Assembly: GCA_012295275.1 (NCBI GenBank)
Contig: CM022672.1
Location: 28,830,001 to 28,894,000, forward strand
Length of the DNA stretch: 64,000 nt
DNA from: Chrysomallon squamiferum
Taxonomy: Eukaryota; Animalia; Mollusca
Direction: 5' to 3'
In this document: in pieces, positions 1-64,000 of the stretch
Numbering within the stretch: the stretch's first letter is position 1
How the letters are laid out: the number at the start of each line of letters is the position of its first letter
Notes under the pieces: generated by a model
The model's input: only the letters and a program-made list of their open reading frames with translations
Told to the model about the DNA's origin: nothing
Databases searched by the model: none
Translations under genes and position numbers: made by a program

Positions 1-732
1 AAATTACCATTCACAAACAGTAGTAATAGAAAGAAATTAAGTAAAGGCAATCTTTATTAACAAAATAATACTATCTGTACTATCAAACCACAAAATACTA
101 TTGTATTTCAGAGCAATCAAAGTAACAGGAATGGAAAGAAAAGTGATTTTCTGTTTTTTAAAACAAAATTATTCAGTGAAAATGTATGGAAAAATAAATA
201 ATCAAACTGGTTATAGTTTAATCAGATTATTTACTTTATTAACAGGGCAAGGAATAACTGAAAACAAACAGTAAGAAAACAGAAGAAAAAACTAAAAAAA
301 AAAAAAAAAAAAGAAAAAGTAAAATTAATACTGATATATATATATATATATTTTTTTTTTTTTAAACTGTGTTTTCTCCTGTTGATACAAACAGAGATAC
401 ATTTCACTGTTCTGTAGACCAACATGCACTTCTGACTATACATGCCAGCTATCATTCCAATAACAAAAAAGGGTTCCAGAAGATAAGTTCAGTATTAAGG
501 GTGTGGTAATAATGGATGTTAGAATTAACAGCAATGGAATGGTCAGTACAGAAAAACTGTATGGTACTTTTAATTAGTGACAATTTAGATTTTATAAAAA
601 AATTAAATTGAATTAAATTAAATTTAAAAAAAATTCTATATGTTATTATTTAGATTCTGTTGGTTTTGATATTTATTATTATTATTTTTTCAATCAAGAG
701 ACATTTAAAGAAAGTTCATCTAATGATTGATA

Positions 733-1213
733 TTTCCTTTTCCAGTTATTTGTTTTCAAAGAATGTTGATATGTTTGTTTCAAATGTAATAAGTTCTGAT
801 TTTAACACAGTAAATCTGAGCTGATACTTAATTATTGTTGTGTAATCATACTAGCAATTAGACACAACTGAAATGGGACATCTCTGGTATTAATGAAAAA
901 TAAATATTTGAATATCTGAATAAGTTTAAATATATTATCAATTCATTTTTTTATTTTTTTTTATTTTTAAACACTTTGGATTATCTATAAAGAAAAACTA
1001 CAGAGAACTTGTATCACAAAAACATTTGTTATTAATTTATTTTTATGCAGATCTCTACATTCATGACAAATTAATAATAATAATCTGTGTTCACATTCAT
1101 GACGGATTCTTTGTTACCTCAGTCCAACTAAACAAATCATACCATAACATCCCACTGTCACAGCAGTGCACAATAAATTTCTGTGAAAACATGCAACAGT
1201 ATTTTCTTAGAAT
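733..1213. repeat. ~480-bp direct repeat, copy 1 (pairs with ~2055-2533)
   Basis: From 'cagttatttgttttcaaagaatgttgatatg' to 'catgcaacagtattttcttagaa' the sequence recurs almost verbatim at 2055-2533. Confidence 0.9.
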
Positions 1214-1660
1214 GTGATTTACAAATTTTTACCTCATTTAACTGAAACAAAAAACACATACATCTGCAATGAATAATTCTTCCAGTTTACTTTATTACTA
1301 TTATTCTGTGTACAACAGAACATAATTATGTATGATATGGACTTTCCATCTCTCTTCAGGAAAAAACACACAACAAAATAAATATTTAATCAAATTTAAA
1401 AAAAAAAAAGGATAAAACAAAAATATTAATAAAAAAAGTAATAAAATAAAAATGATAATGATAATGAATTCTTTTCTTGTTCTTCTTGTTTTTTTATTTT
1501 TTTCACTATTTCTTATTATCTTCAAAACTTCTCACAATAATTCATCAAATGTGCCTATGTGTACACCAGTCCAAAAACATATAAACAGTAAGATTTCCCA
1601 AATTTACTGTAATTTTGCACACAAAAAAGTATGTAACTGTGGATATCAGTAAACATTTGC

Positions 1661-2020
1661 TCATGGATGATGATGGTGTTTCCTCTGATGGTATCTCAGT
1701 CCATAATAGGATGAATACTTCTTGTCACACAGCTTGCACTTGAGAATCCCTGCATGTCCCATCAGATGATAGTCCAGATGACTCTTGTCAGAAAACTTGC
1801 TAGTACACAAATGGCAGTGGAGATAATTTCCAGAGTGAACTCGCATGTGTCGTTCTAAATTTGTAGTTTTTATTGTCTGATAGCAACATAAACCACACTT
1901 GTGGATCAACCGCGAGCCCTTTTCTTTGGGGTGTTTCACAAACTCATTATTATCTCCCCAACTGTTCAAAGAATATCCTTCCCTTCCCAATGAACGAATC
2001 ATGGATTCAGTTCTGTAAGT
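1661..2020 (-). CDS. Gene A alternative terminal exon A-V5: three C2H2 zinc fingers
   Basis: Minus-strand acceptor tttttatcttctgcag|ACT TAC AGA, phase 0; 360 nt open to TGA; fingers CGLC..HMRVH, CHLC..HLMGH, CKLC..HQRKH. Confidence 0.85.
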   Translation of the reverse strand, partial: TYRTESMIRSLGREGYSLNSWGDNNEFVKHPKEKGSRLIHKCGLCCYQTIKTTNLERHMRVHSGNYLHCHLCTSKFSDKSHLDYHLMGHAGILKCKLCDKKYSSYYGLRYHQRKHHHHP

Positions 2021-2054
2021 CTGCAGAAGATAAAAATAAAAATGGATATTTGTT

Positions 2055-2533
2055 TTTCCTTTTTCAGTTATTTGTTTTCAAAGAATGTTGATATGTTTGT
2101 TTCAAATGTAATAAGTTCTGATTTTAACACAGTAAATCTGAGCTGATACTTAATTATTGTTGTGTAACCATACTAGCAGTAAGACACAACTGAAATGGGA
2201 CATCTCTAGTATTAATGAAAAATAAATATTTGAATAAGAACAGTTTAAATATATTATCAATTCATTCTTTTTTTATTTATTTATTATTATTATTTTTTAA
2301 GCACTTTGGATTATCTATAAAGTAAAATGACAGAGAACTTGTATCACAAAAACATTTGTTATTAATTTATTTTTATGCAGATCTCTACATTCATGACAAT
2401 AATCTGTGTTCACATTCATGATGGATTCTTTGTTACTTCAGTACAACTAAACAAATAATACCATAACATCCCACTGTCACAGCAGTGCACAATAAATTTC
2501 TGTGAAAACATGCAACAGTATTTTCTTAGAACG
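2055..2533. repeat. ~480-bp direct repeat, copy 2
   Basis: Near-identical to 733-1213; lies between exons A-V4 and A-V5. Confidence 0.9.
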
Positions 2534-2602
2534 TCACCAGTATCCACAATTATTACTTTACGAAGGAAAAAAATATTTTTTTCAAATTGGACATGTCAAA
2601 GA

Positions 2603-2920
2603 TTAATGCTTGTGGTCAAATTTCTTATGACGACGTAGACCTGTATAGGATGTGTATTTTTTCCCACATACAGGACACATGAGCATTCCAGCATGACCTT
2701 TCAAGTGATAGTGCAGAGAAGTTTGACTGTTAAATCGTGAAGGACACATATGACACTTGAGATAATTTCCAGAATGTGTGATCCTGTGTTTATCAAGACT
2801 TGTTGTGTAGAAAGTCTCGTAACTGCATTTGTCACATTTGTGCAATGTCTTCCTCTTTACTTTCTTCCTTTTGTCATCACTTGCTGGACCGTTATTATCA
2901 ATCCAAAACTTTGTGGACGT
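2603..2920 (-). CDS. Gene A alternative terminal exon A-V4: three C2H2 zinc fingers
   Basis: Acceptor ctgctttattccacag|ACG TCC, phase 0; 318 nt to TAA; CDKC..HRITH, CHMC..HLKGH, CPVC..HKKFDH. Confidence 0.85.
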   Translation of the reverse strand, partial: TSTKFWIDNNGPASDDKRKKVKRKTLHKCDKCSYETFYTTSLDKHRITHSGNYLKCHMCPSRFNSQTSLHYHLKGHAGMLMCPVCGKKYTSYTGLRRHKKFDHKH

Positions 2921-3650
2921 CTGTGGAATAAAGCAGAACATGAACCTGTAAATTAACAACTGTACCAAACAATACAACACATTATTTTAATAATGTTTCA
3001 AAAGAATCCATTCTCTACCATCAAATCTCTAATATGAATAAGATGGAAACAGAGCAGACATGATACAACTTTCACTGACTGTGCAAAATCCTGCAGTCTA
3101 ATCTTAACAGTCACTACAACGACATGTACATACACAGCTTGGAAATACAATTCAGCAAGTTTTTCACTTCATATTACATCACATATTCACATTATTTTAC
3201 ATACAACTGAAATAATTTTGAATGAAAATAACAACAACAATAATAATAGTAGTGGTAGAAAAAGAAGAAAACAAATCTTTTGTAATTATTTCCAAGACCT
3301 GTTTGAAATCTATGTTAACACAAGTGTTAAAATTTATGCATTATAAATTTCTTTATTTTAAAATGTACTCACATATATCAAAGATAAAATATAAATTCAA
3401 ATAATAATAATAAATAAATTCAAAAAATGAAAAAAAGAGATTAAAACAGAAGTTTTTAAAACATAAAACTTTTAACTTTCTTGCATTTCTGCACTTCTGA
3501 TATTTAACATTTTTTCTTCTTCTTTTGAACTTTTCTTATTTCTGAATCTAAGGAATTATTTCATGCAGTATTGCAATGATTATAATAAATAACAACCGTG
3601 GATAGATTTAGATTGTCACCTAAAAGATTACAAATTAATACTGTTATTAA

Positions 3651-3977
3651 TTAATGATGTGTTTTTTTATGGTACTGTAAACCAGCAATTGAAGTGTATT
3701 TCCTGCCACACACATTACACATCAACATTCCTGCATGTCCTTTCAGATGGTATACCAAGTGACTTTGATCAGAAAAACGTCTTGGACACAGGTGACACTG
3801 CAAATAATTTCCTGAATGTATTCGTTTATGACGTATGAAATTTGTTCTGTAATTGGTCCGATAGGAACACTGATCACAATTAAACACAACACCAACAATG
3901 CCAGAGCTAAGCATTTCACTGTGAACTGATGTATCCATGTGTCTGTATGTTTGCATGTCCGGCTGCAGTGATGAAGT
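3651..3977 (-). CDS. Gene A alternative terminal exon A-V3: three C2H2 zinc fingers
   Basis: Acceptor ttcttgtcttctgcag|ACT TCA, phase 0; 327 nt to TAA; CDQC..HKRIH, CHLC..HLKGH, CNVC..HKKTH. Confidence 0.85.
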   Translation of the reverse strand, partial: TSSLQPDMQTYRHMDTSVHSEMLSSGIVGVVFNCDQCSYRTNYRTNFIRHKRIHSGNYLQCHLCPRRFSDQSHLVYHLKGHAGMLMCNVCGRKYTSIAGLQYHKKTHH

Positions 3978-4498
3978 CTGCAGAAGACAAGAATGAGCTG
4001 TATGAGTAAATTTCAAATGTTAAGAAGAAAGATCATGTGCTGCCTGTCTGCTTAACTTTCTTAACCTTTAGCTACTAATAAATATTATTTCTGCATAAAT
4101 AACAAAAATACATGTTTCATATATGAATTCCTGAAAAATAATATTCAAAAATAATTAATAAATTGATTACAGTAGTTTAGAATTACTTAAAATTCATATT
4201 TATATAAGACATTCTAATTTGAAAAACACATAAAATATTTTTATATGAACTATATTTTGTTAGCAGAGAATATCAATGTAAAGGGTTTTCTGATGGAAAG
4301 TACAATGACAGCAAGACCAGCAAACTAATATAACCAGTAAGTTAAATTGCCTTTTCTGTTAGTTTTATATTCCATAGAAACATTTAGTGTAAATTTAATC
4401 TAACAGGATGTTTACATGAATATGTAATCTAAGTTTTTGTTTATAGTATTGCTATTTCAGTTACTTCTCAATGAACTGTTGGTGTCTGCACAACTTAC

Positions 4499-4732
4499 AA
4501 GTCATCACAACAAACAATAATACCATCCTTTTTTGTCACATTATGACTGAATTCTAAAAGTCATCACAACAAACAATAATACCATTCTTTTTGTCACATT
4601 ATGACTGAATTCTAAAAGTCATCACAACAAACAATAATACCTTTCTTTTTGTCACATTATGACTGAATTCTAAGTCATCACAACAAACAATAATACCGTT
4701 CTTTTTGTCCATTATGACTGAATTCTAAAAGT
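4499..4732. repeat. Minisatellite, ~4 copies of a 56-59 bp unit
   Basis: gtcatcacaacaaacaataatacc(n)ttttgtcacattatgactgaattctaaaa repeated head-to-tail four times. Confidence 0.9.
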
Positions 4733-5104
4733 GGGACGAACATTTTGTGATGTTAGCTGTCTTCACAAAGAACAAATGTTCATTAAATTCAAAACATTTA
4801 TTCAGTAACAACAAAGCTTTTGGTTTTATGCTTTACACGCAAAGAAATACACAAATTAACAAATTATATAAAGACAAAAATGAATTTCACTTTAATGAAA
4901 TTATACAAATATTTTTTTATCAGAGTTATAATTGACAACAATTTCCAAACAATGATTATAAATTAATATCAGCTTTAATTTAAAAGTCATTCCTAAATTC
5001 TGAGATATGCATATAAACTGATATAACAACAAAGACACAGGTTTCAAGTACTGTTTATATTCAAAAGTATTAAACTTAAATATTTCTAATGTTTCACAAT
5101 TTCA

Positions 5105-5530
5105 TTAGGATGACTCCTTCCTCCTGTGTGCATACTGACATGTTCGTTCATGTACATATTGACCATTTTGAGTTTTAAAGGGTTTAAAACAGAATCTACA
5201 GAGCAGCTCCCCTCTGTGAGCTTTTATATGATATCTTAACTTTCCTTTATCTGTGAAATGTCTGGGGCACAGATGACAGTGGAAGTAGTCACCAGTGTGA
5301 GTACGCTGATGCCTCTTGAAGTTGTAAGGGTGTGTTGTCTGATAGTTACAAACTGAGCATGTCATAACTTTGCCAGACATGGACCTGTATTTGCAGTAAT
5401 TTCTTAATGTGTTGGAATATTCCTGGAAATCACCTCGGTCCACATTATGTGACGATGGATAACTGGATTTGCACCAAGCATCTAAGGTAAGAGAGCCACT
5501 CTGAGATTCATCTTGTTTTATGTCAGAATC
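5105..5530 (-). CDS. Gene A alternative terminal exon A-V2: three zinc fingers (C2H2, C2H2, C2HC; 'GEL' subtype)
   Basis: Acceptor ttcattgttttctgcag|GAT TCT GAC, phase 0; 426 nt open to TAA (DSDIKQDESQ...CSVC..HQRTH, CHLC..HIKAH, CRFC..HERTC). Confidence 0.85.
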   Translation of the reverse strand, partial: DSDIKQDESQSGSLTLDAWCKSSYPSSHNVDRGDFQEYSNTLRNYCKYRSMSGKVMTCSVCNYQTTHPYNFKRHQRTHTGDYFHCHLCPRHFTDKGKLRYHIKAHRGELLCRFCFKPFKTQNGQYVHERTCQYAHRRKESS

Positions 5531-7947
5531 CTGCAGAAAACAATGAAAATATTGGTTTCCATTTTTTCTGTCTTATTCTTTCAAAAAAAAAAAAAAAGAA
5601 AGATTAAAGAAAAGAGAAAGAGAGAAAGCAAATACAGACTAACACCTCGGAACAAAATCCCTTAAAATAATCATATTTTGATTGTGTATTTATATAATGT
5701 ATACTGCAGATAAAAAAACATGTATTTATAATATTAATGTGAAAAAGGCTTGTCATTTATTTGCTTTTAGTCTATGTTGCAATTATTAAAAGAGAATCAA
5801 GATCAAAACTTTATATATTTAAAAAATACAACTAGATTGCTGCTCACTGCAGGCAAAACTGACCAGAAAACTGTATGTCACAAATTATTACAACAAAGAA
5901 AGAAAACATTGCAATGTATTTTTAAAACAACTGAAGAACAATTGATCTTAGTCAACAGATTAATTACTGTCTAATAGAGAAGCAGTCTGCCAGCCTTGGC
6001 AATAGCTGGTATGACCCACCATGCACGAACAGTTTTAAAATGTTAATTCTCAGGTAGACTTTTCTTTGTTTTTATGGTTCCTAAATGACTGCTACAAATA
6101 TATGTTTTTAATTAATATGACCAGAAAAACACCAAAGATTGAAAAAGTTACGTTACTTAAAGAGTTTGTGGCTTAGTTAATCTTATGAGGAGGTCTAAAC
6201 CTCAGGTTTAACTCAAAAGTTCAGATATCTGCTGTAACAAGTGGTAATTCAGTCTGCTCATAGCCACTTACATTTATTTATATGTTAATTTCATGATTTA
6301 CAGTATACAGATAATGAAACAAAATTTATAACAAATACAATATATTACACTGTACAGCTCATATTAAGTGAAAATACTGGTATTAAACGTGCAGTGTGTT
6401 AGTCACTCTATTCTTTTTATATCTATAGTCACTGGTAATTATCTCTATGCTTCAGGTATCAGTAGATTTATATCAGCTGAGTAGTGCTCACTAAAAATTT
6501 GTAATTTACTTTGCTAAAGAACCATTTTGAGACTTATTGGCTTTTACTTTCAAAATGTGTCAGTAACAATGACTGATTAACTTAGATAATCCATAGTTTT
6601 ATTATTTCATTACATTTCACTGCTGAACAATGTTTTATCTGAAACTAAAAGTACAGATATATGTAGTTGTGTGTTGCTTTCTTTCTTTCTTTTCATTTCT
6701 TTTTTTCTGTAACAGCCAACTTACAAAAGTAGACAAAAAAATATATAATTTTAAATCTTTGAAAAATCTGAAAGAGGAGTTGTGAACAGACCCACTTTAA
6801 TCTAAAGTAGGAAGTAGGCAAAACTGAACAGAAAAAATAGAATTCCGTAGTCTACCAAAATCAACATTTAATTAATTTTGATCTACTTTTTAAGAAAAAA
6901 AGAGTATGAAATTTGTACAGCCACTATAAAAGTAGTCTTGTTACCTGATAAGCATTTTCTTGCCAGCTACCCAGACATAAAGGTTAGCATGTCTGATCAG
7001 TTTGAATCTCATGCCTGTGTCAATAAATCATTCAAATTTATTTCTACTTTATTTTATTTTTATTTTTTTTTATAAGCAGAATTTCACTGTATCCATATTA
7101 TGTGCAACAAACCATTGGCTGGGTTTTCCAAAATTTGAAATGTTACAGAGAATATTTGTGATGCCCAACTTGACCTACAGTTCAAGTATTATTCAAATAC
7201 TATAAAAATAAAAAAAATAATTTAAAACAAACAACCAAAAAAACATTTGTATGAGGAAGTCTTATTCCTGCATTTTTATAATATAGCTGCTTGTTTCCGG
7301 TAATTATTTTACAATAAAAAAAAATTCACCAATCAGTACTGTAATAATTTTCTAATTATTTTAACTAAAACTATATACAATTAGAAGATAATATTACGGT
7401 TAGGATAAATGTACAGATAGGCAGTCATATCAGTGATGTGAGACCAGAAAATTGATATCCAATGCAGACAATATTCCTAAATACCTATAACATTAATAAT
7501 CAAATCTTATTTTTATTATGTAAGTTGTATATTTTCACCAAACATTTAATTTCATTTTAATATGTCTCTAAAATGAATAATACACTCTCCATAATTACCG
7601 AAGAGAAAAGAAAATGTTTAATAATATTAATATATAAGACAGACTTAAGAAATATCGCACAAATAAAACATTAACACACCATTGATAAATTAAAGATAGT
7701 TATCAGTCAAAAAATAAATGCCTTTCCGACAACCTTCTTACAAACTAGATACTTATAACCCTGAAAATACTAACAAAGATTTCAAAATTAATTAAGAAAT
7801 TTATGTTAATGTAAAGAACTATTGTCACAAATTGACAGGCATTGTATGACTGGTGTATTTTAAAAATACTGATTTTTTTATTTATCTTTATTCAAATTTT
7901 AGACCAACAAAATAAGGCCTTATGTAAATAAAATACAGTTGGTTTAC

Positions 7948-8151
7948 CTACAATAGGTTGACGGAGGGTTTGTGACAATGCTTGCCCTTCATGAACAAAA
8001 GTTTGTCTCGCTGAATTATCCGACCCTTGCACTTCAATGCAGAATATTCATGACATTTCCAGTAGATAGTGGTGCCCAGTTTTGTGGGCATTACCTTGTC
8101 CCTTACATAACCAAATCCATCGAAAACCAGTTTCATAGTCTTTCTGTCAGT
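7948..8151 (-). CDS. Gene A alternative terminal exon A-V1: FLYWCH-type zinc finger
   Basis: Acceptor ttatttattttcgcag|ACT GAC AGA, phase 0; 204 nt; LVFDGFGY..IYWKC..(x6)CKGR..KHCH fits the FLYWCH pattern. Confidence 0.8.
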   Translation of the reverse strand, partial: TDRKTMKLVFDGFGYVRDKVMPTKLGTTIYWKCHEYSALKCKGRIIQRDKLLFMKGKHCHKPSVNLL

Positions 8152-9834
8152 CTGCGAAAATAAATAAGTTATAAAGAAAAAAGATTCACACAGTTTTGAA
8201 TAAACAAACTTTATTGACATTTATTACAATAATTTATACAAAATTAGTTTTCATCACAACTTCCAGATAAATAACAAAAACCAGTATTTTCCACCATTTT
8301 TATTAAAATTCTGTTTACAAAATTGGACATCCAATTAAGAATCAAGATCCATTTCTGATGTTAAAATCAGATTTAAATTCCAATTACTTATGATCAGCTG
8401 ACAACACCTTTGCAATTTTTTCAATCTTTACTAAATAAATTCTGATGTAACCTCAGATGCAAACTCTTGGATTTCAGGATGTATTTAAATCTGAATCACA
8501 TTAAGTGTATATATATATATATATATATAAAATTAATTTTAAGGCTTTCCTAATGTATGTGAAAGATACACTTCATGAATTGCATTAAGAATATGAACTT
8601 AAGAAAGCTTAGAAATCATTAAATTTCATGCAACTATTTGTATTAACCATAAATGAAATGAAGTTCAAGAATACAATTTCCATGACTAGTTTTATTATAA
8701 ATTTTGGATTGGAATGTCATGCTTATTTGCACATCTTTTCAGTTTCTCTGATTCTCTTTTTGGCACAACTAAGTTTTTTTTAAAATTATTTGTCTTTTGG
8801 TACTCTAGAAAATAATAATCATAAATAACACTGATAAAAATATCTGATTAACAAAACACCAGATATTGAATGCTGTTCTAAGTTCATTTAAAAGCAGTAC
8901 AAATCAGGTGCCAAGTGAGCTGTTGTTTGTAAGATACTTCAGAATTGAATAGGTACAAGTATAATACGTTCCTGCTGTTGGAATAATCATTAGCATCATT
9001 AATGGGTTTTTTAAATCTTTTCTATACTTGAAATAAGTTCAAATGTAAATGCTTACCTGTTATAAACTGAAAAGAGTTTTACTTAAATCTAAGTTGATTA
9101 GATAAACAAGCCTGACCCTTTCCAACAATTCAAGCCTTTTTTTGGACACTAGTCTCATAATTACTGTATTTAATTCACAGCATATGTAATATGCACATAT
9201 CAAGTAATTATCAAATTATTATAATTCTGAAAAGAAATCCCGTATCAATCAGTTTTACAAACTCGTTAATATTATTTACCATTTCCAAAAGGAATAACAA
9301 ACAAACAAACAAACAAACAAACAAATCAGTAAAGAATGAAAAATAATACAATCCTAATTTTGAAATTAAGCTGGTATTTTTTCCAATAGGCTGAAATACA
9401 TTTCTGAGGCTTCGAATTTTTGAATGCTAAAGCAATTTATAAATAAATGATAATTACATTGATAAATAAAATATAAAAACACTTTAATCTTTAATCATTC
9501 ATACAATGTTTTGAAACAGAACGTTTAATGAGTATAAAAGTCAGGTAATATATGTATTTCAAAAAATATACATGCAATACAGACAACAGGAAAAAAACAA
9601 GTTAATGTAAAAACTAAATAAAACTTTAATAATATTAGTCTAATAAATATATACTTTAAGTAATCTAACACTTAATATTCAAAAACTTTAGATACTTTAA
9701 AGTATTTTCCACATTAATTATCAGTGGCTGATAAGTCAGTATAAAAATAAATTATTATTATTATTATTATTTTTATCTTGAAGTATCTGAAATTATTTCT
9801 TCCAAACAGTTCAAAACAACTCTCTCACTGGTTA

Positions 9835-9885
9835 TAATGTGTATTCAAGGATGTCTGTTGGTGATCAGTCACATGACATTTACAG
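9835..9885. repeat. Left arm of ~51-bp inverted repeat (pairs with 13888-13941)
   Basis: Reverse complement ctgtaaatgtcatgtgactgatcaccaacagacatccttgaatacacatta matches 13888-13941 with 3 mismatches and one 3-bp indel. Confidence 0.8.
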
Positions 9886-11230
9886 TGGAGTGCAAATACG
9901 TATGCACATATTAACGAGCATAATTAGTATACATGCATGTAAAATTTTGTGCTTGTCAATTTCGTAATCTTTATGATAGGATACATAAACACAGGCTCCA
10001 CCTCAGTGAACATGGTGTACAAAGTGTTGATTTAAGGGTATGTAGAGTGTTGATGTCTTCATGTATTTTGGTGTACATAGTGTTTCTGATCAATATACTG
10101 TACTTAGAGAACATACCACAAAAGTAACTGATTTAACTGACTTGTTTGATGCAATTTACTCAAAGGACTACTATAACTATCTCCTAATGTTTATAAAATG
10201 TTAAATAATGGTCATATTTTTTTCTTTTCTTATCAGGCTTCATAATACACAATGTACCAGTGTTATTATTACATAGAGAAACAAAACACCTTCCACGATA
10301 TTTTGAAGTACATTAAACAGAAGCATCGTATGAAACAACATCTTTGATATGTCACCCTGCAGGACATTTCACAAAGCATTCGCTTCCTCAAAATCAAAGA
10401 AAAAACACTGCAGTCACCTTTAGAGGCTATCCCTGTTAAATGTCATAAAACTGATGCAGAACCCTGTAACTCCACATCAAACACAAATCAATAAAACACA
10501 TGCATACGCTCAGACTGATCAACTACATGTATTTGTTGACAATCAACTCCTATCTGAGGAGGAGGTAGATATTTGAAAACAAATATGTGCACATTTACCC
10601 ACTTTCCTGTCTGAAATTAGCAAGTCAGGACTTTTAAAAGAATGGAACTGCATTATCCAGTTGATAGGTCAGTCTTGTTTTTCCATGAATAATCTTGCAT
10701 ATCTGCTGTTTCTGGAGGTTATTAGGTGGTTTTCCCAAGAGAATACATGTGCAACTACGTACTGCCATAAAGTTAACTATATTTGAAAATTGGCCACTAT
10801 TCTACAACAAGCATCTGACATGGATCTGGAAGATGGAACATTCAGTGCAGCAGCATCTTCAATTGCGGGCTGCTGTCAAGTATTGCTATCAACTACGTGC
10901 AAGTGAATAAGAAAACCTGAAAGAAATCAGGTTTTAAAAAAAAGCATGTTTTGACAAATATCTGGCATGGACTGGAAAAAGTGGAAAATGGCACTGTTTC
11001 TCAGTAGTATTCAGACATCTTTGTACAAACAGGCACCTGCATCAATGATCTTCGACAAGAAATGTGTGCATCAATTTCAGTAACATCATACCTACTTTTG
11101 AATGGTTAAAAACAGACAATGCAGTGAAACAGTTGTTGATCTTGACATGCAAGACAACTTTTTTTGCTTGGTTGGATTTGACGAAAATATGGTTGCACAA
11201 AGCCAATGCCAGTCAAATATCTAGAGCAAG

Positions 11231-11790
11231 TTTATTAAATAGAGGAGTCCACTATGGTTCAAACGTAAAAGTGCCCCTAACAGGCAGCACATTGTACAAG
11301 GTCCTTAGTCTTGAAAATCTTAAATCTCAAGTTACTCAATTTGAGACAAAATTCTTGGGATAAGCAGAGCCAGAATGTTCTGATGAATCTAAAGTTTTTA
11401 TGCAGCATGGGGTAGACAATGATATCAACACTGTAGCTACAACTGTTTCAAAATTATTACCTGCCTTTTATCCAGCTCTTACATTGTTTGAAGATGGATG
11501 CTCCTCTCTTAACATAACGGGAAACCTGTCTGCATTGTAATTGCTGATGGAAGTCTGCACAATGAGAAAGGCAATGATGTCATGGGAATAGAAATTAAAT
11601 ATCATAATCCTCAAAATATTTACACACTATCGGGTATGTACATGGTCCAAAGGTATTATGTACCCCAGCTTCTGTTGGAAATGAAGATTTTAAGAGTAAA
11701 GAAACTTCTTTTTGTAAAATTCACACCAGAAATGTCAACAGTTCTATGAGTATCATTTTCAGAATAACTTTGGCAAAAATATGGTCACAA
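11231..11790 (+). pseudogene. Decayed YqaJ/lambda-exonuclease-like PD-(D/E)XK nuclease, probably transposon-derived
   Basis: Manual translation across stops and frameshifts gives IK*RSPLWFKR..LTGSTLY..MQHGVDND..ADG..IEIKY..RYYVPQLLLEM..LLFV, i.e. the QRSxxW, LTGS, MxHG, (S)PDG, EIK and YYxQ motif order of YqaJ. Confidence 0.7.
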
Positions 11791-12619
11791 TGAAATAAAT
11801 GTATGCAATTACTGAACTCTGTACATCATTCATAAGCATTGTAACAAAGTTGCCTCCCATGAGAATTAATGTTAGATACTAAGCTATTTGGTTTTATACA
11901 TATTACACATGTATTCTATTTATATTTTCCACGAACAAGTATTACATAAGTAACTGACTTATATTTTCCGAGGATTTTACATGCACACTTCAAAGGTTAA
12001 AGTGTATCCTGTAAAATGTTTAACTGAAGCCTGAGAGGATGAAAGTGGACAACTCAGTTATGGATGGACAGCTCTATTCATATATACAAAAATATATATT
12101 CACCCAGAATATATATCATTACACACTGATATACATTCATTTTATTTTACTTTATTTATCCTTTAAACATTTAAGTGATCACCATTTTGATTAATCTGGA
12201 AAAACAGAAAGAAAACTCCAAAGCATTCGTCAATCACACCCGTATCACAGCCAGCTAAAGGAACACTTGTAGTGAAGTCTGAACAACATCATTTTAACAA
12301 ATCAAAGATTCCGTCACATATTAGAGAAGGAATAGATTGTTGTAGATGAGATACTAATAATCACAGTTGGAACATTTATTGTGTTTTAAGACCAACAAAC
12401 ATATATCTCAGACAAGTTAGAAATAGCTCAAAATTAGTTTTTAAAAAAGCTCTACAAGTGGTTTCTTTTAAGTAAAAGGGAAAGACGACTAAATTTTTAC
12501 AAGATAACAACACCATTTCTATATACAAAAAAAATAATATATAATAATAAGAAATAAATAAATGAAACACTATGATCTGAATGACATATTTATTTTGATA
12601 TAGCCTGACATTTATTTTT

Positions 12620-13281
12620 TATGTTTTGTAATTCCAGATCAATTTCTGACCACAATGACATCTGATTTTTGGATCACCATGCATAATTTTAACATGGCCT
12701 TTTTAAATGGCACACAGTTTTGCAAAAGGGGTCCTGGCATGAAAATGTCTTCTTTCCAGTGCACTGTTTAACATGTCTTGCCAAATTACAATTTTTATTG
12801 AAAGACTTTTTGCATACTTTGCATATGTGAGGCTGCTATGTTATATGAGTTGACTGATGCACCTGGAACAAATCACGCTAGTGATATCCTTTGTTGCAGA
12901 TATTGCAGGTAAACTGGTATTTTTTGGAATGAGTTTTATAATGTAGTTTTAGACCCCACCTGGATTTATACTTGCCACCAAATTCTTCACAAATGAAGTT
13001 GTGGGCACTAACTCTATGACTTCTCATTTGTTCTGCTGTCTCAGACATTTATGAACTACGATGTATCAGCTCCTGGCTACTGTGTTTCAATAGGATGTGA
13101 TGTTTGAAATTGGAGTTTACTGCAGTTTTGTATCCACAATGACAGCTGTAAAATTTAACAGGTTGCCAGATTTCTTTAACTGGTGGAGGCTTTAAAGCTG
13201 TCGATGTGGAAAATCCTAGATGCTCTGATTCATCCAGGAAACTCCCCAGAAGTCCACCTGTCTCTGATATATTCATGTCAT
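12620..13281 (-). pseudogene. Decayed multi-zinc-finger coding segment
   Basis: Acceptor ttttatattacag| at 13281, ATG at 13276; frame continues past in-frame stops: FICEEF..GLKLHYKTH, FTCNICNKGYH*..H..H, CKVCKKSF..LARHVKQC, then a frameshift to HGDPKIRCHCG. Confidence 0.75.
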
Positions 13282-13887
13282 CTGTAATATAAAATTAAAC
13301 TTTGTTACTATGTGAATGAAACCTATTGAGAATTGGACAAGTCTGCATAAAATTTAAATAAAATTCATTATAAAATTTTAATTGTCAGAATAGTTTTTAC
13401 TGAAGATAATGCCTGCACTTAATTATATAATGTAATGTCTTGCAAAAGTAACCTTACTTTAAACTAAAACAGCAACAAAAAAGTAAAACATTGATAAACA
13501 GTACTCCATACACCAATCACCAACACTCCATATGCAGCAATATTCACAATTTTTTGTAATAACTAACTTGCATATATTGGCTTAATGTTAATATACAAGT
13601 ATTTCAGCTAACTCTGTGTATTATTTAACACAATAATTTTTATTATTTGATTGGTAACGACCTTTTCATAACAGTAACTGTCATCGATTTCACTTAATTA
13701 TTATGTACCATTCGGTGCTTATGCTTTTTGTCAACAGGCCTTACTTATTTCATGCTGTATATTATATACTGCAATATAAGTTTAGAAGCAAGAAGTAGAT
13801 TATAGGTATTTATTAAGAAATTGATTAATTTCAAACTTAAAACAACAAAAATTTCACCTACCAGATGAAGGGAAATGAGCTCCTTTG

Positions 13888-13941
13888 CTGTAAATGTCAT
13901 GTGATTGACCACCAACAGTTGACATCCTTGAGTACACATTA
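13888..13941. repeat. Right arm of ~51-bp inverted repeat (pairs with 9835-9885)
   Basis: ctgtaaatgtcatgtgattgaccaccaacagttgacatccttgagtacacatta. Confidence 0.8.
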
Positions 13942-16900
13942 CACTTTTGCTGCCATTTGACTAATAAAAAAACTGCACATAGTTTATTTTAAAAAACCAT
14001 GAAAGGAGGTATTGTGTATATTTTTGTGAGGTGGTATGTGAAAGATTCACTGAAAATGTATAGCAACCTCAAGTACTTACTTACATATATTTAAAACAAT
14101 ATCATTTCAGATACTTGCAAAATAGGCAGCTGCCCAGTGTGCTGATTTCAGGGAGAGCATTTCTCCAAATCAACAATAGTTTTGAAAAATAAATAAATAA
14201 AGATCAGTTTTAATGAGGGTCGTTTTTTATCCTGTTCTATTTCATACTGGGACAAATAATCAGGTAGATTCAGGCTGACTGGAACAAGCAAAACAGGTGA
14301 GTGAAAATTGTGCATACATGAAACTTACAGGACGTAATTATGTTTGCATGTTTTTAAAGGCCATGAGTTTTTCCATAGAATCACACATTATACAAAACAT
14401 TTAGTTTGCCGCAAAAACCAAACTGAGGGCAGTAACTCCTTATTTTAATGGTATAAACAAGGTAAGAAATTGTCCCTGACAGCAAAATCTTGCCTCTAGA
14501 GATCGCAATAAATAATGCTGAAAATAAATGTTTTAAAAATATTGTTTATAAATTCTGAAACTGATATTTTCCGGGGGTGCCAGAATCAAACCATGCCTAG
14601 GGATGTAGATAGCCTGGTGCAGGCGCTGTTCACAGCAGTCTTCATTTGATCACAAACTGCAATTCCTTTTTTGCTGCCCATTGTGTTCACATAGATCTAC
14701 AGAGCAATCAAGAATTGACCAAAAAGCCTTTATTCTAAAACCTTTGATTTTTAAATAATTTGTTAGGAAGTTCGAAAGTTTACACAGTATAGCTGTTCAA
14801 TTCAATTAATAAAAATAAAAATAAAAAAATTAAAGATGAATCAAAAAATATATTTGCTAAAAACCACAGTCTATATATATAGCATTCTCATAAATACATT
14901 TTATCTTATATAACAGCATAACATTTATGATGTTTACTAAGGTATATTGACAATTAATCAATGTTTTTAAAATCAGAATTTATAATAAATAAGTAACTAA
15001 ATAAATTATTTTTCAAAAACTGAAAATTTACTTTTCTTTTTTTCTTTCTTTAATTTCCTGTCAGTATCAGAAATAATCCAATTTTCCTTTGGACAAGTGT
15101 TGTATGGATTTTACTAAAACAGATTCCTATAATACTATATTACAATACAAATGCTGACGTTTGTATTTACACTTATGTAAATCATTGTGTGTTACCAATT
15201 ACAGCAGCCAAAATGTTATAATTTATATATATTTTCATTTTTACTTAATACAGAACTTTTGAATACAAACACAAGAAAAGTTTGTTATAATATCTTGCTT
15301 ACTTAGTGAGTTACATTTTGAATACTGACATCAAAGTGGCAACATCAGCAAATGAGCTGAGCCATTTTTAGCCACTCATAACAAATATTAAACTGATTAA
15401 TTAACAAATTACTGTGATCATACCTTGATATCTGTTTTACAAGAAATATGCCACAAATTTTCAAAGCTGAAAATGTCAACTCCTGAAACCTGAGAAAAAC
15501 AACAATGTGTAATTTTCTGGAATTTAAAAGCCTGAAAGTACTCCACATAGAGAGCACCTGTTATTTATTTTTTTGACAATGATACTAGAATTGTCTAATA
15601 CAAAGAAAAAGGCCAAAGTGACTAATGTGGGACGTGAACAGACAACTACAGTATGAAAACATACAAAAGGATGTAACTTAAAAATATCATGTCTTTTGAA
15701 TGAATAAAGAAAATAAACTATTTTGTCATTAACTGCAGTTTCAAACATTTCAGTGTTGAGCTAAATTTGAATCTGGCATTTGGTAACATCTTGTTGAGTC
15801 GGAACACTGGGAAATCTGCTTGCAAATCTATGCATGAAGGTCATTAAAAGGAAGGGGTTCACTATCAATGACAAGATCAATGGTAGGATTTTAACAGAGA
15901 GCATCAAAAGAAGAACTTTTCAGTACTGCTTAAGTAAGTTCATTTTCTTCTGAAAATATCCAACTAATTTTCCCAGGTGGCTGGAGGAAGAAAGACAGCT
16001 CAATGTCATTGTCATTTTGTTCTTCTGTTATGATGTTCTTTTCAATCTCATTCACAAGCTGTACCAAGGTGTCTCTCCACAGAACTTCATCCCATGTTTT
16101 GTTTGTATGTAGCTGCTCTTTGAGGAGATACTTTTGTATTACAAGCTTATAACTGAAGGAAAAACTGTATCTTCTTTCAAGGAATACTCTGCTCATGTCT
16201 GAATATATATAGCATCTTCTGGAAACAAACACCCACAAAGTCAGCAGTAGTACAGACTGTTAGCATTACCAGTTTCTGTGTGTTTTTGGGGATAGGCAAT
16301 ATGACTTTTGTAAAATTATCATCTTCTGGAAACAATTACACAACTGAAGTAAAAACTGTCTTTAACTAATCTGTTATACTTAAACAATTCTTAGTTATTT
16401 GTTTAAGTCAGACTACATAAATGAACTTACAAAAAAAAAAAAATCATTTGATTAAACAATAATATGTTCCCATACCATAGATATATTTTTAATTAAAACA
16501 ACAAAATTCTATTTAAAAACCATGTAACTGGAATGTGATACATGTTTAATTAATACAGACAGATGGAAAGCCAATTTTACATTATCAATATATTCAAAGA
16601 AAATTTTAATTTTTGAAATAGTGATTAATGTTTAAATTAGTTAGCTATATATGATATTTTCAGAATGTTGTAAATGAACATCACTGTTAAATATATCTAT
16701 ACCAGAAAATAACAGCTGTACCTGTAATTTTAAAATATTAACAATTTTATTGGCAGTGAGCCTTTGTTAGTAGAATAGTATAACAACAAAATATTGATAT
16801 CTTGCAATTTCAGGGAACCCTTTTTAACCTTTGGAGCTGCAGCCCTAATACCATCATGAATAACATACTTAACAAACAAAAAAAAATAAAAATAAAAATA

Positions 16901-17951
16901 AAATAACACAAATTATTCAGAAGAAATATATATAGAACTTTTTTCTACAATCCACTTGATGACACCACAGAGATGGCTTCAAAGAAGCATGAAATAAGAA
17001 TATGTTTTGTCATACCATTTTTTACTGGCCTCCTGTATCAATACTACTATCACTAAGCTAGACATACAGATAATGTAATAAAGCCATTGTTTCATTGTTC
17101 AACAGAACAAATCCGTTAAAATAAATAAATAAAAATATCCCAGGTAATAAATACTTTAAATAATCAAATCAACATAATGTAAGCCAATAACTGTATATTT
17201 TATTATCAGACATGTGAAAAATGATAATCAGATATTGAAACAATCCAACAGAACATTTTAACACAAAATGAAGAGATACACTGTTATGAATTTCATTATC
17301 AAGGAAAATCATCACTGATGAATATATATTTAAAAATAATACAGTATTTTCTGACATTTAGGTTCAGAGAAAACATATAAAGAAAATAAATTATCGAAAC
17401 CTTTCCTTACAATCTTACTATACCTGACGTTTGGGACATTAAAAAAAAATGTATTACTACTGAATGCATTTTTAGTCTTTCATGTAGTAAATAAACATTA
17501 ACTATTCTTGTGTTTCAAAGTACTCATAAACAAAAATGCATGCTTCATTTTACTTCCTTCAGAGATTTAGGGAATAAAAAATAATAATCATAATGTTTTT
17601 ATGACACCATTATTTTATCTGAACACCATGATATGCAAATTTATTATTCCAAGTTCTGATAAAACATTTTAACCTGTAATATTAAAACTTTCTAAACAGT
17701 TTCTTGTCCACTAATCCAAAGAGTTTAAAAGAAAAAAAAATAGACTTCTGTGAAATTCAAAGATCAAAATTATTTCAGACCAGCAAACGTTTAAAGTACA
17801 AATAATCCAGTCTTTTTAACAATATTTTTTCATATGCTATGTTAGTTTCATAACTTTACAAAACATTTTCTAGCTTTATTTTAAATCTTGCTGTTTAAAG
17901 ATGGTGTCATGAAAACATTAGATATAAAAACCCTGAAAATTATCACTATAC

Positions 17952-18322
17952 CTGTGCAAACTTGGGCTTGCTGGTTGTTGGTTGTGTCTGTGTGTTCCAA
18001 GTCGAGTCTGAAACATTGGAGTCAGGAACACCAAAAGTTACTTGTAGCTGAGCAAGATCAGAATTGTCCCCACCATTGTCTGGACTGTCAAGCAATACAA
18101 TGTCATTAACCTCTTTTTTAATTTCAATGTTTTCTGGCAAAGGTAGACGAATGCTTTCAGATGTGAGAGAAATGGATTGATTGTCACTGTGAACTGAGTC
18201 ACTAGATGATGGCTTTGTTTCTGTCTCACAAACACTTTTTAAAGTGTCACTATCTGCTTCAGATATAGGATTAATCCTCGTTGCTGCATTAATAAGAGAA
18301 TCTAAATCACCATCTGTCTTAT
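17952..18322 (-). CDS. Gene A constant coding exon 2 (Ser/acidic linker), last common exon
   Basis: Acceptor ttttgatttcag|AT (phase 1, completes G+AT=Asp); donor CAG|GTATAG phase 0; 371 nt; homologous to 26970-27385 (SESIRLP.PE, ND.V.LDSP). Confidence 0.85.
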
Positions 18323-20114
18323 CTGAAATCAAAAAGATGCAAAACTTATTATTGCATTAAATGTTTATCCCATTATTGCTAGAATAAACTAAAAAACATT
18401 GCTTTGCCATGTAGAGATGTCACAATTGTAGAAAAACAGCAGCACCCATATAAAATTGGAAAAAGTACAACATAAAATAAAAAAATGCAGCAAACATTTA
18501 GCAGGTACTGACACCACAATGCACTCCTGTCAAAAGAAAAAAAACTGCCTTTCCTTAACTCACTAGAGATACATTCCTGCTCAAAGGAACATGTAAAGTG
18601 TATCACAAAAAATAGCAGTATTTCCTTTTTTCCAAAGCATTGCTCGTTATTATTTTGATGAAGTCATGCCATGATTTCCTGTGCATTGTAAAATGCATGT
18701 GATACAAGAAGGCTGAAATATGCTCTCATCTGAAAAAGCATAGATTCTGTCTTTAAACTGAACAATTTTTTTTTTTATCTTCCCTATCTTATCATGAAAA
18801 AAAATTGATCTTTGATGAATCATATGTTTTGAAAAGAGCAATTTCTACACTTTCTAATAAACACTAAGATTATTCTGATAGCATTATGATTTAAAAAGAT
18901 GTTCCCTTGTTCATCAGAAATGATCTACACTAAGCAAATGGATAGAAATGAGTTATGGAGGAAACTGTAAGTGACAATTTCATTTTATTCTGGTGATTAA
19001 ATTGTGTACTTTTTTATAAAAGCTTTTCTTATGATTCAAAAAAAGTATTAGCTGAAGGAAATGAACAGAGTTGGCATATATTGACAGTTGTCAGATGTCA
19101 AACCAAATAATTCACATGTGAAACAGGAAAATGCTTAAAACTTGGTAACACCCCTGACAAATTCAAAGTGAAATATACTTAGCTTTATAATAATGTTTCT
19201 CTATTAGAATAAGCTGGTGAAGTGAACTATATCTTGCCTTGCAGATAAGTTAAGTCATTTGACACCCACCTTTCCAGGCAATATATCCAACTATGTTTAT
19301 ATTTGAAGTATATTCCGTAACATATCTTTATACAGCTTTTTCATTGTAAAGAAAATGATGTTTGAATCATAAAAAAGGGAGTATAATTATACATTTTATT
19401 ACATTTTAAAATACTGAGAGAAAATGCCATCCAATTTTAAGACCATTTGCGATAAACTGGTAACTTAGATCTCAGCATGGGATAACTCTGAAAAGAAATA
19501 AGCATTATCTTATGTTAATTGCTTGAAGTCTGGATGTTTTCAAGTTTTGTGTATAATATGAGCTGCCAAAAAGCATTTTCTCAAAACAAAGGGGTTTTTT
19601 TTTGTTGTTTTGACTTTGAGGTTTTAAAAATGTTTTTTTTTTCACTGAATAACTGGATAACATTATCAGCTGTAACTTTTGAATAAAGATAGAAACACCA
19701 ATTTTTCTTCTTTTAGTGAAAAGAACTCCAACACTGGAAAACAAGTACAGTTGTTGTTCTAGATGTATTTTTGGGTGCCAGTTCTTAACTTAGATTATTT
19801 TTTATTTTTTTATCACAAAAGTCATCTTTCAGTTTTAGTTGTTTCTTTTTAAGTATTTGTTCTGTAAATTTGCAAAGAAAATAAAAATATTATAATGCCT
19901 GTGTAAATTATAACAATTGTATGTAACACCAAAGACCTGGTAAAGAAATTAAATTAACTTGGTTATACAAACTCTGCATATCCATTTATATCTATTTTTA
20001 CTGATTATACCTATAGAAATAAACACAATTATTAAATTAAGCTTTAAATATTTTGCATTAAATTAAAATCATAGTAATCTAAACATCTTATTTTTTAATA
20101 CACTTAAGTTTCAC

Positions 20115-20859
20115 CTTTTTTCACTAAAGGCCCGTCATCTGACTTGGTTAAATTTCGCTTTTGACTTTTTATGACATCATTACTTTGGTTGTCTTTAACA
20201 AACGGGCCTGTATCTACATTATCAAGAACATCATCAGTTTGATTTGTAGAAATCTGGATTGAATGCCTGGGCTGAATTTCCATAATCTCCTGGTTATCAT
20301 GTCCTGAGGCATGTGAATCATAAGAATCTGAATGTTTTTCTGCCATCTGATTTGGTGCTCCTGCTGCAAATGAGGTTCTCTTGTTTGAAGACATCAATGG
20401 TGAATGACCTGATATATTATTATGAGGTTGTGAGCTAGGTGACTTAGAAAAACCAGAGGTTAAATGATGTGAGTTAGCTGTCCTTTGTCTGAAAGATGAT
20501 TGTAGAACTGTATGATGTGATGACCGTGGTTCAGGACTATGTCGAAGATCTATTGTTACCTCCCTTGAGGATGCAATTCCTGCTGCCTTGATATTGGTAC
20601 TGTCTCTAACTACATCTCTCTTCTGAGGTAATCGTTTCATAGTTTTGAACGCTTTTACACAGTAACTCTCACTGATGACATCACCAGTGTTGTGAACCAT
20701 CTCACTCAAAACATAGCGTTCTTTTTTGTAATTGTCTATTTCTAAAGAAAGGTAACCACTCAGTTCCACTGCCTGTTCAAACTCTATATAGTCTCGACAG
20801 AATTTCTGCATTGCTTCCACAAACTTGGTGAAGAACTGGACAGAATATTGTTTATCCAT
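20115..20859 (-). CDS. Gene A constant coding exon 1: conserved 78-aa N-terminal domain plus disordered region
   Basis: ATG at 20859 after acceptor ttttttcag| (exon start 20891); donor AAAAAAG|GTGAAA phase 1; first 78 aa are 75/78 identical to gene B. Confidence 0.9.
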
Positions 20860-22514
20860 TTTTCAATAAATTGGTCAGCTCAAAGAAAATGCTGAAAAAA
20901 AATAAATTAGTTAACAACTATAATAAATAAAATACATTTTCACTACTATTTTTCTCTACCTTTTTATAAATATATAAAATTTCAACAATTTTATTTTAAG
21001 AAATACCATGTTATCATTTGGTAAGCAAATGTAAGTTCACTATTCTGTTTAGTTTCTTTTGAGTTTATGCAATAAATATGTTAGACCTGATTATTATTTA
21101 TGTCATAAGACTTAAAAAAAAAAAAAAAAAAAATTTCAATAAAGTATAAATTTATAAAACAACATTCATATCTAAGACCACAGTTTGGATTTGAATATCT
21201 GTATTTAATGAAAACAGTTTAGAATGCAGTTAAAAATTATTTTCAGTTTACTCATACTGTTATAACTCTGTAGTTAAATAAACAATGATATTAATAAATA
21301 AATTGAAAGTCCAACCCAAAATATTTTTATTTTACTTATTCAAATTTCACTTTAACTTGATAGGTTTATTCATTGCAGGTGGAAGATTAAATGATAAATA
21401 TCTTTTGCATTTGGAAATACAACATTTCAAAATAGGAAAAAACACTGGTATTTAAGGGAAAAAATAAACTGAAAAATGCATCCTTTCTAATAATATCTGT
21501 TCATAAGCTACCTACCGTATTCTTTTATTTACTGACATGCCTACTTTAATTATAATTTTGTTGTTGCTGTTTTTAACATATCTATAAAAATTAATATAAA
21601 AAAAGAAAAACTTAAGACCTCTGGACATTTTATTTATATATGTTGCTGCCAACTTCACTGGCTAAAAGTCTTAATTAATTTTATTTCAAGATCACGTTCC
21701 ACAGAAAATCAAGGCCAAGTGGAACGGTCATGGTTATATACATTTAATTATACTACTTCAATATAATAATAATAATATGATGATGATGATAAAAATAATA
21801 ATTAATTATTAAGGAAACAAACAAACACATACAACACCAGTCCGATTTAGAATCTTTATCTAATTATTAAGTTTAATTTGATCCACAGGAAGCCACAGAA
21901 CAAATCTCTGATGATGGATGCCATTTATGATTTCCCCATTTGTAACCCAAAAAATCAAAATTTTTCAATGTTGTATATCCTTAACTTTGTAACTATTCAA
22001 ATTTTCCACTCTCAAGGAATAAAATAAAATAAAATGTTCCAGCAAAATATGACTGGATCAGTTAAAACCCATTTGGTAACTTTACACAAAATGACCCTAC
22101 CACTATATTACGGCATTAAATTGATTAATGTTCAAAATCTGAAGTAAATTTGCACGTGCATATGTATAAAAATAAGCCTTTTAAGTTTTACTATTAGCAC
22201 TCAAATTTTTTTTTTTTTACTGAAATAATAATAATAATAATAATAGTAATAATAATAATAATAATAAAGAGTAGAATATAAATAATACATATTTTTTTTT
22301 AATTTCTTTTCACATTCATCAATTAATCATACATAACACTACAGTTAATTCAATAATAATGTCAATGATATTCATATTGACATTGCTCAAGTCTACCGGA
22401 ATGGATTCTTTATTTTTGTCGCAACGTAAAGCTCTCATTTACAATTTGTTATATTTAGAAAGCATAATAAGCATAGATAATTAATCTAACAACTGCACAA
22501 CAGATTACACATAC

Positions 22515-22597
22515 CTAAATTTGACGTTTGACAAAAACAATACCCATCTAGAAGAAAAACATATCAGACAGACGTGCGTCTCCTTCGTCGTTTTATA
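22515..22597 (-). promoter_or_regulatory. Candidate gene A core promoter and 5' non-coding exon
   Basis: Minus-strand TATAAAA at 22597-22591 in a locally CpG-rich patch, then a strong donor AG|GTATGT at 22515; exon end gtcaaacgtcaaatttag resembles gene B's gtcaacgttttaaattag. Confidence 0.4.
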
Positions 22598-22952
22598 AAG
22601 TTACCTCCCCTTTTGTTATCGACAAATCGTTCCTTACCAGCAACCTACGTATACTATTTACGTGAGAGAAGTCATCGTTGATTATAAATGTTTTATTAAA
22701 CTTCTACAACCTAAAGATAACAGGTTAAATATGTAATCACTTATTTATTTATTTTCATTATTTTCTCTTTTCCACATCTCTTTTTCGTTTTCCTCTTTTG
22801 CCTTGCATTATTTTTAATTGTTTTTTGATTGATTTAATGAAATGATTTATGATTCATTGATTGTTATCAGAATTTTGGATATTGTATTTCTTTTTCTTTT
22901 TCTTTCTTTCTTTCCTTCTTTCTGTTTTATGAATTTTATATATTTATTTATT

Positions 22953-22972
22953 AATTATTATTATTATTACTA

Positions 22973-23025
<53 letters not shown>
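22953..23025. repeat. (TAT)n microsatellite
   Basis: Long tattattat run. Confidence 0.9.
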
Positions 23026-23026
<1 letters not shown>

Positions 23027-25447
23027 GTATTTTTTGCTTTTTAATTATTTTTTAACTTGTGTGTATTTCTAGATAGATTTGGTTTTCGAAATTATTGATT
23101 TACGGTGCCTGAACCTTCCTCTGCTACGTGTTCAAACTCAGTCATACTAAACAGCATCCACCAGTATGGCTGCATCCAGTTTGTTTTACATGATTTCCGT
23201 CAATTTGGTGACATCTGTATGAGAAATAAGCCAGATTTTATTTATTGGATCAGAAAGAAAAGTACTTCCATAATAGCCAATTTAGAACATGGTCGGGGAT
23301 GGGGTTGAAGCCTTCTAGATTAATAATAATAATAATAATAAAAAGCGAGTATAAGCATACTAACAATAATATTAAACCGATGATGATGATGATGATGATG
23401 ATGATAGTAATAATAATATGAAGAATAAAAATAAAGAATCTTATGATGCTAAAAATGTAGGTACTTTATTTCTCTTGTAGGTTAAGTTATTTGCAAGAAT
23501 AATATTTAATATATGTTATGTATTAATATATATTATATCACTACTTAATAACAGTGTCTAAAACTTTTGCCTTAATATTATATTTATTCATTTATAATTT
23601 GTCAACATAAATGTTTGATGTTGTTTGAAATGTTAGATATAAGTTAGTATTTTCTAACAATTGCTGTGTAATTATATATTAATATGCATGTAGACAAGCA
23701 GACGTGTTGTATTTCTTTCTTTTTTTAATAAATGAATTCATTGTTATTAATATTTTTTGCCTAACAATAGTAAATATTTAAACCTTAGATTAACTTATAT
23801 GATGATAGGGATAATAACAATATGATAATAAAGGTATAAACTGGGATGTTCCATTTTAGTGTAATATAAAAAAATTAAAAAAATGTATTGGTAATTCCGA
23901 AATCTGATTAAAACACAGAGAAAGGTGTATCATTTTTTTGTTCTTTGTTTGAAAAATTATTTCTGACATCGTCACCCTCACTTACTGTCATGGATTTTCG
24001 TTTGTGATTTGTTTTTGATGTATGGATCACAGAAATAATTAATAACGAAATTTTGGAAAATCTGACTCTACTCAAGGAAAATTCATATTTAATTGGGGTT
24101 TTGTTTTATTATTTTAACAATTTCCCACCATTTTGAAGATCTTAAGTGGCACCATCAACCTACCGAATCTGGGGTGGGGAAGTATCAGAAGAAAAAAAAA
24201 AGAGAAATAAAGTCACAACTTTTAATAGAAAACAATGTACTGGGAAATGAAAGAAACATTTTTGTGAATGGTCTTCATTTTCAATATTGGTAGTTTAAAC
24301 TGATGTTCCAACGTTTTTATCGTGAAGCTAATTCCAGCAACTAGCTACTTAGCTCAGTATATTCTGACAGTGTACCGTATTTATGAAATATTCAGGTTCT
24401 GGAAATGTAGAATAACAAATACATTTCTTGGTGAATGGCATACCTTCGGAAAATGCTAACGCCATAACTGCGATACCATTCAAACATCTGAGCCCCTTCT
24501 TTCAGATAAGGTTACCATACAATCAATTAAAATATCACATCAGTATTAATAGAAAGTGTTCAGTGGCGCCCAGGGCTTGTGCCAAACTTGGAATACCCTA
24601 GACAAGCCACTGTCTACATCCCCTTACGGTTTGCACCATTTAATTGTCATATTATGGATTTTTAAACTACCTCCAAATGCCATTTTTGCCATGTATAATT
24701 ATTATTATATATGTATTTTGTTTCAAACTAGATGATATCTGAGTAGGTTTTATCTTTGTTACTTGAGATATTAAAATGTATCAAAATACATCATCAATGT
24801 TTTGGTTTTTGGTGATTGCAAGTGTTAATTTCTAATTCAAAGTGACTTATATATATATACTATACCCTCATTGTTCGGATTTACTATCTGAAAATTGAAA
24901 CTGGGAATCGAATAACTACAGTTTTTTAACTTAACAATGGCATATTTAATAATAATAATAATAATAATAATTATAATTTTTATTTATTTATTTATTTGTA
25001 TGTTTATTTATTTATTGTAAAAATGAAAGAAACTTTAATTATCCAAGGATAAAGGTATGTTTTTATTTTTCTTTGCTGAAAGTTAATCATTTCTCTCATC
25101 ATGCTGATTTTCACTCGTCTAAGATGAAAAATATCAAGAACACCCACAAGTCATTCATTATAAAATGTTTTTTGGCACATAGCTCAAGGGCAGATAACTC
25201 TCGAAATAAATTTTGGAAAGTTACAACCCTGAGAACCCAACGTCAAGGGTCGCAGATAATGTTAATCAACCAAACAGCTGAAAAAACGATAATTTAAAAG
25301 CTGGGTAATCCGTGTAAGTATATATATATATATATATATATTTGTATTTAAAAAATTAGTAACTGAATAAACATTTAAAAATATTAATAGATATTTATAT
25401 CACTGATGCGGTATATTGGCGTAAAATGTTTCCAATGTTTAAAAATA

Positions 25448-25761
25448 AAAATGGCGGATGTCTTGCACAAGAATGCAGTTGTTAATAACTATTAATATTA
25501 GATAACTTTCTGTATTTATATATCTAGACATTTAAAATAATTGTTTATACAAACTGGTAGATATTACTATTATTTTTCTATTCATACAAAATACCGTTAC
25601 AAAATCAGTTCTTCGGTATTTGGAACAAAGAAGCCGCCATTTTGCAATATTTATTCTAACAAAGAATTCAGGTGTCCTTGACCTAAATAGTGGTAGACTG
25701 TTTTGCTAAAGTTTGTTAAATAATGTCAACGTTTTAAATTAGTTATACATTAACAAATCAG
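25448..25761 (+). promoter_or_regulatory. Candidate gene B promoter and 5' non-coding exon with two YY1-like motifs
   Basis: AAAATGGCGG at 25448-25457 and GCCGCCATTTTG at 25633-25644; strong donor CAG|GTAAGC at 25761, with an acceptor at 26031 before the ATG. Confidence 0.5.
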
Positions 25762-26048
25762 GTAAGCCTTATTTTCTAAAACATTTCGCAATAAAATAAA
25801 CTTTTAGACATTACTGTGAAGAAAATACATTTTATTTATTTATTTATTATTATTTTTTTAAAGTCAAATATATTCATTTTAACTTTTCCAATTTGATGTA
25901 ATTTTTCTAAAAAATATTTCCAGTAAAATACTTAAATGTTTTAATGTGTTGTGCATATATCATTATATGCTGTTCGTTATCTTAAAAACATTTTATTAAT
26001 TTTTTAATTTAATTGTATTATCCATTGGTAGGTATACATTGAAGCATA

Positions 26049-26679
26049 ATGGATAAACAATATTCTATCCAGTTTTTCACAAAATTTGTGGAAGCAATGC
26101 AGAAATTCTGTCGAGACTATCTGGAATTTGAACAGGCAGTTGAACTAAGTGGTTATCTTTCTTTAGAAATAGATAATTATAAGAAAGAAAGATACATTCT
26201 GAGTGAGATGGTTCACAACACTGGTGATGTCATTAGTGAGAGTTACTGTGTAAAAGCCTTCAAAACTATGAAACGATTACCTGTTAGAAACAATTCAGAC
26301 ACAGTGCTCAGAGATAACACAAATATCAGAAGATCATCTGGTAAAGAAGTGACAGTAGATATTCGAGATAGTCCTGAACATCAGGTTTCCTCATACAATT
26401 CACATCATGGTTATTCTCCAACATCACAGCGTCATAATGTGTTGGGGAGGCGAGCACCAGCATTTGCTGCTGGTAGTGCATCTCAGGTTACTGATGTACA
26501 AAATCGTACATTAAATGTTGCAATGCAGATTCAGCCAAGACAATCACAGTTTTCAAGTTCAGGAATGACAACTGATGACACAGTGCTAGTAACAGTTGGA
26601 GATAGTAAAATGGGTTCTGGTGTGAGAGGGCAGAAAAGAAACAATTCACAATCAGAAGAATCACCTCTTCATAAAAAAG
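26049..26679 (+). CDS. Gene B constant coding exon 1: conserved 78-aa N-terminal domain plus disordered region
   Basis: ATG at 26049; donor AAAAAAG|GTATGT phase 1 at the same protein position (PLxKK|) as gene A. Confidence 0.9.
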
Positions 26680-26969
26680 GTATGTTTAATATAAGTTGCA
26701 CGTGTGTAAATGTGTCCAGAAAAAACCCATGAAAATTTACTTGGATTGTTAAACATACAGGTCAAAATACATGTTAAAGTTATCTCCTGTCTGTTTTAAC
26801 ATTTTCTGCCTTTATTACAATGAAAACATTAAAGGAATATTTAATCTCTGATTTTTGATAATTTATTTTATGTCATTAAATTTAATTCGGTAAATTTCCC
26901 TAAGTTTTTACCTAGTGAAACTTTAAATGGGATTTTCTCATATTTTTTTTTTTTTTAATTTACTTTCAG

Positions 26970-27385
26970 ACAAACTAGATACAGATATTGAATCTTTATA
27001 CAGTGCAGCTACTAGTATTGTGTCTACTTCTGAATCTGATATTACAAAGAACAGTTATTCAGCTGTGACAAAATCTAACATATCACAAAATGATACAATG
27101 CCAAATTTCCATGAATCACAATGTGCAGAACAAAAAGAGTCATCTGAAAGCATACGTTTACCAATCCCAGAAACTGTGACAGTTAAAGAAGAAAATGATG
27201 TTGTGTTCCTGGATAGTCCATATGAAGGCTCAAATAATGACTTTGATTCTTCTCAGATGGAAAGTTCTTTTGTGATGAATGAAAGTTCTCATGGTTCACA
27301 AGGTAACTCAGGTGGAAACCCAGATGATCTAGAAACACATTCTCAAACAGCTGGAAAAAACAAAGCTCATGTCAAGGTATTTCAG
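26970..27385 (+). CDS. Gene B constant coding exon 2 (Ser/acidic linker), last common exon
   Basis: Acceptor tttactttcag|AC (phase 1, G+AC=Asp); phase-0 donors AAG|GTATTT (27376) and CAG|GTACAG (27385); homologous to gene A exon 2. Confidence 0.85.
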
Positions 27386-28967
27386 GTACAGTGTGTCTTT
27401 TTTACAAACTTACATAGTTACTATTCAAGATTTGCTTTGATGTTAAAGTATTTATAAAATTCACACCTTGTGTTTTAATTTTGTAATTTTTAATTTTTTT
27501 TTTATATCTGGCATGGAAATAATTTTATTAAATTTAGTTTTTAAAAAAAACATGATTTATGCATATTTGTATATATTTTTTTACAAATAAATTTATTTAA
27601 AGTGTGTACAGTTGAATTACATTCCTACAAGTTAAACATTTTTAAATGTAAAAAAGGATGTTAAAAAATATATATATATATTTAAAATCATTAAGTTATG
27701 AACAGGAACTAAGCACAATATCCAGCATAAACTGGATGAATCATCAGTTACTAAATAAAATGCCAACATTTAAACATTCAACTATTGTCAATATTGTCAT
27801 TGTAATTGGAAATGATCTACATATTTATATTCCAGGATAAATATGTGCTATTGGTACATCTTCAAACTTAGCATAGAGCTGAATAAAAAAAAAAAAATTA
27901 ATGTTTTTATTAAAATGAAGCAAAACCTAAACAAAAATTACAAAATGTAAAACTTACAACTTCATAATTCTTTGTGCAGAAATCCTATGTGACACAGGAT
28001 TTGAGTAAAAATTCTTCACTAGTTAATCTGGCAGACTAAAATTGTCATATTTTAAACCAAGGTGTGAGTTTCTTGCTTAAACATCAAATCCTAACAATTA
28101 ATTTGTATGACATGAAATGAGTAGAAACAGACTGCTTCATATAAACAACAACTTGGCATTTTAGAAAATTATTTACATTATTATATATGTGTATATATAT
28201 ATTTGAATATGTTTAAAAAGAAAGATAGCTAATGAAAAAGCATGTAGATCAAGACTACAAGTTGGCTAATTTGTAAAATCTAAGTTGCCACAGTTCTGAT
28301 GAAGTGCAAAAATATATGCATTATAATTTAATAACTGTAACCCTAAATCCACAGTCTCAGACAGTTTAGTTTAATACTACTGGATTTTTTTAAAATTTAA
28401 TTTAACTCGTCTAATTAAACAGTACTTTTTTTTATAGGTGTTCAAACTATTATTTTTATAATGAATAACAAATTCTATTTTATTGAAAGATACAACTTTT
28501 AACATTCTTTTTGAACTTAGATGTAATCAACTTTAAACTTGTAAATTTACATATTCAGTGTCAGTAACAGCAAATAAGTAAATTAAAAAAAGAAAAGAAA
28601 AAGAATCTTCTTAAAATAGACAAACCTTCATATATTATTTTTGGGATATGGGTTGGTTAAATGCCATATTGCTGTTTTATATATATCTTATTGTCATAGA
28701 TTTTTATTTTTTATTAAATGGGATTCAAAATAAACATAAATAAACAGCATTCTGTTAATATTGCTGGAATATGAATTCAAGCTGTTTGCATATTCTATTT
28801 TATTTTCAAATGAGGTTCGAAAATAATGTATTGCATACTGGTTTGCACTGCTGGCAGATTGGATTTGTTTTTGTTGAAGATTTTATTTTTCACAAATGCA
28901 GTATTTGCTGAATTTCAAATTAAATAATTAGCATGACATCTGAACATTTCAAACAAAAAACATTATT

Positions 28968-30418
28968 TAGGTACCGGCAGCCTAGCTGATATAATTGGTT
29001 GAAGCTGTTAAAAGTTAAGATTTTGTCCATTTTCCTCCACTCCCAAATCCCTTCTATAAATCCTACCATAAAAAACAAATACATGTAACTAAAGATCTTT
29101 ATGTGCTCTTTTAAATGGTGTTGTTGTTGATATTGTATGTTTAATCAGTTCTTTGTGCGAGAGTGTTAAACGCTGTAGGTGTAAACAATTAACGTGGAGT
29201 AAAAAGTCCTAAAATAGGGTCGCTCTACAAACGCCTGGCTTGTTTTTGCCAAAATGGCTTCAATGTTATTTTTAGCACATCTAGCAGGGTCAAAGTTCAG
29301 TCTTTCTAACAGTGTGCATGTTGTCGTTGGCAGTGGCTTATGTCAAAAGTTGTGTCCAAAAACGTACTTTTTCATGCCTTCAAACCTGTTTTAAAAAAAA
29401 CTGGCTGAAAATAAAACCTATGTTCATGGGATCAAATGAAAGATCATTCAATTATCTTTCAAACAATGTGCGACACTACAGTGTGTCGTCTTTGGCGAAA
29501 ACAAGCTCCGCGTTTGAACATAGCACATGATTAGCGAAATTGCCGTAGATCTTGTGTACAGCTAGAAAGGTCTGGCGCTGTTTAAAATGATTATATTTAT
29601 ATGTTTTTTATATTTTTAATAACTTGTTGGTTGTTTGTTTTTCTTCAATGTTCCTACTTTTAGTGTATACATTATAGCACGTGCATAGCGAAAATGCGTT
29701 CTGAAATAAATAAACTTAACATTGTTTTGCTGATTACTATCTTCAGTTTAAAACATCAAATGCTTGTAGACCTTTTAAGTAACATTTATATATATATGAT
29801 ATATACACATCACAGTATCTTAACTTACTACCAGTTATTTAATAGAGTGAAAATTGAAGCTGCTTATGTAAATAAAGTTGTGCTGTTCTATATAAATTGA
29901 AAAGGTAATTTTTTTTTATGGGCTTGGCAGAATTTTAATTTTTTTTTTATTACAAATGTTAAATTCAAGTATGTCATTTGAAAGTTCTTGATAAATTGTT
30001 CACAACACAGGTTGAATTTGTCAGATGAAACAAAAACTGAAACCACAGTGTTTATTTGAACTTTTACTCATTCTGCCACGTGTTATTTTGAAGATTTTGG
30101 CATTTTCAGCATGTTATTGTGAACACACATACAAACATACAGGTCTGAAAAAAACTGAGCTCATTTAGCCAGTTGGTATTATCACTCTTGTTGATTTTCA
30201 GCCTTTTCTGTCAATTACTTTTCAAACTACAGTTGGCCAAAGTAGCCCTTTCTGCAAATTAGCCAAAATAGGGCTAAAAAACAACCAAATACCTGTCGTA
30301 CCGATTTGCATATATCTTTTTAACCGCTGGAGACACAGTCATAATTTTTTCTTTGTTTTCATTCTTTTTGCATATTATGTGAAATTAAAGTCAGAAAATA
30401 TTTCCCTGCCGGTACCTA
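28968..30418. mobile_element. Non-autonomous DNA transposon (hAT-like), ~1.45 kb
   Basis: Perfect 13-bp TIRs TAGGTACCGGCAG / CTGCCGGTACCTA; flanks cattatt(t) and cattatgt look like an imperfect 8-bp TSD; interior more CpG-rich; no transposase ORF. Confidence 0.7.
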
Positions 30419-31270
30419 CATTATGTATAAAAAAAATAATGCCAGTTCAAATTAGTTTAATTATTTTATTACTTTTCTATTTTATATCTTTCTACACGTT
30501 AGGTTAAACCAGATATAAAACTCATAAATTGTAGATGTTTTCTGCATTGAAAGTTTTGATAAAGCAAAATATCCCCAAAACCCTCCCAAAACAACAAAGC
30601 AAGACTGTTTTGAATTTGTGTGAGAAAGTGATAAATAGCTGAACTAACCCAGCCATTGTGAATTTTGTTTTTATATTGAAGTCCTTTTGAACATATCAAT
30701 ACTTGCCATAAACATTTACATGTATACTGACATTGTTTTTAACAAAACAGCAAAAACATGACAATATCATATTTGTAGAAATTTTAAACCTATATTAACT
30801 TATTCATATTGTTTTTTAATGCCAGCTCTTTATCATTAACATTAACACTATATATTATTAAATTTCATTAAGAAGTATGTTTTGTGTGTGTGTGTGTGTG
30901 TGCATGTGCGTGCGTATTTGCCCATGTATACTTCTGTGTGTTTGTGTGTGTAAAATATTTGTTAATAGAAAAACAATCTATGTTTATGTTTAGACTATAC
31001 AAATCTATATTAGTTACATGATTGTTTGCTTGTATAAATTTCAGCAACAAACTTTGTCAGAGATTACTAACATCAGACTGTTTACTACTTTTTATTTTAT
31101 AGTTTAATTTCATAATTTACATCCTTTTATTCTGTAGTAGGAAACCTAAAAAGGATTATCAAAATTATTTTGGTATTAGAACTTTTTAATAAACAGTGAA
31201 AACAGTAGCCATATAATACATAGTAAAAGAAGAAAACTAATACTAGTTATTTTAAATATTGAATTCTTAC

Positions 31271-31274
<4 letters not shown>

Positions 31275-31310
<36 letters not shown>
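31275..31310. repeat. (TA)n microsatellite
   Basis: Perfect TA run. Confidence 0.9.
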
Positions 31311-31314
<4 letters not shown>

Positions 31315-33600
31315 AATACTAAAACAGATTGGGCATCAGAATTAGACTTCACTTGTTGGATCCTGGTGATCTTATTGTTGTTGGAAAACTTTTCTATTTA
31401 ATTCAGAACCAGGCTCCTAAAATTTGTTAAATGCTTTATCACTAATTATAGAAATTAATTTCTGTGGTTTTTTTCCATCTAAAAAAGTGAGACGGTGTTG
31501 GAGATTATTAAGATTGGTAATTGATTTTATTTTGGCTACAGCGGACAATATAAATAAAACGAACAGCATTTTATTCAAAACCAACTAAAATATATGAACA
31601 AGCAATCAACAACAAAGTATATGGGTTGCCTAAAAACATTGATTTCAGTTCATCATGTTCTGATCTCATGTTCAGATAGCTTTCATGACAACTGAAAGGT
31701 GTACATTTTCTAATATACATTGTACCTTTTAATTTATAGATTTGCCTTAAACTGCATCAAATTTTAATTGAGTATGTATATTTTCATATTACTAAAAGCA
31801 TTATGCATAAATCCAGAGTATATTTTGAGGAACAATGTTTAATTATTATCTTTGACTTGTTTTTCTTTTTTTTCTAATTTTAATGTCAGTTGTCCACTGT
31901 GAAAACTGTTAATGGCATACCTAGATATAACACAGATATATTAATATTTTTTATTTATTTATTTTTTAAATATAATGTTGAATTAGGCAAGAGCAAGATA
32001 CAAATCTTGAATTTACTGGACTGTTTTACAATCAGTGGTCTTGGGCAGTAGACCACAGTATGGTAGAAAGCATGCAAGTCATGTTAATTTATGTGAAAAA
32101 CTGATATACAGTTTCAAACTGATATTTATGAATGGTAACAAAAATTATTAATGCAAATACTGCTCTGACAGATAATGATATAGGCACAAACTAGGATATT
32201 TTACTACTTGTGCCTGTTCCTTTCAGGTCAGGGCCTGGAAACCCACTTGAAAATTATTATACTGGTTATTAAATATAATTTTGGCAATAAAAATCATTAC
32301 TAATATAAAGGGGTTTTTTTTCTTGTATTTTTGTAATACTGGAATTTATAATTAGGAAGACAACCTTATTTTCTAAAGACTGTCTTGAAATTGCATATAA
32401 AGATTTTATTAGAAATATGGAGAGGGACAAATAAACATTTCAGCTTTTAATAAATTCAGTGGTACATTGAGTTATAATGCTAGCAAGACTTGCAAATGTA
32501 ATTTCTGTGCACAGTAGTGCATATTACAAGAAAAGGTTTTTTAAGAAAAGTATTATACCCAGGCATACTTTCTGTTTTAAACTGACAGTATTATTTCATT
32601 CTTTCTTTTTTCTTCCATATAACAAAAATAAAAACAAAAAAAAAAACAACTTTCCAGTTGGTTAAATATAAATTAAAATTGAAATTGGTTCTAGCAAATA
32701 TTTTAAAATTAACATTGGTGTGCCAGTTTTTATTGGAACTAAATGAACATTTCAAATTTGATCTCGAAAGGTACTGAGACATCAAAAAAAAAAAAAACTT
32801 ATTTTCCCAAAGTATCAGTCATCAGTGATTTGCCCTTGATGGCAATGTCACATTTGTTAAAAGCAAAACACAACAACAAAAAAGGAACATTAATAATAAA
32901 GCATTACATATATCAAAGATAATATTGTAACAGTGGTTATTGTTACTTCAGTACAGTGTCACTTGCCAGTTTAATAAGGCAAAAACAAAACACACTGTGT
33001 TCCTTAAAAGTTAAATATGCATTAAAAATAGTATAATCATTTAGATGACTGATTGATTTTTTATTAAGGATGCACTTATTAATCTACTGCAGATCATCTG
33101 AGAACACTTTAAACTTTTAAAAAAAAGCAGTTAAAAAAAATAATTATATCCTTATATTTTATGTTACCAGTATTATTATAGGTAGAAAATACGTTGATTA
33201 AAATAAATTTTAAATTTCTCTTGAGAAGACTGACTGGATTAGTCCGCAATTTGGATTTATTGTGTATATTTAATACAGCAGAAATTATTTATATTTGAAA
33301 CGTTTTACCAATCAATGCAAATTTGCTTTAGTTAGAAAAAAACAAACTTTCTTCAACAAAGATTCAGACTTGTTATGTTGAATAGATCTGTTCTTCTATT
33401 ACACAAAGAAAAAACAAATGTCTGTTGGTGTATTTTAAAACTGTATATATGTATCATGGTCAACCTAGTTAAAACCTTGTCTATACATCTACACAGAAAA
33501 TTAATAATTAGTAATAACTAATGTTATTCTTATTTTATATTATTAGACATTTGCAGTAGAATTAATAAAAGCTTTAAGACATTCTTGTTGTTTTCAGCAG

Positions 33601-33954
33601 AATACCAGTCATCCATATACGGACATAAAATCATTTCACCAGTCTCTATCAAGGAAACCACTGCATGTTTGCAATAAACCATTAAATGAGAAAAAACGAC
33701 AAGTACCTCATAAATTTCATCAGTGTGATCTTTGTGACTACAAGAGCCTCTACAGGACCAATCTTTCACGCCACAGAGGCAGTCATTTTGGCATTTCTTT
33801 TCAATGCCCCTTTTGTCCAAAGCAGTCAAAAGATAAATATGAACATGCTTATCACTTGAAAGGACATGCTGGACAACTTAGCTGTCCTACCTGTGGGAAA
33901 CAGTATCATTCCCTTCCAGGATTAAATCATCACAAACGTACTTACAAACATTAG
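33601..33954 (+). CDS. Gene B alternative terminal exon B-V1: three zinc fingers (not in ORF track)
   Basis: NAGNAG acceptor ttgttttcagcag|AAT ACC, phase 0; 354 nt open with no Met: NTSHPY..CDLC..HRGSH, CPFC..HLKGH, CPTC..HKRTYKH*. Confidence 0.85.
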   Translation, partial: NTSHPYTDIKSFHQSLSRKPLHVCNKPLNEKKRQVPHKFHQCDLCDYKSLYRTNLSRHRGSHFGISFQCPFCPKQSKDKYEHAYHLKGHAGQLSCPTCGKQYHSLPGLNHHKRTYKH

Positions 33955-34559
33955 TTACAAATTAAATTTCCCTGGAAAGCTGAGGGTATGCCTTTAGTAA
34001 AGCAATGTTTGTTTGTCCAAACAGTAAATCATTTAATGGGTTTTTGATTTTTATATATAAAAAAATTGTTTAATCTCTTTGTACCATTATTTTCTGAAAA
34101 ATTGCTTAAAACAAAGTACATATATATTTTTATTATATATATATATATATATATTTTTGTTTTTTCATCATGAATCATAAGTAGTTTTTAGTTAGGACTG
34201 TAAATTTGTCTAAGCATTACAATTAAACAGATTGATAGCCTTAGGCTTTAATTATTTTTTCAACTGAAAGTATGATTCAAAAGTTTAATTGTCAGTTACT
34301 GAAAAAGAAAATGTGTGATTAAATTATAACAGAAGAAAACTGAATTATATTTAATTTAGTAGTGTTGCATTAAATTTAGGCATGAAATATTTAAAAAGCT
34401 ATAAAGTAATAAAAATTCCTGATGTATAATCATTCAGTGGTGGTTTTTTTTGTATTGTTTCTTGTTGCATATCACTTCTTTTTTTCTGTTGTATATAATT
34501 TAAATTTGACAAATTTGACAACACAAGAAAGTTAAAAACCAATTTTCATTTATCTTCAG

Positions 34560-34895
34560 AAAACCAAACTGCATCATAAGGCTTATAGCATCAGGCCAAG
34601 AGCAAAGGAAGCAAATCAATATGGCACTAATTCTTTTAGAAGTACCAAAAAAATAATGAAATGTGATCAGTGTGATTATACAACATTATATCTGACCAAC
34701 CTGAAAAGACATAGGAGTGCTCACTTAGGAGAATATTTTCCTTGTAGTCTCTGTCATAAGGTTATGAAGGACAAATATGAATTGAATTCACATCTGAAAG
34801 GACATGCTGGATTGCTGACTTGTAGAACTTGTGGAAAACAATACACATCTCTCAGTGGATTGAATTGTCACAAACGTACCTATAAACATGTGTAA
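34560..34895 (+). CDS. Gene B alternative terminal exon B-V2: three zinc fingers
   Basis: Acceptor ttcatttatcttcag|AAA ACC, phase 0, 32 open codons before the ORF-track Met. Confidence 0.85.
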   Translation, partial: KTKLHHKAYSIRPRAKEANQYGTNSFRSTKKIMKCDQCDYTTLYLTNLKRHRSAHLGEYFPCSLCHKVMKDKYELNSHLKGHAGLLTCRTCGKQYTSLSGLNCHKRTYKHV

Positions 34896-36059
34896 AATGT
34901 TTGTTGTTATTAGTCACACCTAATTACTTAAATAAACTGAGTTTATCATATATTTATTTTTATCAGATGTTTACCATTTAGTGTGGTTCTTGAAGGAAGT
35001 ATGATGGTGAAAGTTTATTTTAAAAATACTAGATTAAAAACTAACCTTTTATTTTCTCAAGATATATTTCATATTTTAAGGTGCATTGTTATTCATCAAA
35101 AATTCATTCAATGCAGTTATTAATTATTTCCCATTAAATTAGTATTTTGACAGAAAGTAATGGTTTTCTCCTGTTTTAATATATTTTTTAAAAAAGTCTT
35201 AATCATTTTATGTTGCATTTCAATTTAATATTTATGAATTAGACAGCTCTAATAATGTTAGAGGATTGATTGATTCTGTAAAACATTCTCAGGATTTTTA
35301 CATTTAAGTGAAAATATTTGGTGTTGAGTAAGATCTACCAACTTGAAACTGTCGTTATCTTTACAGGAACCAAAATAGGCAGAGTGGCATACAGTTGTCA
35401 GTTTTTGCTGAAATTTTGTTTTGTCACCATGACAGATGCTTTTAAAATAACAAATATATTTATGAAATAAAACAGGAAAGAAGTTCCTTGTAATCAAAAT
35501 AGATATCATCAGATAATCTGGTAAGTTAGGTGTCACACAGAATTAAAACAAAAGATTGAATATGCAAATACTTTTGTAAAACAGTTGGACAACAACAACT
35601 GTGAAATTGTTGCCTTACAGCCAAATTTAACATTTCAGAATCTTTGACCAGCTTGTCATAAGCTGACATAATTCTACCATTCATAAATATATATATTTTA
35701 TTTTTTTAATTTTTTTAATAACTTACAGCAAACTAATCCTGAGATTGACTGGGTTTTTTTTATTTTTGTTTTTGTGGCTACAAAAAATGTTCTTTCTGTT
35801 AATCTCATCCAAAAGCACCAGATTAAACAGGTTAATTGAAGTGTTTGTGACTTAGTTAATCTTACTGAAGATGTCTGTACCTCTGTTTTTAAATCAAGAA
35901 GTACACAATACATTTGTTGTTATAAAAGTAATATTTTTAGAGGGAAGTTGCTGACATTAATTTAAAGATATTAATTTCATGATTTATTAATGAAAAACAA
36001 AACAAAAAAAACAACAACAATTTATAGCTTACTGTATTAATTACTCCTTATTTCTGCAG

Positions 36060-36392
36060 AGTTCAATTGCCCCCGCTCCTGAAAGGAGTATTTTGCAATT
36101 TGGTGTGAAAGCAGGGGTTGATATGATGTCCACGTCAGGCTTGCAGAAGAAAGTCTACAATTGTGAAGACTGTGATTATCAAACATATCGTTTATCTAAT
36201 TACCAGGATCATAGAAGAAAACATACTGGGGATTACTTTCGATGCAGTGTCTGCCCATGCCAATTTTCAAACAGGTCAAATTTCAGGAATCATATGAAGG
36301 GCCATGCGGGTTTGCTGAAGTGTGAATCTTGTGGCAAAATGTATACTTCATTAGCTGGGCTGTTGAATCACAGAAAATGTAAATGTGTTTGA
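36060..36392 (+). CDS. Gene B alternative terminal exon B-V3: three zinc fingers
   Basis: Acceptor ccttatttctgcag|AGT TCA, phase 0; CEDC..HRRKH, CSVC..HMKGH, CESC..HRKCKC. Confidence 0.85.
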   Translation, partial: SSIAPAPERSILQFGVKAGVDMMSTSGLQKKVYNCEDCDYQTYRLSNYQDHRRKHTGDYFRCSVCPCQFSNRSNFRNHMKGHAGLLKCESCGKMYTSLAGLLNHRKCKCV

Positions 36393-38099
36393 CATTCAGT
36401 AACTTTTGTGAAAAAATAAATGCCCAAAGAGTTTTTAATTTTAATTTTATTTTTAAATTCATGACCATAGATCAGTGAAAATATTGACAGATTTTATATA
36501 CAATACAAGTTCTTAAATGGGCATGTGTATCAGAGTTCTGTAATTATGTTGTGGATTTAAATATGGTTTGTCTCATGATCAAAACAATCTTGATAAATAT
36601 TAGATAAAATAATGCTAGTTGAATATAAAAATATATGTAACATAATTCATGCAATTATTAATTCAAATGATATTTTTCATTGTTTAATGAAAACTGTTAA
36701 TAATAAAAAAAAGAGGAAATAAATGAAAAATTATAACTTATCCACTTTAATATTCCCCTCTCAGTTAAAATTGTTAATAGGTACACTTCTTTACAGTTTT
36801 CATGTTCATGCATTTCTGAAATAGTTGTTTCATGCATGTTAAAAATCAGCCTTTCATCATATTTCTATTCAGAAAAGCCAAACAAAAATGTATAGCTTCT
36901 TAATCTGCCCTTGCAAATAGACCTTGATTTCTAATATTGCACAATTCAGCATGTCTTTTACAGATAAAATATTTTTTGCTTACCACATCATTATATCTAT
37001 TCAAAATGGATAAATATGACCATGAGAAATTTGAAATGATTTTATTTTTTAATATTTTTGTATAGTTTCTTGTACCATATTAAACAAAATATACTACATG
37101 TTAAGTTAAAAAAAAACATAGTACTTGATAAACTGTGTTAAACAGAAAAACATTAACTGAAACCATGTAAAGTGGGAGATTGCTATATTACCATAAAATT
37201 CATTATCCTTACAATAAAACATAATATATATTCTGGTTAAGAGAAAAAGAAAAAGTCAAAAATGCTCTCTTAAAATAAATGAAGTGAAATTTTTATTTTA
37301 AATTTTTTTTTATTTTTTTTTTATTATTTTTTTTTTTGATAGTAATTGTTTTACAAGTTGTAGCAGTAATACAATTTTTATTATTATTTTAAATTAAATT
37401 GATTTATGATAGCTGTTACTTTTAAAGCTGTGATTATATTATCATAACAAGGAAGAAAACCTTAAAACAACAAAAACTACTTTTATATGTGGTATTCTTC
37501 AAGTTTATTCAGTTGTTAAAAATAATTAAAAATAAATTGTGGGATCATTATTATTGTATTAATATTTTAATATACTCTTGTCTACAAAATCAACAAATTG
37601 TCTATTCTATTAGTAAACTGAGCTGTCTTTGGTCTATCCTATTAATTTTAGACAATGATACACATTTATGATATTCATTCAGCTTTCTTGACTGAAATAG
37701 TTTATAAAAACATTTAAAACTCACACACATACACAAAATGTTAAGAAAATTTAGAGGAAATGTTGTAAAGGCATTGTTTATCAGATGTAGTGTCTTGGCT
37801 TGAATTCACTAATAATATTGGAGTTTGTAATAGTTAAAATAATCAGGTAAAAAAATAAAGCATTTAAGATACAAGATTTTTGTTGTGTTTATAAAATTTC
37901 TGTTTCATGTAAAATAATAATCTTATGAAGTATTTGTGTCATAGATGTTTGTCAGTGACACATAACAAAAATGCTTTAAGAAATCACCTAGACACTTTCT
38001 AAAAATATGTCCTTCTTTCTACAAGAGAGTAATTTTCAAATTGACAAATCAGGCTGTTCCTTTTTTGAAAGACTCTACTTAAATGAGGTTAATATAAAG

Positions 38100-38225
38100 T
38101 ATGTTACCCAACCCATTTAATAGATCAAAAGAAAATGCAGATAGGGCAGATATTAAATGTGAAATCTGTCCCAAGAAGTTTTGCTGTTAGATCAGATAAA
38201 GTCACATGCTGGATTGCTAGACTTT
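38100..38225 (+). pseudogene. Decayed variable exon remnant
   Basis: DIKCEICPKKFCC* followed by HAGLL in another frame, matching the family finger-2 and linker motifs. Confidence 0.55.
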
Positions 38226-38369
38226 CGAGAATTAGATTATTTGCATGTTGCAAGTAAAAACACAAGAATATATTAAATTACTTGGAAACATTTCATTTTA
38301 TAAGATTCAATTTGCATATGCTGTGTAATGCTGATGAAACACTCTTAAATGTGGTGCTTCGTTCCAGCT

Positions 38370-38640
38370 TTACTTTAAATACTTCAAAGAAATGGCTGAC
38401 TGGTGTTTATAGAGTTGAAAATAGATCCTTTTCACAACACCTTCTTGTACTACCTCCATGATCTGAAAATGAGTCATAACAGAAGAATTCTGGGCAAAGA
38501 AATAAAAAATGTCATTGTTGTAGGAGTCCATACAGTGCCAGATTTCATGGATCATAGAAAGATTAAATCAAAAGATTATCACAGATATAATAGTCTGTTG
38601 AAGTCATTTTGCTGGTGAATCAAATACCACAAACAGCTTG
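38370..38640 (+). pseudogene. Decayed variable exon remnant
   Basis: Fragments in shifting frames KKCHCC, FMDHRKIKSKDY and HFAGESN resemble FRDHRRIHTKDY (B-V6) and QFAGKSN (B-V4). Confidence 0.55.
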
Positions 38641-39361
38641 TCTTGGGTGTTCTTGCTTGGCCAAAAAAGAATGCATATTTATGACACTGTTTAAAAGGGT
38701 AATTTAAATATTTGTAATATGCATCTGTTCCTTAGTGAAAACATTTCCCCTTTTTGACATTTACAGATGCTTTTTATACCTCTCTAAATATAGTGAATTA
38801 ATCATATATTTTATTTTTATTAGAACACATAAAACTCAAAGATTGTTATTGTTTTTCTTTTGAATCAACTTCCACGAGATTTAATTTTTTGTTTACATGG
38901 AGAATTAAGGACGTGATCATTCCAGTACTCTCCATAAACATTATGCATTAAGACCTGGCTAGTAAAATAGGTTAATTGAATATTTTTTAAGTGTCATATT
39001 CATAACAGAATATTACTTAATACTGTTGAATATAAACAAGAAATCTTGTACAACAGCTTTGGAAAGGATAATAAAATTATAAATATCCTATAGAGGATTC
39101 ATCAGAATTTCAGACTTTAAGGCTGATTTTACTGTCAAAAGTGGGTTTAATCAAGGAAGCACATTATACCATATGTGAAGATTGAGTTAAAATATTTCTG
39201 AAAGGCTTCACAAATCAAATTTATGAACTAAGAATTCAGTAAAGAAATGATTGTCATTGGAAGAGTATATCATTCAGATTCAGTTAAATTTTATTTATTT
39301 ATTTAATATTTATTTTAAACAAAAAAGCTCTTGTTAAAATATATTCTCCTTATCTCCACAG

Positions 39362-39724
39362 GATATGAATGTGTTTGATTATCATCATATGAAGAAACTG
39401 CAATTCCATAGAACACAAATTTCAAGCACTATAGAGACTGCTTCTAGTAATGCTACAGTACGGAAGAAAAAGCAATATAAGTGTCATGAGTGTAATTACA
39501 AGACGTGCTATTTACAAAACTATCAAGATCACAAAAGAACACACACTGCAGATTACATCAAATGTCCCTTGTGTCCAAGGCAATTTGCAGGCAAATCAAA
39601 CTATACCAATCATTTAAAAGGACATGCTGGTCTGCTCCGATGTTCAACATGTGGTAGAAGTTACTCATCACTGGGCGGGCTAAGTCACCATAGGAAGACT
39701 AATAAATGCAGTTCATTTATTTAG
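39362..39724 (+). CDS. Gene B alternative terminal exon B-V4: three zinc fingers
   Basis: Acceptor ctccttatctccacag|GAT ATG, phase 0. Confidence 0.85.
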   Translation, partial: DMNVFDYHHMKKLQFHRTQISSTIETASSNATVRKKKQYKCHECNYKTCYLQNYQDHKRTHTADYIKCPLCPRQFAGKSNYTNHLKGHAGLLRCSTCGRSYSSLGGLSHHRKTNKCSSFI

Positions 39725-40894
39725 TTTCATAAACAGCTCCTGGCACTAATATATAAATGTTTGTCAACAGATTTGTGTTTTTGAAGAGATTAGCACAGAA
39801 TGTGTTAATGGTTTGGTTTTAAGAAACAAAGCTTCTTTGATAAAGTGACAAAAAAGTTTTCTTCTGAAAAAAATATACATCAAAAATGAATATTTTTTGG
39901 TGTTTGTTTGTTTGTTTATTTATTTATTTACTTAACACAGATAACAAAAAGATATTTTGGTTTGTTCTGATTTCTTGCACACTGACAGTTGATCCCAGAT
40001 ATAAGCTTGCCAACAAAACTGCAATTAATGTCACTGCACAATAAAACAGTATTATAGTGTAGCAGTTTACTATGAACTTGATAAAGATTATTATTTTGCT
40101 AAAAATGTACTTTTTTAAAATTCTCAGTGCCTAATAGAATGTTTTTATTTATATTTAAAGAACCTACTTTTGACAAATTTAAAATGTATTCTATAGGTAC
40201 ACTGATGGACATATTACATGTAATGAACTGAAAAATCACTAATTTGTTGCCACTGATTAATATTGCGGTAATTGTTGATGTAACAATTACAAAATTTGCC
40301 AAATTTATGAAAATTGCATCTGGTTAAAACTGCAAAGTTAATTGCTCATACGCTTTATGTATTTCTTTAATTAAGCTTTTAATTTGAAAATAAACCTTAA
40401 TTATTCATATTTACTGCAACTTTTTCTGTGAGTTTCCATTATAAAATAAAAAAAGACATAAATCTTTGTTGTGTGCTCTGTTTTGTTTTGTCATGGCATA
40501 CTTTAGTTTTGGTATAGTTATGTTCTATATGATTTTTTCAATGCAAATGCATATTATACCCTAATTTCTATAGAGTTTTTCAGTGGGCTTATGATTAATA
40601 GAGACATTTGTTTTATTTTTCAAGATATCATAAATGTATATTTAGTATTATATTTTTGTAATTACTGTGGTTAAACCCATTTTAATGCAAAAATAATTCT
40701 GTTTCTAAGAAAATAAACCCATTGTAATCACCTGTTATCTTCACATTTCTTTTATATGAACATTATTCACAGTCCATGTGCAGAAAATAGTTTTAAACAT
40801 TTCTTATTCTGAGAAATAAGGAGGATTTAGATCAAATGCTGTTTATTTCCATATTTCTCATAGGTTTTAAAATTTGCCCTCCTTATCTTCACAG

Positions 40895-41251
40895 GATACA
40901 AGACAACATACTCCTAATGAATTGAAGAACTTGCAATCTGATAGAAGTATAAGTATTTCATCACGTTTCATGTCATCAAAAATGCCTTCAGCCCAACGGA
41001 AGATTCACAAATGTCAATATTGTAATTACCAATCTTCCAACTTGTCAAACTTCAAGGATCACTGGAGAAGACACACTGGTGATTACTTCAAATGCAATCT
41101 CTGTGCAAAGCAATTTCCCAGCAAAGCTAATTATATCAACCACATGAAGGGACATGCAGGCCTGCTGAAATGTGTTGCTTGCAGTAAGAATTATTCAACT
41201 CTTGGTGGGCTTATTGCTCATCAGAAAAGACATAAATGTGAAGCTCTTTAA
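40895..41251 (+). CDS. Gene B alternative terminal exon B-V5: three zinc fingers
   Basis: Acceptor ctccttatcttcacag|GAT ACA, phase 0. Confidence 0.85.
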   Translation, partial: DTRQHTPNELKNLQSDRSISISSRFMSSKMPSAQRKIHKCQYCNYQSSNLSNFKDHWRRHTGDYFKCNLCAKQFPSKANYINHMKGHAGLLKCVACSKNYSTLGGLIAHQKRHKCEAL

Positions 41252-41444
41252 CAAGACATACTTGAAAATGTTACTTCAGATACATTCTGCACGAGAAAAG
41301 GAAATTCCGTTACAACTTAAAGGGACAGATGAATAGATACTGACATTTGTGTTAAACCTATGGCAAGTAACAATATATCTATTATTCCATCCAGCAAGAA
41401 GGTTTAGTCCCATTTTGTAAACAAAAATTTGGAAACATATTTTT

Positions 41445-41528
41445 GTACTCTACATTCCAGTACAGGTTCCAGTACATACTGGTCTCAGTACTCTACATTC
41501 CAATACACATTCCAGTAAATACTGGTCT
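41445..41528. repeat. Two-copy ~43-bp tandem duplication
   Basis: gtactctacattcca(g/a)taca..ttccagta(c/a)atactggtct twice. Confidence 0.75.
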
Positions 41529-41953
41529 AAAATAACACAATGTAAAACACTTGAAATTACTGTTCAGCTGATATCTGGAATTCTAAAGAATTTAGAAATT
41601 TATGGAGAAAAGACAAACCCAGCTCAGTGGTTTTTATTATACTTTTTTTTAAATTGGATTTACTTCATAGGATAAAAATGATTAAATACATTTAAAAATA
41701 TGATTACTCAGCTTTGACAGTCTGGAGAGGAAAAACATCTTTCTTGAAACCACAGCTTTTTCATTAGTATAATGATAAAAATTAACATATTTTTAATGTA
41801 CCTTTTTAATTTAGGTGACATTATTTTACTATAACTTTAACAATGAAACTAGTGACATTTAGAACTCAAAATAGAAGAAATAATTTGCAACAGTTTCAGT
41901 TGAAACGGATGTATTCATGAACAAATTTCTAAAACCGATCCTTATCTCTGCAG

Positions 41954-42310
41954 GATGCAGCAACACTTGCATTCCATGATTGGCGTCAAATGCATTTTGA
42001 TAGCAGACCAAACCTATCCATAAAACAGACTGGAAATCGTGTTCGAGCTGGAAACCATAGAATCTACAAGTGCGAAGACTGTGCATACCAGACAAATCAC
42101 TTATCAAAATTCCGAGACCATAGAAGAATCCACACAAAAGATTATATCCAGTGTGAGCTGTGTCCAAGACACTTCTGCAGCAGATCAAACTATTCAAACC
42201 ACATGAAGCTGCATGCTGGTCTGCTCAACTGTAGCATCTGTGGCAAAAAATATTTTTCTTTGTCAGGATTTCTCTCCCACCAGAAGTTGCACAAAGGACT
42301 GCCTCATTAA
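41954..42310 (+). CDS. Gene B alternative terminal exon B-V6: three C2H2 zinc fingers
   Basis: Acceptor atccttatctctgcag|GAT GCA, phase 0. Confidence 0.85.
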   Translation, partial: DAATLAFHDWRQMHFDSRPNLSIKQTGNRVRAGNHRIYKCEDCAYQTNHLSKFRDHRRIHTKDYIQCELCPRHFCSRSNYSNHMKLHAGLLNCSICGKKYFSLSGFLSHQKLHKGLPH

Positions 42311-42814
42311 AAAAAAATTATATATATATTTTTTTTTTTGCATTTTAAAATAGAAAAGGACATATATATTTAAATGATATTTTCAGTTGGACTGTTTGTT
42401 TCTATGTTGAAAAAAAGGAGATAAATTTATATCAAGTGTATGTTTTACGATTTTTAATGATATTGATATTAGACTGATATGTCAAGGCTTGTCCACAATG
42501 TTTTCATTTATCATAATGTTTAGAATATTAATTAATTTTATTAGTTGTGTTTTACTTTTTATGAGAATAGCTGTTTCATATTATCTGTTGTTTAGTTTTC
42601 TCTTAAATCTAGTGTAAATATGACTCGATTAAAGCTAGGTATTACTGCATCTCCCTCCCCACTCCCCACCAAGAAAATAAAATAAAAATTATAAATAATC
42701 ACAGTAACCAACAAACTAGTGGCACTGACTTCATATTTTATTTGTTAAAAGAAGTAATTCATTAATTCAGATTAATGGAGAAAAATTCTAAAAGTAACTT
42801 CATTATCTCTGCAG

Positions 42815-43150
42815 ACTTCGGCTTTATCTAGTTCAGTTGACTGGGATGAAGTACATTACAGGAACAGAAATCTGATATCTGCCAGAAAAAGAAGAAAGAA
42901 GATTCATTTCTGTGATGATTGTAACTATCGGACATCCCACATCACAAATTTCAAGGATCACAGGAGGATACATACTGGAGAATATATTAAGTGCCCTTTG
43001 TGTCCAAGTCGGTTCTATAGCAAATCTAACTATGGAAGTCATATGAAAGGTCATGCAGGCTTGCTAAAGTGTCCAGTATGTGGAAAACAGTATACATCAC
43101 TTGGTGGTTTATTGGCTCATAGGAAAACCTGTGAGAAACAAAATTGTTGA
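42815..43150 (+). CDS. Gene B alternative terminal exon B-V7: three zinc fingers (not in ORF track)
   Basis: Acceptor ttcattatctctgcag|ACT TCG, phase 0; 336 nt open: TSALSSS..CDDC..HRRIH, CPLC..HMKGH, CPVC..HRKTC..*. Confidence 0.85.
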   Translation, partial: TSALSSSVDWDEVHYRNRNLISARKRRKKIHFCDDCNYRTSHITNFKDHRRIHTGEYIKCPLCPSRFYSKSNYGSHMKGHAGLLKCPVCGKQYTSLGGLLAHRKTCEKQNC

Positions 43151-43505
43151 CATTGACAGAGTATAAAATTAAAGCGTGTTTTCACCAAAATGTTTCTAGT
43201 TTCTCTTCTACTAGTAATTGTTACTGTTCCTTTTAAATAATTGGCATTATTCTTGAAATTTGTTCAGACCTTAGTCATTTTCTATTATTTTGTTTATTGC
43301 AGTTTGAATAAAATAAAAACAGTTTGGTATCTGTTTTGTTTTTTGTGTGTGTGAATTACAAGTTTCTGATAAATGTCACCCCTGAAGAAGTAATCATATA
43401 TTCTGACTTGTCAAAATATTATTTTACTGTTTAATAGTAACCAAAATGTAATCACAGAAGCTCAACTTTAAAGACACTTGTTAAATTAGCGTGCATGTGT
43501 GTAGG

Positions 43506-43625
<120 letters not shown>

Positions 43626-43838
43626 CTGTCATAATGAAAACATTCAGAAAAGCAAATATATTAACCAAAAATACTAATAATTAAGGATACAATGTTTCTT
43701 GACTCTGAGAAATTAGAATAGGAAGTTAATAGTTCCATTATTTAATAATTTTGTTTTAAGATGGTTAACCTATTCATACAAGTTACTTCCACACTTGGTA
43801 ATGAGTTATTCATAAAGCACTTCATTATTCTTTCACAG

Positions 43839-44168
43839 CATTCTCAACTGCTGGCCTTACATCGGCCCAGTGATGCAGCAGTTTTTACCAAAACATCTGT
43901 TAACAAGAAGAAGATATTCCACTGTGATGTATGTAGCTACCAGACTTCTAATTCAACTCATATCACAAATCACAAAAGAATACACACTGGAGAGTATTTT
44001 AGATGTCATCTCTGTCCAAGTCGCTTTTCCAGCAGAAGTAACTATGCTATTCATATGAAGGGACATGCAGGTTTACTCAAGTGTGCTGTCTGTGGAAAGA
44101 CGTACACTTCAATACAAGGACTTATATCTCATAGAAAAATGCACAAGCTGTTTCCAAAACAAAGTTAG
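43839..44168 (+). CDS. Gene B alternative terminal exon B-V8: three C2H2 zinc fingers
   Basis: Acceptor attattctttcacag|CAT TCT, phase 0. Confidence 0.85.
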   Translation, partial: HSQLLALHRPSDAAVFTKTSVNKKKIFHCDVCSYQTSNSTHITNHKRIHTGEYFRCHLCPSRFSSRSNYAIHMKGHAGLLKCAVCGKTYTSIQGLISHRKMHKLFPKQS

Positions 44169-46692
44169 GTGATACTCCCTTTGGTACTTCTATTACAAGA
44201 GCTTAATGAGGTATATTTCAAAGGATAAAGTGAACTAGAAAAACAAATTTATTGGCAGATTGATTATACATATGGTATTACATGGTACAGTTTGAGAGAA
44301 AAAAATAGAAATTTTATTATTTGGTAGCAGCAGCAAAGCAAAGCAGGCTACCCACAAGTGATGAGCATAAAAAGGACTTGCAGAAGAAGTGGAGAAACCA
44401 ACCAAAAGGCCTAAAACCAAATCTTGTTTTAAATACATATCATTACTGTTCAGTTACAGACCTGTAGGAATTTGATGGTTTGATTATTTTTATGAGTAGC
44501 TCTCTGTTCATTCAGTGTGTGCAAAGTTTGGAGCCAATCTTTCATACGGACCATTTTCTGTATCCTCTTTGGAAACAGTTTTAATGAGAAAATATAATTA
44601 TGTTGTTCCATTTAATCCCTCACACAAAAGGAAGAAAGAAATCTGTGCTGAATAATATATTTTTTTTGTTTTGTTTACAAATTTTGAACAGTTTCAGTAC
44701 TTTTTTCTCAGTTTTTGTGTACTACGAGTATATCGCATAGGAATGAAAACTTCAGATGTTACTTACATTATGAGTACTTTCCAAGTGCATTTTGTATTGG
44801 TGTTTTAGCATGCTCATAAAATAATAAAATAAAGAACATATATATAATAAACCTATCTAAATAATAAAAATAATAATAAATGCCATCTGAAAATATAGTT
44901 TCAGATCCTTAAAGTACAGTGATATCTTGGTTCTCTAATGACCCTTTTTGAATAAATCAATTCTTGAGTTACAAAGTTTTGTTGAAATCATTTCAGAAAA
45001 ACTAGCAAATGGCACAATGAGCATTTTCAACATTTTAAGCAACAAATTTTGTTAGACAGGTTTTTGTGAAAATAAAGTGAAATAAACAGATTGTAGTGGT
45101 GTAAAGGGACAGAACAGAAAGGAGAAGAGTTACCTGACTCTTGATGCAAGGTAATTCCTCTTCCAAACAGTAACTCCTCTTTTCCTCACCCCTTTCCACT
45201 TACACCATCTGCATTCTTCTGTACAGGTAAAGTGCAGTTTAAGTTTCATTTACTCTGTTGATAGTTTTTTTGTGTATGTGATGTTATGCTTGTAAGTATT
45301 ATTAATTCAGGTTTAAATAACCTATTGATCTTTATTTTATTTTATTATTTTATTTTTTATATTTTTTATTTTTTTATTTTTTACATAAAATTGTTTATAA
45401 AACAGAATTTTGGGGCTCTGTAACATTTTAAATCAATTTATAATATTACTTATGGAGTAAAAATGTATTTGTTTTTAGAACTTTTTCTGGAATGGAATTA
45501 AGTTTGAAAATCATGGTACCACTGTACTTTTATCATGTGATTATGTATATAATTTTAAAGTTATACCTTATGTGGAAAGAAAACAATAACTTTTGTAATA
45601 TTTTTATGCATCAGTTCCAAAAGATGATCAAAATTATTTATCTTGTGAACATTAATATTTATTGATCATAGACAGACCTTATTTCTTTAATTATGTAAAT
45701 TTTGCAGAAGTGAAATATTATTTATTGCTTCTAATCAGTATACCATGAACTTAATTTTATTGTAATCCTGTATATCTTAAGCTTGACAATTTGTAAGAAT
45801 AAAAAAATAATAATAATAAAAAAAAAACTTGCATATGAAAAGAAAAAGATTCTCTTTAATTTTTATTTTTATTTTTTTATTTATTAGGCTATCAGAAAAA
45901 CCTACGTCAGTTTCCTTAGTTACATTTCCATAATATGTACATGTATTACATGATGTTATACATAGACACATACAAACATACATCGTTTATATACACATTT
46001 AAAAACAAAAACCCCAATAAACCAAAAAACCCAAAACCCCAGAAAACAACCAGTATTTTACATAATAGTATGTTTTGATATATTGAAGTTAAAATGTTAT
46101 TTTGAAAAATTAACATTTATATAAATAAATACAAGTTATGCAAATTGAGTATTTGTTTTGTTTGGTTATTTATGTTAGTTCCTTGATTCCCAAAAATTAT
46201 TATTAGTCTTTTTTCATTTGTATATTTAGGCATTGGTAGGCGGAATTATAAAACACATGCAACTTGATGCAATAATTAAGCATCAAATGATTATATTAAA
46301 AGCATTTTATTACATAATGATACTTAAATATTTTTTAATATTAGTTCCATCCATGTTAATTGTTATTCATCAAATTTCATTACTATCATTATTATTTTTT
46401 AATTAGTATCATTTTCTCATTTATTAGAACAATAAACAATTTATATTCTTATGATAATAAATTAATATCTTGTATGAATGGCAGATGTGGAAATGTTACC
46501 ACTTATACTTACAATATCTTAGTATGAGTACTTAAAAAAAAAAAAAAAAAAAAAGTTATTAAATAAATAAATAAAGTGAAAAATCCCCATATATGTGTAA
46601 CCTTGTGGAAATCTAGAAAGTGGATAAAGGACATGTTATGAGGCACTGTACATGGACTTCAAAGTAATGAACCTTTCCATTGTTTTCTACAG

Positions 46693-47058
46693 AGAACTGA
46701 TTACATCCAAGAGACCTTCAGGTCCCATGGCAGCAAAGCAGCACACATGAATCCTTTGAGTTATTCACATGACTTTATGCTTAGGAATGTGGAATCCCAT
46801 AAACTGAAGAAGTGTGACATGTGCGATTATAAAACTTCAAACAGCTCTCACATGAAACTTCACAAGAAGGTTCACTCAAAGGATTTCTTCAACTGTCACA
46901 TCTGTCCTAGTCATTTTTATCAGAAGGATCGTCTGGAAAATCACCTCAAGGGCCATGCAGGTCTTCTTAGGTGTGAAGTTTGTGGCAAACAATATTCATC
47001 TGTCGAAGGTCTTGCCTATCACAGAAAGTCCAGAAAAGGCCTCTGTGGTTACCTTTAA
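46693..47058 (+). CDS. Gene B alternative terminal exon B-V9: three zinc fingers
   Basis: Acceptor cattgttttctacag|AGA ACT, phase 0; third finger lacks a canonically spaced last ligand. Confidence 0.85.
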   Translation, partial: RTDYIQETFRSHGSKAAHMNPLSYSHDFMLRNVESHKLKKCDMCDYKTSNSSHMKLHKKVHSKDFFNCHICPSHFYQKDRLENHLKGHAGLLRCEVCGKQYSSVEGLAYHRKSRKGLCGYL

Positions 47059-48123
47059 GAGGAAAAGCAGAAATTAGGAACTGGTACTTTTCATGAAACT
47101 CATTCAATATGATGGCAACATTTAGTCACAATTTGATTACTTAATGAATCCAAGTTGCTATTTAATAACCACTACAATGCTGTTTATAATTGTTATGTTT
47201 CAGTGATGTCTACAAGTTAATAGATACAGTTAAAATACTAAATATAATTAATTACATTTATAATCGGTCAATCATAATTTTGTGGTTTTCTAAGCTCTTC
47301 TGTAACATTTATATTGTTGCTGCTCTTCACTAGACCATTAATTTAGACACTTTATATTTAAAAAATGCAGTGAATACGTATATTTTAAATTTTTGGCTCT
47401 TCTTGAAATTTATCTTTATTATTTTATTGATATATATATTGACTGTTGTGTTATTATTTCCTTAACATTAATATTTTATTATAATCAATTAAATCAATTA
47501 TTACATTTGTATTACTGTTGTATAGTTCTGCTAATTCTGTTGATATCAATATTTTGACTACTGATGCATTCACGTTACCACTAACTCATCATGGTATCAG
47601 ATCTGTTTACAATACATTTTTATTAACAGTTCAGTGAAATTATTATTTTATATTAGATTATTAGCAAGAAAAAATATATTGAAATTCATATTTTAATATT
47701 ATATTTAAAACATTTTATCTTGTCAGTATCATTGTTGATATATGGACATACAGTTTACTATGTATTATTTGTGTTGGTTCCTGTTTCCAAGAAAGATGTA
47801 GATCATGCTACAAAATTAGTTTTCTTTGTTAAGAAGAATTAACGTATTAACAGATTTTCAATTTGTTACACCTCTAGCATTTGGTCACATATTAACACAT
47901 TATTTTGGTGTGTTCTTGGTTATAATTACCATTTTAATTTTTTAAAATTATTTTCATAATTAAGTGAAACTGTTGACAGGGGTTCTTTGGGAAAAACATT
48001 TCCTACTAGTATTTTTTGTTCATTTCATACCATTGTTTGAACTTCATATTTATGATGTAAATGTGGTGTGTAAATCTTTGGCATGGGTGAAGAACTAAAC
48101 CACATCTTCCTCATATTTCACAG

Positions 48124-48561
48124 ACCTCAAGGCAATCCAATTTTCCAGTTCCTGGCATGATGTCACCACATCTTCAACAACAGCAGGCAGGTTATGGTCC
48201 TGAGTTCTCAGTTCAGCAGCAACAATCATTTGATACACAGACATCATCTTCAATGCATCAAAGTCCTTCAGGCTATCACAGTTTGTCTGCATATGAGGAT
48301 CCAAATGCAAACAAAATTTATAAATGTGATCACTGTAATTATCGAACTAACATACAAGCAAGTCTGAGAATACATCAGCGGATACACACTGGCAATCTTT
48401 TCCGTTGTAATATATGTCCTAGTTACTTTTATCAGAAATCACGACTGAAACATCATCTAGATGCTCATGCTGGTCTTCTTAAATGCCCTACATGTGGGAA
48501 ACAGTATGGATCAAAAGAAGGACTTGTCAATCACATGTTTAAATGTGGACAACAAGGATAA
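48124..48561 (+). CDS. Gene B alternative terminal exon B-V10: Gln/Ser-rich segment plus three zinc fingers
   Basis: Acceptor cctcatatttcacag|ACC TCA, phase 0. Confidence 0.85.
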   Translation, partial: TSRQSNFPVPGMMSPHLQQQQAGYGPEFSVQQQQSFDTQTSSSMHQSPSGYHSLSAYEDPNANKIYKCDHCNYRTNIQASLRIHQRIHTGNLFRCNICPSYFYQKSRLKHHLDAHAGLLKCPTCGKQYGSKEGLVNHMFKCGQQG

Positions 48562-49421
48562 CTGTGCATAATTGTTGTAAATGTGTGTTTGATTTAGATA
48601 GTTCTCTACATACAGATTTAAAGTATACCTCAGTCATCAGACATCTAATAAAGTTGTGTATTTAACTGATTTTTGAAAGACTTCATTTTAAAACTAAAAC
48701 TGACCTGATTTAAATACATAGTAGTACATAGTTGCTTGCTTGGTTTGAAGTTTGATACCTTACTGTGATGTTAAAGCATTTTAATATATTATTAATTTTT
48801 ATTTTCTACTTACATTTATTTTTCAGGCTGTCTTCTTATCTTTTTTTTTTTTTCATGTTGGAGTTTACTTTTTTTGAATTATTTTCTGTTACTTGAAGGA
48901 ACAAAATGCTGATGATTTAAAAGTATTTGTAATTAGTAAAATTTAATTAAAAAGTAAAACATTCTGAATATAACCACATTAAATGTAACTAATTCATACC
49001 ATTAGTTGTCTAAATTGAGAATTGTTATTTAATATATATATATATTTTTTTTTTTGTAATCATCTTGTTGATTATATGTAAACACTGAATTTAGAAACAA
49101 TAAATATTTTCAATTACAACTCTGGTTACTTCTTTGCTTTTAATATTTTTTAAAAAGTAAATACTTTTAATTTCAAAATCATTTTAGTTAAGTTTATTGG
49201 TAAATGAAATCACAAAACAATCAGTTTTGTTTCAGATTTTCTCTTACATCATCATGTTAATGAGGTTATGTGAAATGTGAAATGTTTTAACTGTTTATTT
49301 CCACACATAAAGATTAGGGTAAACTATGAAATTGCTGTCTTGGGTGTAAACCAATGTGGATTATGGTTTGACTGGAGATGATGGTGAAAAGAAAACTAAG
49401 TCTTTACCTTCTTCTCCACAG

Positions 49422-49769
49422 GACAACACCTCTGTGCATGACAACCCATTTGATGATAATCATTATCAGATAAAGACAGCTGCACCAGTTTCCAGACAAA
49501 TGAAGCTGTGTGATGGGAACAAAATATGCAGTTACTGTGGATACCAAACAGGCAATGCTACAAATTTAAAAAGACACGTCAAAGTTCACACAAGGGATTT
49601 TTTCAAGTGTCACCTTTGCAAAAGTCATTTTTATCAGAAATCTCGTCTGAAGAACCATTTGAAAGCCCATGCAGGTGAACTTTGTTGTTCAGTTTGTGGC
49701 AAACATTATGGATCTGTGGAAGGATTGGCTTACCACAGAAAGAAACATGTGACAGACAGACCTGTGTGA
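49422..49769 (+). CDS. Gene B alternative terminal exon B-V11: three C2H2 zinc fingers
   Basis: Acceptor ccttcttctccacag|GAC AAC, phase 0. Confidence 0.85.
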   Translation, partial: DNTSVHDNPFDDNHYQIKTAAPVSRQMKLCDGNKICSYCGYQTGNATNLKRHVKVHTRDFFKCHLCKSHFYQKSRLKNHLKAHAGELCCSVCGKHYGSVEGLAYHRKKHVTDRPV

Positions 49770-50169
49770 AGTAAAGTCAGAAACACTTTGTTATCTTTGG
49801 ACAAAATGTTGTTTCTGTGTTGGATCTTACCATACTATAAATTACAGTGTACGGCTGCATAAAATTTCACTGCATCTAATTTCTTATTTGTTCAGAACAG
49901 GAAAGGAAAATAAAAAATAACATTGCTGCAGTATTACTTCTAATTTCAATGTTGAAACATATATTCACCACTTGAAAGAGCAAGTATGGTTACTTCACTG
50001 AAATTCCAAAGCCAGATTAAATATAATGTAGATATTTATCTTCTGTTTCTTTTGGGGTTGTTGTTTTATGGGTTTTTTAATTGTTTTTTATTATTATTTT
50101 TCTTTATAAGCAAGTTGGAGTTACTAAAATACTAGCAGTTTTCTTATAATGTGTCTTTTTGATTGACAG

Positions 50170-50526
50170 AGGGTTGATGCTTCACAATGTGAAAACATGG
50201 CTCACACAGTATTTCAACATTATCATCCACAACAACTGCAAGGAAGTGTGCTGAAGAAGTGTGACCAATGCAGGTTCACAACAAAACACCTGTCATGTCT
50301 GAACAGACATAAACGTATTCACACTGGCAATATGTTCAAATGCAGTCTTTGTCCTAGACGCTTCTACAGTAAATCATGTCTTGTGCTGCATCTGCAAGGT
50401 CATGCTGGCAAACTCAGATGTCCAACTTGTGACAAGCAATATTCCTCAGCAGAAGGCCTTGCCTACCATATCAAAAGATTAAGAGGAAATTGTAATACTT
50501 CTAGATGTGTCACGCAGTCTGACTAA
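50170..50526 (+). CDS. Gene B alternative terminal exon B-V12: three zinc fingers
   Basis: Acceptor tctttttgattgacag|AGG GTT, phase 0. Confidence 0.8.
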   Translation, partial: RVDASQCENMAHTVFQHYHPQQLQGSVLKKCDQCRFTTKHLSCLNRHKRIHTGNMFKCSLCPRRFYSKSCLVLHLQGHAGKLRCPTCDKQYSSAEGLAYHIKRLRGNCNTSRCVTQSD

Positions 50527-51183
50527 ATAAAGCAAATATGTTTAATTAGTAGTTAAAAAGTAACTACTACATTTAAAAGAAAGAATATCTTTTAATACTA
50601 TTAACATTTACTTTCATTATTTACAAAATAAATATGTTTGTATAAATGTCTTTAATATCGTGTTAATAAAAGTAAAGAATTGTTTGACATTTTTTTCAGT
50701 TTTGTAAAATAAATATTTGTGATTCTGATTGTTGTTTTTATTGAAGTGAAAATATAGCTGGCTTATCATTTTTTACTAGTCATAATAGTAATGTTTTAAG
50801 TTAAGTCACACACGTGTGTACACACAGCAATATTATTTAATGTTGAGAAATTTAGTATAAAATGATTATTATATATATCTGCTGGTGTTTTGATGTGTTG
50901 CTGCACATACTTTTTAGAAACCAAATTAATAATATAAAGTGTTTAAATATATGTGTATTATACAAAAAGGGAGATATAAACTTACTGACAGAAATACACA
51001 TACATATAAACAAGACTAACACATTACTTATCAGGCATTTTTTTTTGTTTTTTACTTACGACATTAAAATAAAAGCAGGTTGGTAAGAATAATTTAAGCT
51101 TTTTTTTTAAATATATTTCTAATCAAACTGAATATTAAGCATCCAAATATTTTTAAGTTTTCTATTAAATTTGTTATTCACAG

Positions 51184-51525
51184 CAAGAGAACTTGTTTGG
51201 TCCTCCTACTGACAAGAATATGCTTTGCTTGGGTTTATCAGCATCCTTCACATCTGCATCTCAAAGACGACCCAAAAAAGTTCATCTTTGTGACCAGTGT
51301 CCATACCGCACTCACCAGGCTTGTCACATGAGAAGTCACAGAATGGTGCACACTGGTGACTTTTTTCAGTGTCAGCTTTGCCCACGACACTTCTCCAACA
51401 AGACTCAATTACAGTATCACCATAAGGCACATCTTGGTTTGTTGAAATGTCCCATCTGTAACAAACAGTATTCTTCCAATGAAGGACTTGCTTATCACAG
51501 AAGAACAGTACACAAGAAGAAATAG
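51184..51525 (+). CDS. Gene B alternative terminal exon B-V13: three C2H2 zinc fingers
   Basis: Acceptor tttgttattcacag|CAA GAG, phase 0. Confidence 0.85.
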   Translation, partial: QENLFGPPTDKNMLCLGLSASFTSASQRRPKKVHLCDQCPYRTHQACHMRSHRMVHTGDFFQCQLCPRHFSNKTQLQYHHKAHLGLLKCPICNKQYSSNEGLAYHRRTVHKKK

Positions 51526-51971
51526 TTATTATACAGACTGGAAACATGACGAATATAAATGATGATTTGTATGGATTATGGATTGCTAAAGACAAATCAT
51601 TTTGTAAACATGATGTTATATTAGTTGATCACTTAACTGTAAAATTCAAACTCTGTTGTGACCAAAAAATACAAAAGTTATTTTTATTATTTTTATTTTG
51701 TTTTATTGGAGCAATAATTTTTACAGTTTTATATTTTATTTAAAATCCTTCCCCAAACATCTCAATATAGCAACAATTATGAATTGTCAAGATATGTGCA
51801 GTAACAGACTAACCATACAGGATACATGTGTCAAAGTGGCATCTAGTGGATAAACCATAGTTTGATTAATTTAATATGAAAGTGTCTGGTAAGGGGGCAG
51901 TGATGTTGTCTTACAGATGTTATTATCAAGTACATTAAAAAGTATTATTTTCAATTATCTTCTTTCTGCAG

Positions 51972-52325
51972 CAGAGATCTCCACCAGCTTCTGCCACTCA
52001 ATCTGACTTGCTATCAGTGAACAGAAGAAAGAAACTTCATTTCTGTGACCAGTGTCCATACAAGACACCACACTCCTCACACATGACCAGTCATAGGATG
52101 GTTCACACTGGACAGTTTCTTCAGTGTCATCTATGTCCAAGACACTTCTCTAACAAGGCTCAATTGCAATATCACCTAAAGGCTCATTATGGAATGCTAA
52201 AGTGTCCTATTTGTGATAGGAAATACACCTCAGCAAGTGGACTCTTCTATCACAAGAAACGATTTCATAAATATGATAATTTAATTAGTTCTGAGTCTTT
52301 GGATTACAGTAACATTCATGATTAA
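51972..52325 (+). CDS. Gene B alternative terminal exon B-V14: three C2H2 zinc fingers
   Basis: NAGNAG acceptor tcttctttctgcag|cag|AGA, phase 0 at either AG. Confidence 0.85.
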   Translation, partial: QRSPPASATQSDLLSVNRRKKLHFCDQCPYKTPHSSHMTSHRMVHTGQFLQCHLCPRHFSNKAQLQYHLKAHYGMLKCPICDRKYTSASGLFYHKKRFHKYDNLISSESLDYSNIHD

Positions 52326-52882
52326 CTGTGTTTTTAAAAAAACATATTTAGCCATGTAAGCATAGAAAATTCTTATCACTTTTTCTCATTTTCCAAATGT
52401 ATTTTACCTACTTTATCTTTCTTTCTCTCTCATACACTTGGAAAATATAAAATGATTTGTTTGTGTGAGTGTTTGTGATTATTTGTTATGACATAATCAG
52501 ATTAATTAATATTGGTTTTAAGGAACTAATTCTTTTTTAACAAATATTTAACATTATTTACAAAGTTTTGACCATAAATGTTGAAAACAAAAGGTGTTAT
52601 TTTCATGTCTAAATTATATATTTGATTAATTTTTTTTTTTTTTATTTATGTCCTAAATATGAAAAGATCAAATAATATGGCACTTCAGAACCTTTTAATT
52701 AGGAATGGTTTTTTAAAAGTTAGAAAAATTGCAAAGCTTTAACTGCTCTCTATCAGGAATCTTAACCAGATAATGTAAACAGTCTTGTTTTGCAGATAAA
52801 AATGACATTAAATATATTTAAATAACATAACATTAGAATCCAGTAATTGAAGTAAACTACAAGATTACCTTTTCCTCTTCAG

Positions 52883-53205
52883 AAACTGAGTGATGATGGT
52901 GAGACACTGCAGTCTGCTAAACTGTTGACTGACCAAGATATACCAGCCATTCCACAGACCCCTGAAAGAAATGTGATCAGTGTAACTACACCACTTTATA
53001 CACGTCTCACTTGAACACACACTACAGAAAACATACTGGAAACTTTTTTCAGTGTCACCTCTGTCCCAGACATTTTTTCTATAAAAACCAGCTGAAGTAT
53101 CATTTGAAAGGACATGATGGTTCCCTATCCTGCTCCATATGTGGCAAAATATACACTTCTATAGTAGGATTATGTACACATATCAAAAGTCTTAACCATA
53201 TCTGA
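52883..53205 (+). pseudogene. Gene B variable exon B-V15 with a 1-nt frameshift (pseudo-exon or assembly error)
   Basis: Acceptor ccttttcctcttcag|AAA CTG is open in phase 0 to cctgaaagaaatgt, but the fingers (KKCDQC..) are in another frame; one extra A in the 52965-52967 run restores PEKKCDQC. Confidence 0.7.
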
Positions 53206-54057
53206 ATATTGTATTTTTAACATAAAGAAATGTATCTAACTTTGACACTTAATTTTTAGTAGGCATATATAATTATTTGTAGTTTTACATAAAATTCTTT
53301 TTATGATTCAACATTTATGTCTAAGTGAAATGAAATTGTTTCCTAACAGCCTGTTACAAGTTAAAAAAAATGAATTAACCCTTCTGACACAGAGTAGCAG
53401 AGCAAGTCATATATTTTTCAAAATGCTTGTCATTTCAGCTAATTGCTGAATGTATGTGTATGATAGTATCTGTTCTAATGGGAAGAAGAATAATGCTCAG
53501 AAATAAATTTTGTTTTGATTTTTCTACAGTTGTTTTTAAAATTGCCTTGTTTCTATGCAGTTTCTATATTGTGCTATTCATCACTGTTACTAGTGTAAGT
53601 GGTAAGTATGAATAATTGGGTTTATTGGTTATTCCTCAGAATTGTATTATCAAATATTTACTTGGCCATATTTATAAATTTATTTATAGTCTTGGTATGT
53701 AGATATATGCCTTAGTTCACTGGAGTTTTCTATATAAAAAGAAATTGTGCAGTAATTCTTACAGCAGAAGCAACAGCAGCAGAAGAAAATAAACAAACAG
53801 TAAATGTTGCATTGTTTAATTCAATAGATTTGCAAAGCTGTCTCTGTTTAAATAAGTTCCCTGTAATTATGGACACAATCACTGAGAAACAGACTATTTC
53901 ACATTTAAACCCAATCTTATTACAGACACAGTTACACTTGTTTTATTTACATTATTTTCTCTTGTTGGAATGAGAAATACAAACAAGAATTCAACTTCTT
54001 GATGCAGCTTTTATCTCCAACCTCAGAAATGTATAGACGTCATTTTTTGTTTTCTAG

Positions 54058-54480
54058 GATTCCAAATCGACTTCATTTATTTCATCAGAAGACTCGTTCC
54101 AATGGCACAGGCAAAATGGACAACCTAACATGCTGGGCAGTACCTTGGATCAAGATTTAGTAGCAGACTATCATACTAATAATGATCCCTGTCTGTCAGG
54201 ATCGAGTGTAATGTTTTCTTGTGATGAGTGCCCTTATAAAAGTAAATACAAACATGCTGTAAAAAGACATAAGCGAATTCACACTGGAGCCTTCTTTCAG
54301 TGTCACCTGTGTACAAATCATTACTCTGCAAGATATGAGCTCCATCTGCATCTGAAAATACACAGTGGAGAACTAGTGTGCAGACATTGTTTTAAACAGA
54401 TCACTTCACTCAACATGTGGCATGAACACGAACGCTTTCACAAACTTAATAAAAACAGGAGTCAGCAAGCAACTTGCTGA
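54058..54480 (+). CDS. Gene B alternative terminal exon B-V16: three C2H2 zinc fingers ('GEL' subtype)
   Basis: Acceptor ttttttgttttctag|GAT TCC, phase 0; third finger GELVCRHCFK..HER resembles GELLCRFCFK..HER in A-V2. Confidence 0.85.
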   Translation, partial: DSKSTSFISSEDSFQWHRQNGQPNMLGSTLDQDLVADYHTNNDPCLSGSSVMFSCDECPYKSKYKHAVKRHKRIHTGAFFQCHLCTNHYSARYELHLHLKIHSGELVCRHCFKQITSLNMWHEHERFHKLNKNRSQQATC

Positions 54481-55973
54481 ACATACCTCAGTGACTACAG
54501 AAAGTTTTCTTATTAACTGAGTGAAACTAAAACTAGCAACATTCCATTGCAAATAAAGTTTAGTTAACCTGATGAACGGTACTGAAATATTGTACTTTGT
54601 TATTTTAAAAAGGAACCTGTGAGAAGAATACTAAAATATTGTACTTTTAATATTTTAAAAAGGAACACAATAGTAACATCTTCATTATTCTTTGACATTC
54701 TTACTGGATATTTTTTTTCCCCCTTTTTTCAACCATCTTTTATTTTCAACACTGCTGTTAATAATTTCATGTTGATGAAGATGTATGAGACTGAGATAAA
54801 GAGAGCAGCATGTTGACATTATTATTATTGCATTAAATATTGCACATACTATTCAGGAATTTTTTTTCTTTTTCACTACTTCAATTATTTATTAATACAT
54901 CAATAAAAAGATATTTAAAAAAAAAAATAATAATAATAATAATATTAACATCTACTTGAAACACCTACATTCTTGTATAAATGTAAGTAAAACAATAATT
55001 GGGTTTTTCCTTTTTATTCTAATAATGTCTTTTGATTTTTCATTTTTAATTAAGTATTATTTAATTGCATACATAGTTGACTGTGTGATTTAAATATATT
55101 TTTCTTCAATTCTACTTTTTTTTTAAAATTACATTTTCTAATTAAGAAATGATTTAACAGTCATTTACTTGTTTCTGATGTAAAGCCAAATTTGATGTTA
55201 TTTATTCTTTAACAACTAGCTTTCCCAGCAGACAGAGGTGCTTAAACAAAGTAGACAAATCTGTAAATCTTTTACTAAAATTTTTATTATTATTATTATT
55301 ATTATTATTTTTTTTTCAAATCTGACACAAAATGTAGGAAAGGTAAACCTGATTTCATGAAATTTTTTTTTTATTATAAATGTTTTAATTATTTTCTTTA
55401 CTTTTGCTAATCCAAGAATTGGATTTATGCCTGGTGGGGTTTTTGTCCTCAGGATATTTTTTCAGTGGTGATTTTTGTATCTATTCCAATTTCAGATGTA
55501 TTTTATGGTTTTTCATTTCATAAAAAAAATAAAAAGAATTGCTTTCTTTCTGACTTATGATTTGTAACTTTGTTTCCTTTTCACTGGCAGTGTTAAAAGG
55601 TTTTATATTTGTAGAGCACAAATGATTTCATATTTTTCTTTCTTTTTAATTTTAAATTTATATTCTTAATATTTGTAGTTGTTTAATTTTTAAATTAATT
55701 TTGTATTTATTTATTATATATTTTTTAAATATCACATTGAATTTCATTATGTTACATACAGTTACCAGTGCATTCGTTATTTATTTATTTATAAATCAAC
55801 TTTTTGTGCTGTTGGTTACAGATAATAATAAAACAGTTTCCCAATCATAAAATGTAGTTTACATTATAACATACTTCATGAGAATTGGCAAACTAAACAT
55901 AGTAGAAAATAAAAAGTGAACAATTAATCATTTGCTGTTTACAATACAATAACTCTTCTTGTTTGGGTTTCAG

Positions 55974-56423
55974 GACAGTGAGAAATCCAATCCATCATTT
56001 GATATGACGCAAATGTACAGTGTAAGCAATATTAATGTCATCCACAGAGAGAACGATGGAGGCAATAGTTACCCTGTCATGGACAGGAATACCCTCACTA
56101 AAATGAAAAAAAAGCCAGTTTCATCTCCTCGCAGGTATGAAAGATGTTTAAACTGCGGCAGAACATTTGTTTTTAGAAAATTCCTGATACAGCACATTGA
56201 GGAATGTCTGGCAGGAATAACACAGCAACTTCCTTTGTTATCATGTGACCAGTGTGAAGCTACTTTCACAGAACAGAATACACTGGATAACCACAAACGT
56301 GGCCAGCATGGAGGAAAGTTGTACAGATGTGTATGTGGAGAAACATACAGGTGGAGATCGTCTTTGCGATATCATATGAAATCTTTCAAGTGTAGAGCTT
56401 CTTTAGTGAGACAAGATCAATGA
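55974..56423 (+). CDS. Gene B alternative terminal exon B-V17: divergent three-finger exon (C2HC, C2H2, CxC-type)
   Basis: Acceptor cttgtttgggtttcag|GAC AGT, phase 0; CLNC..HIEEC, CDQC..HKRGQH, CVC..HMKSFKC. Confidence 0.8.
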   Translation, partial: DSEKSNPSFDMTQMYSVSNINVIHRENDGGNSYPVMDRNTLTKMKKKPVSSPRRYERCLNCGRTFVFRKFLIQHIEECLAGITQQLPLLSCDQCEATFTEQNTLDNHKRGQHGGKLYRCVCGETYRWRSSLRYHMKSFKCRASLVRQDQ

Positions 56424-58312
56424 CTAAGAATTAATGAAAATTAATTGCTTTAACAAGCAGATTTTAATACAAACATCATTTGCTTCTTACAGAAAACGTA
56501 CTGAAATAAGAATTATTATTTGTAAGTAGAAAATATGTGAAAATGTTTAGAATGGTGAATAGCAGCTGTAATTCTTGTTGTCTTGCAGTTTCCATCAGAT
56601 ATTTTACTTGCATTTATTTCAGTGAAATTGACTATATTCTGTGAATGATGTGTAGTATGTGTTTTATGTTCAAACTGATAAAACACAACACAATTTACAT
56701 AATTAACTGTATCTTTACAAACCAACTTTTCTTTGTCTAAATGTGTTTTTAATTTACCTGTACAGAAACCTTGCTTTTGTTTCATTACAATAAAATATGG
56801 GAAGATGATTAATTTGTTATTTTGTCTGTCTTTTTAAAACAATATTTGTTACTAGGATTAGAAACTTCCAGAAAGTTGTGAACAGTTTCCGTTTCTTGGA
56901 TTTAAACAATAAGGTCATTTTATTCATTAAATTTGCAGTGTTAACAAAATGTCAGTGAAAATTATGGTTAAAATAAATCCCATTCAATTTTCATAAGTTG
57001 ACATCCAGTTAATTTGATTTATTTTGACACTACAACATTCTCTAACAATACATTACATTATTATTATACTCATATCAATCTCAGACATAGGTTAGTTTTA
57101 TTTGTTTTGAGTCTATCACATTCTATAACATTTACAACATTTACATTATTATTATTATTATCATTATTTATGGTCATTTAATAACAGTGTACAACATTCC
57201 CAAAACTGAATTTTTCATCATTATTTTTTTTACATAATTAATTTTACCAAAAAAAAAAAAAAAAAAAAAAAGTGTTTTTAATAATTATAAAAAAGAGACC
57301 ACTAAAGAAAAGGAAAATGTTATTTAAAAGAAAGTAAAAATAATAATAAAAATAAATAAATAAATAAAATAAATAGAAATAAATGCTTTGTTTTTCAGAA
57401 AGTGGACATAACCTTGAAAGTAAGATGGATTATTTCCTTACTGAATAAAACTAATCATCTCATGATAAGTGATAAACAGTTTTACAGAGATTATAAATGA
57501 TTTTATATTTTTCTTTATTTTTAATTTTATGTAGTTAATATTTGAATATGTTTTATTTTAAAATTTAATTTTGTATTTATTTATTTTAACTTTTTGAAAT
57601 GACACATTAAATTTCATTATTTCATATATAATTACATCTGTTTGTGATATTGCCTGCTTATTAATTGCTGTAACATATCAAGTGAAATATTACAGCTGGT
57701 TCTGCAAATAATGTTTAATGATAAACATTTATTATAAAGTTTCAACAAAATATTAAATTTGTTAATAAAACAAAATCTGATAATCAACTAATAGCCATTA
57801 ATATTAAAATTTTTGACATGTTGTTATAAAAATGTTCAGTATTCATACCAGAGGAATAGTCAGGTATAGCTGTGACAAGTAATGTGTGCTTTGAAAAATC
57901 ACACAGAAACATACAATGAGATTTTGTAATGGAGGAACAATGAAGCACAGAAGACACATTTCTATTACACTTGTGGATTGCTTTTCATTAACAGTTTAAA
58001 AAAATAAAATAAATAAAATACAAAAATAATAATGAAAAAAAAAAGACAAAAACAATCACTGTGTAAGTCACAGAAAAATAGAGGGCATGTTTTTTAAATC
58101 AGTGAACTTATAAATGAATTGTCTTTAGAATATTGTTGCATTTAAATGAATCATCTAACAAAAATGTTATTGATTTAAAAAATATAATAAAAAGTTCTCT
58201 CATGTACATGACATACCTCATTTGAATTTTAAATATTATTGTTTTCTTTCTTCAAAAAAAAGAAGAAAAAAATTGAGTTTAGTTTATTATTAAAACGCTA
58301 AACAATTTTATA

Positions 58313-58351
<39 letters not shown>

Positions 58352-58845
58352 AGGATACTGCAGTTTGATATTATTTTAGTTTGTGAATAAACCATTTTTG
58401 TTGTAAATAAAATGCATTAATTTTCAGACTTTCAGATGTTTATTTTTCCAAAAAGAATTTGATCCAGCTGATCTGAATATTGTATCAAAAAATGATATGT
58501 GTAAAACTTTTAGGATATAAAATACACTATGTATGTGTTATATTCATGGCTATACTAACAGTGATTTTTGTGACAGAAATTTGCTTCAGATATAAATGGA
58601 AAAAAATCATCTGTAAAAACTTGGAAGAAAGTTTAATTTGAAATTATTTTAGCTGCTAAATGAGTTTCCACATATAGTATTAATTGTTGAAGGCAACATT
58701 CAAGTTTGGAATTAAAAGTAAGTAAATGACAGAGTATGAGTAACAAAAATCTGCAGTTGTGTGAATAAATGTCATACAATGTTTTCAGCAGTTGTGTCAG
58801 GGTTTTGGTTTTTATAAGAGGGTGTTTGTTTTTTTCTCATGACAG

Positions 58846-59134
58846 GTCATTTCAGTCTATTCTAATTCATCTTCATGGGGGGAGTCTGTGGCAAAAGCCG
58901 CCCACCCAGGACAAGATCACTTTCACAATATCAGGAAGTAGACAGTTACAGCTACATTTTAACTTTTCTTTTTCTTTCTTTTATTTTTTTTCCTCTCTAT
59001 TTTTTTATTTTTTATTAACTATAAAAGAAGTCTGTAAGACTGGTGACTTTAAAAAGTATTCTCCAGTGATTGAAATGTTTTTCTGGAAACATGAGGTTAA
59101 GGGACTACTTCAGTACAGATTACAAGTAATATAA
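58846..59134 (+). pseudogene. Possible heavily decayed variable exon
   Basis: Acceptor-like ttttctcatgacag| with 31 open phase-0 codons; downstream TGDFKKYSPVIEMFFWKHEV..GLL has the spacing of TGNFFQCHLCPRHFFYKNQL but the Cys residues are lost. Confidence 0.3.
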
Positions 59135-60496
59135 TGGGGTGGTATTGTTCAGCAAGATCTTATATCTGCTAATATAACTTGCAAAATAACATTTTAATTT
59201 TTCATTGTTTATTTAATTATTTTATTATATTTTTCAGTTTTATTAATATTTACATATGTTATACAGCTCCAAAACATTTTATGTTCCCTTCTTTATTATA
59301 TTTTATTTCGTTTTAAATTTAATATTTTGGTTTATCTTACTTGTAATGATAATATTAAAAATACCTATATTCATTGAATTGATTTTGTAAACATTAAACA
59401 TTTTCTTTCAGTATTTTCTATTTTCTATTATTGATTGATTTATTTATTTTTAAATATATTCTGTATATTATTACAGTTGGCAAATTCAGGTTGTTAGATT
59501 AAATAATTGCTAAATAATTCATTAAAGTATTTTGAATAAAGTAATTAAAAAATAATTTTATGTTTTCTTTATTAACAAGTAAGAATATGGTTCAGGTAAC
59601 ATTTTTAAAATACTGATGACAGCTGTTTGAATATCGCTTAAAGTTATTGTAATCCAGTGGAGAATTAATGTTTCAGCAAAAAACTGAATCATGCTATACT
59701 CTATCACAAGACAAATTAATGTCTGCTGGATACTGTTCTGAACAAGAGCAGAAATGTTATGTATTAAAAGTGTCTTATAGCATTAACTGTTAACACCTCA
59801 AAATTCATTACTGTTGTTGTCGAGTCATTTTGTCTGTTTATTTTACTTTTTTCCTTTCAATTTCTCTTAATTTTTGTTTCTTTCTTTGTTGTTTGTTTTG
59901 TTTATAATACTTGAATTGATTGTATGATACTGAAAAAAATTGAAATATTATTTGAAGCATATCTGAATTTACTGATTTGAACTTTGCAGTTTTGTATATG
60001 TAACACATATATTGTTATTCTGAGAAATTTTCTCATGTCAGTTGTTTGGATTTACAGAAATCATAAAGTGGATGGTGTTTTTTTTAGTGGTGTAAATCTG
60101 TGTTACAGACTTTCAAGTTATTTTGTAATTGGTTTTTTCCATCCAGTTTTAATAAATAATATAACAACAAGTTAAAAAGATGGATCAATTTGTAGAGTTT
60201 TCTTATGGCATTGGAGGGGAAAAAATACAGCTGTTACACTACCCTCTGTGCAATGATTTTATGATTCCACTTGAAAAGGGTAAAATGGTGTTTGAAATGA
60301 TCTGTAACATTACAATATGTTATTTGTAACTCATTGCATGAAATAACAACTTGTAAATACAAATCTATAATAATATTCATCTGCACTACCACAGGGATAC
60401 TTTAGACATATCTATACCTTTACAAATTTATCACATAATACTGTAAGGTTAACAGCATAATAAAAAGTTTATGAAATGAGTATGACTATTTTTCAG

Positions 60497-60695
60497 AATG
60501 AAATGCAAGACGGTAGTTTCATGAAAATAACTTTTAATGATGATGATGATGACAATGATGGTGAATACAGTTGTGGAAAAAAAAAGGATGATGCTGATGA
60601 TGATGACAGTGAGGAAATGCCACAAAGTCCCATTGCAGAGAAGAGGGTAGATCACACAGATGATTTAAATACTGAAACAGATTCAAACATGACAT
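60497..60695 (+). CDS. Cassette B-V18 exon a (acidic, Asp-rich)
   Basis: Acceptor ctatttttcag|AAT GAA, phase 0; donor ACA T|GTAAGA phase 1; 199 nt. Confidence 0.7.
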
Positions 60696-61128
60696 GTAAG
60701 AAACATTTTTGTTGTCACTAATTCAGTGTTTATATTTCCAACATATTTCAGAGTAATAATGCAAACAGAGAAGAAAAAGAAAAAATAAGAAAAAAAGAAA
60801 ATGAACAACAAATTCTATTGAAACAAATGGCTAGCATATCTGACTCATCAAAAGTACAATTTGTTTTTGTTGTTTCAGTTAATGAATCAAGATGATAGGA
60901 AATATGTTATGTGTCAAATCACCAAACAATTCTAAAATTTTAATCTAACCTCTAAGATTTCAATGTGACTTGGTATTATGGTAGGAGAAAGTAATACAAC
61001 CAAATTAATTTTAAAATGAGTAATTAAAAAAAAAAAATATTATTATGATTTGTATTTACCTTTTTCTTGATAGTGTTCACAAGTTCTGTTTATCTGAAAA
61101 CATTTAGAATTTGATGTTTTTAATTCAG

Positions 61129-61236
61129 ATACAAATGTGGATCGACTAGGAGTGACACATGTGTACGAGAGAGATGTTGAAACAGTTTACATACCTCCAT
61201 CTTTAGAAGAAGGCTCTCCAGAACCAGAGACTACAG
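61129..61236 (+). CDS. Cassette B-V18 exon b
   Basis: Acceptor tttttaattcag|AT, donor ACA G|GTAGGT; 108 nt, phase 1 to phase 1, open (TNVDRLGVTHVYERDVETVYIPPSLEEGSPEPETT). Confidence 0.75.
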
Positions 61237-61531
61237 GTAGGTTAGCTTTTTAAATGATTAGTAATTAGTAATTACAGTTTCATAAAAAGTAGCTATTCTG
61301 TTTTGAAGCACATTTGATGGAATTATTTTAAATATTTAAACCAGAGAGAAATAACACTTTTTAAGGTTTTTGTTTTAAAATAAGTGTATGTGTATGTGTG
61401 TGTAATATTTTTTTGCTTTTTTTTTGCAACTTGCTTTGCTTTATAGTATAAATACAAATCTGTGTGAGAGAATAAGTAAAAATTTTAGCTATGTGTGTGT
61501 GAGTGTGTTATTATTATTTTTTTTTCTACAG

Positions 61532-62358
61532 ATCCAGGAATACAGCTGAGTAAATGTCCTCAATGTGAGAAAACATTTGCACGTAAAGACAGCTTGAAGC
61601 GACATCTACGCAGTCACATCGGTGCAATGTCTTACTGTGAGGCATGTAATCGCCAGTTCTGGACAGCAGCAGAGCTGCGCAGTCACATCGCAGTGAAACA
61701 CCAGGGAGAACGTTTTATCTGCAACATCTGCAGTCGACAGTACCAGACAAAATATGGTCTGAAACTTCACATTGATGAACATAATAAGACATACAGATTT
61801 GTCTGCTCATACTGCAATAAAGGATTTAATTATCGGTCACAGTATGAGGGTCACATGCATGGGCATGAGGGACTGAAACCTTTTAAATGTACAAAATGTA
61901 ACAAGTCCTATTCCCAGTCTAGTCATCTTTCTCTTCACAAGAAAGTTTGTGGTTTGCTAGGAAAGAAATTTGCTTGTCCTCAGTGTGGCAAAACTTTTAA
62001 ACTACCAAAGTACCTAAAGGAGCACCAAAAAATACACAGTGAACCCAGCAAATTAACATGTCCAGTGTGCGGAGTTATCTTATCATGTGGAGGAGCTCTT
62101 CACAATCACATAACTAGACAACATCCTGAAGAACCCAGAGTACCAAAACCTAGAGGACCAAAAGTAAACCCAATGGAGCCAATTGTTAAAGCTGATGAAC
62201 CAAAAATAAACCCTACAAAATTAAAAATCAATCATGATCATTTAAAAATACATGAAGAACCAGAAACAAATGTAAATAAATTAAAAGTAGAATTGGATAC
62301 AGCAGATGAAAACATCTCAGAAATGAAAATAAAAACTGAACCTCCTGATGATGATTAG
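61532..62358 (+). CDS. Cassette B-V18 exon c: seven zinc fingers plus Lys/Glu/Pro-rich tail
   Basis: Acceptor tttttttctacag|AT CCA, phase 1; seven CxxC..H..H/C fingers; stop TAG at 62358; AATAAA at 62455. Confidence 0.9.
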
Positions 62359-63689
62359 GTTTCTGTATGAAATCATGAAAACTTTAGTTATTGTTAACCT
62401 GGATAACCTTTTTAATACTTCTAGAGTAGAAATATGTTTGAATTTATGTAAACAAATAAAGAAACAATAGTTTTAGTGTAAATTTATTCATTGACAATTA
62501 GTATGAAGAAAGCTAAAGAAATAAACCTGTAGTCAGAAAAGTTGGAACTCCAAGGATTGATATTAGTGTTTTTAACATCTAGAGATATAGCTAATTTTAA
62601 ATCTAGCTTTTCATGTATTGTTTCTAATTGTTTCTCTTTTTTTGCTATTTCTTCAGAGGCAGGTGTTATATCATAATATGTCAGCTTTGTCAAACAGTTC
62701 GTGGTTTACAGCTTTATCTCCATCCTGTTCACAACCATGCAGACATAACTTTACATTCTTTCTTTTTTTTAATTATTTTTTATAAATTTTCTTGAATATC
62801 AAAGTCATAGTTATAAGAAAAAAGAATAAAATATGCAATTTGATGTGTTCTACAATTTATTTAATTACAGCTATATTTTGTAGGATTGAACCTAATTGAT
62901 TAAACCTATTGGTTATTTCACCATCATTCAGTACCAGAGGCCGGTCTATCAAAAAAATGCCAGGTTTCCACACAAGACATTTGAATAATGAACAGATTTT
63001 TATAATAAATACAATTTATGTAAGAAAAAACCCTGCCCATGAAGTAAAATTGGTATACATTCTGTAACAAATTTTTTCCAATTCTATAATGTATTAAGGT
63101 ATGCATTCTGTGTCAGTAAATAGAAAGACATGGTGTACTCACTTGGTTTGTGCTTCGTTTGCAGATCAAACCTCTTCAATGGAAATCTTAACCTTTTTTA
63201 CCCAAACCTGTTCTACATGACTGGCATGTAGCTTATTAAACACACATATATATTTGTAATAATGATTAAAAGATATAAAAAAGTAAATGTTGAACCATAT
63301 ATTAAACTATTTTCAGTTGTTTGCATTATGGATTAAAATAATGATTTTGCAATGTAAGGGAATAATGTTTGAAATATTACACTGTGTATGTATGTCTGGT
63401 GGTGGTATTCTGTATTATTAAATTACATAAGACAATTTTATTATTATACCATATTTATATAGCAACATTTTCATATACAAACGTAAACATAATGGTGGTA
63501 AGAATAAATAAGTCACATTTAAAAATTGCATAAGATAATTAATAGACTAGCTCGAACATTTTAAAATTAAGAAAACATAACTATTTATCAGCAAAGTGCA
63601 TATGAAAGAAATAGGTCTTTACAGTGTTTTAAATGTAGTTGTTGTTTCAGCCTCCCTTGTGTTACTTGGGATATGCCAGAATTTGCAAA

Positions 63690-63729
<40 letters not shown>

Positions 63730-64000
63730 CTTCCTATGTATTTTTATTTTTAAAAATGTATAGAAAAAAAAATAATAATGTTATTTTGTTTTCTAAATTT
63801 ATATACTTTATTGTTATGTGTACTAGATCATTAATGTTTTTTTTGGGGGGTAAACTAATATTTTTGTAAGATATAAAAAGAATTAAAGTTATGAATTATT
63901 GGATAAGACATTAGTTGCAAATTAATTTGATTTTTTAAAAATGTAACTTGAAATTAGAAAAATTTAAATGTATATTTTGAAAATATTTCTTTTGTCTTGT

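What the first reader, a model, noticed from the sequence alone, without database searches (positions are those of the whole stretch)
1661..27385. A second, divergently transcribed paralog carries its own variable-exon array
Seen: gene A on the minus strand has the same two constant exons with the same intron positions and phases as gene B (PLxKK G| phase 1; Q| phase 0). It is followed by five intact phase-0 terminal exons starting at 8151, 5530, 3977, 2920 and 2020. Every left-hand cassette is on the minus strand and every right-hand cassette on the plus strand, so each array points away from its own constant region. Across both genes, 22 of 22 intact cassettes share the phase. Inference: a head-to-head duplication created twin isoform generators. 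The A array may extend past the left edge.
Basis: partly seen in the sequence, partly recalled or inferred. Interest (0 to 1): 0.85.

Follow-up and report, generated by a model that had tools for sequence, protein, structure and literature searches.

The report
Snail genes with swappable DNA-binding ends
In a snail genome, two back-to-back sister genes each have one shared front end followed by a row of alternative last exons that encode different predicted DNA-binding modules; RNA shows the left gene spliced to three of its five, and other snails carry clusters of such genes, a design known from the fly genes lola and mod(mdg4) but likely evolved separately here on an unnamed protein domain.

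Summary
Confirmed. Gene A (minus strand) has two constant coding exons (20859-20115, phase 1; 18322-17952, phase 0) and five intact phase-0 last exons: one FLYWCH and four triple C2H2. RNA contigs from 4 runs of one study join 17952 to 3977 (4 of 4 runs), 8151 (2 of 4) and 5530 (1 of 4); no joint was listed for 2920 or 2020. All five have 1:1 counterparts among the 14 RefSeq isoforms of the Gigantopelta aegis orthologue LOC121384031. A and B are probable sisters (support 83/92), duplicated before the split from G. aegis. They are not a lone pair: G. aegis has at least 18 paralogues on one contig, 12 with several ends (C2H2, FLYWCH, HTH-psq, BEN, DUF3504), and abalone, whelk and periwinkle records show the same layout. 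The shared 75-residue front domain has no Pfam match and is not BTB. It works like lola/mod(mdg4) but is not a member. I found no paper on it. Open: B splicing, cross-gene joins, leftward extension, domain function.

The parts
20115..20891 (-). Gene A constant coding exon 1 (acceptor 20891 inferred, ATG 20859, phase-1 donor); residues 1-75 are the conserved unnamed front domain
   Evidence: joint 18322-20115 in 4 of 4 RNA runs
17952..18322 (-). Gene A constant exon 2, ends in the phase-0 donor shared by all cassettes
   Evidence: joints
12700..13281 (-). Decayed multi-C2H2 exon, in-frame stops, apparent phase-1 acceptor; resembles the 7-finger exon of B's last cassette (38% to its G. aegis counterpart); left end approximate
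   Evidence: an RNA contig runs across its acceptor unspliced
7948..8151 (-). A cassette 1: FLYWCH last exon, 67 aa, phase 0
   Evidence: Pfam PF04500 E 1.8e-14; joint in 2 of 4 runs, short side 27 nt; 50 of 67 residues identical to G. aegis isoform X12
5105..5530 (-). A cassette 2: triple C2H2 last exon, 141 aa, phase 0
   Evidence: joint in 1 of 4 runs, short side 28 nt; 93 of 141 identical to isoform X2
3651..3977 (-). A cassette 3: triple C2H2 last exon, 108 aa, phase 0
   Evidence: joint in 4 of 4 runs; one 1329-nt contig spans exon 1, exon 2 and the cassette with no mismatch; 77 of 108 identical to isoform X7
2603..2920 (-). A cassette 4: triple C2H2 last exon, 105 aa, phase 0
   Evidence: no joint listed; contigs cross the acceptor unspliced; 66 of 105 identical to isoform X8
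1661..2020 (-). A cassette 5: triple C2H2 last exon, 119 aa, phase 0
   Evidence: no joint listed; contigs cross the acceptor unspliced; 80 of 119 identical to isoform X4
20892..26031 (.). Spacer between the divergent coding starts (ATGs 5.2 kb apart); two CpG-richer patches near 22400-22900 and 25150-25650, likely one promoter each (inferred)
   Evidence: 5' exons not mapped with RNA
26032..26679 (+). Gene B constant coding exon 1 (ATG 26049, phase-1 donor); first 234 coding nt 91% identical to A
26970..27385 (+). Gene B constant exon 2, phase-0 donor (a second in-frame GT lies 9 nt upstream)
33598..56423 (+). Gene B array: 16 intact single-exon phase-0 C2H2 cassettes (33598, 34560, 36060, 39362, 40895, 41954, 42815, 43839, 46693, 48124, 49422, 50170, 51184, 51972, 54058, 55974) and one frameshifted (52883); splicing not tested with reads
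60497..62358 (+). Gene B three-exon cassette (60497-60695, 61129-61236, 61532-62358), acidic stretch plus 7 C2H2; counterpart of G. aegis LOC121383256 isoform X1
   Evidence: (73% over 283 aa)

Best explanation
Gene A splices one shared two-exon front end onto alternative last exons (shown in RNA for three of five, inferred for the other two), each encoding a different predicted DNA-binding module, so it likely yields a panel of transcription factors with one common front domain; B, its probable sister from an old duplication, likely does the same. How it works: the phase-0 donor at 17952 fits any cassette in frame (shown by sequence). Each cassette has its own stop and nearby AATAAA/ATTAAA signals, so the choice is most likely ordinary cis competition between splicing and polyadenylation along a co-oriented array (inferred). 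New cassettes arise by tandem duplication and stay usable because the phase is kept (inferred from the tree). The front domain is predicted as one long helix and a beta-hairpin or meander; by analogy with the BTB domain of lola and mod(mdg4) it is most likely a protein-interaction module that lets isoforms and paralogues combine (inferred, about 0.5). The pair belongs to a gastropod family in which this domain is fused to C2H2, FLYWCH, HTH-psq, BEN, CENP-B-type and DUF3504 ends.
For: RNA joints at exactly the predicted GT-AG sites: 18322-20115 and 17952-3977 in 4 of 4 runs, 17952-8151 in 2, 17952-5530 in 1, with a 1329-nt three-exon contig. All five cassettes have 1:1 counterparts attached to the orthologous constant region in G. 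aegis RefSeq, starting at or within two residues of the same acceptor; the four C2H2 pairs have 98-100 bootstrap. Of 84 G. aegis proteins held, 18 distinct constant starts, 12 with 2 to 19 ends diverging at one point; end domains by Pfam. Same layout in RefSeq isoform pairs of Haliotis rubra, Babylonia areolata and Littorina saxatilis. Front domain 99% identical between A and G. aegis paralogues while the linker drifts. Model: helix 3-24, strands 30-41 and 45-56, pLDDT 73.5, pTM 0.61.
Against: The RNA is assembled contigs from one study, with no DNA run laid as control; the 8151 and 5530 joints have short sides under 30 nt, which the tool flags as less safe. No joint was listed for 2920 or 2020 (one joint row was hidden), and contigs cross both acceptors unspliced. 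RefSeq isoforms are automatic models. B splicing was not tested with reads, and the G. aegis B orthologue shows only 3 ends, none a counterpart of B's 16 single-exon cassettes. DNA binding and the role of the front domain are inferred from domain labels and analogy. Remote homologues in Caenogastropoda score only E about 1e-5 to 1e-9 with a profile that also holds low-complexity columns (40-48 bits on the domain alone).
Confidence: 0.85

Rival explanations
1. The isoforms are made partly by trans-splicing, as in mod(mdg4) and lola, and A and B can use each other's cassettes.
For: Both donors are phase 0, so cross joins would be in frame. 13 of 16 B-side three-finger cores group with five ends that G. 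aegis attaches to the A orthologue (supports 89/91 and 92/83). RNA contigs cross acceptors 2920 and 2020 unspliced. One 10-of-11 U1-type site at 9059 in A's last intron. lola and mod(mdg4) trans-splice to each other (PMC4387717, passages).
Against: Every cassette is co-oriented with and downstream of its own constant region, so cis splicing suffices. The U1-type site is near chance (6% of simulations) and B has none at 9 of 11 or better. No end is shared between constants among the G. aegis multi-isoform groups, though automatic models would not show trans joins. The grouping with A-orthologue ends is not 1:1 and also fits duplication of a whole unit followed by reciprocal loss, or an inversion.
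Confidence: 0.12
2. Only some cassettes are live; the distal ones (2920, 2020) and much of the B array are leftover copies, read only as intron or long 3' UTR.
For: No joint listed for 2920 or 2020, with unspliced cover across both acceptors. Decayed (13281) and frameshifted (52883) cassettes exist. B's single-exon cassettes lack 1:1 G. aegis counterparts.
Against: 2920 and 2020 keep open frames, intact fingers and 63-67% identity to annotated G. aegis isoform ends, with short branches in the finger region; 16 B cassettes keep full open frames despite deep divergence from one another.
Confidence: 0.12
3. The head-to-head layout, or the placing of the right-hand cassettes behind B, is an assembly artefact between near-identical paralogues.
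For: A and B share 234 nt at 91% and a third expressed paralogue matches A closely; B-side cassettes resemble ends of the A orthologue; no second assembly was available.
Confidence: 0.05

Closest known systems
Drosophila mod(mdg4) (Tramtrack-group BTB; at least 30 isoforms, mostly FLYWCH; PMC11426971 and PMC4387717, passages)
   Same: Common 5' exons joined to one of many last exons with different DNA-binding-type domains; FLYWCH ends occur (cassette 8151; three in the G. aegis orthologue).
   Different: No BTB domain; all cassettes lie on the strand of their own constant region, whereas mod(mdg4) has them on both strands and uses trans-splicing; gastropod, while TTK-type BTB is reported as arthropod-specific.
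Drosophila lola (20 isoforms, 17 with different C2H2 ends; PMC11426971, passages)
   Same: Long array of alternative C2H2 last exons behind shared exons and a low-complexity linker.
   Different: Unrelated front domain; three-finger ends; the design is repeated in at least 12 clustered paralogues and mixes C2H2, FLYWCH, HTH-psq, BEN and DUF3504 ends.
Gigantopelta aegis LOC121384031 (orthologue of A, isoforms X1-X14) and LOC121383256 (orthologue of B, X1-X3 seen), automatic RefSeq models
   Same: Same constant regions (62% and 70%), same five A ends, same 7-finger B end.
   Different: Named only by generic similarity; nine more ends on A; only three ends seen on B against 17 in the window. Orientation there could not be read.
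KIAA1958 and other Crypton-derived DUF3504 genes (PMC3212892, passages)
   Same: KIAA1958 has two isoforms with different DUF3504 domains on different exons; most abalone homologues found of this front domain, and one end of the G. aegis B orthologue, carry DUF3504.
   Different: No DUF3504 cassette was found in the window; no link of the front domain to KIAA1958 was tested.

Membership tests
Tramtrack-group BTB multi-isoform genes (lola, mod(mdg4)) | N-terminal BTB domain | tested here: not met
   No Pfam family at E up to 1 for exon 1 of A or B, none on the front domain of homologues; no solved-structure sequence match on the domain; predicted one helix plus strands in about 70 residues, unlike the mainly helical BTB fold (recalled).
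Tramtrack-group BTB multi-isoform genes (lola, mod(mdg4)) | Common exons spliced to alternative last exons | tested here: met
   Joints from 17952 to 3 of 5 acceptors; 14 ends on the G. aegis orthologue.
Tramtrack-group BTB multi-isoform genes (lola, mod(mdg4)) | Last exons encode different C2H2, FLYWCH or HTH modules | tested here: met
   Pfam on window cassettes and on G. aegis ends.
Tramtrack-group BTB multi-isoform genes (lola, mod(mdg4)) | Trans-splicing of the last exon, some cassettes on the opposite strand (mod(mdg4)) | tested here: inconclusive
   No opposite-strand cassette within either array; contigs cannot tell cis from trans; cross-gene joins were not tested with reads.
Tramtrack-group BTB multi-isoform genes (lola, mod(mdg4)) | Strong U1-pairing pseudo-donor in the last common intron (TSA-like) | tested here: inconclusive
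   One 10-of-11 site at 9059 in A, reached in 6% of 200 simulations; none in B.
Tramtrack-group BTB multi-isoform genes (lola, mod(mdg4)) | Front domain forms dimers or higher multimers | not testable with these tools
   Needs biochemistry or a solved structure.
Tramtrack-group BTB multi-isoform genes (lola, mod(mdg4)) | Arthropod distribution | tested here: not met
   All named homologues are gastropods.
Docking-site/selector arrays (Dscam1 type, recalled) | One element beside the shared exon pairs with a selector before each variable exon | tested here: inconclusive
   Best 14-mer paired with 2 of 5 (A) and 2 of 18 (B) upstream regions, within the control range; only the first 3 kb of intron, 400 nt per cassette and ungapped pairing were examined.
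Crypton-derived DUF3504 genes (KIAA1958, ZMYM, QRICH1) | DUF3504 domain | tested here: not met
   The G. aegis DUF3504 end has no tblastn match in the window at E 0.01; present in homologues.

The most novel reading that the evidence does not exclude
Gastropods, and perhaps lophotrochozoans more widely, evolved their own counterpart of the arthropod Tramtrack-BTB system: an unnamed multimerising front domain, copied into a chromosomal cluster of some twenty genes, each a splice generator drawing on the same kinds of DNA-binding ends, giving well over a hundred transcription-factor isoforms that can co-assemble; sister genes such as A and B have also traded or share cassettes.
Probability: 0.35. 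Interest if true: 0.85.

Novelty: new variant of a known kind. Interest (0 to 1): 0.68.

Why it matters
The lola/mod(mdg4) design of one scaffold with many DNA-binding ends is described as a feature of arthropod Tramtrack-group BTB genes. Here the same design, with much the same choice of end domains, sits on an unrelated domain and is multiplied across a gene cluster in snails. That is a clear case of convergence in how animals diversify transcription factors, and it means gene-level counts miss a large part of the molluscan repertoire. The A/B pair, with conserved A ends and a lineage-expanded B array, gives a direct test of how such arrays grow, trade cassettes and choose an exon.

Tried and rejected
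No whole genome is held for the window. Left flank: an exact 41-nt pattern and the front domain found nothing in JGI metagenome contigs. B splicing, the 5' exons and cross-gene joins were not tested with reads. Dimer prediction for the front domain gave no answer (score 0.01, mark 0.32, fold uncertain, alignment not used): no evidence either way. Fold searches of two models gave no clear match (Foldseek best E 0.044 and 0.79; VIA best Z 3.7 and 4.2), which shows neither a new fold nor a different one. ESM Atlas: unnamed bacterial clusters at 0.93 by features for the window domain, not taken as relatives, and no usable hit for an abalone homologue. Profile search of solved structures hit only low-complexity linkers. 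The third protein search used an unsuitable length range and found nothing. Docking/selector pairing not above control. U1-type site not significant. Joints with non-canonical ends and 20-22 nt sides were set aside as AT-rich repeat noise. Rejected: BTB membership; a recent duplication of A and B; the 61532 exon as a phase exception (it is the third exon of a cassette that starts in phase 0). The larger constant-region tree did not finish in careful mode (quick tree); the careful tree left out the abalone rows and four long-branched G. aegis rows. In one search, 43 of 103 ends that lack the three-finger pattern were left out.
Full report
Observation. The window is AT-rich animal DNA (24-35% GC per 2 kb). 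Gene A reads on the minus strand: ATG 20859, first coding exon to a phase-1 donor after 20115 (PLVKK G|), second exon 18322-17952 ending in a phase-0 donor with an in-frame stop one codon on. Gene B mirrors it on the plus strand: 26049-26679 and 26970-27385, same phases. Five minus-strand exons with phase-0 acceptors at 8151, 5530, 3977, 2920 and 2020 carry a FLYWCH domain (Pfam E 1.8e-14) or three C2H2 fingers. On the plus side I count 16 intact single-exon cassettes, one frameshifted (52883) and one three-exon cassette that begins in phase 0 at 60497. So 22 of 22 intact cassettes are phase 0 and each array points away from the other gene. One addition: a decayed multi-finger exon at 13281 on the A side with an apparent phase-1 acceptor.

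RNA test. Four RNA runs of one study, held as contigs, were laid on 1300-21299. The 18322-20115 intron is cut in 4 of 4 runs. The donor at 17952 joins 3977 in 4 of 4 runs, one 1329-nt contig running through exon 1, exon 2 and the cassette without mismatch; it joins 8151 in 2 of 4 and 5530 in 1 of 4, with short sides of 27-28 nt but exact GT-AG ends. No joint was listed for 2920 or 2020 (15 of 16 joint rows shown), and contigs cross both acceptors unspliced, which may be pre-mRNA, long 3' UTR or DNA. No DNA run was laid as control. B splicing, the 5' exons and any A-B cross joins remain untested. A loose end at 20626 in all four runs continues with sequence that is neither A nor B, and three of four variant sites nearby are not B's letters, so at least a third paralogue is expressed.

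Orthologues. The first 78 residues are 97-99% identical to several genes of the neomphaline vent snail Gigantopelta aegis, so the source is most likely a related gastropod. The A orthologue is LOC121384031, with isoforms X1-X14 sharing 384 residues and diverging at the point of the 17952 donor. All five window cassettes have 1:1 partners there, 63-75% identical over their length and starting at or within two residues of the same acceptor; the four C2H2 pairs have bootstrap 98-100. Nine further ends have no A-side partner in the window. The B orthologue is LOC121383256; three isoforms were seen, one matching the 60497 cassette (73%), one DUF3504, one without a Pfam match.

History. A and B constants are 47% identical, against 62% and 70% to their orthologues, and the two form a clade at 83/92 among 16 rows: probable sisters, duplicated before the split from G. 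aegis. Of 16 B-side three-finger cores, 13 group with five ends that G. aegis attaches to the A orthologue (89/91 and 92/83, unstarred, not 1:1). This fits duplication of constant region plus array with reciprocal loss, an inversion that moved cassettes behind B, or shared use in trans; my data cannot choose. It also weakens the case for leftward extension, since five of the nine missing ends may be represented on the B side. Within 1-1660 there is no cassette, only a 91% copy of the 0.5 kb upstream of acceptor 2020.

The family. The 84 G. aegis proteins held after fall under 18 constant starts, all on one 91.7-Mb contig; 12 have 2 to 19 different ends, and searches added three more loci. Ends include C2H2, FLYWCH, HTH-psq, BEN, DUF3504 and CENP-B/Tc5-type domains. 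Most abalone homologues found carry DUF3504, a domain derived from Crypton recombinases (PMC3212892, passages). A profile search of 1.84 billion representatives gave 235 hits at E 0.001, many through linker or DUF3504 columns; 38 of the 118 new rows matched a domain-only profile. Of the 20 I looked up, named ones are from Haliotis, Pomacea, Batillaria, Lottia, Littorina, Babylonia and Gigantopelta. Isoform pairs of Haliotis rubra, Babylonia areolata and Littorina saxatilis share 257-360 front residues and then differ, as here. No bivalve, cephalopod or annelid was named among those looked up, which does not bound the range. An earlier unchecked note of this scan (e1-8148111) describes a like design on an unnamed domain in a probable annelid; I could not compare the domains.

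The front domain. No Pfam family and no solved relative by sequence. AlphaFold2 with 38 sequences predicts a helix (3-24) and strands (30-41, 45-56, short 61-63), pLDDT 73.5, pTM 0.61. Its near-invariance beside a fast-changing linker suggests a shared interaction surface; that it multimerises like BTB is inference by analogy.

Mechanism. Shown: shared front end, at least three alternative ends, frame compatibility of all. Inferred: cis splicing competing with polyadenylation (AATAAA or ATTAAA follows each stop, though common in AT-rich DNA), growth by tandem duplication, DNA binding by the ends, separate promoters at two CpG-richer patches (motifs used there are recalled). No docking-selector pairing above control and no significant U1-type site.

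Comparison. It works like Drosophila lola and mod(mdg4), which make 20 and at least 30 isoforms with different C2H2 or FLYWCH ends behind a Tramtrack-type BTB reported only in arthropods (PMC11426971, passages; PMC4387717, passages; PMC4208683, passages). It is not a member: no BTB, not an arthropod, no opposite-strand cassettes. Eight full-text searches (listings only) showed no paper on this family. The main texts of two vent-snail genome papers contain neither 'splic' nor 'isoform' (PMC7895826, PMC7736800; term counts and passages); their supplements were not read, and subscription journals are not covered. The isoforms do exist as automatic RefSeq models.

Verdict. Real, RNA-supported, conserved. 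The head-to-head pair alone is a modest point; the value lies in the undescribed gastropod family it exposes. New variant of a known kind, interest 0.68.

Noticed in passing
window 12700-13281 (-): Decayed exon with five to six C2H2 remnants in one frame, several in-frame stops, apparent phase-1 acceptor; best match is the 7-finger end of the B orthologue (38%), hinting that the ancestral unit carried this cassette type on both sides.
   Followed up: partly
window 20626 (RNA loose end): All four runs hold a third paralogue that matches A's front domain and then continues differently from both A and B.
   Followed up: partly
window 733-1215 and 2055-2534: A 0.5-kb non-coding block upstream of acceptor 2020 is duplicated at 91%, 1.32 kb further along the array; the copy stops just short of where an acceptor would be and no cassette follows.
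   Followed up: partly
window 9057-9070 (-): A strong donor-like site directly after an AG and a pyrimidine run, 0.9 kb before the first cassette; could be a recursive splice site or a 10-nt microexon, but is near chance (6% of simulations).
   Followed up: partly
window 52883-53205 (+): B cassette with a good acceptor but a frameshift before the first finger; pseudo-cassette or assembly indel.
   Followed up: no
window 27376 and 27385 (+): B exon 2 has two GT donors 9 nt apart, both phase 0.
   Followed up: no
window about 10400-11750 (+) and 15930-16260 (-): Broken reading frames inside A's last intron that look like old mobile-element or gene remnants; no Pfam match for the three pieces scanned. 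RNA contigs cover much of this intron.
   Followed up: partly
window 4471-4758: Tandem repeat of about 58 nt, four to five copies, between cassettes 5530 and 3977.
   Followed up: no
window 25448 (+) and 25643 (-): Two identical YY1-type 10-mers (motif recalled) facing each other in the CpG-richer patch upstream of B.
   Followed up: no
protein P0181 (Lottia gigantea, 1766 aa): A remote copy of the front domain near the start of a long protein named Vertnin with transposase-type HTH matches, another mobile-element-derived end.
   Followed up: no

Follow-up and report, generated by a model that had tools for sequence, protein, structure and literature searches.

A conserved, spliced FLYWCH terminal exon beside C2H2 cassettes in a multi-cassette gene of the snail Chrysomallon squamiferum

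The 64,000-nucleotide stretch of contig CM022672.1 analysed here (the window; positions 28,830,001 to 28,894,000 of assembly GCA_012295275.1) contains two divergent paralogous genes, gene A on the minus strand and gene B on the plus strand (Table 1). The constant part of gene A closes with a phase-0 donor at 17952 (CAG/GTATAG), and its cassette array runs toward the window start, with all cassettes collinear and on one strand. The cassette acceptors are all in phase 0, at 8151 (ttttcgcAG/ACT) for an exon encoding a FLYWCH finger, and at 5530, 3977, 2920 and 2020 for exons with three C2H2 fingers each. An initial annotation of this DNA placed the FLYWCH exon among the C2H2 exons; it belongs to the same array, but lies between the constant exons and the four C2H2 exons, and is therefore the first intact cassette rather than a middle one. 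From the coordinates, the FLYWCH form of the protein is 439 residues long (372 + 67). Two further features were observed in the introns. Broken minus-strand frames without a Pfam match, covered by RNA contigs, occupy 15933-16335 in a gene A intron and are perhaps another decayed element, and a 138-nt repeat occurs in the introns of both arrays (6091-6223 and 35777-35905, 74% alike).

Table 1. Features of genes A and B in the window
Feature	Position	Strand	Evidence or remark
First constant coding exon of gene A; conserved family domain, lacking a Pfam match, in its first ~76 codons	20115..20859	-	
Second constant coding exon of gene A, acidic/Ser-rich linker, ends in common phase-0 donor	17952..18322	-	RNA pieces 17952-18322; joints 18322 to 20115 and 17952 to 3977/8151
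Phase-0 AG acceptor with polypyrimidine tract, similar to the C2H2 cassettes	8152..8181	-	Sequence; used in RNA
Coding portion of alternative FLYWCH terminal exon (67 aa and stop)	7948..8151	-	Translation; Pfam PF04500; RNA joint to 17952; G. aegis X12
Two AATAAA, candidate poly(A) signals, 55 and 65 nt past stop	7877..7892	-	Region AT-rich
C2H2 x3 alternative terminal exon	5105..5530	-	Pfam zf-C2H2; joint in 1/4 runs; G. aegis P0023 68%
C2H2 x3 alternative terminal exon	3651..3977	-	Joint to 17952 in 4/4 runs; G. aegis P0022 71%
C2H2 x3 alternative terminal exon, splice predicted	2603..2920	-	G. aegis isoform P0029 63%
C2H2 x3 alternative terminal exon, splice predicted	1661..2020	-	G. aegis isoform P0003 69%
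Gene B, divergent paralogue, then ~17 short C2H2 exons whose acceptors are in phase 0	26049-62355	+	

Five sequencing runs contain the FLYWCH exon, four of them RNA runs from a single study, and the runs were chosen for containing this stretch. Contigs of runs X1-X4 were aligned to 1400-21300, which takes in gene A only, and 15 of 21 joints were listed. A joint between 17952 and 8151, with CT..AC ends, was present in X1 (depth 10.4) and X2 (3.1) and absent from X3 and X4; it was carried by short contigs with 27 letters on the short side and 92% likeness, a type of joint for which the alignment tool advises caution, at the RNA level and in one study. From the same donor, the cassette at 3977 was reached in all four runs and that at 5530 in one of them, while 20115 was joined to 18322 in all four, and one contig covered both constant exons together with the 3977 cassette. 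The joints of gene A all have CT..AC ends and fall at sites that had been predicted from the sequence beforehand. The libraries cover the gene A intron too; since the joint at 8151 is canonical, in frame and exact in position, it is unlikely to have arisen by chance. The cassettes at 2020 and 2920 had no joint among the 15 of 21 listed, at low depth, and contigs ran on across the acceptor at 2020 in X2-X4 and across that at 2920 in X2 and X4. Because one donor serves several phase-0 acceptors and every cassette carries its own stop, the tails are mutually exclusive, and gene A joins common exons to mutually exclusive 3' exons. The splicing of the FLYWCH exon to gene A, for which the initial annotation had proposed the junction 17952 to 8151 as a check, was thus recovered in two of the four runs.

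Read on the minus strand, 8151 to 7948 translates into 67 residues and TAG, in agreement with the 68-codon phase-0 terminal exon first described, and the motifs named at that time are all in the peptide: L..GF.Y (as LVFDGFGY), YWKC, CKGR and HCH. The proposed FLYWCH identity was upheld by the Pfam profile PF04500, which the peptide matched at 52.3 bits (E 6.2e-14, profile positions 5-62 of 62) against a gathering cut-off of 23.6 bits. The four zinc ligands (C33, C41, H58 and H60) are all kept and, together with W31, are invariant or near-invariant across 22 alignment rows. The finger of human FLYWCH1 (2rpr) was a sequence match (E 9e-6), and it was also the top PDB structure match (E 6e-4, TM 0.70), followed by WRKY domains, of an AlphaFold model of the tail built on the 22-row alignment (pLDDT 89.7). 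By profile, ligands and predicted fold, the product of this exon is a member of the FLYWCH family, and its model has the WRKY-GCM1 type of beta-sheet fold, like human FLYWCH1. The window has a single frame of the pattern W.C..C..H.H, and none was seen in 20 dinucleotide shuffles. Neither tblastn nor a local profile found other FLYWCH exons in the 64 kb, and a word-index search with the peptide for longer proteins gave four candidates, none of them significant, the G. aegis isoforms being concealed within protein clusters.

The gene A orthologue in the vent snail Gigantopelta aegis is LOC121384031, with constant exons at 61% and 64% and the four C2H2 cassettes at 63-71%. Its gene models (RefSeq predictions) comprise 14 isoforms, 11 with C2H2 and three with FLYWCH tails. 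Isoform X12 (XP_041370123.1) combines the orthologous constant region with the orthologous FLYWCH tail, joined at the same residue and in the same phase. Together with the RNA joints, these isoforms bear out the earlier proposal that one constant region uses tails of both kinds. The X12 tail is identical to that of exon 8151 at 50 of 67 positions (76% by tblastn), so that it is more conserved than any of the other four cassettes and than the constant exons. Another pair with FLYWCH tails, X13 and X14, has no match in the window; the counterparts of these two further tails may lie beyond the window start. In a third species an orthologous exon (P0186, 64%) lies on what is apparently the same contig as five constant-domain proteins, the longest contigs of both being equal in length. 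By these sequence comparisons, the FLYWCH exon is older than the divergence from G. aegis.

The low contig depth, and a joint present in two of four runs, would suit an isolated, non-functional transposon fragment spliced by accident. We give this reading almost no weight, because a conserved G. aegis isoform and splicing to gene A show that the exon is no stray piece of a transposon. The open frame with all of its ligands is kept in three species, the splice point and phase are the same in G. aegis, and the FLYWCH identity exceeds that of the neighboring cassettes. The isolated fragment that the initial annotation had set against its own proposal, lacking a profile match or splicing to gene A, is contradicted by the Pfam match, the RNA joint and the G. 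aegis isoform.

Genes A and B belong to a family defined by a front domain of about 76 residues, which is carried by 209 of the 306 proteins retrieved and has 22 invariant positions in an alignment of 41 rows. Its nearest named relatives are in G. aegis (96-99%) and in abalones. The copies at 20632-20859 (minus strand) and 26049-26276 (plus strand) and those of four G. aegis paralogues are 96-99% identical to each other, whereas the remaining constant regions of the same paralogues are only 45-72% alike; this near-identity reflects either strong constraint or gene conversion. Grouped by constant region, and among the matches listed, G. aegis has at least 11 clustered paralogues with the front domain, all on a contig of one length, with at least 8-20 tails each. 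Across the family the tails are of the C2H2, FLYWCH, pipsqueak/CENP-B, BEN and DUF3504 types, according to a census whose labels come from local profiles seeded on Pfam-scanned tails, two of the seeds being just below the cut-off. Mixed arrays include C2H2 with FLYWCH (gene A), C2H2 with DUF3504 and tails of no known type (gene B), C2H2 with pipsqueak and tails of no known type, C2H2 with pipsqueak and BEN, and pipsqueak with BEN. FLYWCH tails occur in one of the 11 multi-cassette G. aegis genes among the matches listed. The abalone relatives retrieved have tails of DUF3504 or no known domain and no cassette arrays, in a retrieval that may miss diverged paralogues; this points to growth of the arrays within the peltospirid lineage. 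Two G. aegis genes (LOC121383032 and LOC121383526; P0101-P0109 and P0099) split the BEN domain itself, with a common first half and many alternative last halves, and thus have a nested level of cassettes. Family tails P0011, P0018 and P0041, of 120-215 residues, have no Pfam match and are likely to be further binding or interaction folds.

In the initial annotation, one constant region was thought to sample two unrelated DNA-binding folds. The C2H2 and FLYWCH folds are distinct, the latter being of the WRKY-GCM1 type by its model, but two is an understatement for a family that adds pipsqueak/CENP-B, BEN and DUF3504. The word unrelated is also too strong, since passages of Babu et al. (PMC1702500) unite FLYWCH with the WRKY, GCM1 and MULE binding domains and propose its descent from C2H2.

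Constant exon 1, which carries the front domain, matched no Pfam family at E values up to 1, and the profile of the front domain matched no PDB sequence at E values up to 10. BTB had no Pfam match in 15 family members at E values up to 5, and a search of the Atlas with the front domain gave no usable match. The AlphaFold model of the domain is weak (pLDDT 62.7); with it, Foldseek found no match, and VIA reached a best Z of 4.5 on generic helix pairs, with none at Z of 5 or above. A homodimer prediction scored 0.00, having been run without an alignment, and counts neither way. By sequence, then, the front domain is not a BTB domain, though it may have a remote kinship to some known module. Its position and conservation suggest that it is a protein-interaction module.

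The initial annotation saw in this locus an echo of mod(mdg4), and the echo is sound in architecture. Both have common 5' exons followed by one of many 3' exons, with FLYWCH as a variable tail, and the constant regions are similar in length (372 residues in gene A, 402 in Mod(mdg4) according to a passage of PMC5666082). The snail constant region, however, has no BTB match, its cassettes are all on one strand, and it belongs to a mollusc rather than an arthropod. FLYWCH tails are also a minority, in one of the five window cassettes and three of the 14 G. aegis tails. In mod(mdg4) they are found in 27 of 31 variants according to a part of 10.1101/2022.01.16.476534. With lola the snail gene shares an array in which most variable exons are short sets of C2H2 fingers; C2H2 is given for 17 of 20 lola isoforms in a passage of Bonchuk et al. 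(PMC11426971). It differs from lola in lacking a BTB match, in having FLYWCH tails in the same array, and, in G. aegis, in its clustered multi-cassette paralogues. Human FLYWCH1 and C. elegans PEB-1 resemble the snail tail as FLYWCH proteins by profile, ligands and predicted fold, but the snail finger is a single, swappable last exon and not a tandem array or a fixed domain. In its way of working the gene resembles mod(mdg4) and lola, but the absence of a BTB match from the front domain means that it belongs to neither, and convergence is the best reading of the likeness.

Common ancestry with mod(mdg4) and lola would instead make the front domain a BTB domain diverged beyond recognition. The tail folds are those of insect TTK-BTB proteins (C2H2, FLYWCH and pipsqueak; PMC1702500 and PMC11426971, in part), passages of PMC1702500 describe the acquisition of FLYWCH, pipsqueak and BED domains by insect POZ proteins, and the constant regions are alike in size. 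Nevertheless, we judge this ancestry very improbable, given that the conserved part is only about 76 residues long, that BTB had no match in 15 members (E up to 5) and the profile none in PDB (E up to 10), and that the abalone relatives retrieved have neither the cassette arrays nor tails beyond DUF3504 or no known domain. Passages of Bonchuk et al. (PMC11426971) also state that no TTK motif or TTK-type BTB was found in Mollusca. In the literature searched, which omits most subscription papers, we found no published description of the snail cassette system. Transposon-derived factors in molluscs are listed in PMC10027918, in passages that do not mention cassette arrays, although its supplements could list such genes.

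The initial annotation also suggested that the exon was recruited from a transposon. For this there is no local support. The stop comes seven codons past HCH, the three frames downstream are closed over 2.3 kb when searched by eye for a transposase, and no terminal inverted repeats were found enclosing the exon, although old repeats could have decayed; the only strong inverted pair (9835-9885 and 13888-13941) leaves it outside. A FLYWCH search of 1.84 billion representatives gave 70 matches, mostly multi-FLYWCH proteins. Two of the 70 carry the Pfam MULE domain, by a count that short transposase fragments escape, two are not FLYWCH proteins (a kinase and Sushi repeats), and one could not be assigned to a family at the cut-off applied. 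Several short matches look like N-termini of transposases by their motifs. Those of P0216 and P0218 are 50-51% identical over the matched part, and their cluster mates continue to a DGTFK motif. Among non-orthologues the nearest are near-tied, with scores of 122 and 121 for two bivalve host proteins and 119 and 118 for transposase fragments. We built one tree from 74 queried rows (72 with the domain, of which six were removed for an incomplete motif and 66 kept) and a second from 25 hand-picked rows. Both, over 60 columns, placed the five snail exons with the two bivalve host FLYWCH domains, outside the transposase clade, at supports of 90/76 and 77/71, neither of them starred. An AU test of the exons grouped with the transposase clade gave p values of 0.13 and 0.19, so that the alternative is kept and the trees do not settle the matter.

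From the trees and the near-tied scores, we read the exon as an old host cassette, and what ties it to Mutator transposases is probably the ancient link common to the entire FLYWCH family. Direct capture of a 5'-terminal piece of a transposase gene of the Mutator-like (FLYWCH-MULE) type, inserted in the array of a peltospirid ancestor, is possible but distinctly the less likely course. It would account for P0216 and P0218 being among the nearest non-orthologous single FLYWCH domains, it is compatible with the AU test, paralogues carry other transposase-type tails (pipsqueak with a Tc5 HTH, and DUF3504), and a decayed element with terminal inverted repeats lies in the same gene A intron. The early stop without a downstream transposase frame or flanking repeats, the grouping of the five exons with C-terminal FLYWCH domains of bivalve hosts, and the rarity of MULE among the 70 matches argue against it. 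The snail exon shares the finger with FLYWCH-bearing MULE transposases, but has no catalytic domain, is C-terminal, uses a host acceptor and is kept across species.

The two bivalve host proteins, P0226 (Mactra antiquata KAL4232813.1) and P0239, are 430-470 residues long with one C-terminal FLYWCH and are the top-scoring matches after the orthologues, but their front domain does not align with that of the snail family (hhalign probability 0.05%). In P0226 it looks SRF/MADS-like by predicted structure, below the bar for naming, and Atlas links connect this type of front domain to mollusc clusters named 'isoform X14' or 'isoform X18' with C2H2 tails. There is thus a hint, resting in part on a model, of a second multi-cassette family, one with an SRF/MADS-like front domain.

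The decayed DNA element spans 4.1 kb (9835-13941) in the last intron of gene A, 1.7 kb from the exon, and has 54-nt inverted repeats that are 89% alike. Its broken plus-strand frames at 10424-11790 have no Pfam match and may be nuclease-like. A broken minus-strand multi-C2H2 frame in the element (13294-12692) resembles the long family C2H2 tails P0045 and P0046, and is a possible source of cassettes.

The reading that we consider highly probable is that a conserved, spliced last exon swaps FLYWCH for a C2H2 triplet on the 372-residue front of gene A, likely producing several chromatin-binding proteins with different targets, by a design most likely independent of fly mod(mdg4) and lola. In each transcript the donor at 17952 is joined to one of several phase-0 acceptors, and competition among splice sites and poly(A) sites may determine the choice of tail. 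The near-invariant front domain would take the role of BTB as interaction module. By analogy with PEB-1 and Mod(mdg4), the FLYWCH finger may bind DNA or a chromatin partner; for Mod(mdg4)-67.2, a passage of PMC5666082 describes help in protein recruitment, by a mechanism unknown, rather than demonstrated DNA binding. Different tails could then direct the protein to different targets. Any module that landed downstream with a phase-0 acceptor could enter the array, which would explain the mix of transposase-related folds.

Splicing is presumably in cis, since the gene A cassettes of the window follow one another collinearly on a single strand. Trans-splicing of separate transcripts, with cassettes perhaps common to gene A, gene B and other paralogues, appears unlikely. 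It is true that the layout is that of two trans-spliced fly loci, mod(mdg4) and lola, in which a U1-binding motif drives the process according to passages of PMC4387717. Gene B, whose two-exon tail (61131, 61532) matches G. aegis P0046, could also be taken to favor it: none of the only three isoforms retrieved for the G. aegis orthologue matches the short, plus-strand three-finger cassettes of the window, which are either a lineage-specific expansion or used by another partner. Against trans-splicing, pseudo-donors with at least nine U1 pairs numbered three in the first 2 kb of the last common intron, compared with 2.2 in shuffles (35 of 100 as high), and 13 in the whole intron, compared with 8.4 (six of 100 as high), without clear enrichment. 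No strand-changing joint occurred among the 15 of 21 listed for the gene A region.

A bolder version would give vent snails their own mod(mdg4)/lola system, in which a new multimerising front domain, a dozen or more clustered paralogues, arrays that trap transposon modules (FLYWCH, pipsqueak/CENP-B, BEN and DUF3504) beside C2H2, trans-splicing and hetero-oligomers would together form a combinatorial set of chromatin-architecture proteins, with bivalves having done likewise on a MADS-like front domain. We regard this as speculative, and as rather improbable in its entirety; cis-spliced exchange of tails in gene A remains the reading that we prefer.

The plan of a constant domain with swappable tails, FLYWCH among them, has been described from arthropod TTK-BTB genes (PMC1702500 and PMC11426971, in part). 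Automatic names such as 'myoneurin-like isoform X10' mask the cassette system in the snails, and its analysis brings to light a conserved 76-residue domain without a Pfam family. With the snail genes there is another system for finding out if arrays of this kind depend on trans-splicing and on a multimerising hub. That a mollusc has the same design built on another front domain, with similar tail folds, suggests that it is a repeatable route to larger transcription-factor repertoires, and that it may also be a way to take in transposase-related binding modules.

What the first reader, a model, noticed from the sequence alone, without database searches (positions are those of the whole stretch)
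26049..26282. Unrecognised, strongly conserved 78-aa N-terminal domain in the position BTB occupies in lola
Seen: A and B are 75/78 identical here (only V7I, I25L, V50I) despite many synonymous codon changes, and diverge sharply right after MKRLP. That pattern indicates purifying selection on a folded domain. It reads as an amphipathic helix (FFTKFVEAMQKFCRDY) followed by alternating hydrophobic strands (VELSGYLSLEID, ERYVLSEMV). I cannot match it to BTB/POZ, KRAB, SCAN or ZAD. Inference: an oligomerisation module that would let different ZF isoforms, and A with B products, combine.
Basis: partly seen in the sequence, partly recalled or inferred. Interest (0 to 1): 0.82.

Follow-up and report, generated by a model that had tools for sequence, protein, structure and literature searches.

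The report
Mollusc head domain, swappable DNA readers
A snail gene starts with a small, unnamed, strongly conserved protein domain shared by hundreds of mollusc gene regulators, and its RNA joins that front end to different zinc-finger endings, so the domain likely does the job that the unrelated BTB domain does in the fly genes lola and mod(mdg4).

Summary
The two head-to-head genes share 75 of 78 N-terminal residues (dN/dS 0.049) against 33% identity in the linker. The window is from a snail close to Gigantopelta aegis. The domain (about residues 5-74) matches no Pfam family and defines a family of 239 representative proteins; all 21 named ones of 30 looked up are gastropods or bivalves. AlphaFold with 111 sequences predicts one helix and three strands (pLDDT 80), which is not the BTB, ZAD, KRAB or SCAN pattern. 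The plus-strand gene has 18 candidate last exons. RNA contigs join its shared exon to two different zinc-finger exons. G. aegis has 21 such 5' ends on one scaffold, 14 with two or more annotated tails: C2H2, psq-HTH, BEN, DUF3504. Limpets, abalone, periwinkle and apple snail show the same layout. This is a lola/mod(mdg4)-like system on a non-BTB domain. That the domain oligomerises is inferred from analogy and surplus hydrophobic surface only (about 0.6). The scan noted this layout before in probable annelid genomes, on an unnamed domain that I could not compare.

The parts
26049..26282 (+). The finding: unnamed N-terminal domain of the plus-strand gene; family core about residues 5-74 (26061-26270); predicted helix 5-24, strands 30-41, 45-56, 64-74
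25284..25313 (+). 3' end of a 5'-UTR exon (donor GTAAGT follows), joined to 26032; its 5' end was not located
   Evidence: loose ends in runs X1 and X3 match the sequence
26032..26679 (+). Shared coding exon 1 of the plus gene (ATG 26049): domain plus low-complexity linker
26970..27385 (+). Shared exon 2; intron 26680-26969 is GT..AG; phase-0 donor after 27385 is the switching point
   Evidence: joint in 4 of 4 RNA runs; splice sites
33547..33954 (+). Candidate last exon p1, three C2H2-type fingers (acceptor at 33547, 33598 or 33601)
   Evidence: predicted
34560..34895 (+). Alternative last exon p2, three fingers; joined to 27385 in RNA
   Evidence: one contig of run X4 matches 34560 onward
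36060..42310 (+). Candidate last exons p3 36060-36392, p4 39362-39724, p5 40895-41251, p6 41954-42310; three fingers each, phase-0 acceptors
   Evidence: predicted
42815..43150 (+). Alternative last exon p7, three fingers; joined to 27385 in RNA
   Evidence: one contig of run X2 matches 42815 onward
43839..54480 (+). Candidate last exons p8 43839-44168, p9 46693-47058, p10 48124-48561, p11 49422-49769, p12 50170-50526, p13 51184-51525, p14 51972-52325, p15 52966-53205 (in-frame stop just upstream of its fingers, probably broken), p16 54058-54480
   Evidence: predicted
55974..56423 (+). Candidate last exon p17, a different C2H2 type
   Evidence: predicted
60497..62358 (+). Three-exon tail (60497-60695, 61129-61236, 61532-62358) with a long C2H2 array; orthologue of G. 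aegis isoform X1
   Evidence: 73% to P0043 over the finger exon; splice sites; predicted here
20115..20859 (-). Shared coding exon 1 of the minus-strand paralogue; its domain is 20859-20626
   Evidence: its 5' UTR appears in RNA contigs of X2 and X4
17952..18322 (-). Shared exon 2 of the minus gene, phase-0 donor
   Evidence: 64% to G. aegis isoforms; splice sites
12740..13294 (-). Decayed multi-finger last exon with several in-frame stops
7948..8151 (-). Candidate last exon with a FLYWCH domain
   Evidence: Pfam PF04500, E 1.8e-14; acceptor
1661..5530 (-). Candidate last exons m4 5530-5105, m3 3977-3651, m2 2920-2603, m1 2020-1661; three fingers each; each has a one-to-one orthologue among annotated G. 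aegis isoforms of the orthologous gene
   Evidence: 78-87% over the fingers

Best explanation
The 78 codons encode a conserved, unnamed domain of about 70 residues, predicted to fold as one helix on a three-stranded sheet, that heads a large mollusc family of likely transcription factors whose shared front exons are spliced to alternative DNA-binding last exons, and it likely acts as a self-association (dimer or higher) module. Steps: (1) shown: the domain is under strong purifying selection and is the one part the family shares; (2) shown: in this gene one donor (27385) is joined to at least two different three-finger exons; (3) shown in annotation: relatives carry up to 30 isoforms with C2H2, psq-HTH, BEN, FLYWCH, homeodomain, CENP-B/Tc5 or DUF3504 tails; (4) predicted: the alpha-beta-beta-beta fold; (5) inferred: two or more copies pack through their sheets and helices, so short DNA-binding tails gain avidity and different isoforms, and near-identical paralogues such as the two genes here, form mixed complexes that read pairs of sites or bridge distant DNA. 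This would be a convergent, BTB-free counterpart of the arthropod Tramtrack-type BTB genes.
For: Selection: dN/dS 0.049; domain 96-100% against linker 33-63% in all four paralogue and orthologue comparisons. Family: 239 representatives at E <= 0.001; the two subfamilies align at HHalign probability 99.7; single copy in 279 of 279 proteins that carry it, starting within the first 30 residues in 270. Fold: pLDDT 79.6, pTM 0.62, five models 74-80. Switching: RNA contigs; G. aegis 21 distinct 5' ends among 100 proteins, 14 with two or more tails, up to 19; Patella, Haliotis groups; Littorina isoform X30, Pomacea isoform X11. For self-association (indirect): 19 positions are at least 90% hydrophobic, a lot for one helix and one sheet; the second face of the sheet is partly hydrophobic too (position 50 0.95, 36 0.74, 38 0.56); the helix has a 140-degree hydrophobic arc flanked by a stripe of small residues at 12, 16, 19, 23; net charge median -2, unlike a DNA-binding surface; the tails are short modules of the kinds that arthropods pair with multimerising TTK-type BTB domains (PMC11426971, section 9).
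Against: Step 5 rests on analogy and on a conservation pattern only; a monomer that docks onto a shared cofactor would give a similar pattern. The third strand is the least certain part (pLDDT about 68-70) and is poorly matched in the Vertnin-like members. The RNA evidence is contigs from 4 runs of one study, one contig for each of the two joins, and only 2 of 18 candidate tails are seen joined. The G. aegis orthologue of this gene has only three isoforms in the results, none with a three-finger tail, so the plus-strand array has no annotated counterpart there. Several members, among them both named bivalve proteins (DUF3504 shown for P0144) and the Haliotis DUF3504 genes, appear with one tail only, so switching is not a property of every member. 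DNA binding by the tails is taken from their Pfam families, not tested.
Confidence: 0.62

Rival explanations
1. The domain is a monomeric docking module for one conserved cofactor (a co-repressor or chromatin complex), as KRAB is for TRIM28 (recalled), rather than a self-association module.
For: Near-invariant polar residues G35, D42, E53 (111 of 111), Q18 (103), E32 (99), K46 (96) across subfamilies only 25-30% identical could mark a partner-binding surface; single copy at the extreme N-terminus.
Against: G35, D42 and E53 fit structural roles in a long hairpin (turn and cross-strand pair; inference); the hydrophobic surplus on both sheet faces is more easily buried by a like partner. The two roles are not exclusive.
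Confidence: 0.22
2. It is a very divergent member of a known alpha/beta dimerising fold (roadblock/longin-like, or TFIIA- or NAC-like barrel-forming subunits), so only the sequence family is new.
For: The top structural rows include longin and roadblock chains (8yah_C Z 4.4, rmsd 3.0, 64 aligned; 7kek_G Z 3.8, rmsd 2.8, 59 aligned); Foldseek lists TFIIA and NAC chains at E 0.11-0.2.
Against: These scores lie inside the noise range the tool states (Z under 8), are tied with pilins, cystatins and GFP fragments, and in the roadblock and longin rows cover only part of the target chain.
Confidence: 0.1
3. The 75 of 78 identity reflects gene conversion or a recent duplication between the two inverted neighbours, not selection on a domain.
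For: Both window genes have N57 where all 8 closest outside proteins have S57, and they group together in the tree (SH-aLRT 82); codons 52-78 hold 2 nucleotide differences against 18 in codons 1-51.
Against: That clustering is not significant (permutation p 0.34); dS is 0.49; the domain is 96-97% identical to the orthologues in another species whose linkers are 53-63% identical and 71-72% to abalone. Conversion may have touched part of the domain but cannot explain the family.
Confidence: 0.04
4. The domain itself binds DNA or RNA, or is a transposon relic like several of its tails.
For: Many tails are of transposon-related families (DUF3504, Tc5, zf-Tnp_2, FLYWCH).
Against: Net charge is neutral to acidic (median -2, range -6 to +3), with few conserved basic positions; no transposase family matches the domain itself.
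Confidence: 0.05

Closest known systems
Drosophila lola and mod(mdg4) (Tramtrack-type BTB genes)
   Same: One shared N-terminal domain and linker, then many alternative 3' exons with different DNA-binding modules. PMC11426971 (passages and section 9) gives at least 30 mod(mdg4) isoforms, mostly FLYWCH, and 17 of 20 lola isoforms with different C2H2 ends, and says TTK-type BTBs pair with C2H2, HTH and FLYWCH. The same tail classes occur here.
   Different: The head domain is not a BTB by profile or predicted topology. That paper finds TTK-type BTBs only in arthropods and shows they form hexamers; the oligomeric state here is unknown. Here the layout repeats over about 20 clustered paralogues and adds BEN, DUF3504 and homeodomain tails. 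Trans-splicing, reported for lola and mod(mdg4), was not tested; all candidate exons here lie on the same strand as their shared exons.
ZAD, SCAN and KRAB zinc-finger families (features recalled)
   Same: Small lineage-restricted N-terminal domain, low-complexity linker, C-terminal C2H2 fingers, clustered paralogues.
   Different: No profile match; one conserved cysteine rather than ZAD's four; predicted sheet rather than all-helical; diversity comes largely from alternative last exons, not only from gene number.
DUF3504 (Crypton-derived) genes: ZMYM2/3/4, QRICH1, KCTD1
   Same: 17 of 111 aligned members carry DUF3504. KCTD1 joins DUF3504 to a BTB domain in its long isoform (PMC3212892, passages).
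   Different: Here DUF3504 follows the new domain and is one of several exchangeable tails (G. aegis isoform X2 of the orthologue); no DUF3504 exon was found in this window.

Membership tests
BTB/POZ, including Tramtrack type | Match to a BTB profile | tested here: not met
   No Pfam family for the domain at E <= 10; no BTB family among 23 families hit by 111 members at E <= 0.01
BTB/POZ, including Tramtrack type | Mostly helical core of about 95-120 residues with five helices (recalled) | tested here: not met
   Predicted model has one helix and three strands in about 70 residues, pLDDT 79.6; a prediction set against a recalled topology
BTB/POZ, including Tramtrack type | Structural superposition on solved BTB domains | tested here: inconclusive
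   Fold searches gave only noise-level rows
ZAD (zf-AD) | Four conserved zinc-binding cysteines in two pairs (recalled) | tested here: not met
   Only C21 is conserved (107 of 111); next is C67 (40 of 111)
KRAB and SCAN | Profile match | tested here: not met
KRAB and SCAN | All-helical fold (recalled) | tested here: not met
   Three strands predicted with the 111-sequence alignment; the 15-sequence model was all-helical but of low confidence, pLDDT 62
lola/mod(mdg4)-type cassette architecture (works like) | Shared 5' exons spliced to alternative last exons in one phase | tested here: met
   Donor 27385 joined to 34560 and 42815 in RNA contigs; phase-0 acceptors at the other cassettes
lola/mod(mdg4)-type cassette architecture (works like) | Last exons carry different DNA-binding modules | tested here: met
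   C2H2 with different recognition residues, FLYWCH; psq, BEN, homeodomain, Tc5, DUF3504 in relatives
lola/mod(mdg4)-type cassette architecture (works like) | Shared domain homo- and hetero-multimerises | not tested
lola/mod(mdg4)-type cassette architecture (works like) | Trans-splicing | not tested
   All candidate exons are on the strand of their shared exons, so cis-splicing suffices; contigs cannot separate the two
Roadblock/LC7 and longin folds | Full-domain structural match | tested here: inconclusive
   Partial overlaps at Z 3.2-4.4, tied with unrelated folds

The most novel reading that the evidence does not exclude
Molluscs, and perhaps annelids, run their own combinatorial transcription-factor system on an undescribed oligomerisation domain: a chromosomal cluster of about 20 genes, each with up to 30 exchangeable DNA-binding last exons (many taken from transposons), whose products mix through near-identical head domains. 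One G. aegis member even swaps only the last part of a BEN domain. It would be an independent invention of the arthropod lola/mod(mdg4) design, with hundreds of DNA readers hidden under unrelated automatic gene names.
Probability: 0.45. Interest if true: 0.85.

Novelty: new variant of a known kind. Interest (0 to 1): 0.68.

Why it matters
Lineage-specific regulator families are built on a few head domains (KRAB and SCAN in vertebrates, ZAD and TTK-BTB in insects; recalled). I found none described for molluscs in 8 literature searches. This family fills that gap and is invisible in current annotation, where isoforms of one gene are named after unrelated human zinc-finger or BTB proteins. If the domain oligomerises, it shows that the lola/mod(mdg4) design arose more than once, and it gives a concrete test bed for how transposon-derived DNA-binding modules are captured as last exons. 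It also offers candidates for insulator-like or cell-identity regulators in snails and bivalves.

Tried and rejected
Complex prediction: the homodimer job was not accepted twice, so there is no verdict on self-association. Profile and sequence searches with no hit for the domain: Pfam; PDB sequences with the single protein, A1 and A2 (one chance row at E 0.054 outside the domain). Fold searches with no confident match: Foldseek PDB, 0 at E <= 0.001; VIA-align over 48,161 chains, 0 at Z >= 5, no BTB chain among the 50 rows shown; second look at 999 chains, 0 at Z >= 5; viral library, 0 at E <= 0.001. These blanks show neither a new fold nor a different one. ESM Atlas: three bacterial hypothetical clusters at 0.93-0.94 without Pfam family or alignment, not confirmable; no usable hit with a member of the other subfamily. 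First AlphaFold model from 15 close sequences was all-helical at pLDDT 62 and was discarded. No whole genome is held. Metagenome contig scan: 83 pattern matches, none confirmed; the diverse alignment had no usable pattern. RNA could be laid only on 25500-27460, so joins to the other cassettes and all minus-gene joins were not examined, and no DNA control or silent stretch was laid. Gene-conversion tract: not significant. Rfam: 0 matches in the window. Ten other ORFs: no Pfam family at its cut-off. No DUF3504 exon, nor the G. aegis X3 tail, in the window. The careful tree did not finish; the quick tree has few columns and long-branch warnings, so I draw no order of events from it. Literature searches listed no paper on this domain by title or abstract start; the library lacks most subscription journals, and the 2024 C2H2 survey cited in PMC11426971 was not read. 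Look-ups of earlier scan findings by sequence and place were empty.

Full report
Observation. The window is AT-rich animal DNA (GC 22-36%) with two head-to-head genes. The plus gene starts at 26049, the minus gene at 20859. Their first 78 residues differ at 3 positions; 15 further codons differ silently; dN/dS is 0.049. The linkers that follow are 33% identical. The family alignment puts the conserved unit at about residues 5-74.

Source. The closest named proteins are from the vent snail Gigantopelta aegis, 95-96% identical over the domain. Orthologous linkers are only 53-63% identical, so the window is from a related species, not G. aegis itself.

Gene anatomy. Each gene has two shared coding exons that end in a phase-0 donor, then a row of candidate last exons on the same strand. 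The plus gene has 16 three-finger cassettes (p1-p16, one probably broken), one other finger exon (p17), and a three-exon tail with a long finger array that matches G. aegis isoform X1 at 73%: 18 candidates. The minus gene has four three-finger cassettes, a FLYWCH exon and a decayed finger exon before the window ends. The four cassettes each pair with an annotated isoform of the G. aegis orthologue at 78-87%. The plus cassettes group among themselves in tandem blocks and have no orthologue among the G. aegis proteins fetched.

RNA. Contigs of 4 RNA runs from one study were laid on 25500-27460. The intron 26680-26969 is spliced in 4 of 4 runs. At the donor 27385, the contig of run X2 continues with the first 30 bases of exon p7 (42815) and that of run X4 with the first 30 bases of exon p2 (34560); in X1 and X3 the contigs stop there. 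So 2 of 18 candidate tails are seen joined, one contig each. The same data show a 5'-UTR exon ending at 25313, the 5' UTR of the minus gene, and at least two further near-identical paralogues in this species (loose ends at 26282 and 26325).

Family. A profile of 15 close domains found 239 representatives at E <= 0.001, of which 150 were listed. I looked up 30; 21 clusters carried a name, 19 gastropod and 2 bivalve. No cephalopod or non-mollusc was named, but 89 weaker hits were not listed and 9 look-ups had no name, so the range is open. The two main subfamilies are about 25-30% identical yet align over 72 columns at probability 99.7. Of 283 proteins held at that point, 279 carry the domain, always once, and 270 within the first 30 residues; most exceptions are long Vertnin-like proteins. 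G35, D42 and E53 are invariant in 111 sequences; F9, Q18, C21, F27, Y49 nearly so.

Tails in relatives. The 100 G. aegis proteins fall into 21 distinct 5' ends, all on one 91.7-Mb scaffold; 14 have two or more tails, up to 19. Tails are C2H2 arrays, psq-HTH, BEN and DUF3504. One gene keeps the first part of a BEN domain and exchanges only its end in 7 isoforms. Patella isoforms of one gene carry a homeodomain or C2H2 fingers; Littorina has an isoform X30 and Pomacea an isoform X11 with FLYWCH. Several members share a scaffold in Patella, Haliotis rufescens, Littorina and Pomacea, which suggests an old cluster (inference from scaffold lengths and locus numbers). These isoforms are database annotations, not checked here.

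Structure. With 111 sequences AlphaFold2 gives helix 5-24 and strands 30-41, 45-56, 64-74, mean pLDDT 79.6, 86-93 over residues 11-50. The best structural rows are at Z 4.4-4.5 (longin-like and unrelated chains), within the stated noise range. The topology and the single conserved cysteine do not fit BTB, ZAD, KRAB or SCAN as I recall them, and no member matches those profiles.

Mechanism. Shown: selection, a shared head, and exon switching. Predicted: the fold. Inferred: self-association. The inference rests on 19 near-invariant hydrophobic positions, hydrophobic residues on both sheet faces, a small-residue stripe on the helix, a neutral to acidic charge, and the parallel with Tramtrack-type BTB genes, which carry the same tail classes and form hexamers and heteromers (PMC11426971, passages and section 9). 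I put it at about 0.6. The main rival is a monomeric cofactor dock (0.22). Gene conversion may explain the shared N57 of the two window genes but not the family.

Comparison and novelty. It works like lola and mod(mdg4) in layout; it is not a member of the BTB family by the profile and topology tests. Eight literature searches (listings only, apart from PMC11426971 and passages of PMC3212892) showed no description of the domain; supplements were not consulted and subscription journals are missing. Earlier unchecked notes of this scan describe the same layout on an unnamed head domain in probable annelid genomes, and on other heads in a sea urchin, an octopus and an insect. I could not test whether the annelid domain is this one; look-ups by sequence were empty. 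Verdict: a real, undescribed domain family and a new variant of a known gene design; interest 0.68.

Noticed in passing
window 733-1215 and 2055-2534: A 494-base inverted repeat pair, 91% identical, flanks last exon m1; possibly two copies of a small mobile element, and able to loop the exon out in pre-mRNA.
   Followed up: no
window 4496-4732: Tandem repeat with a unit of about 59 bases between exons m3 and m4.
   Followed up: no
window 27340-27385 (+): Shared exon 2 ends in a stretch that aligns with the G. aegis segment leading straight into the DUF3504-bearing tail, so the switching donor seems to cut off the start of that domain; the DUF3504 exon itself is not in the window.
   Followed up: partly
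window 33547-56423 (+): The 17-exon array has no annotated counterpart in the G. aegis orthologue, although the cassettes are more divergent from each other than orthologous cassettes are between the two species: loss or missing annotation in G. aegis.
   Followed up: partly
P0103-P0109 (G. aegis LOC121383032): Second-tier switching inside a BEN domain: seven isoforms share its first part and differ in the last 40-50 residues.
   Followed up: partly
P0170, P0281, P0282, P0284: Vertnin-like proteins of 1650-1900 residues carry the domain at about residue 90, behind another conserved N-terminal motif; a precomputed family PF28388 hits only these and is not in the Pfam copy at hand.
   Followed up: partly
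window 25595-25768 (+): A low-depth RNA contig in run X4 covers a possible second 5' exon with a donor near 25761.
   Followed up: no
window 10000-12000 and 15930-16259: Slightly GC-richer stretch with short ORFs that may be decayed mobile DNA; no Pfam family.
   Followed up: partly
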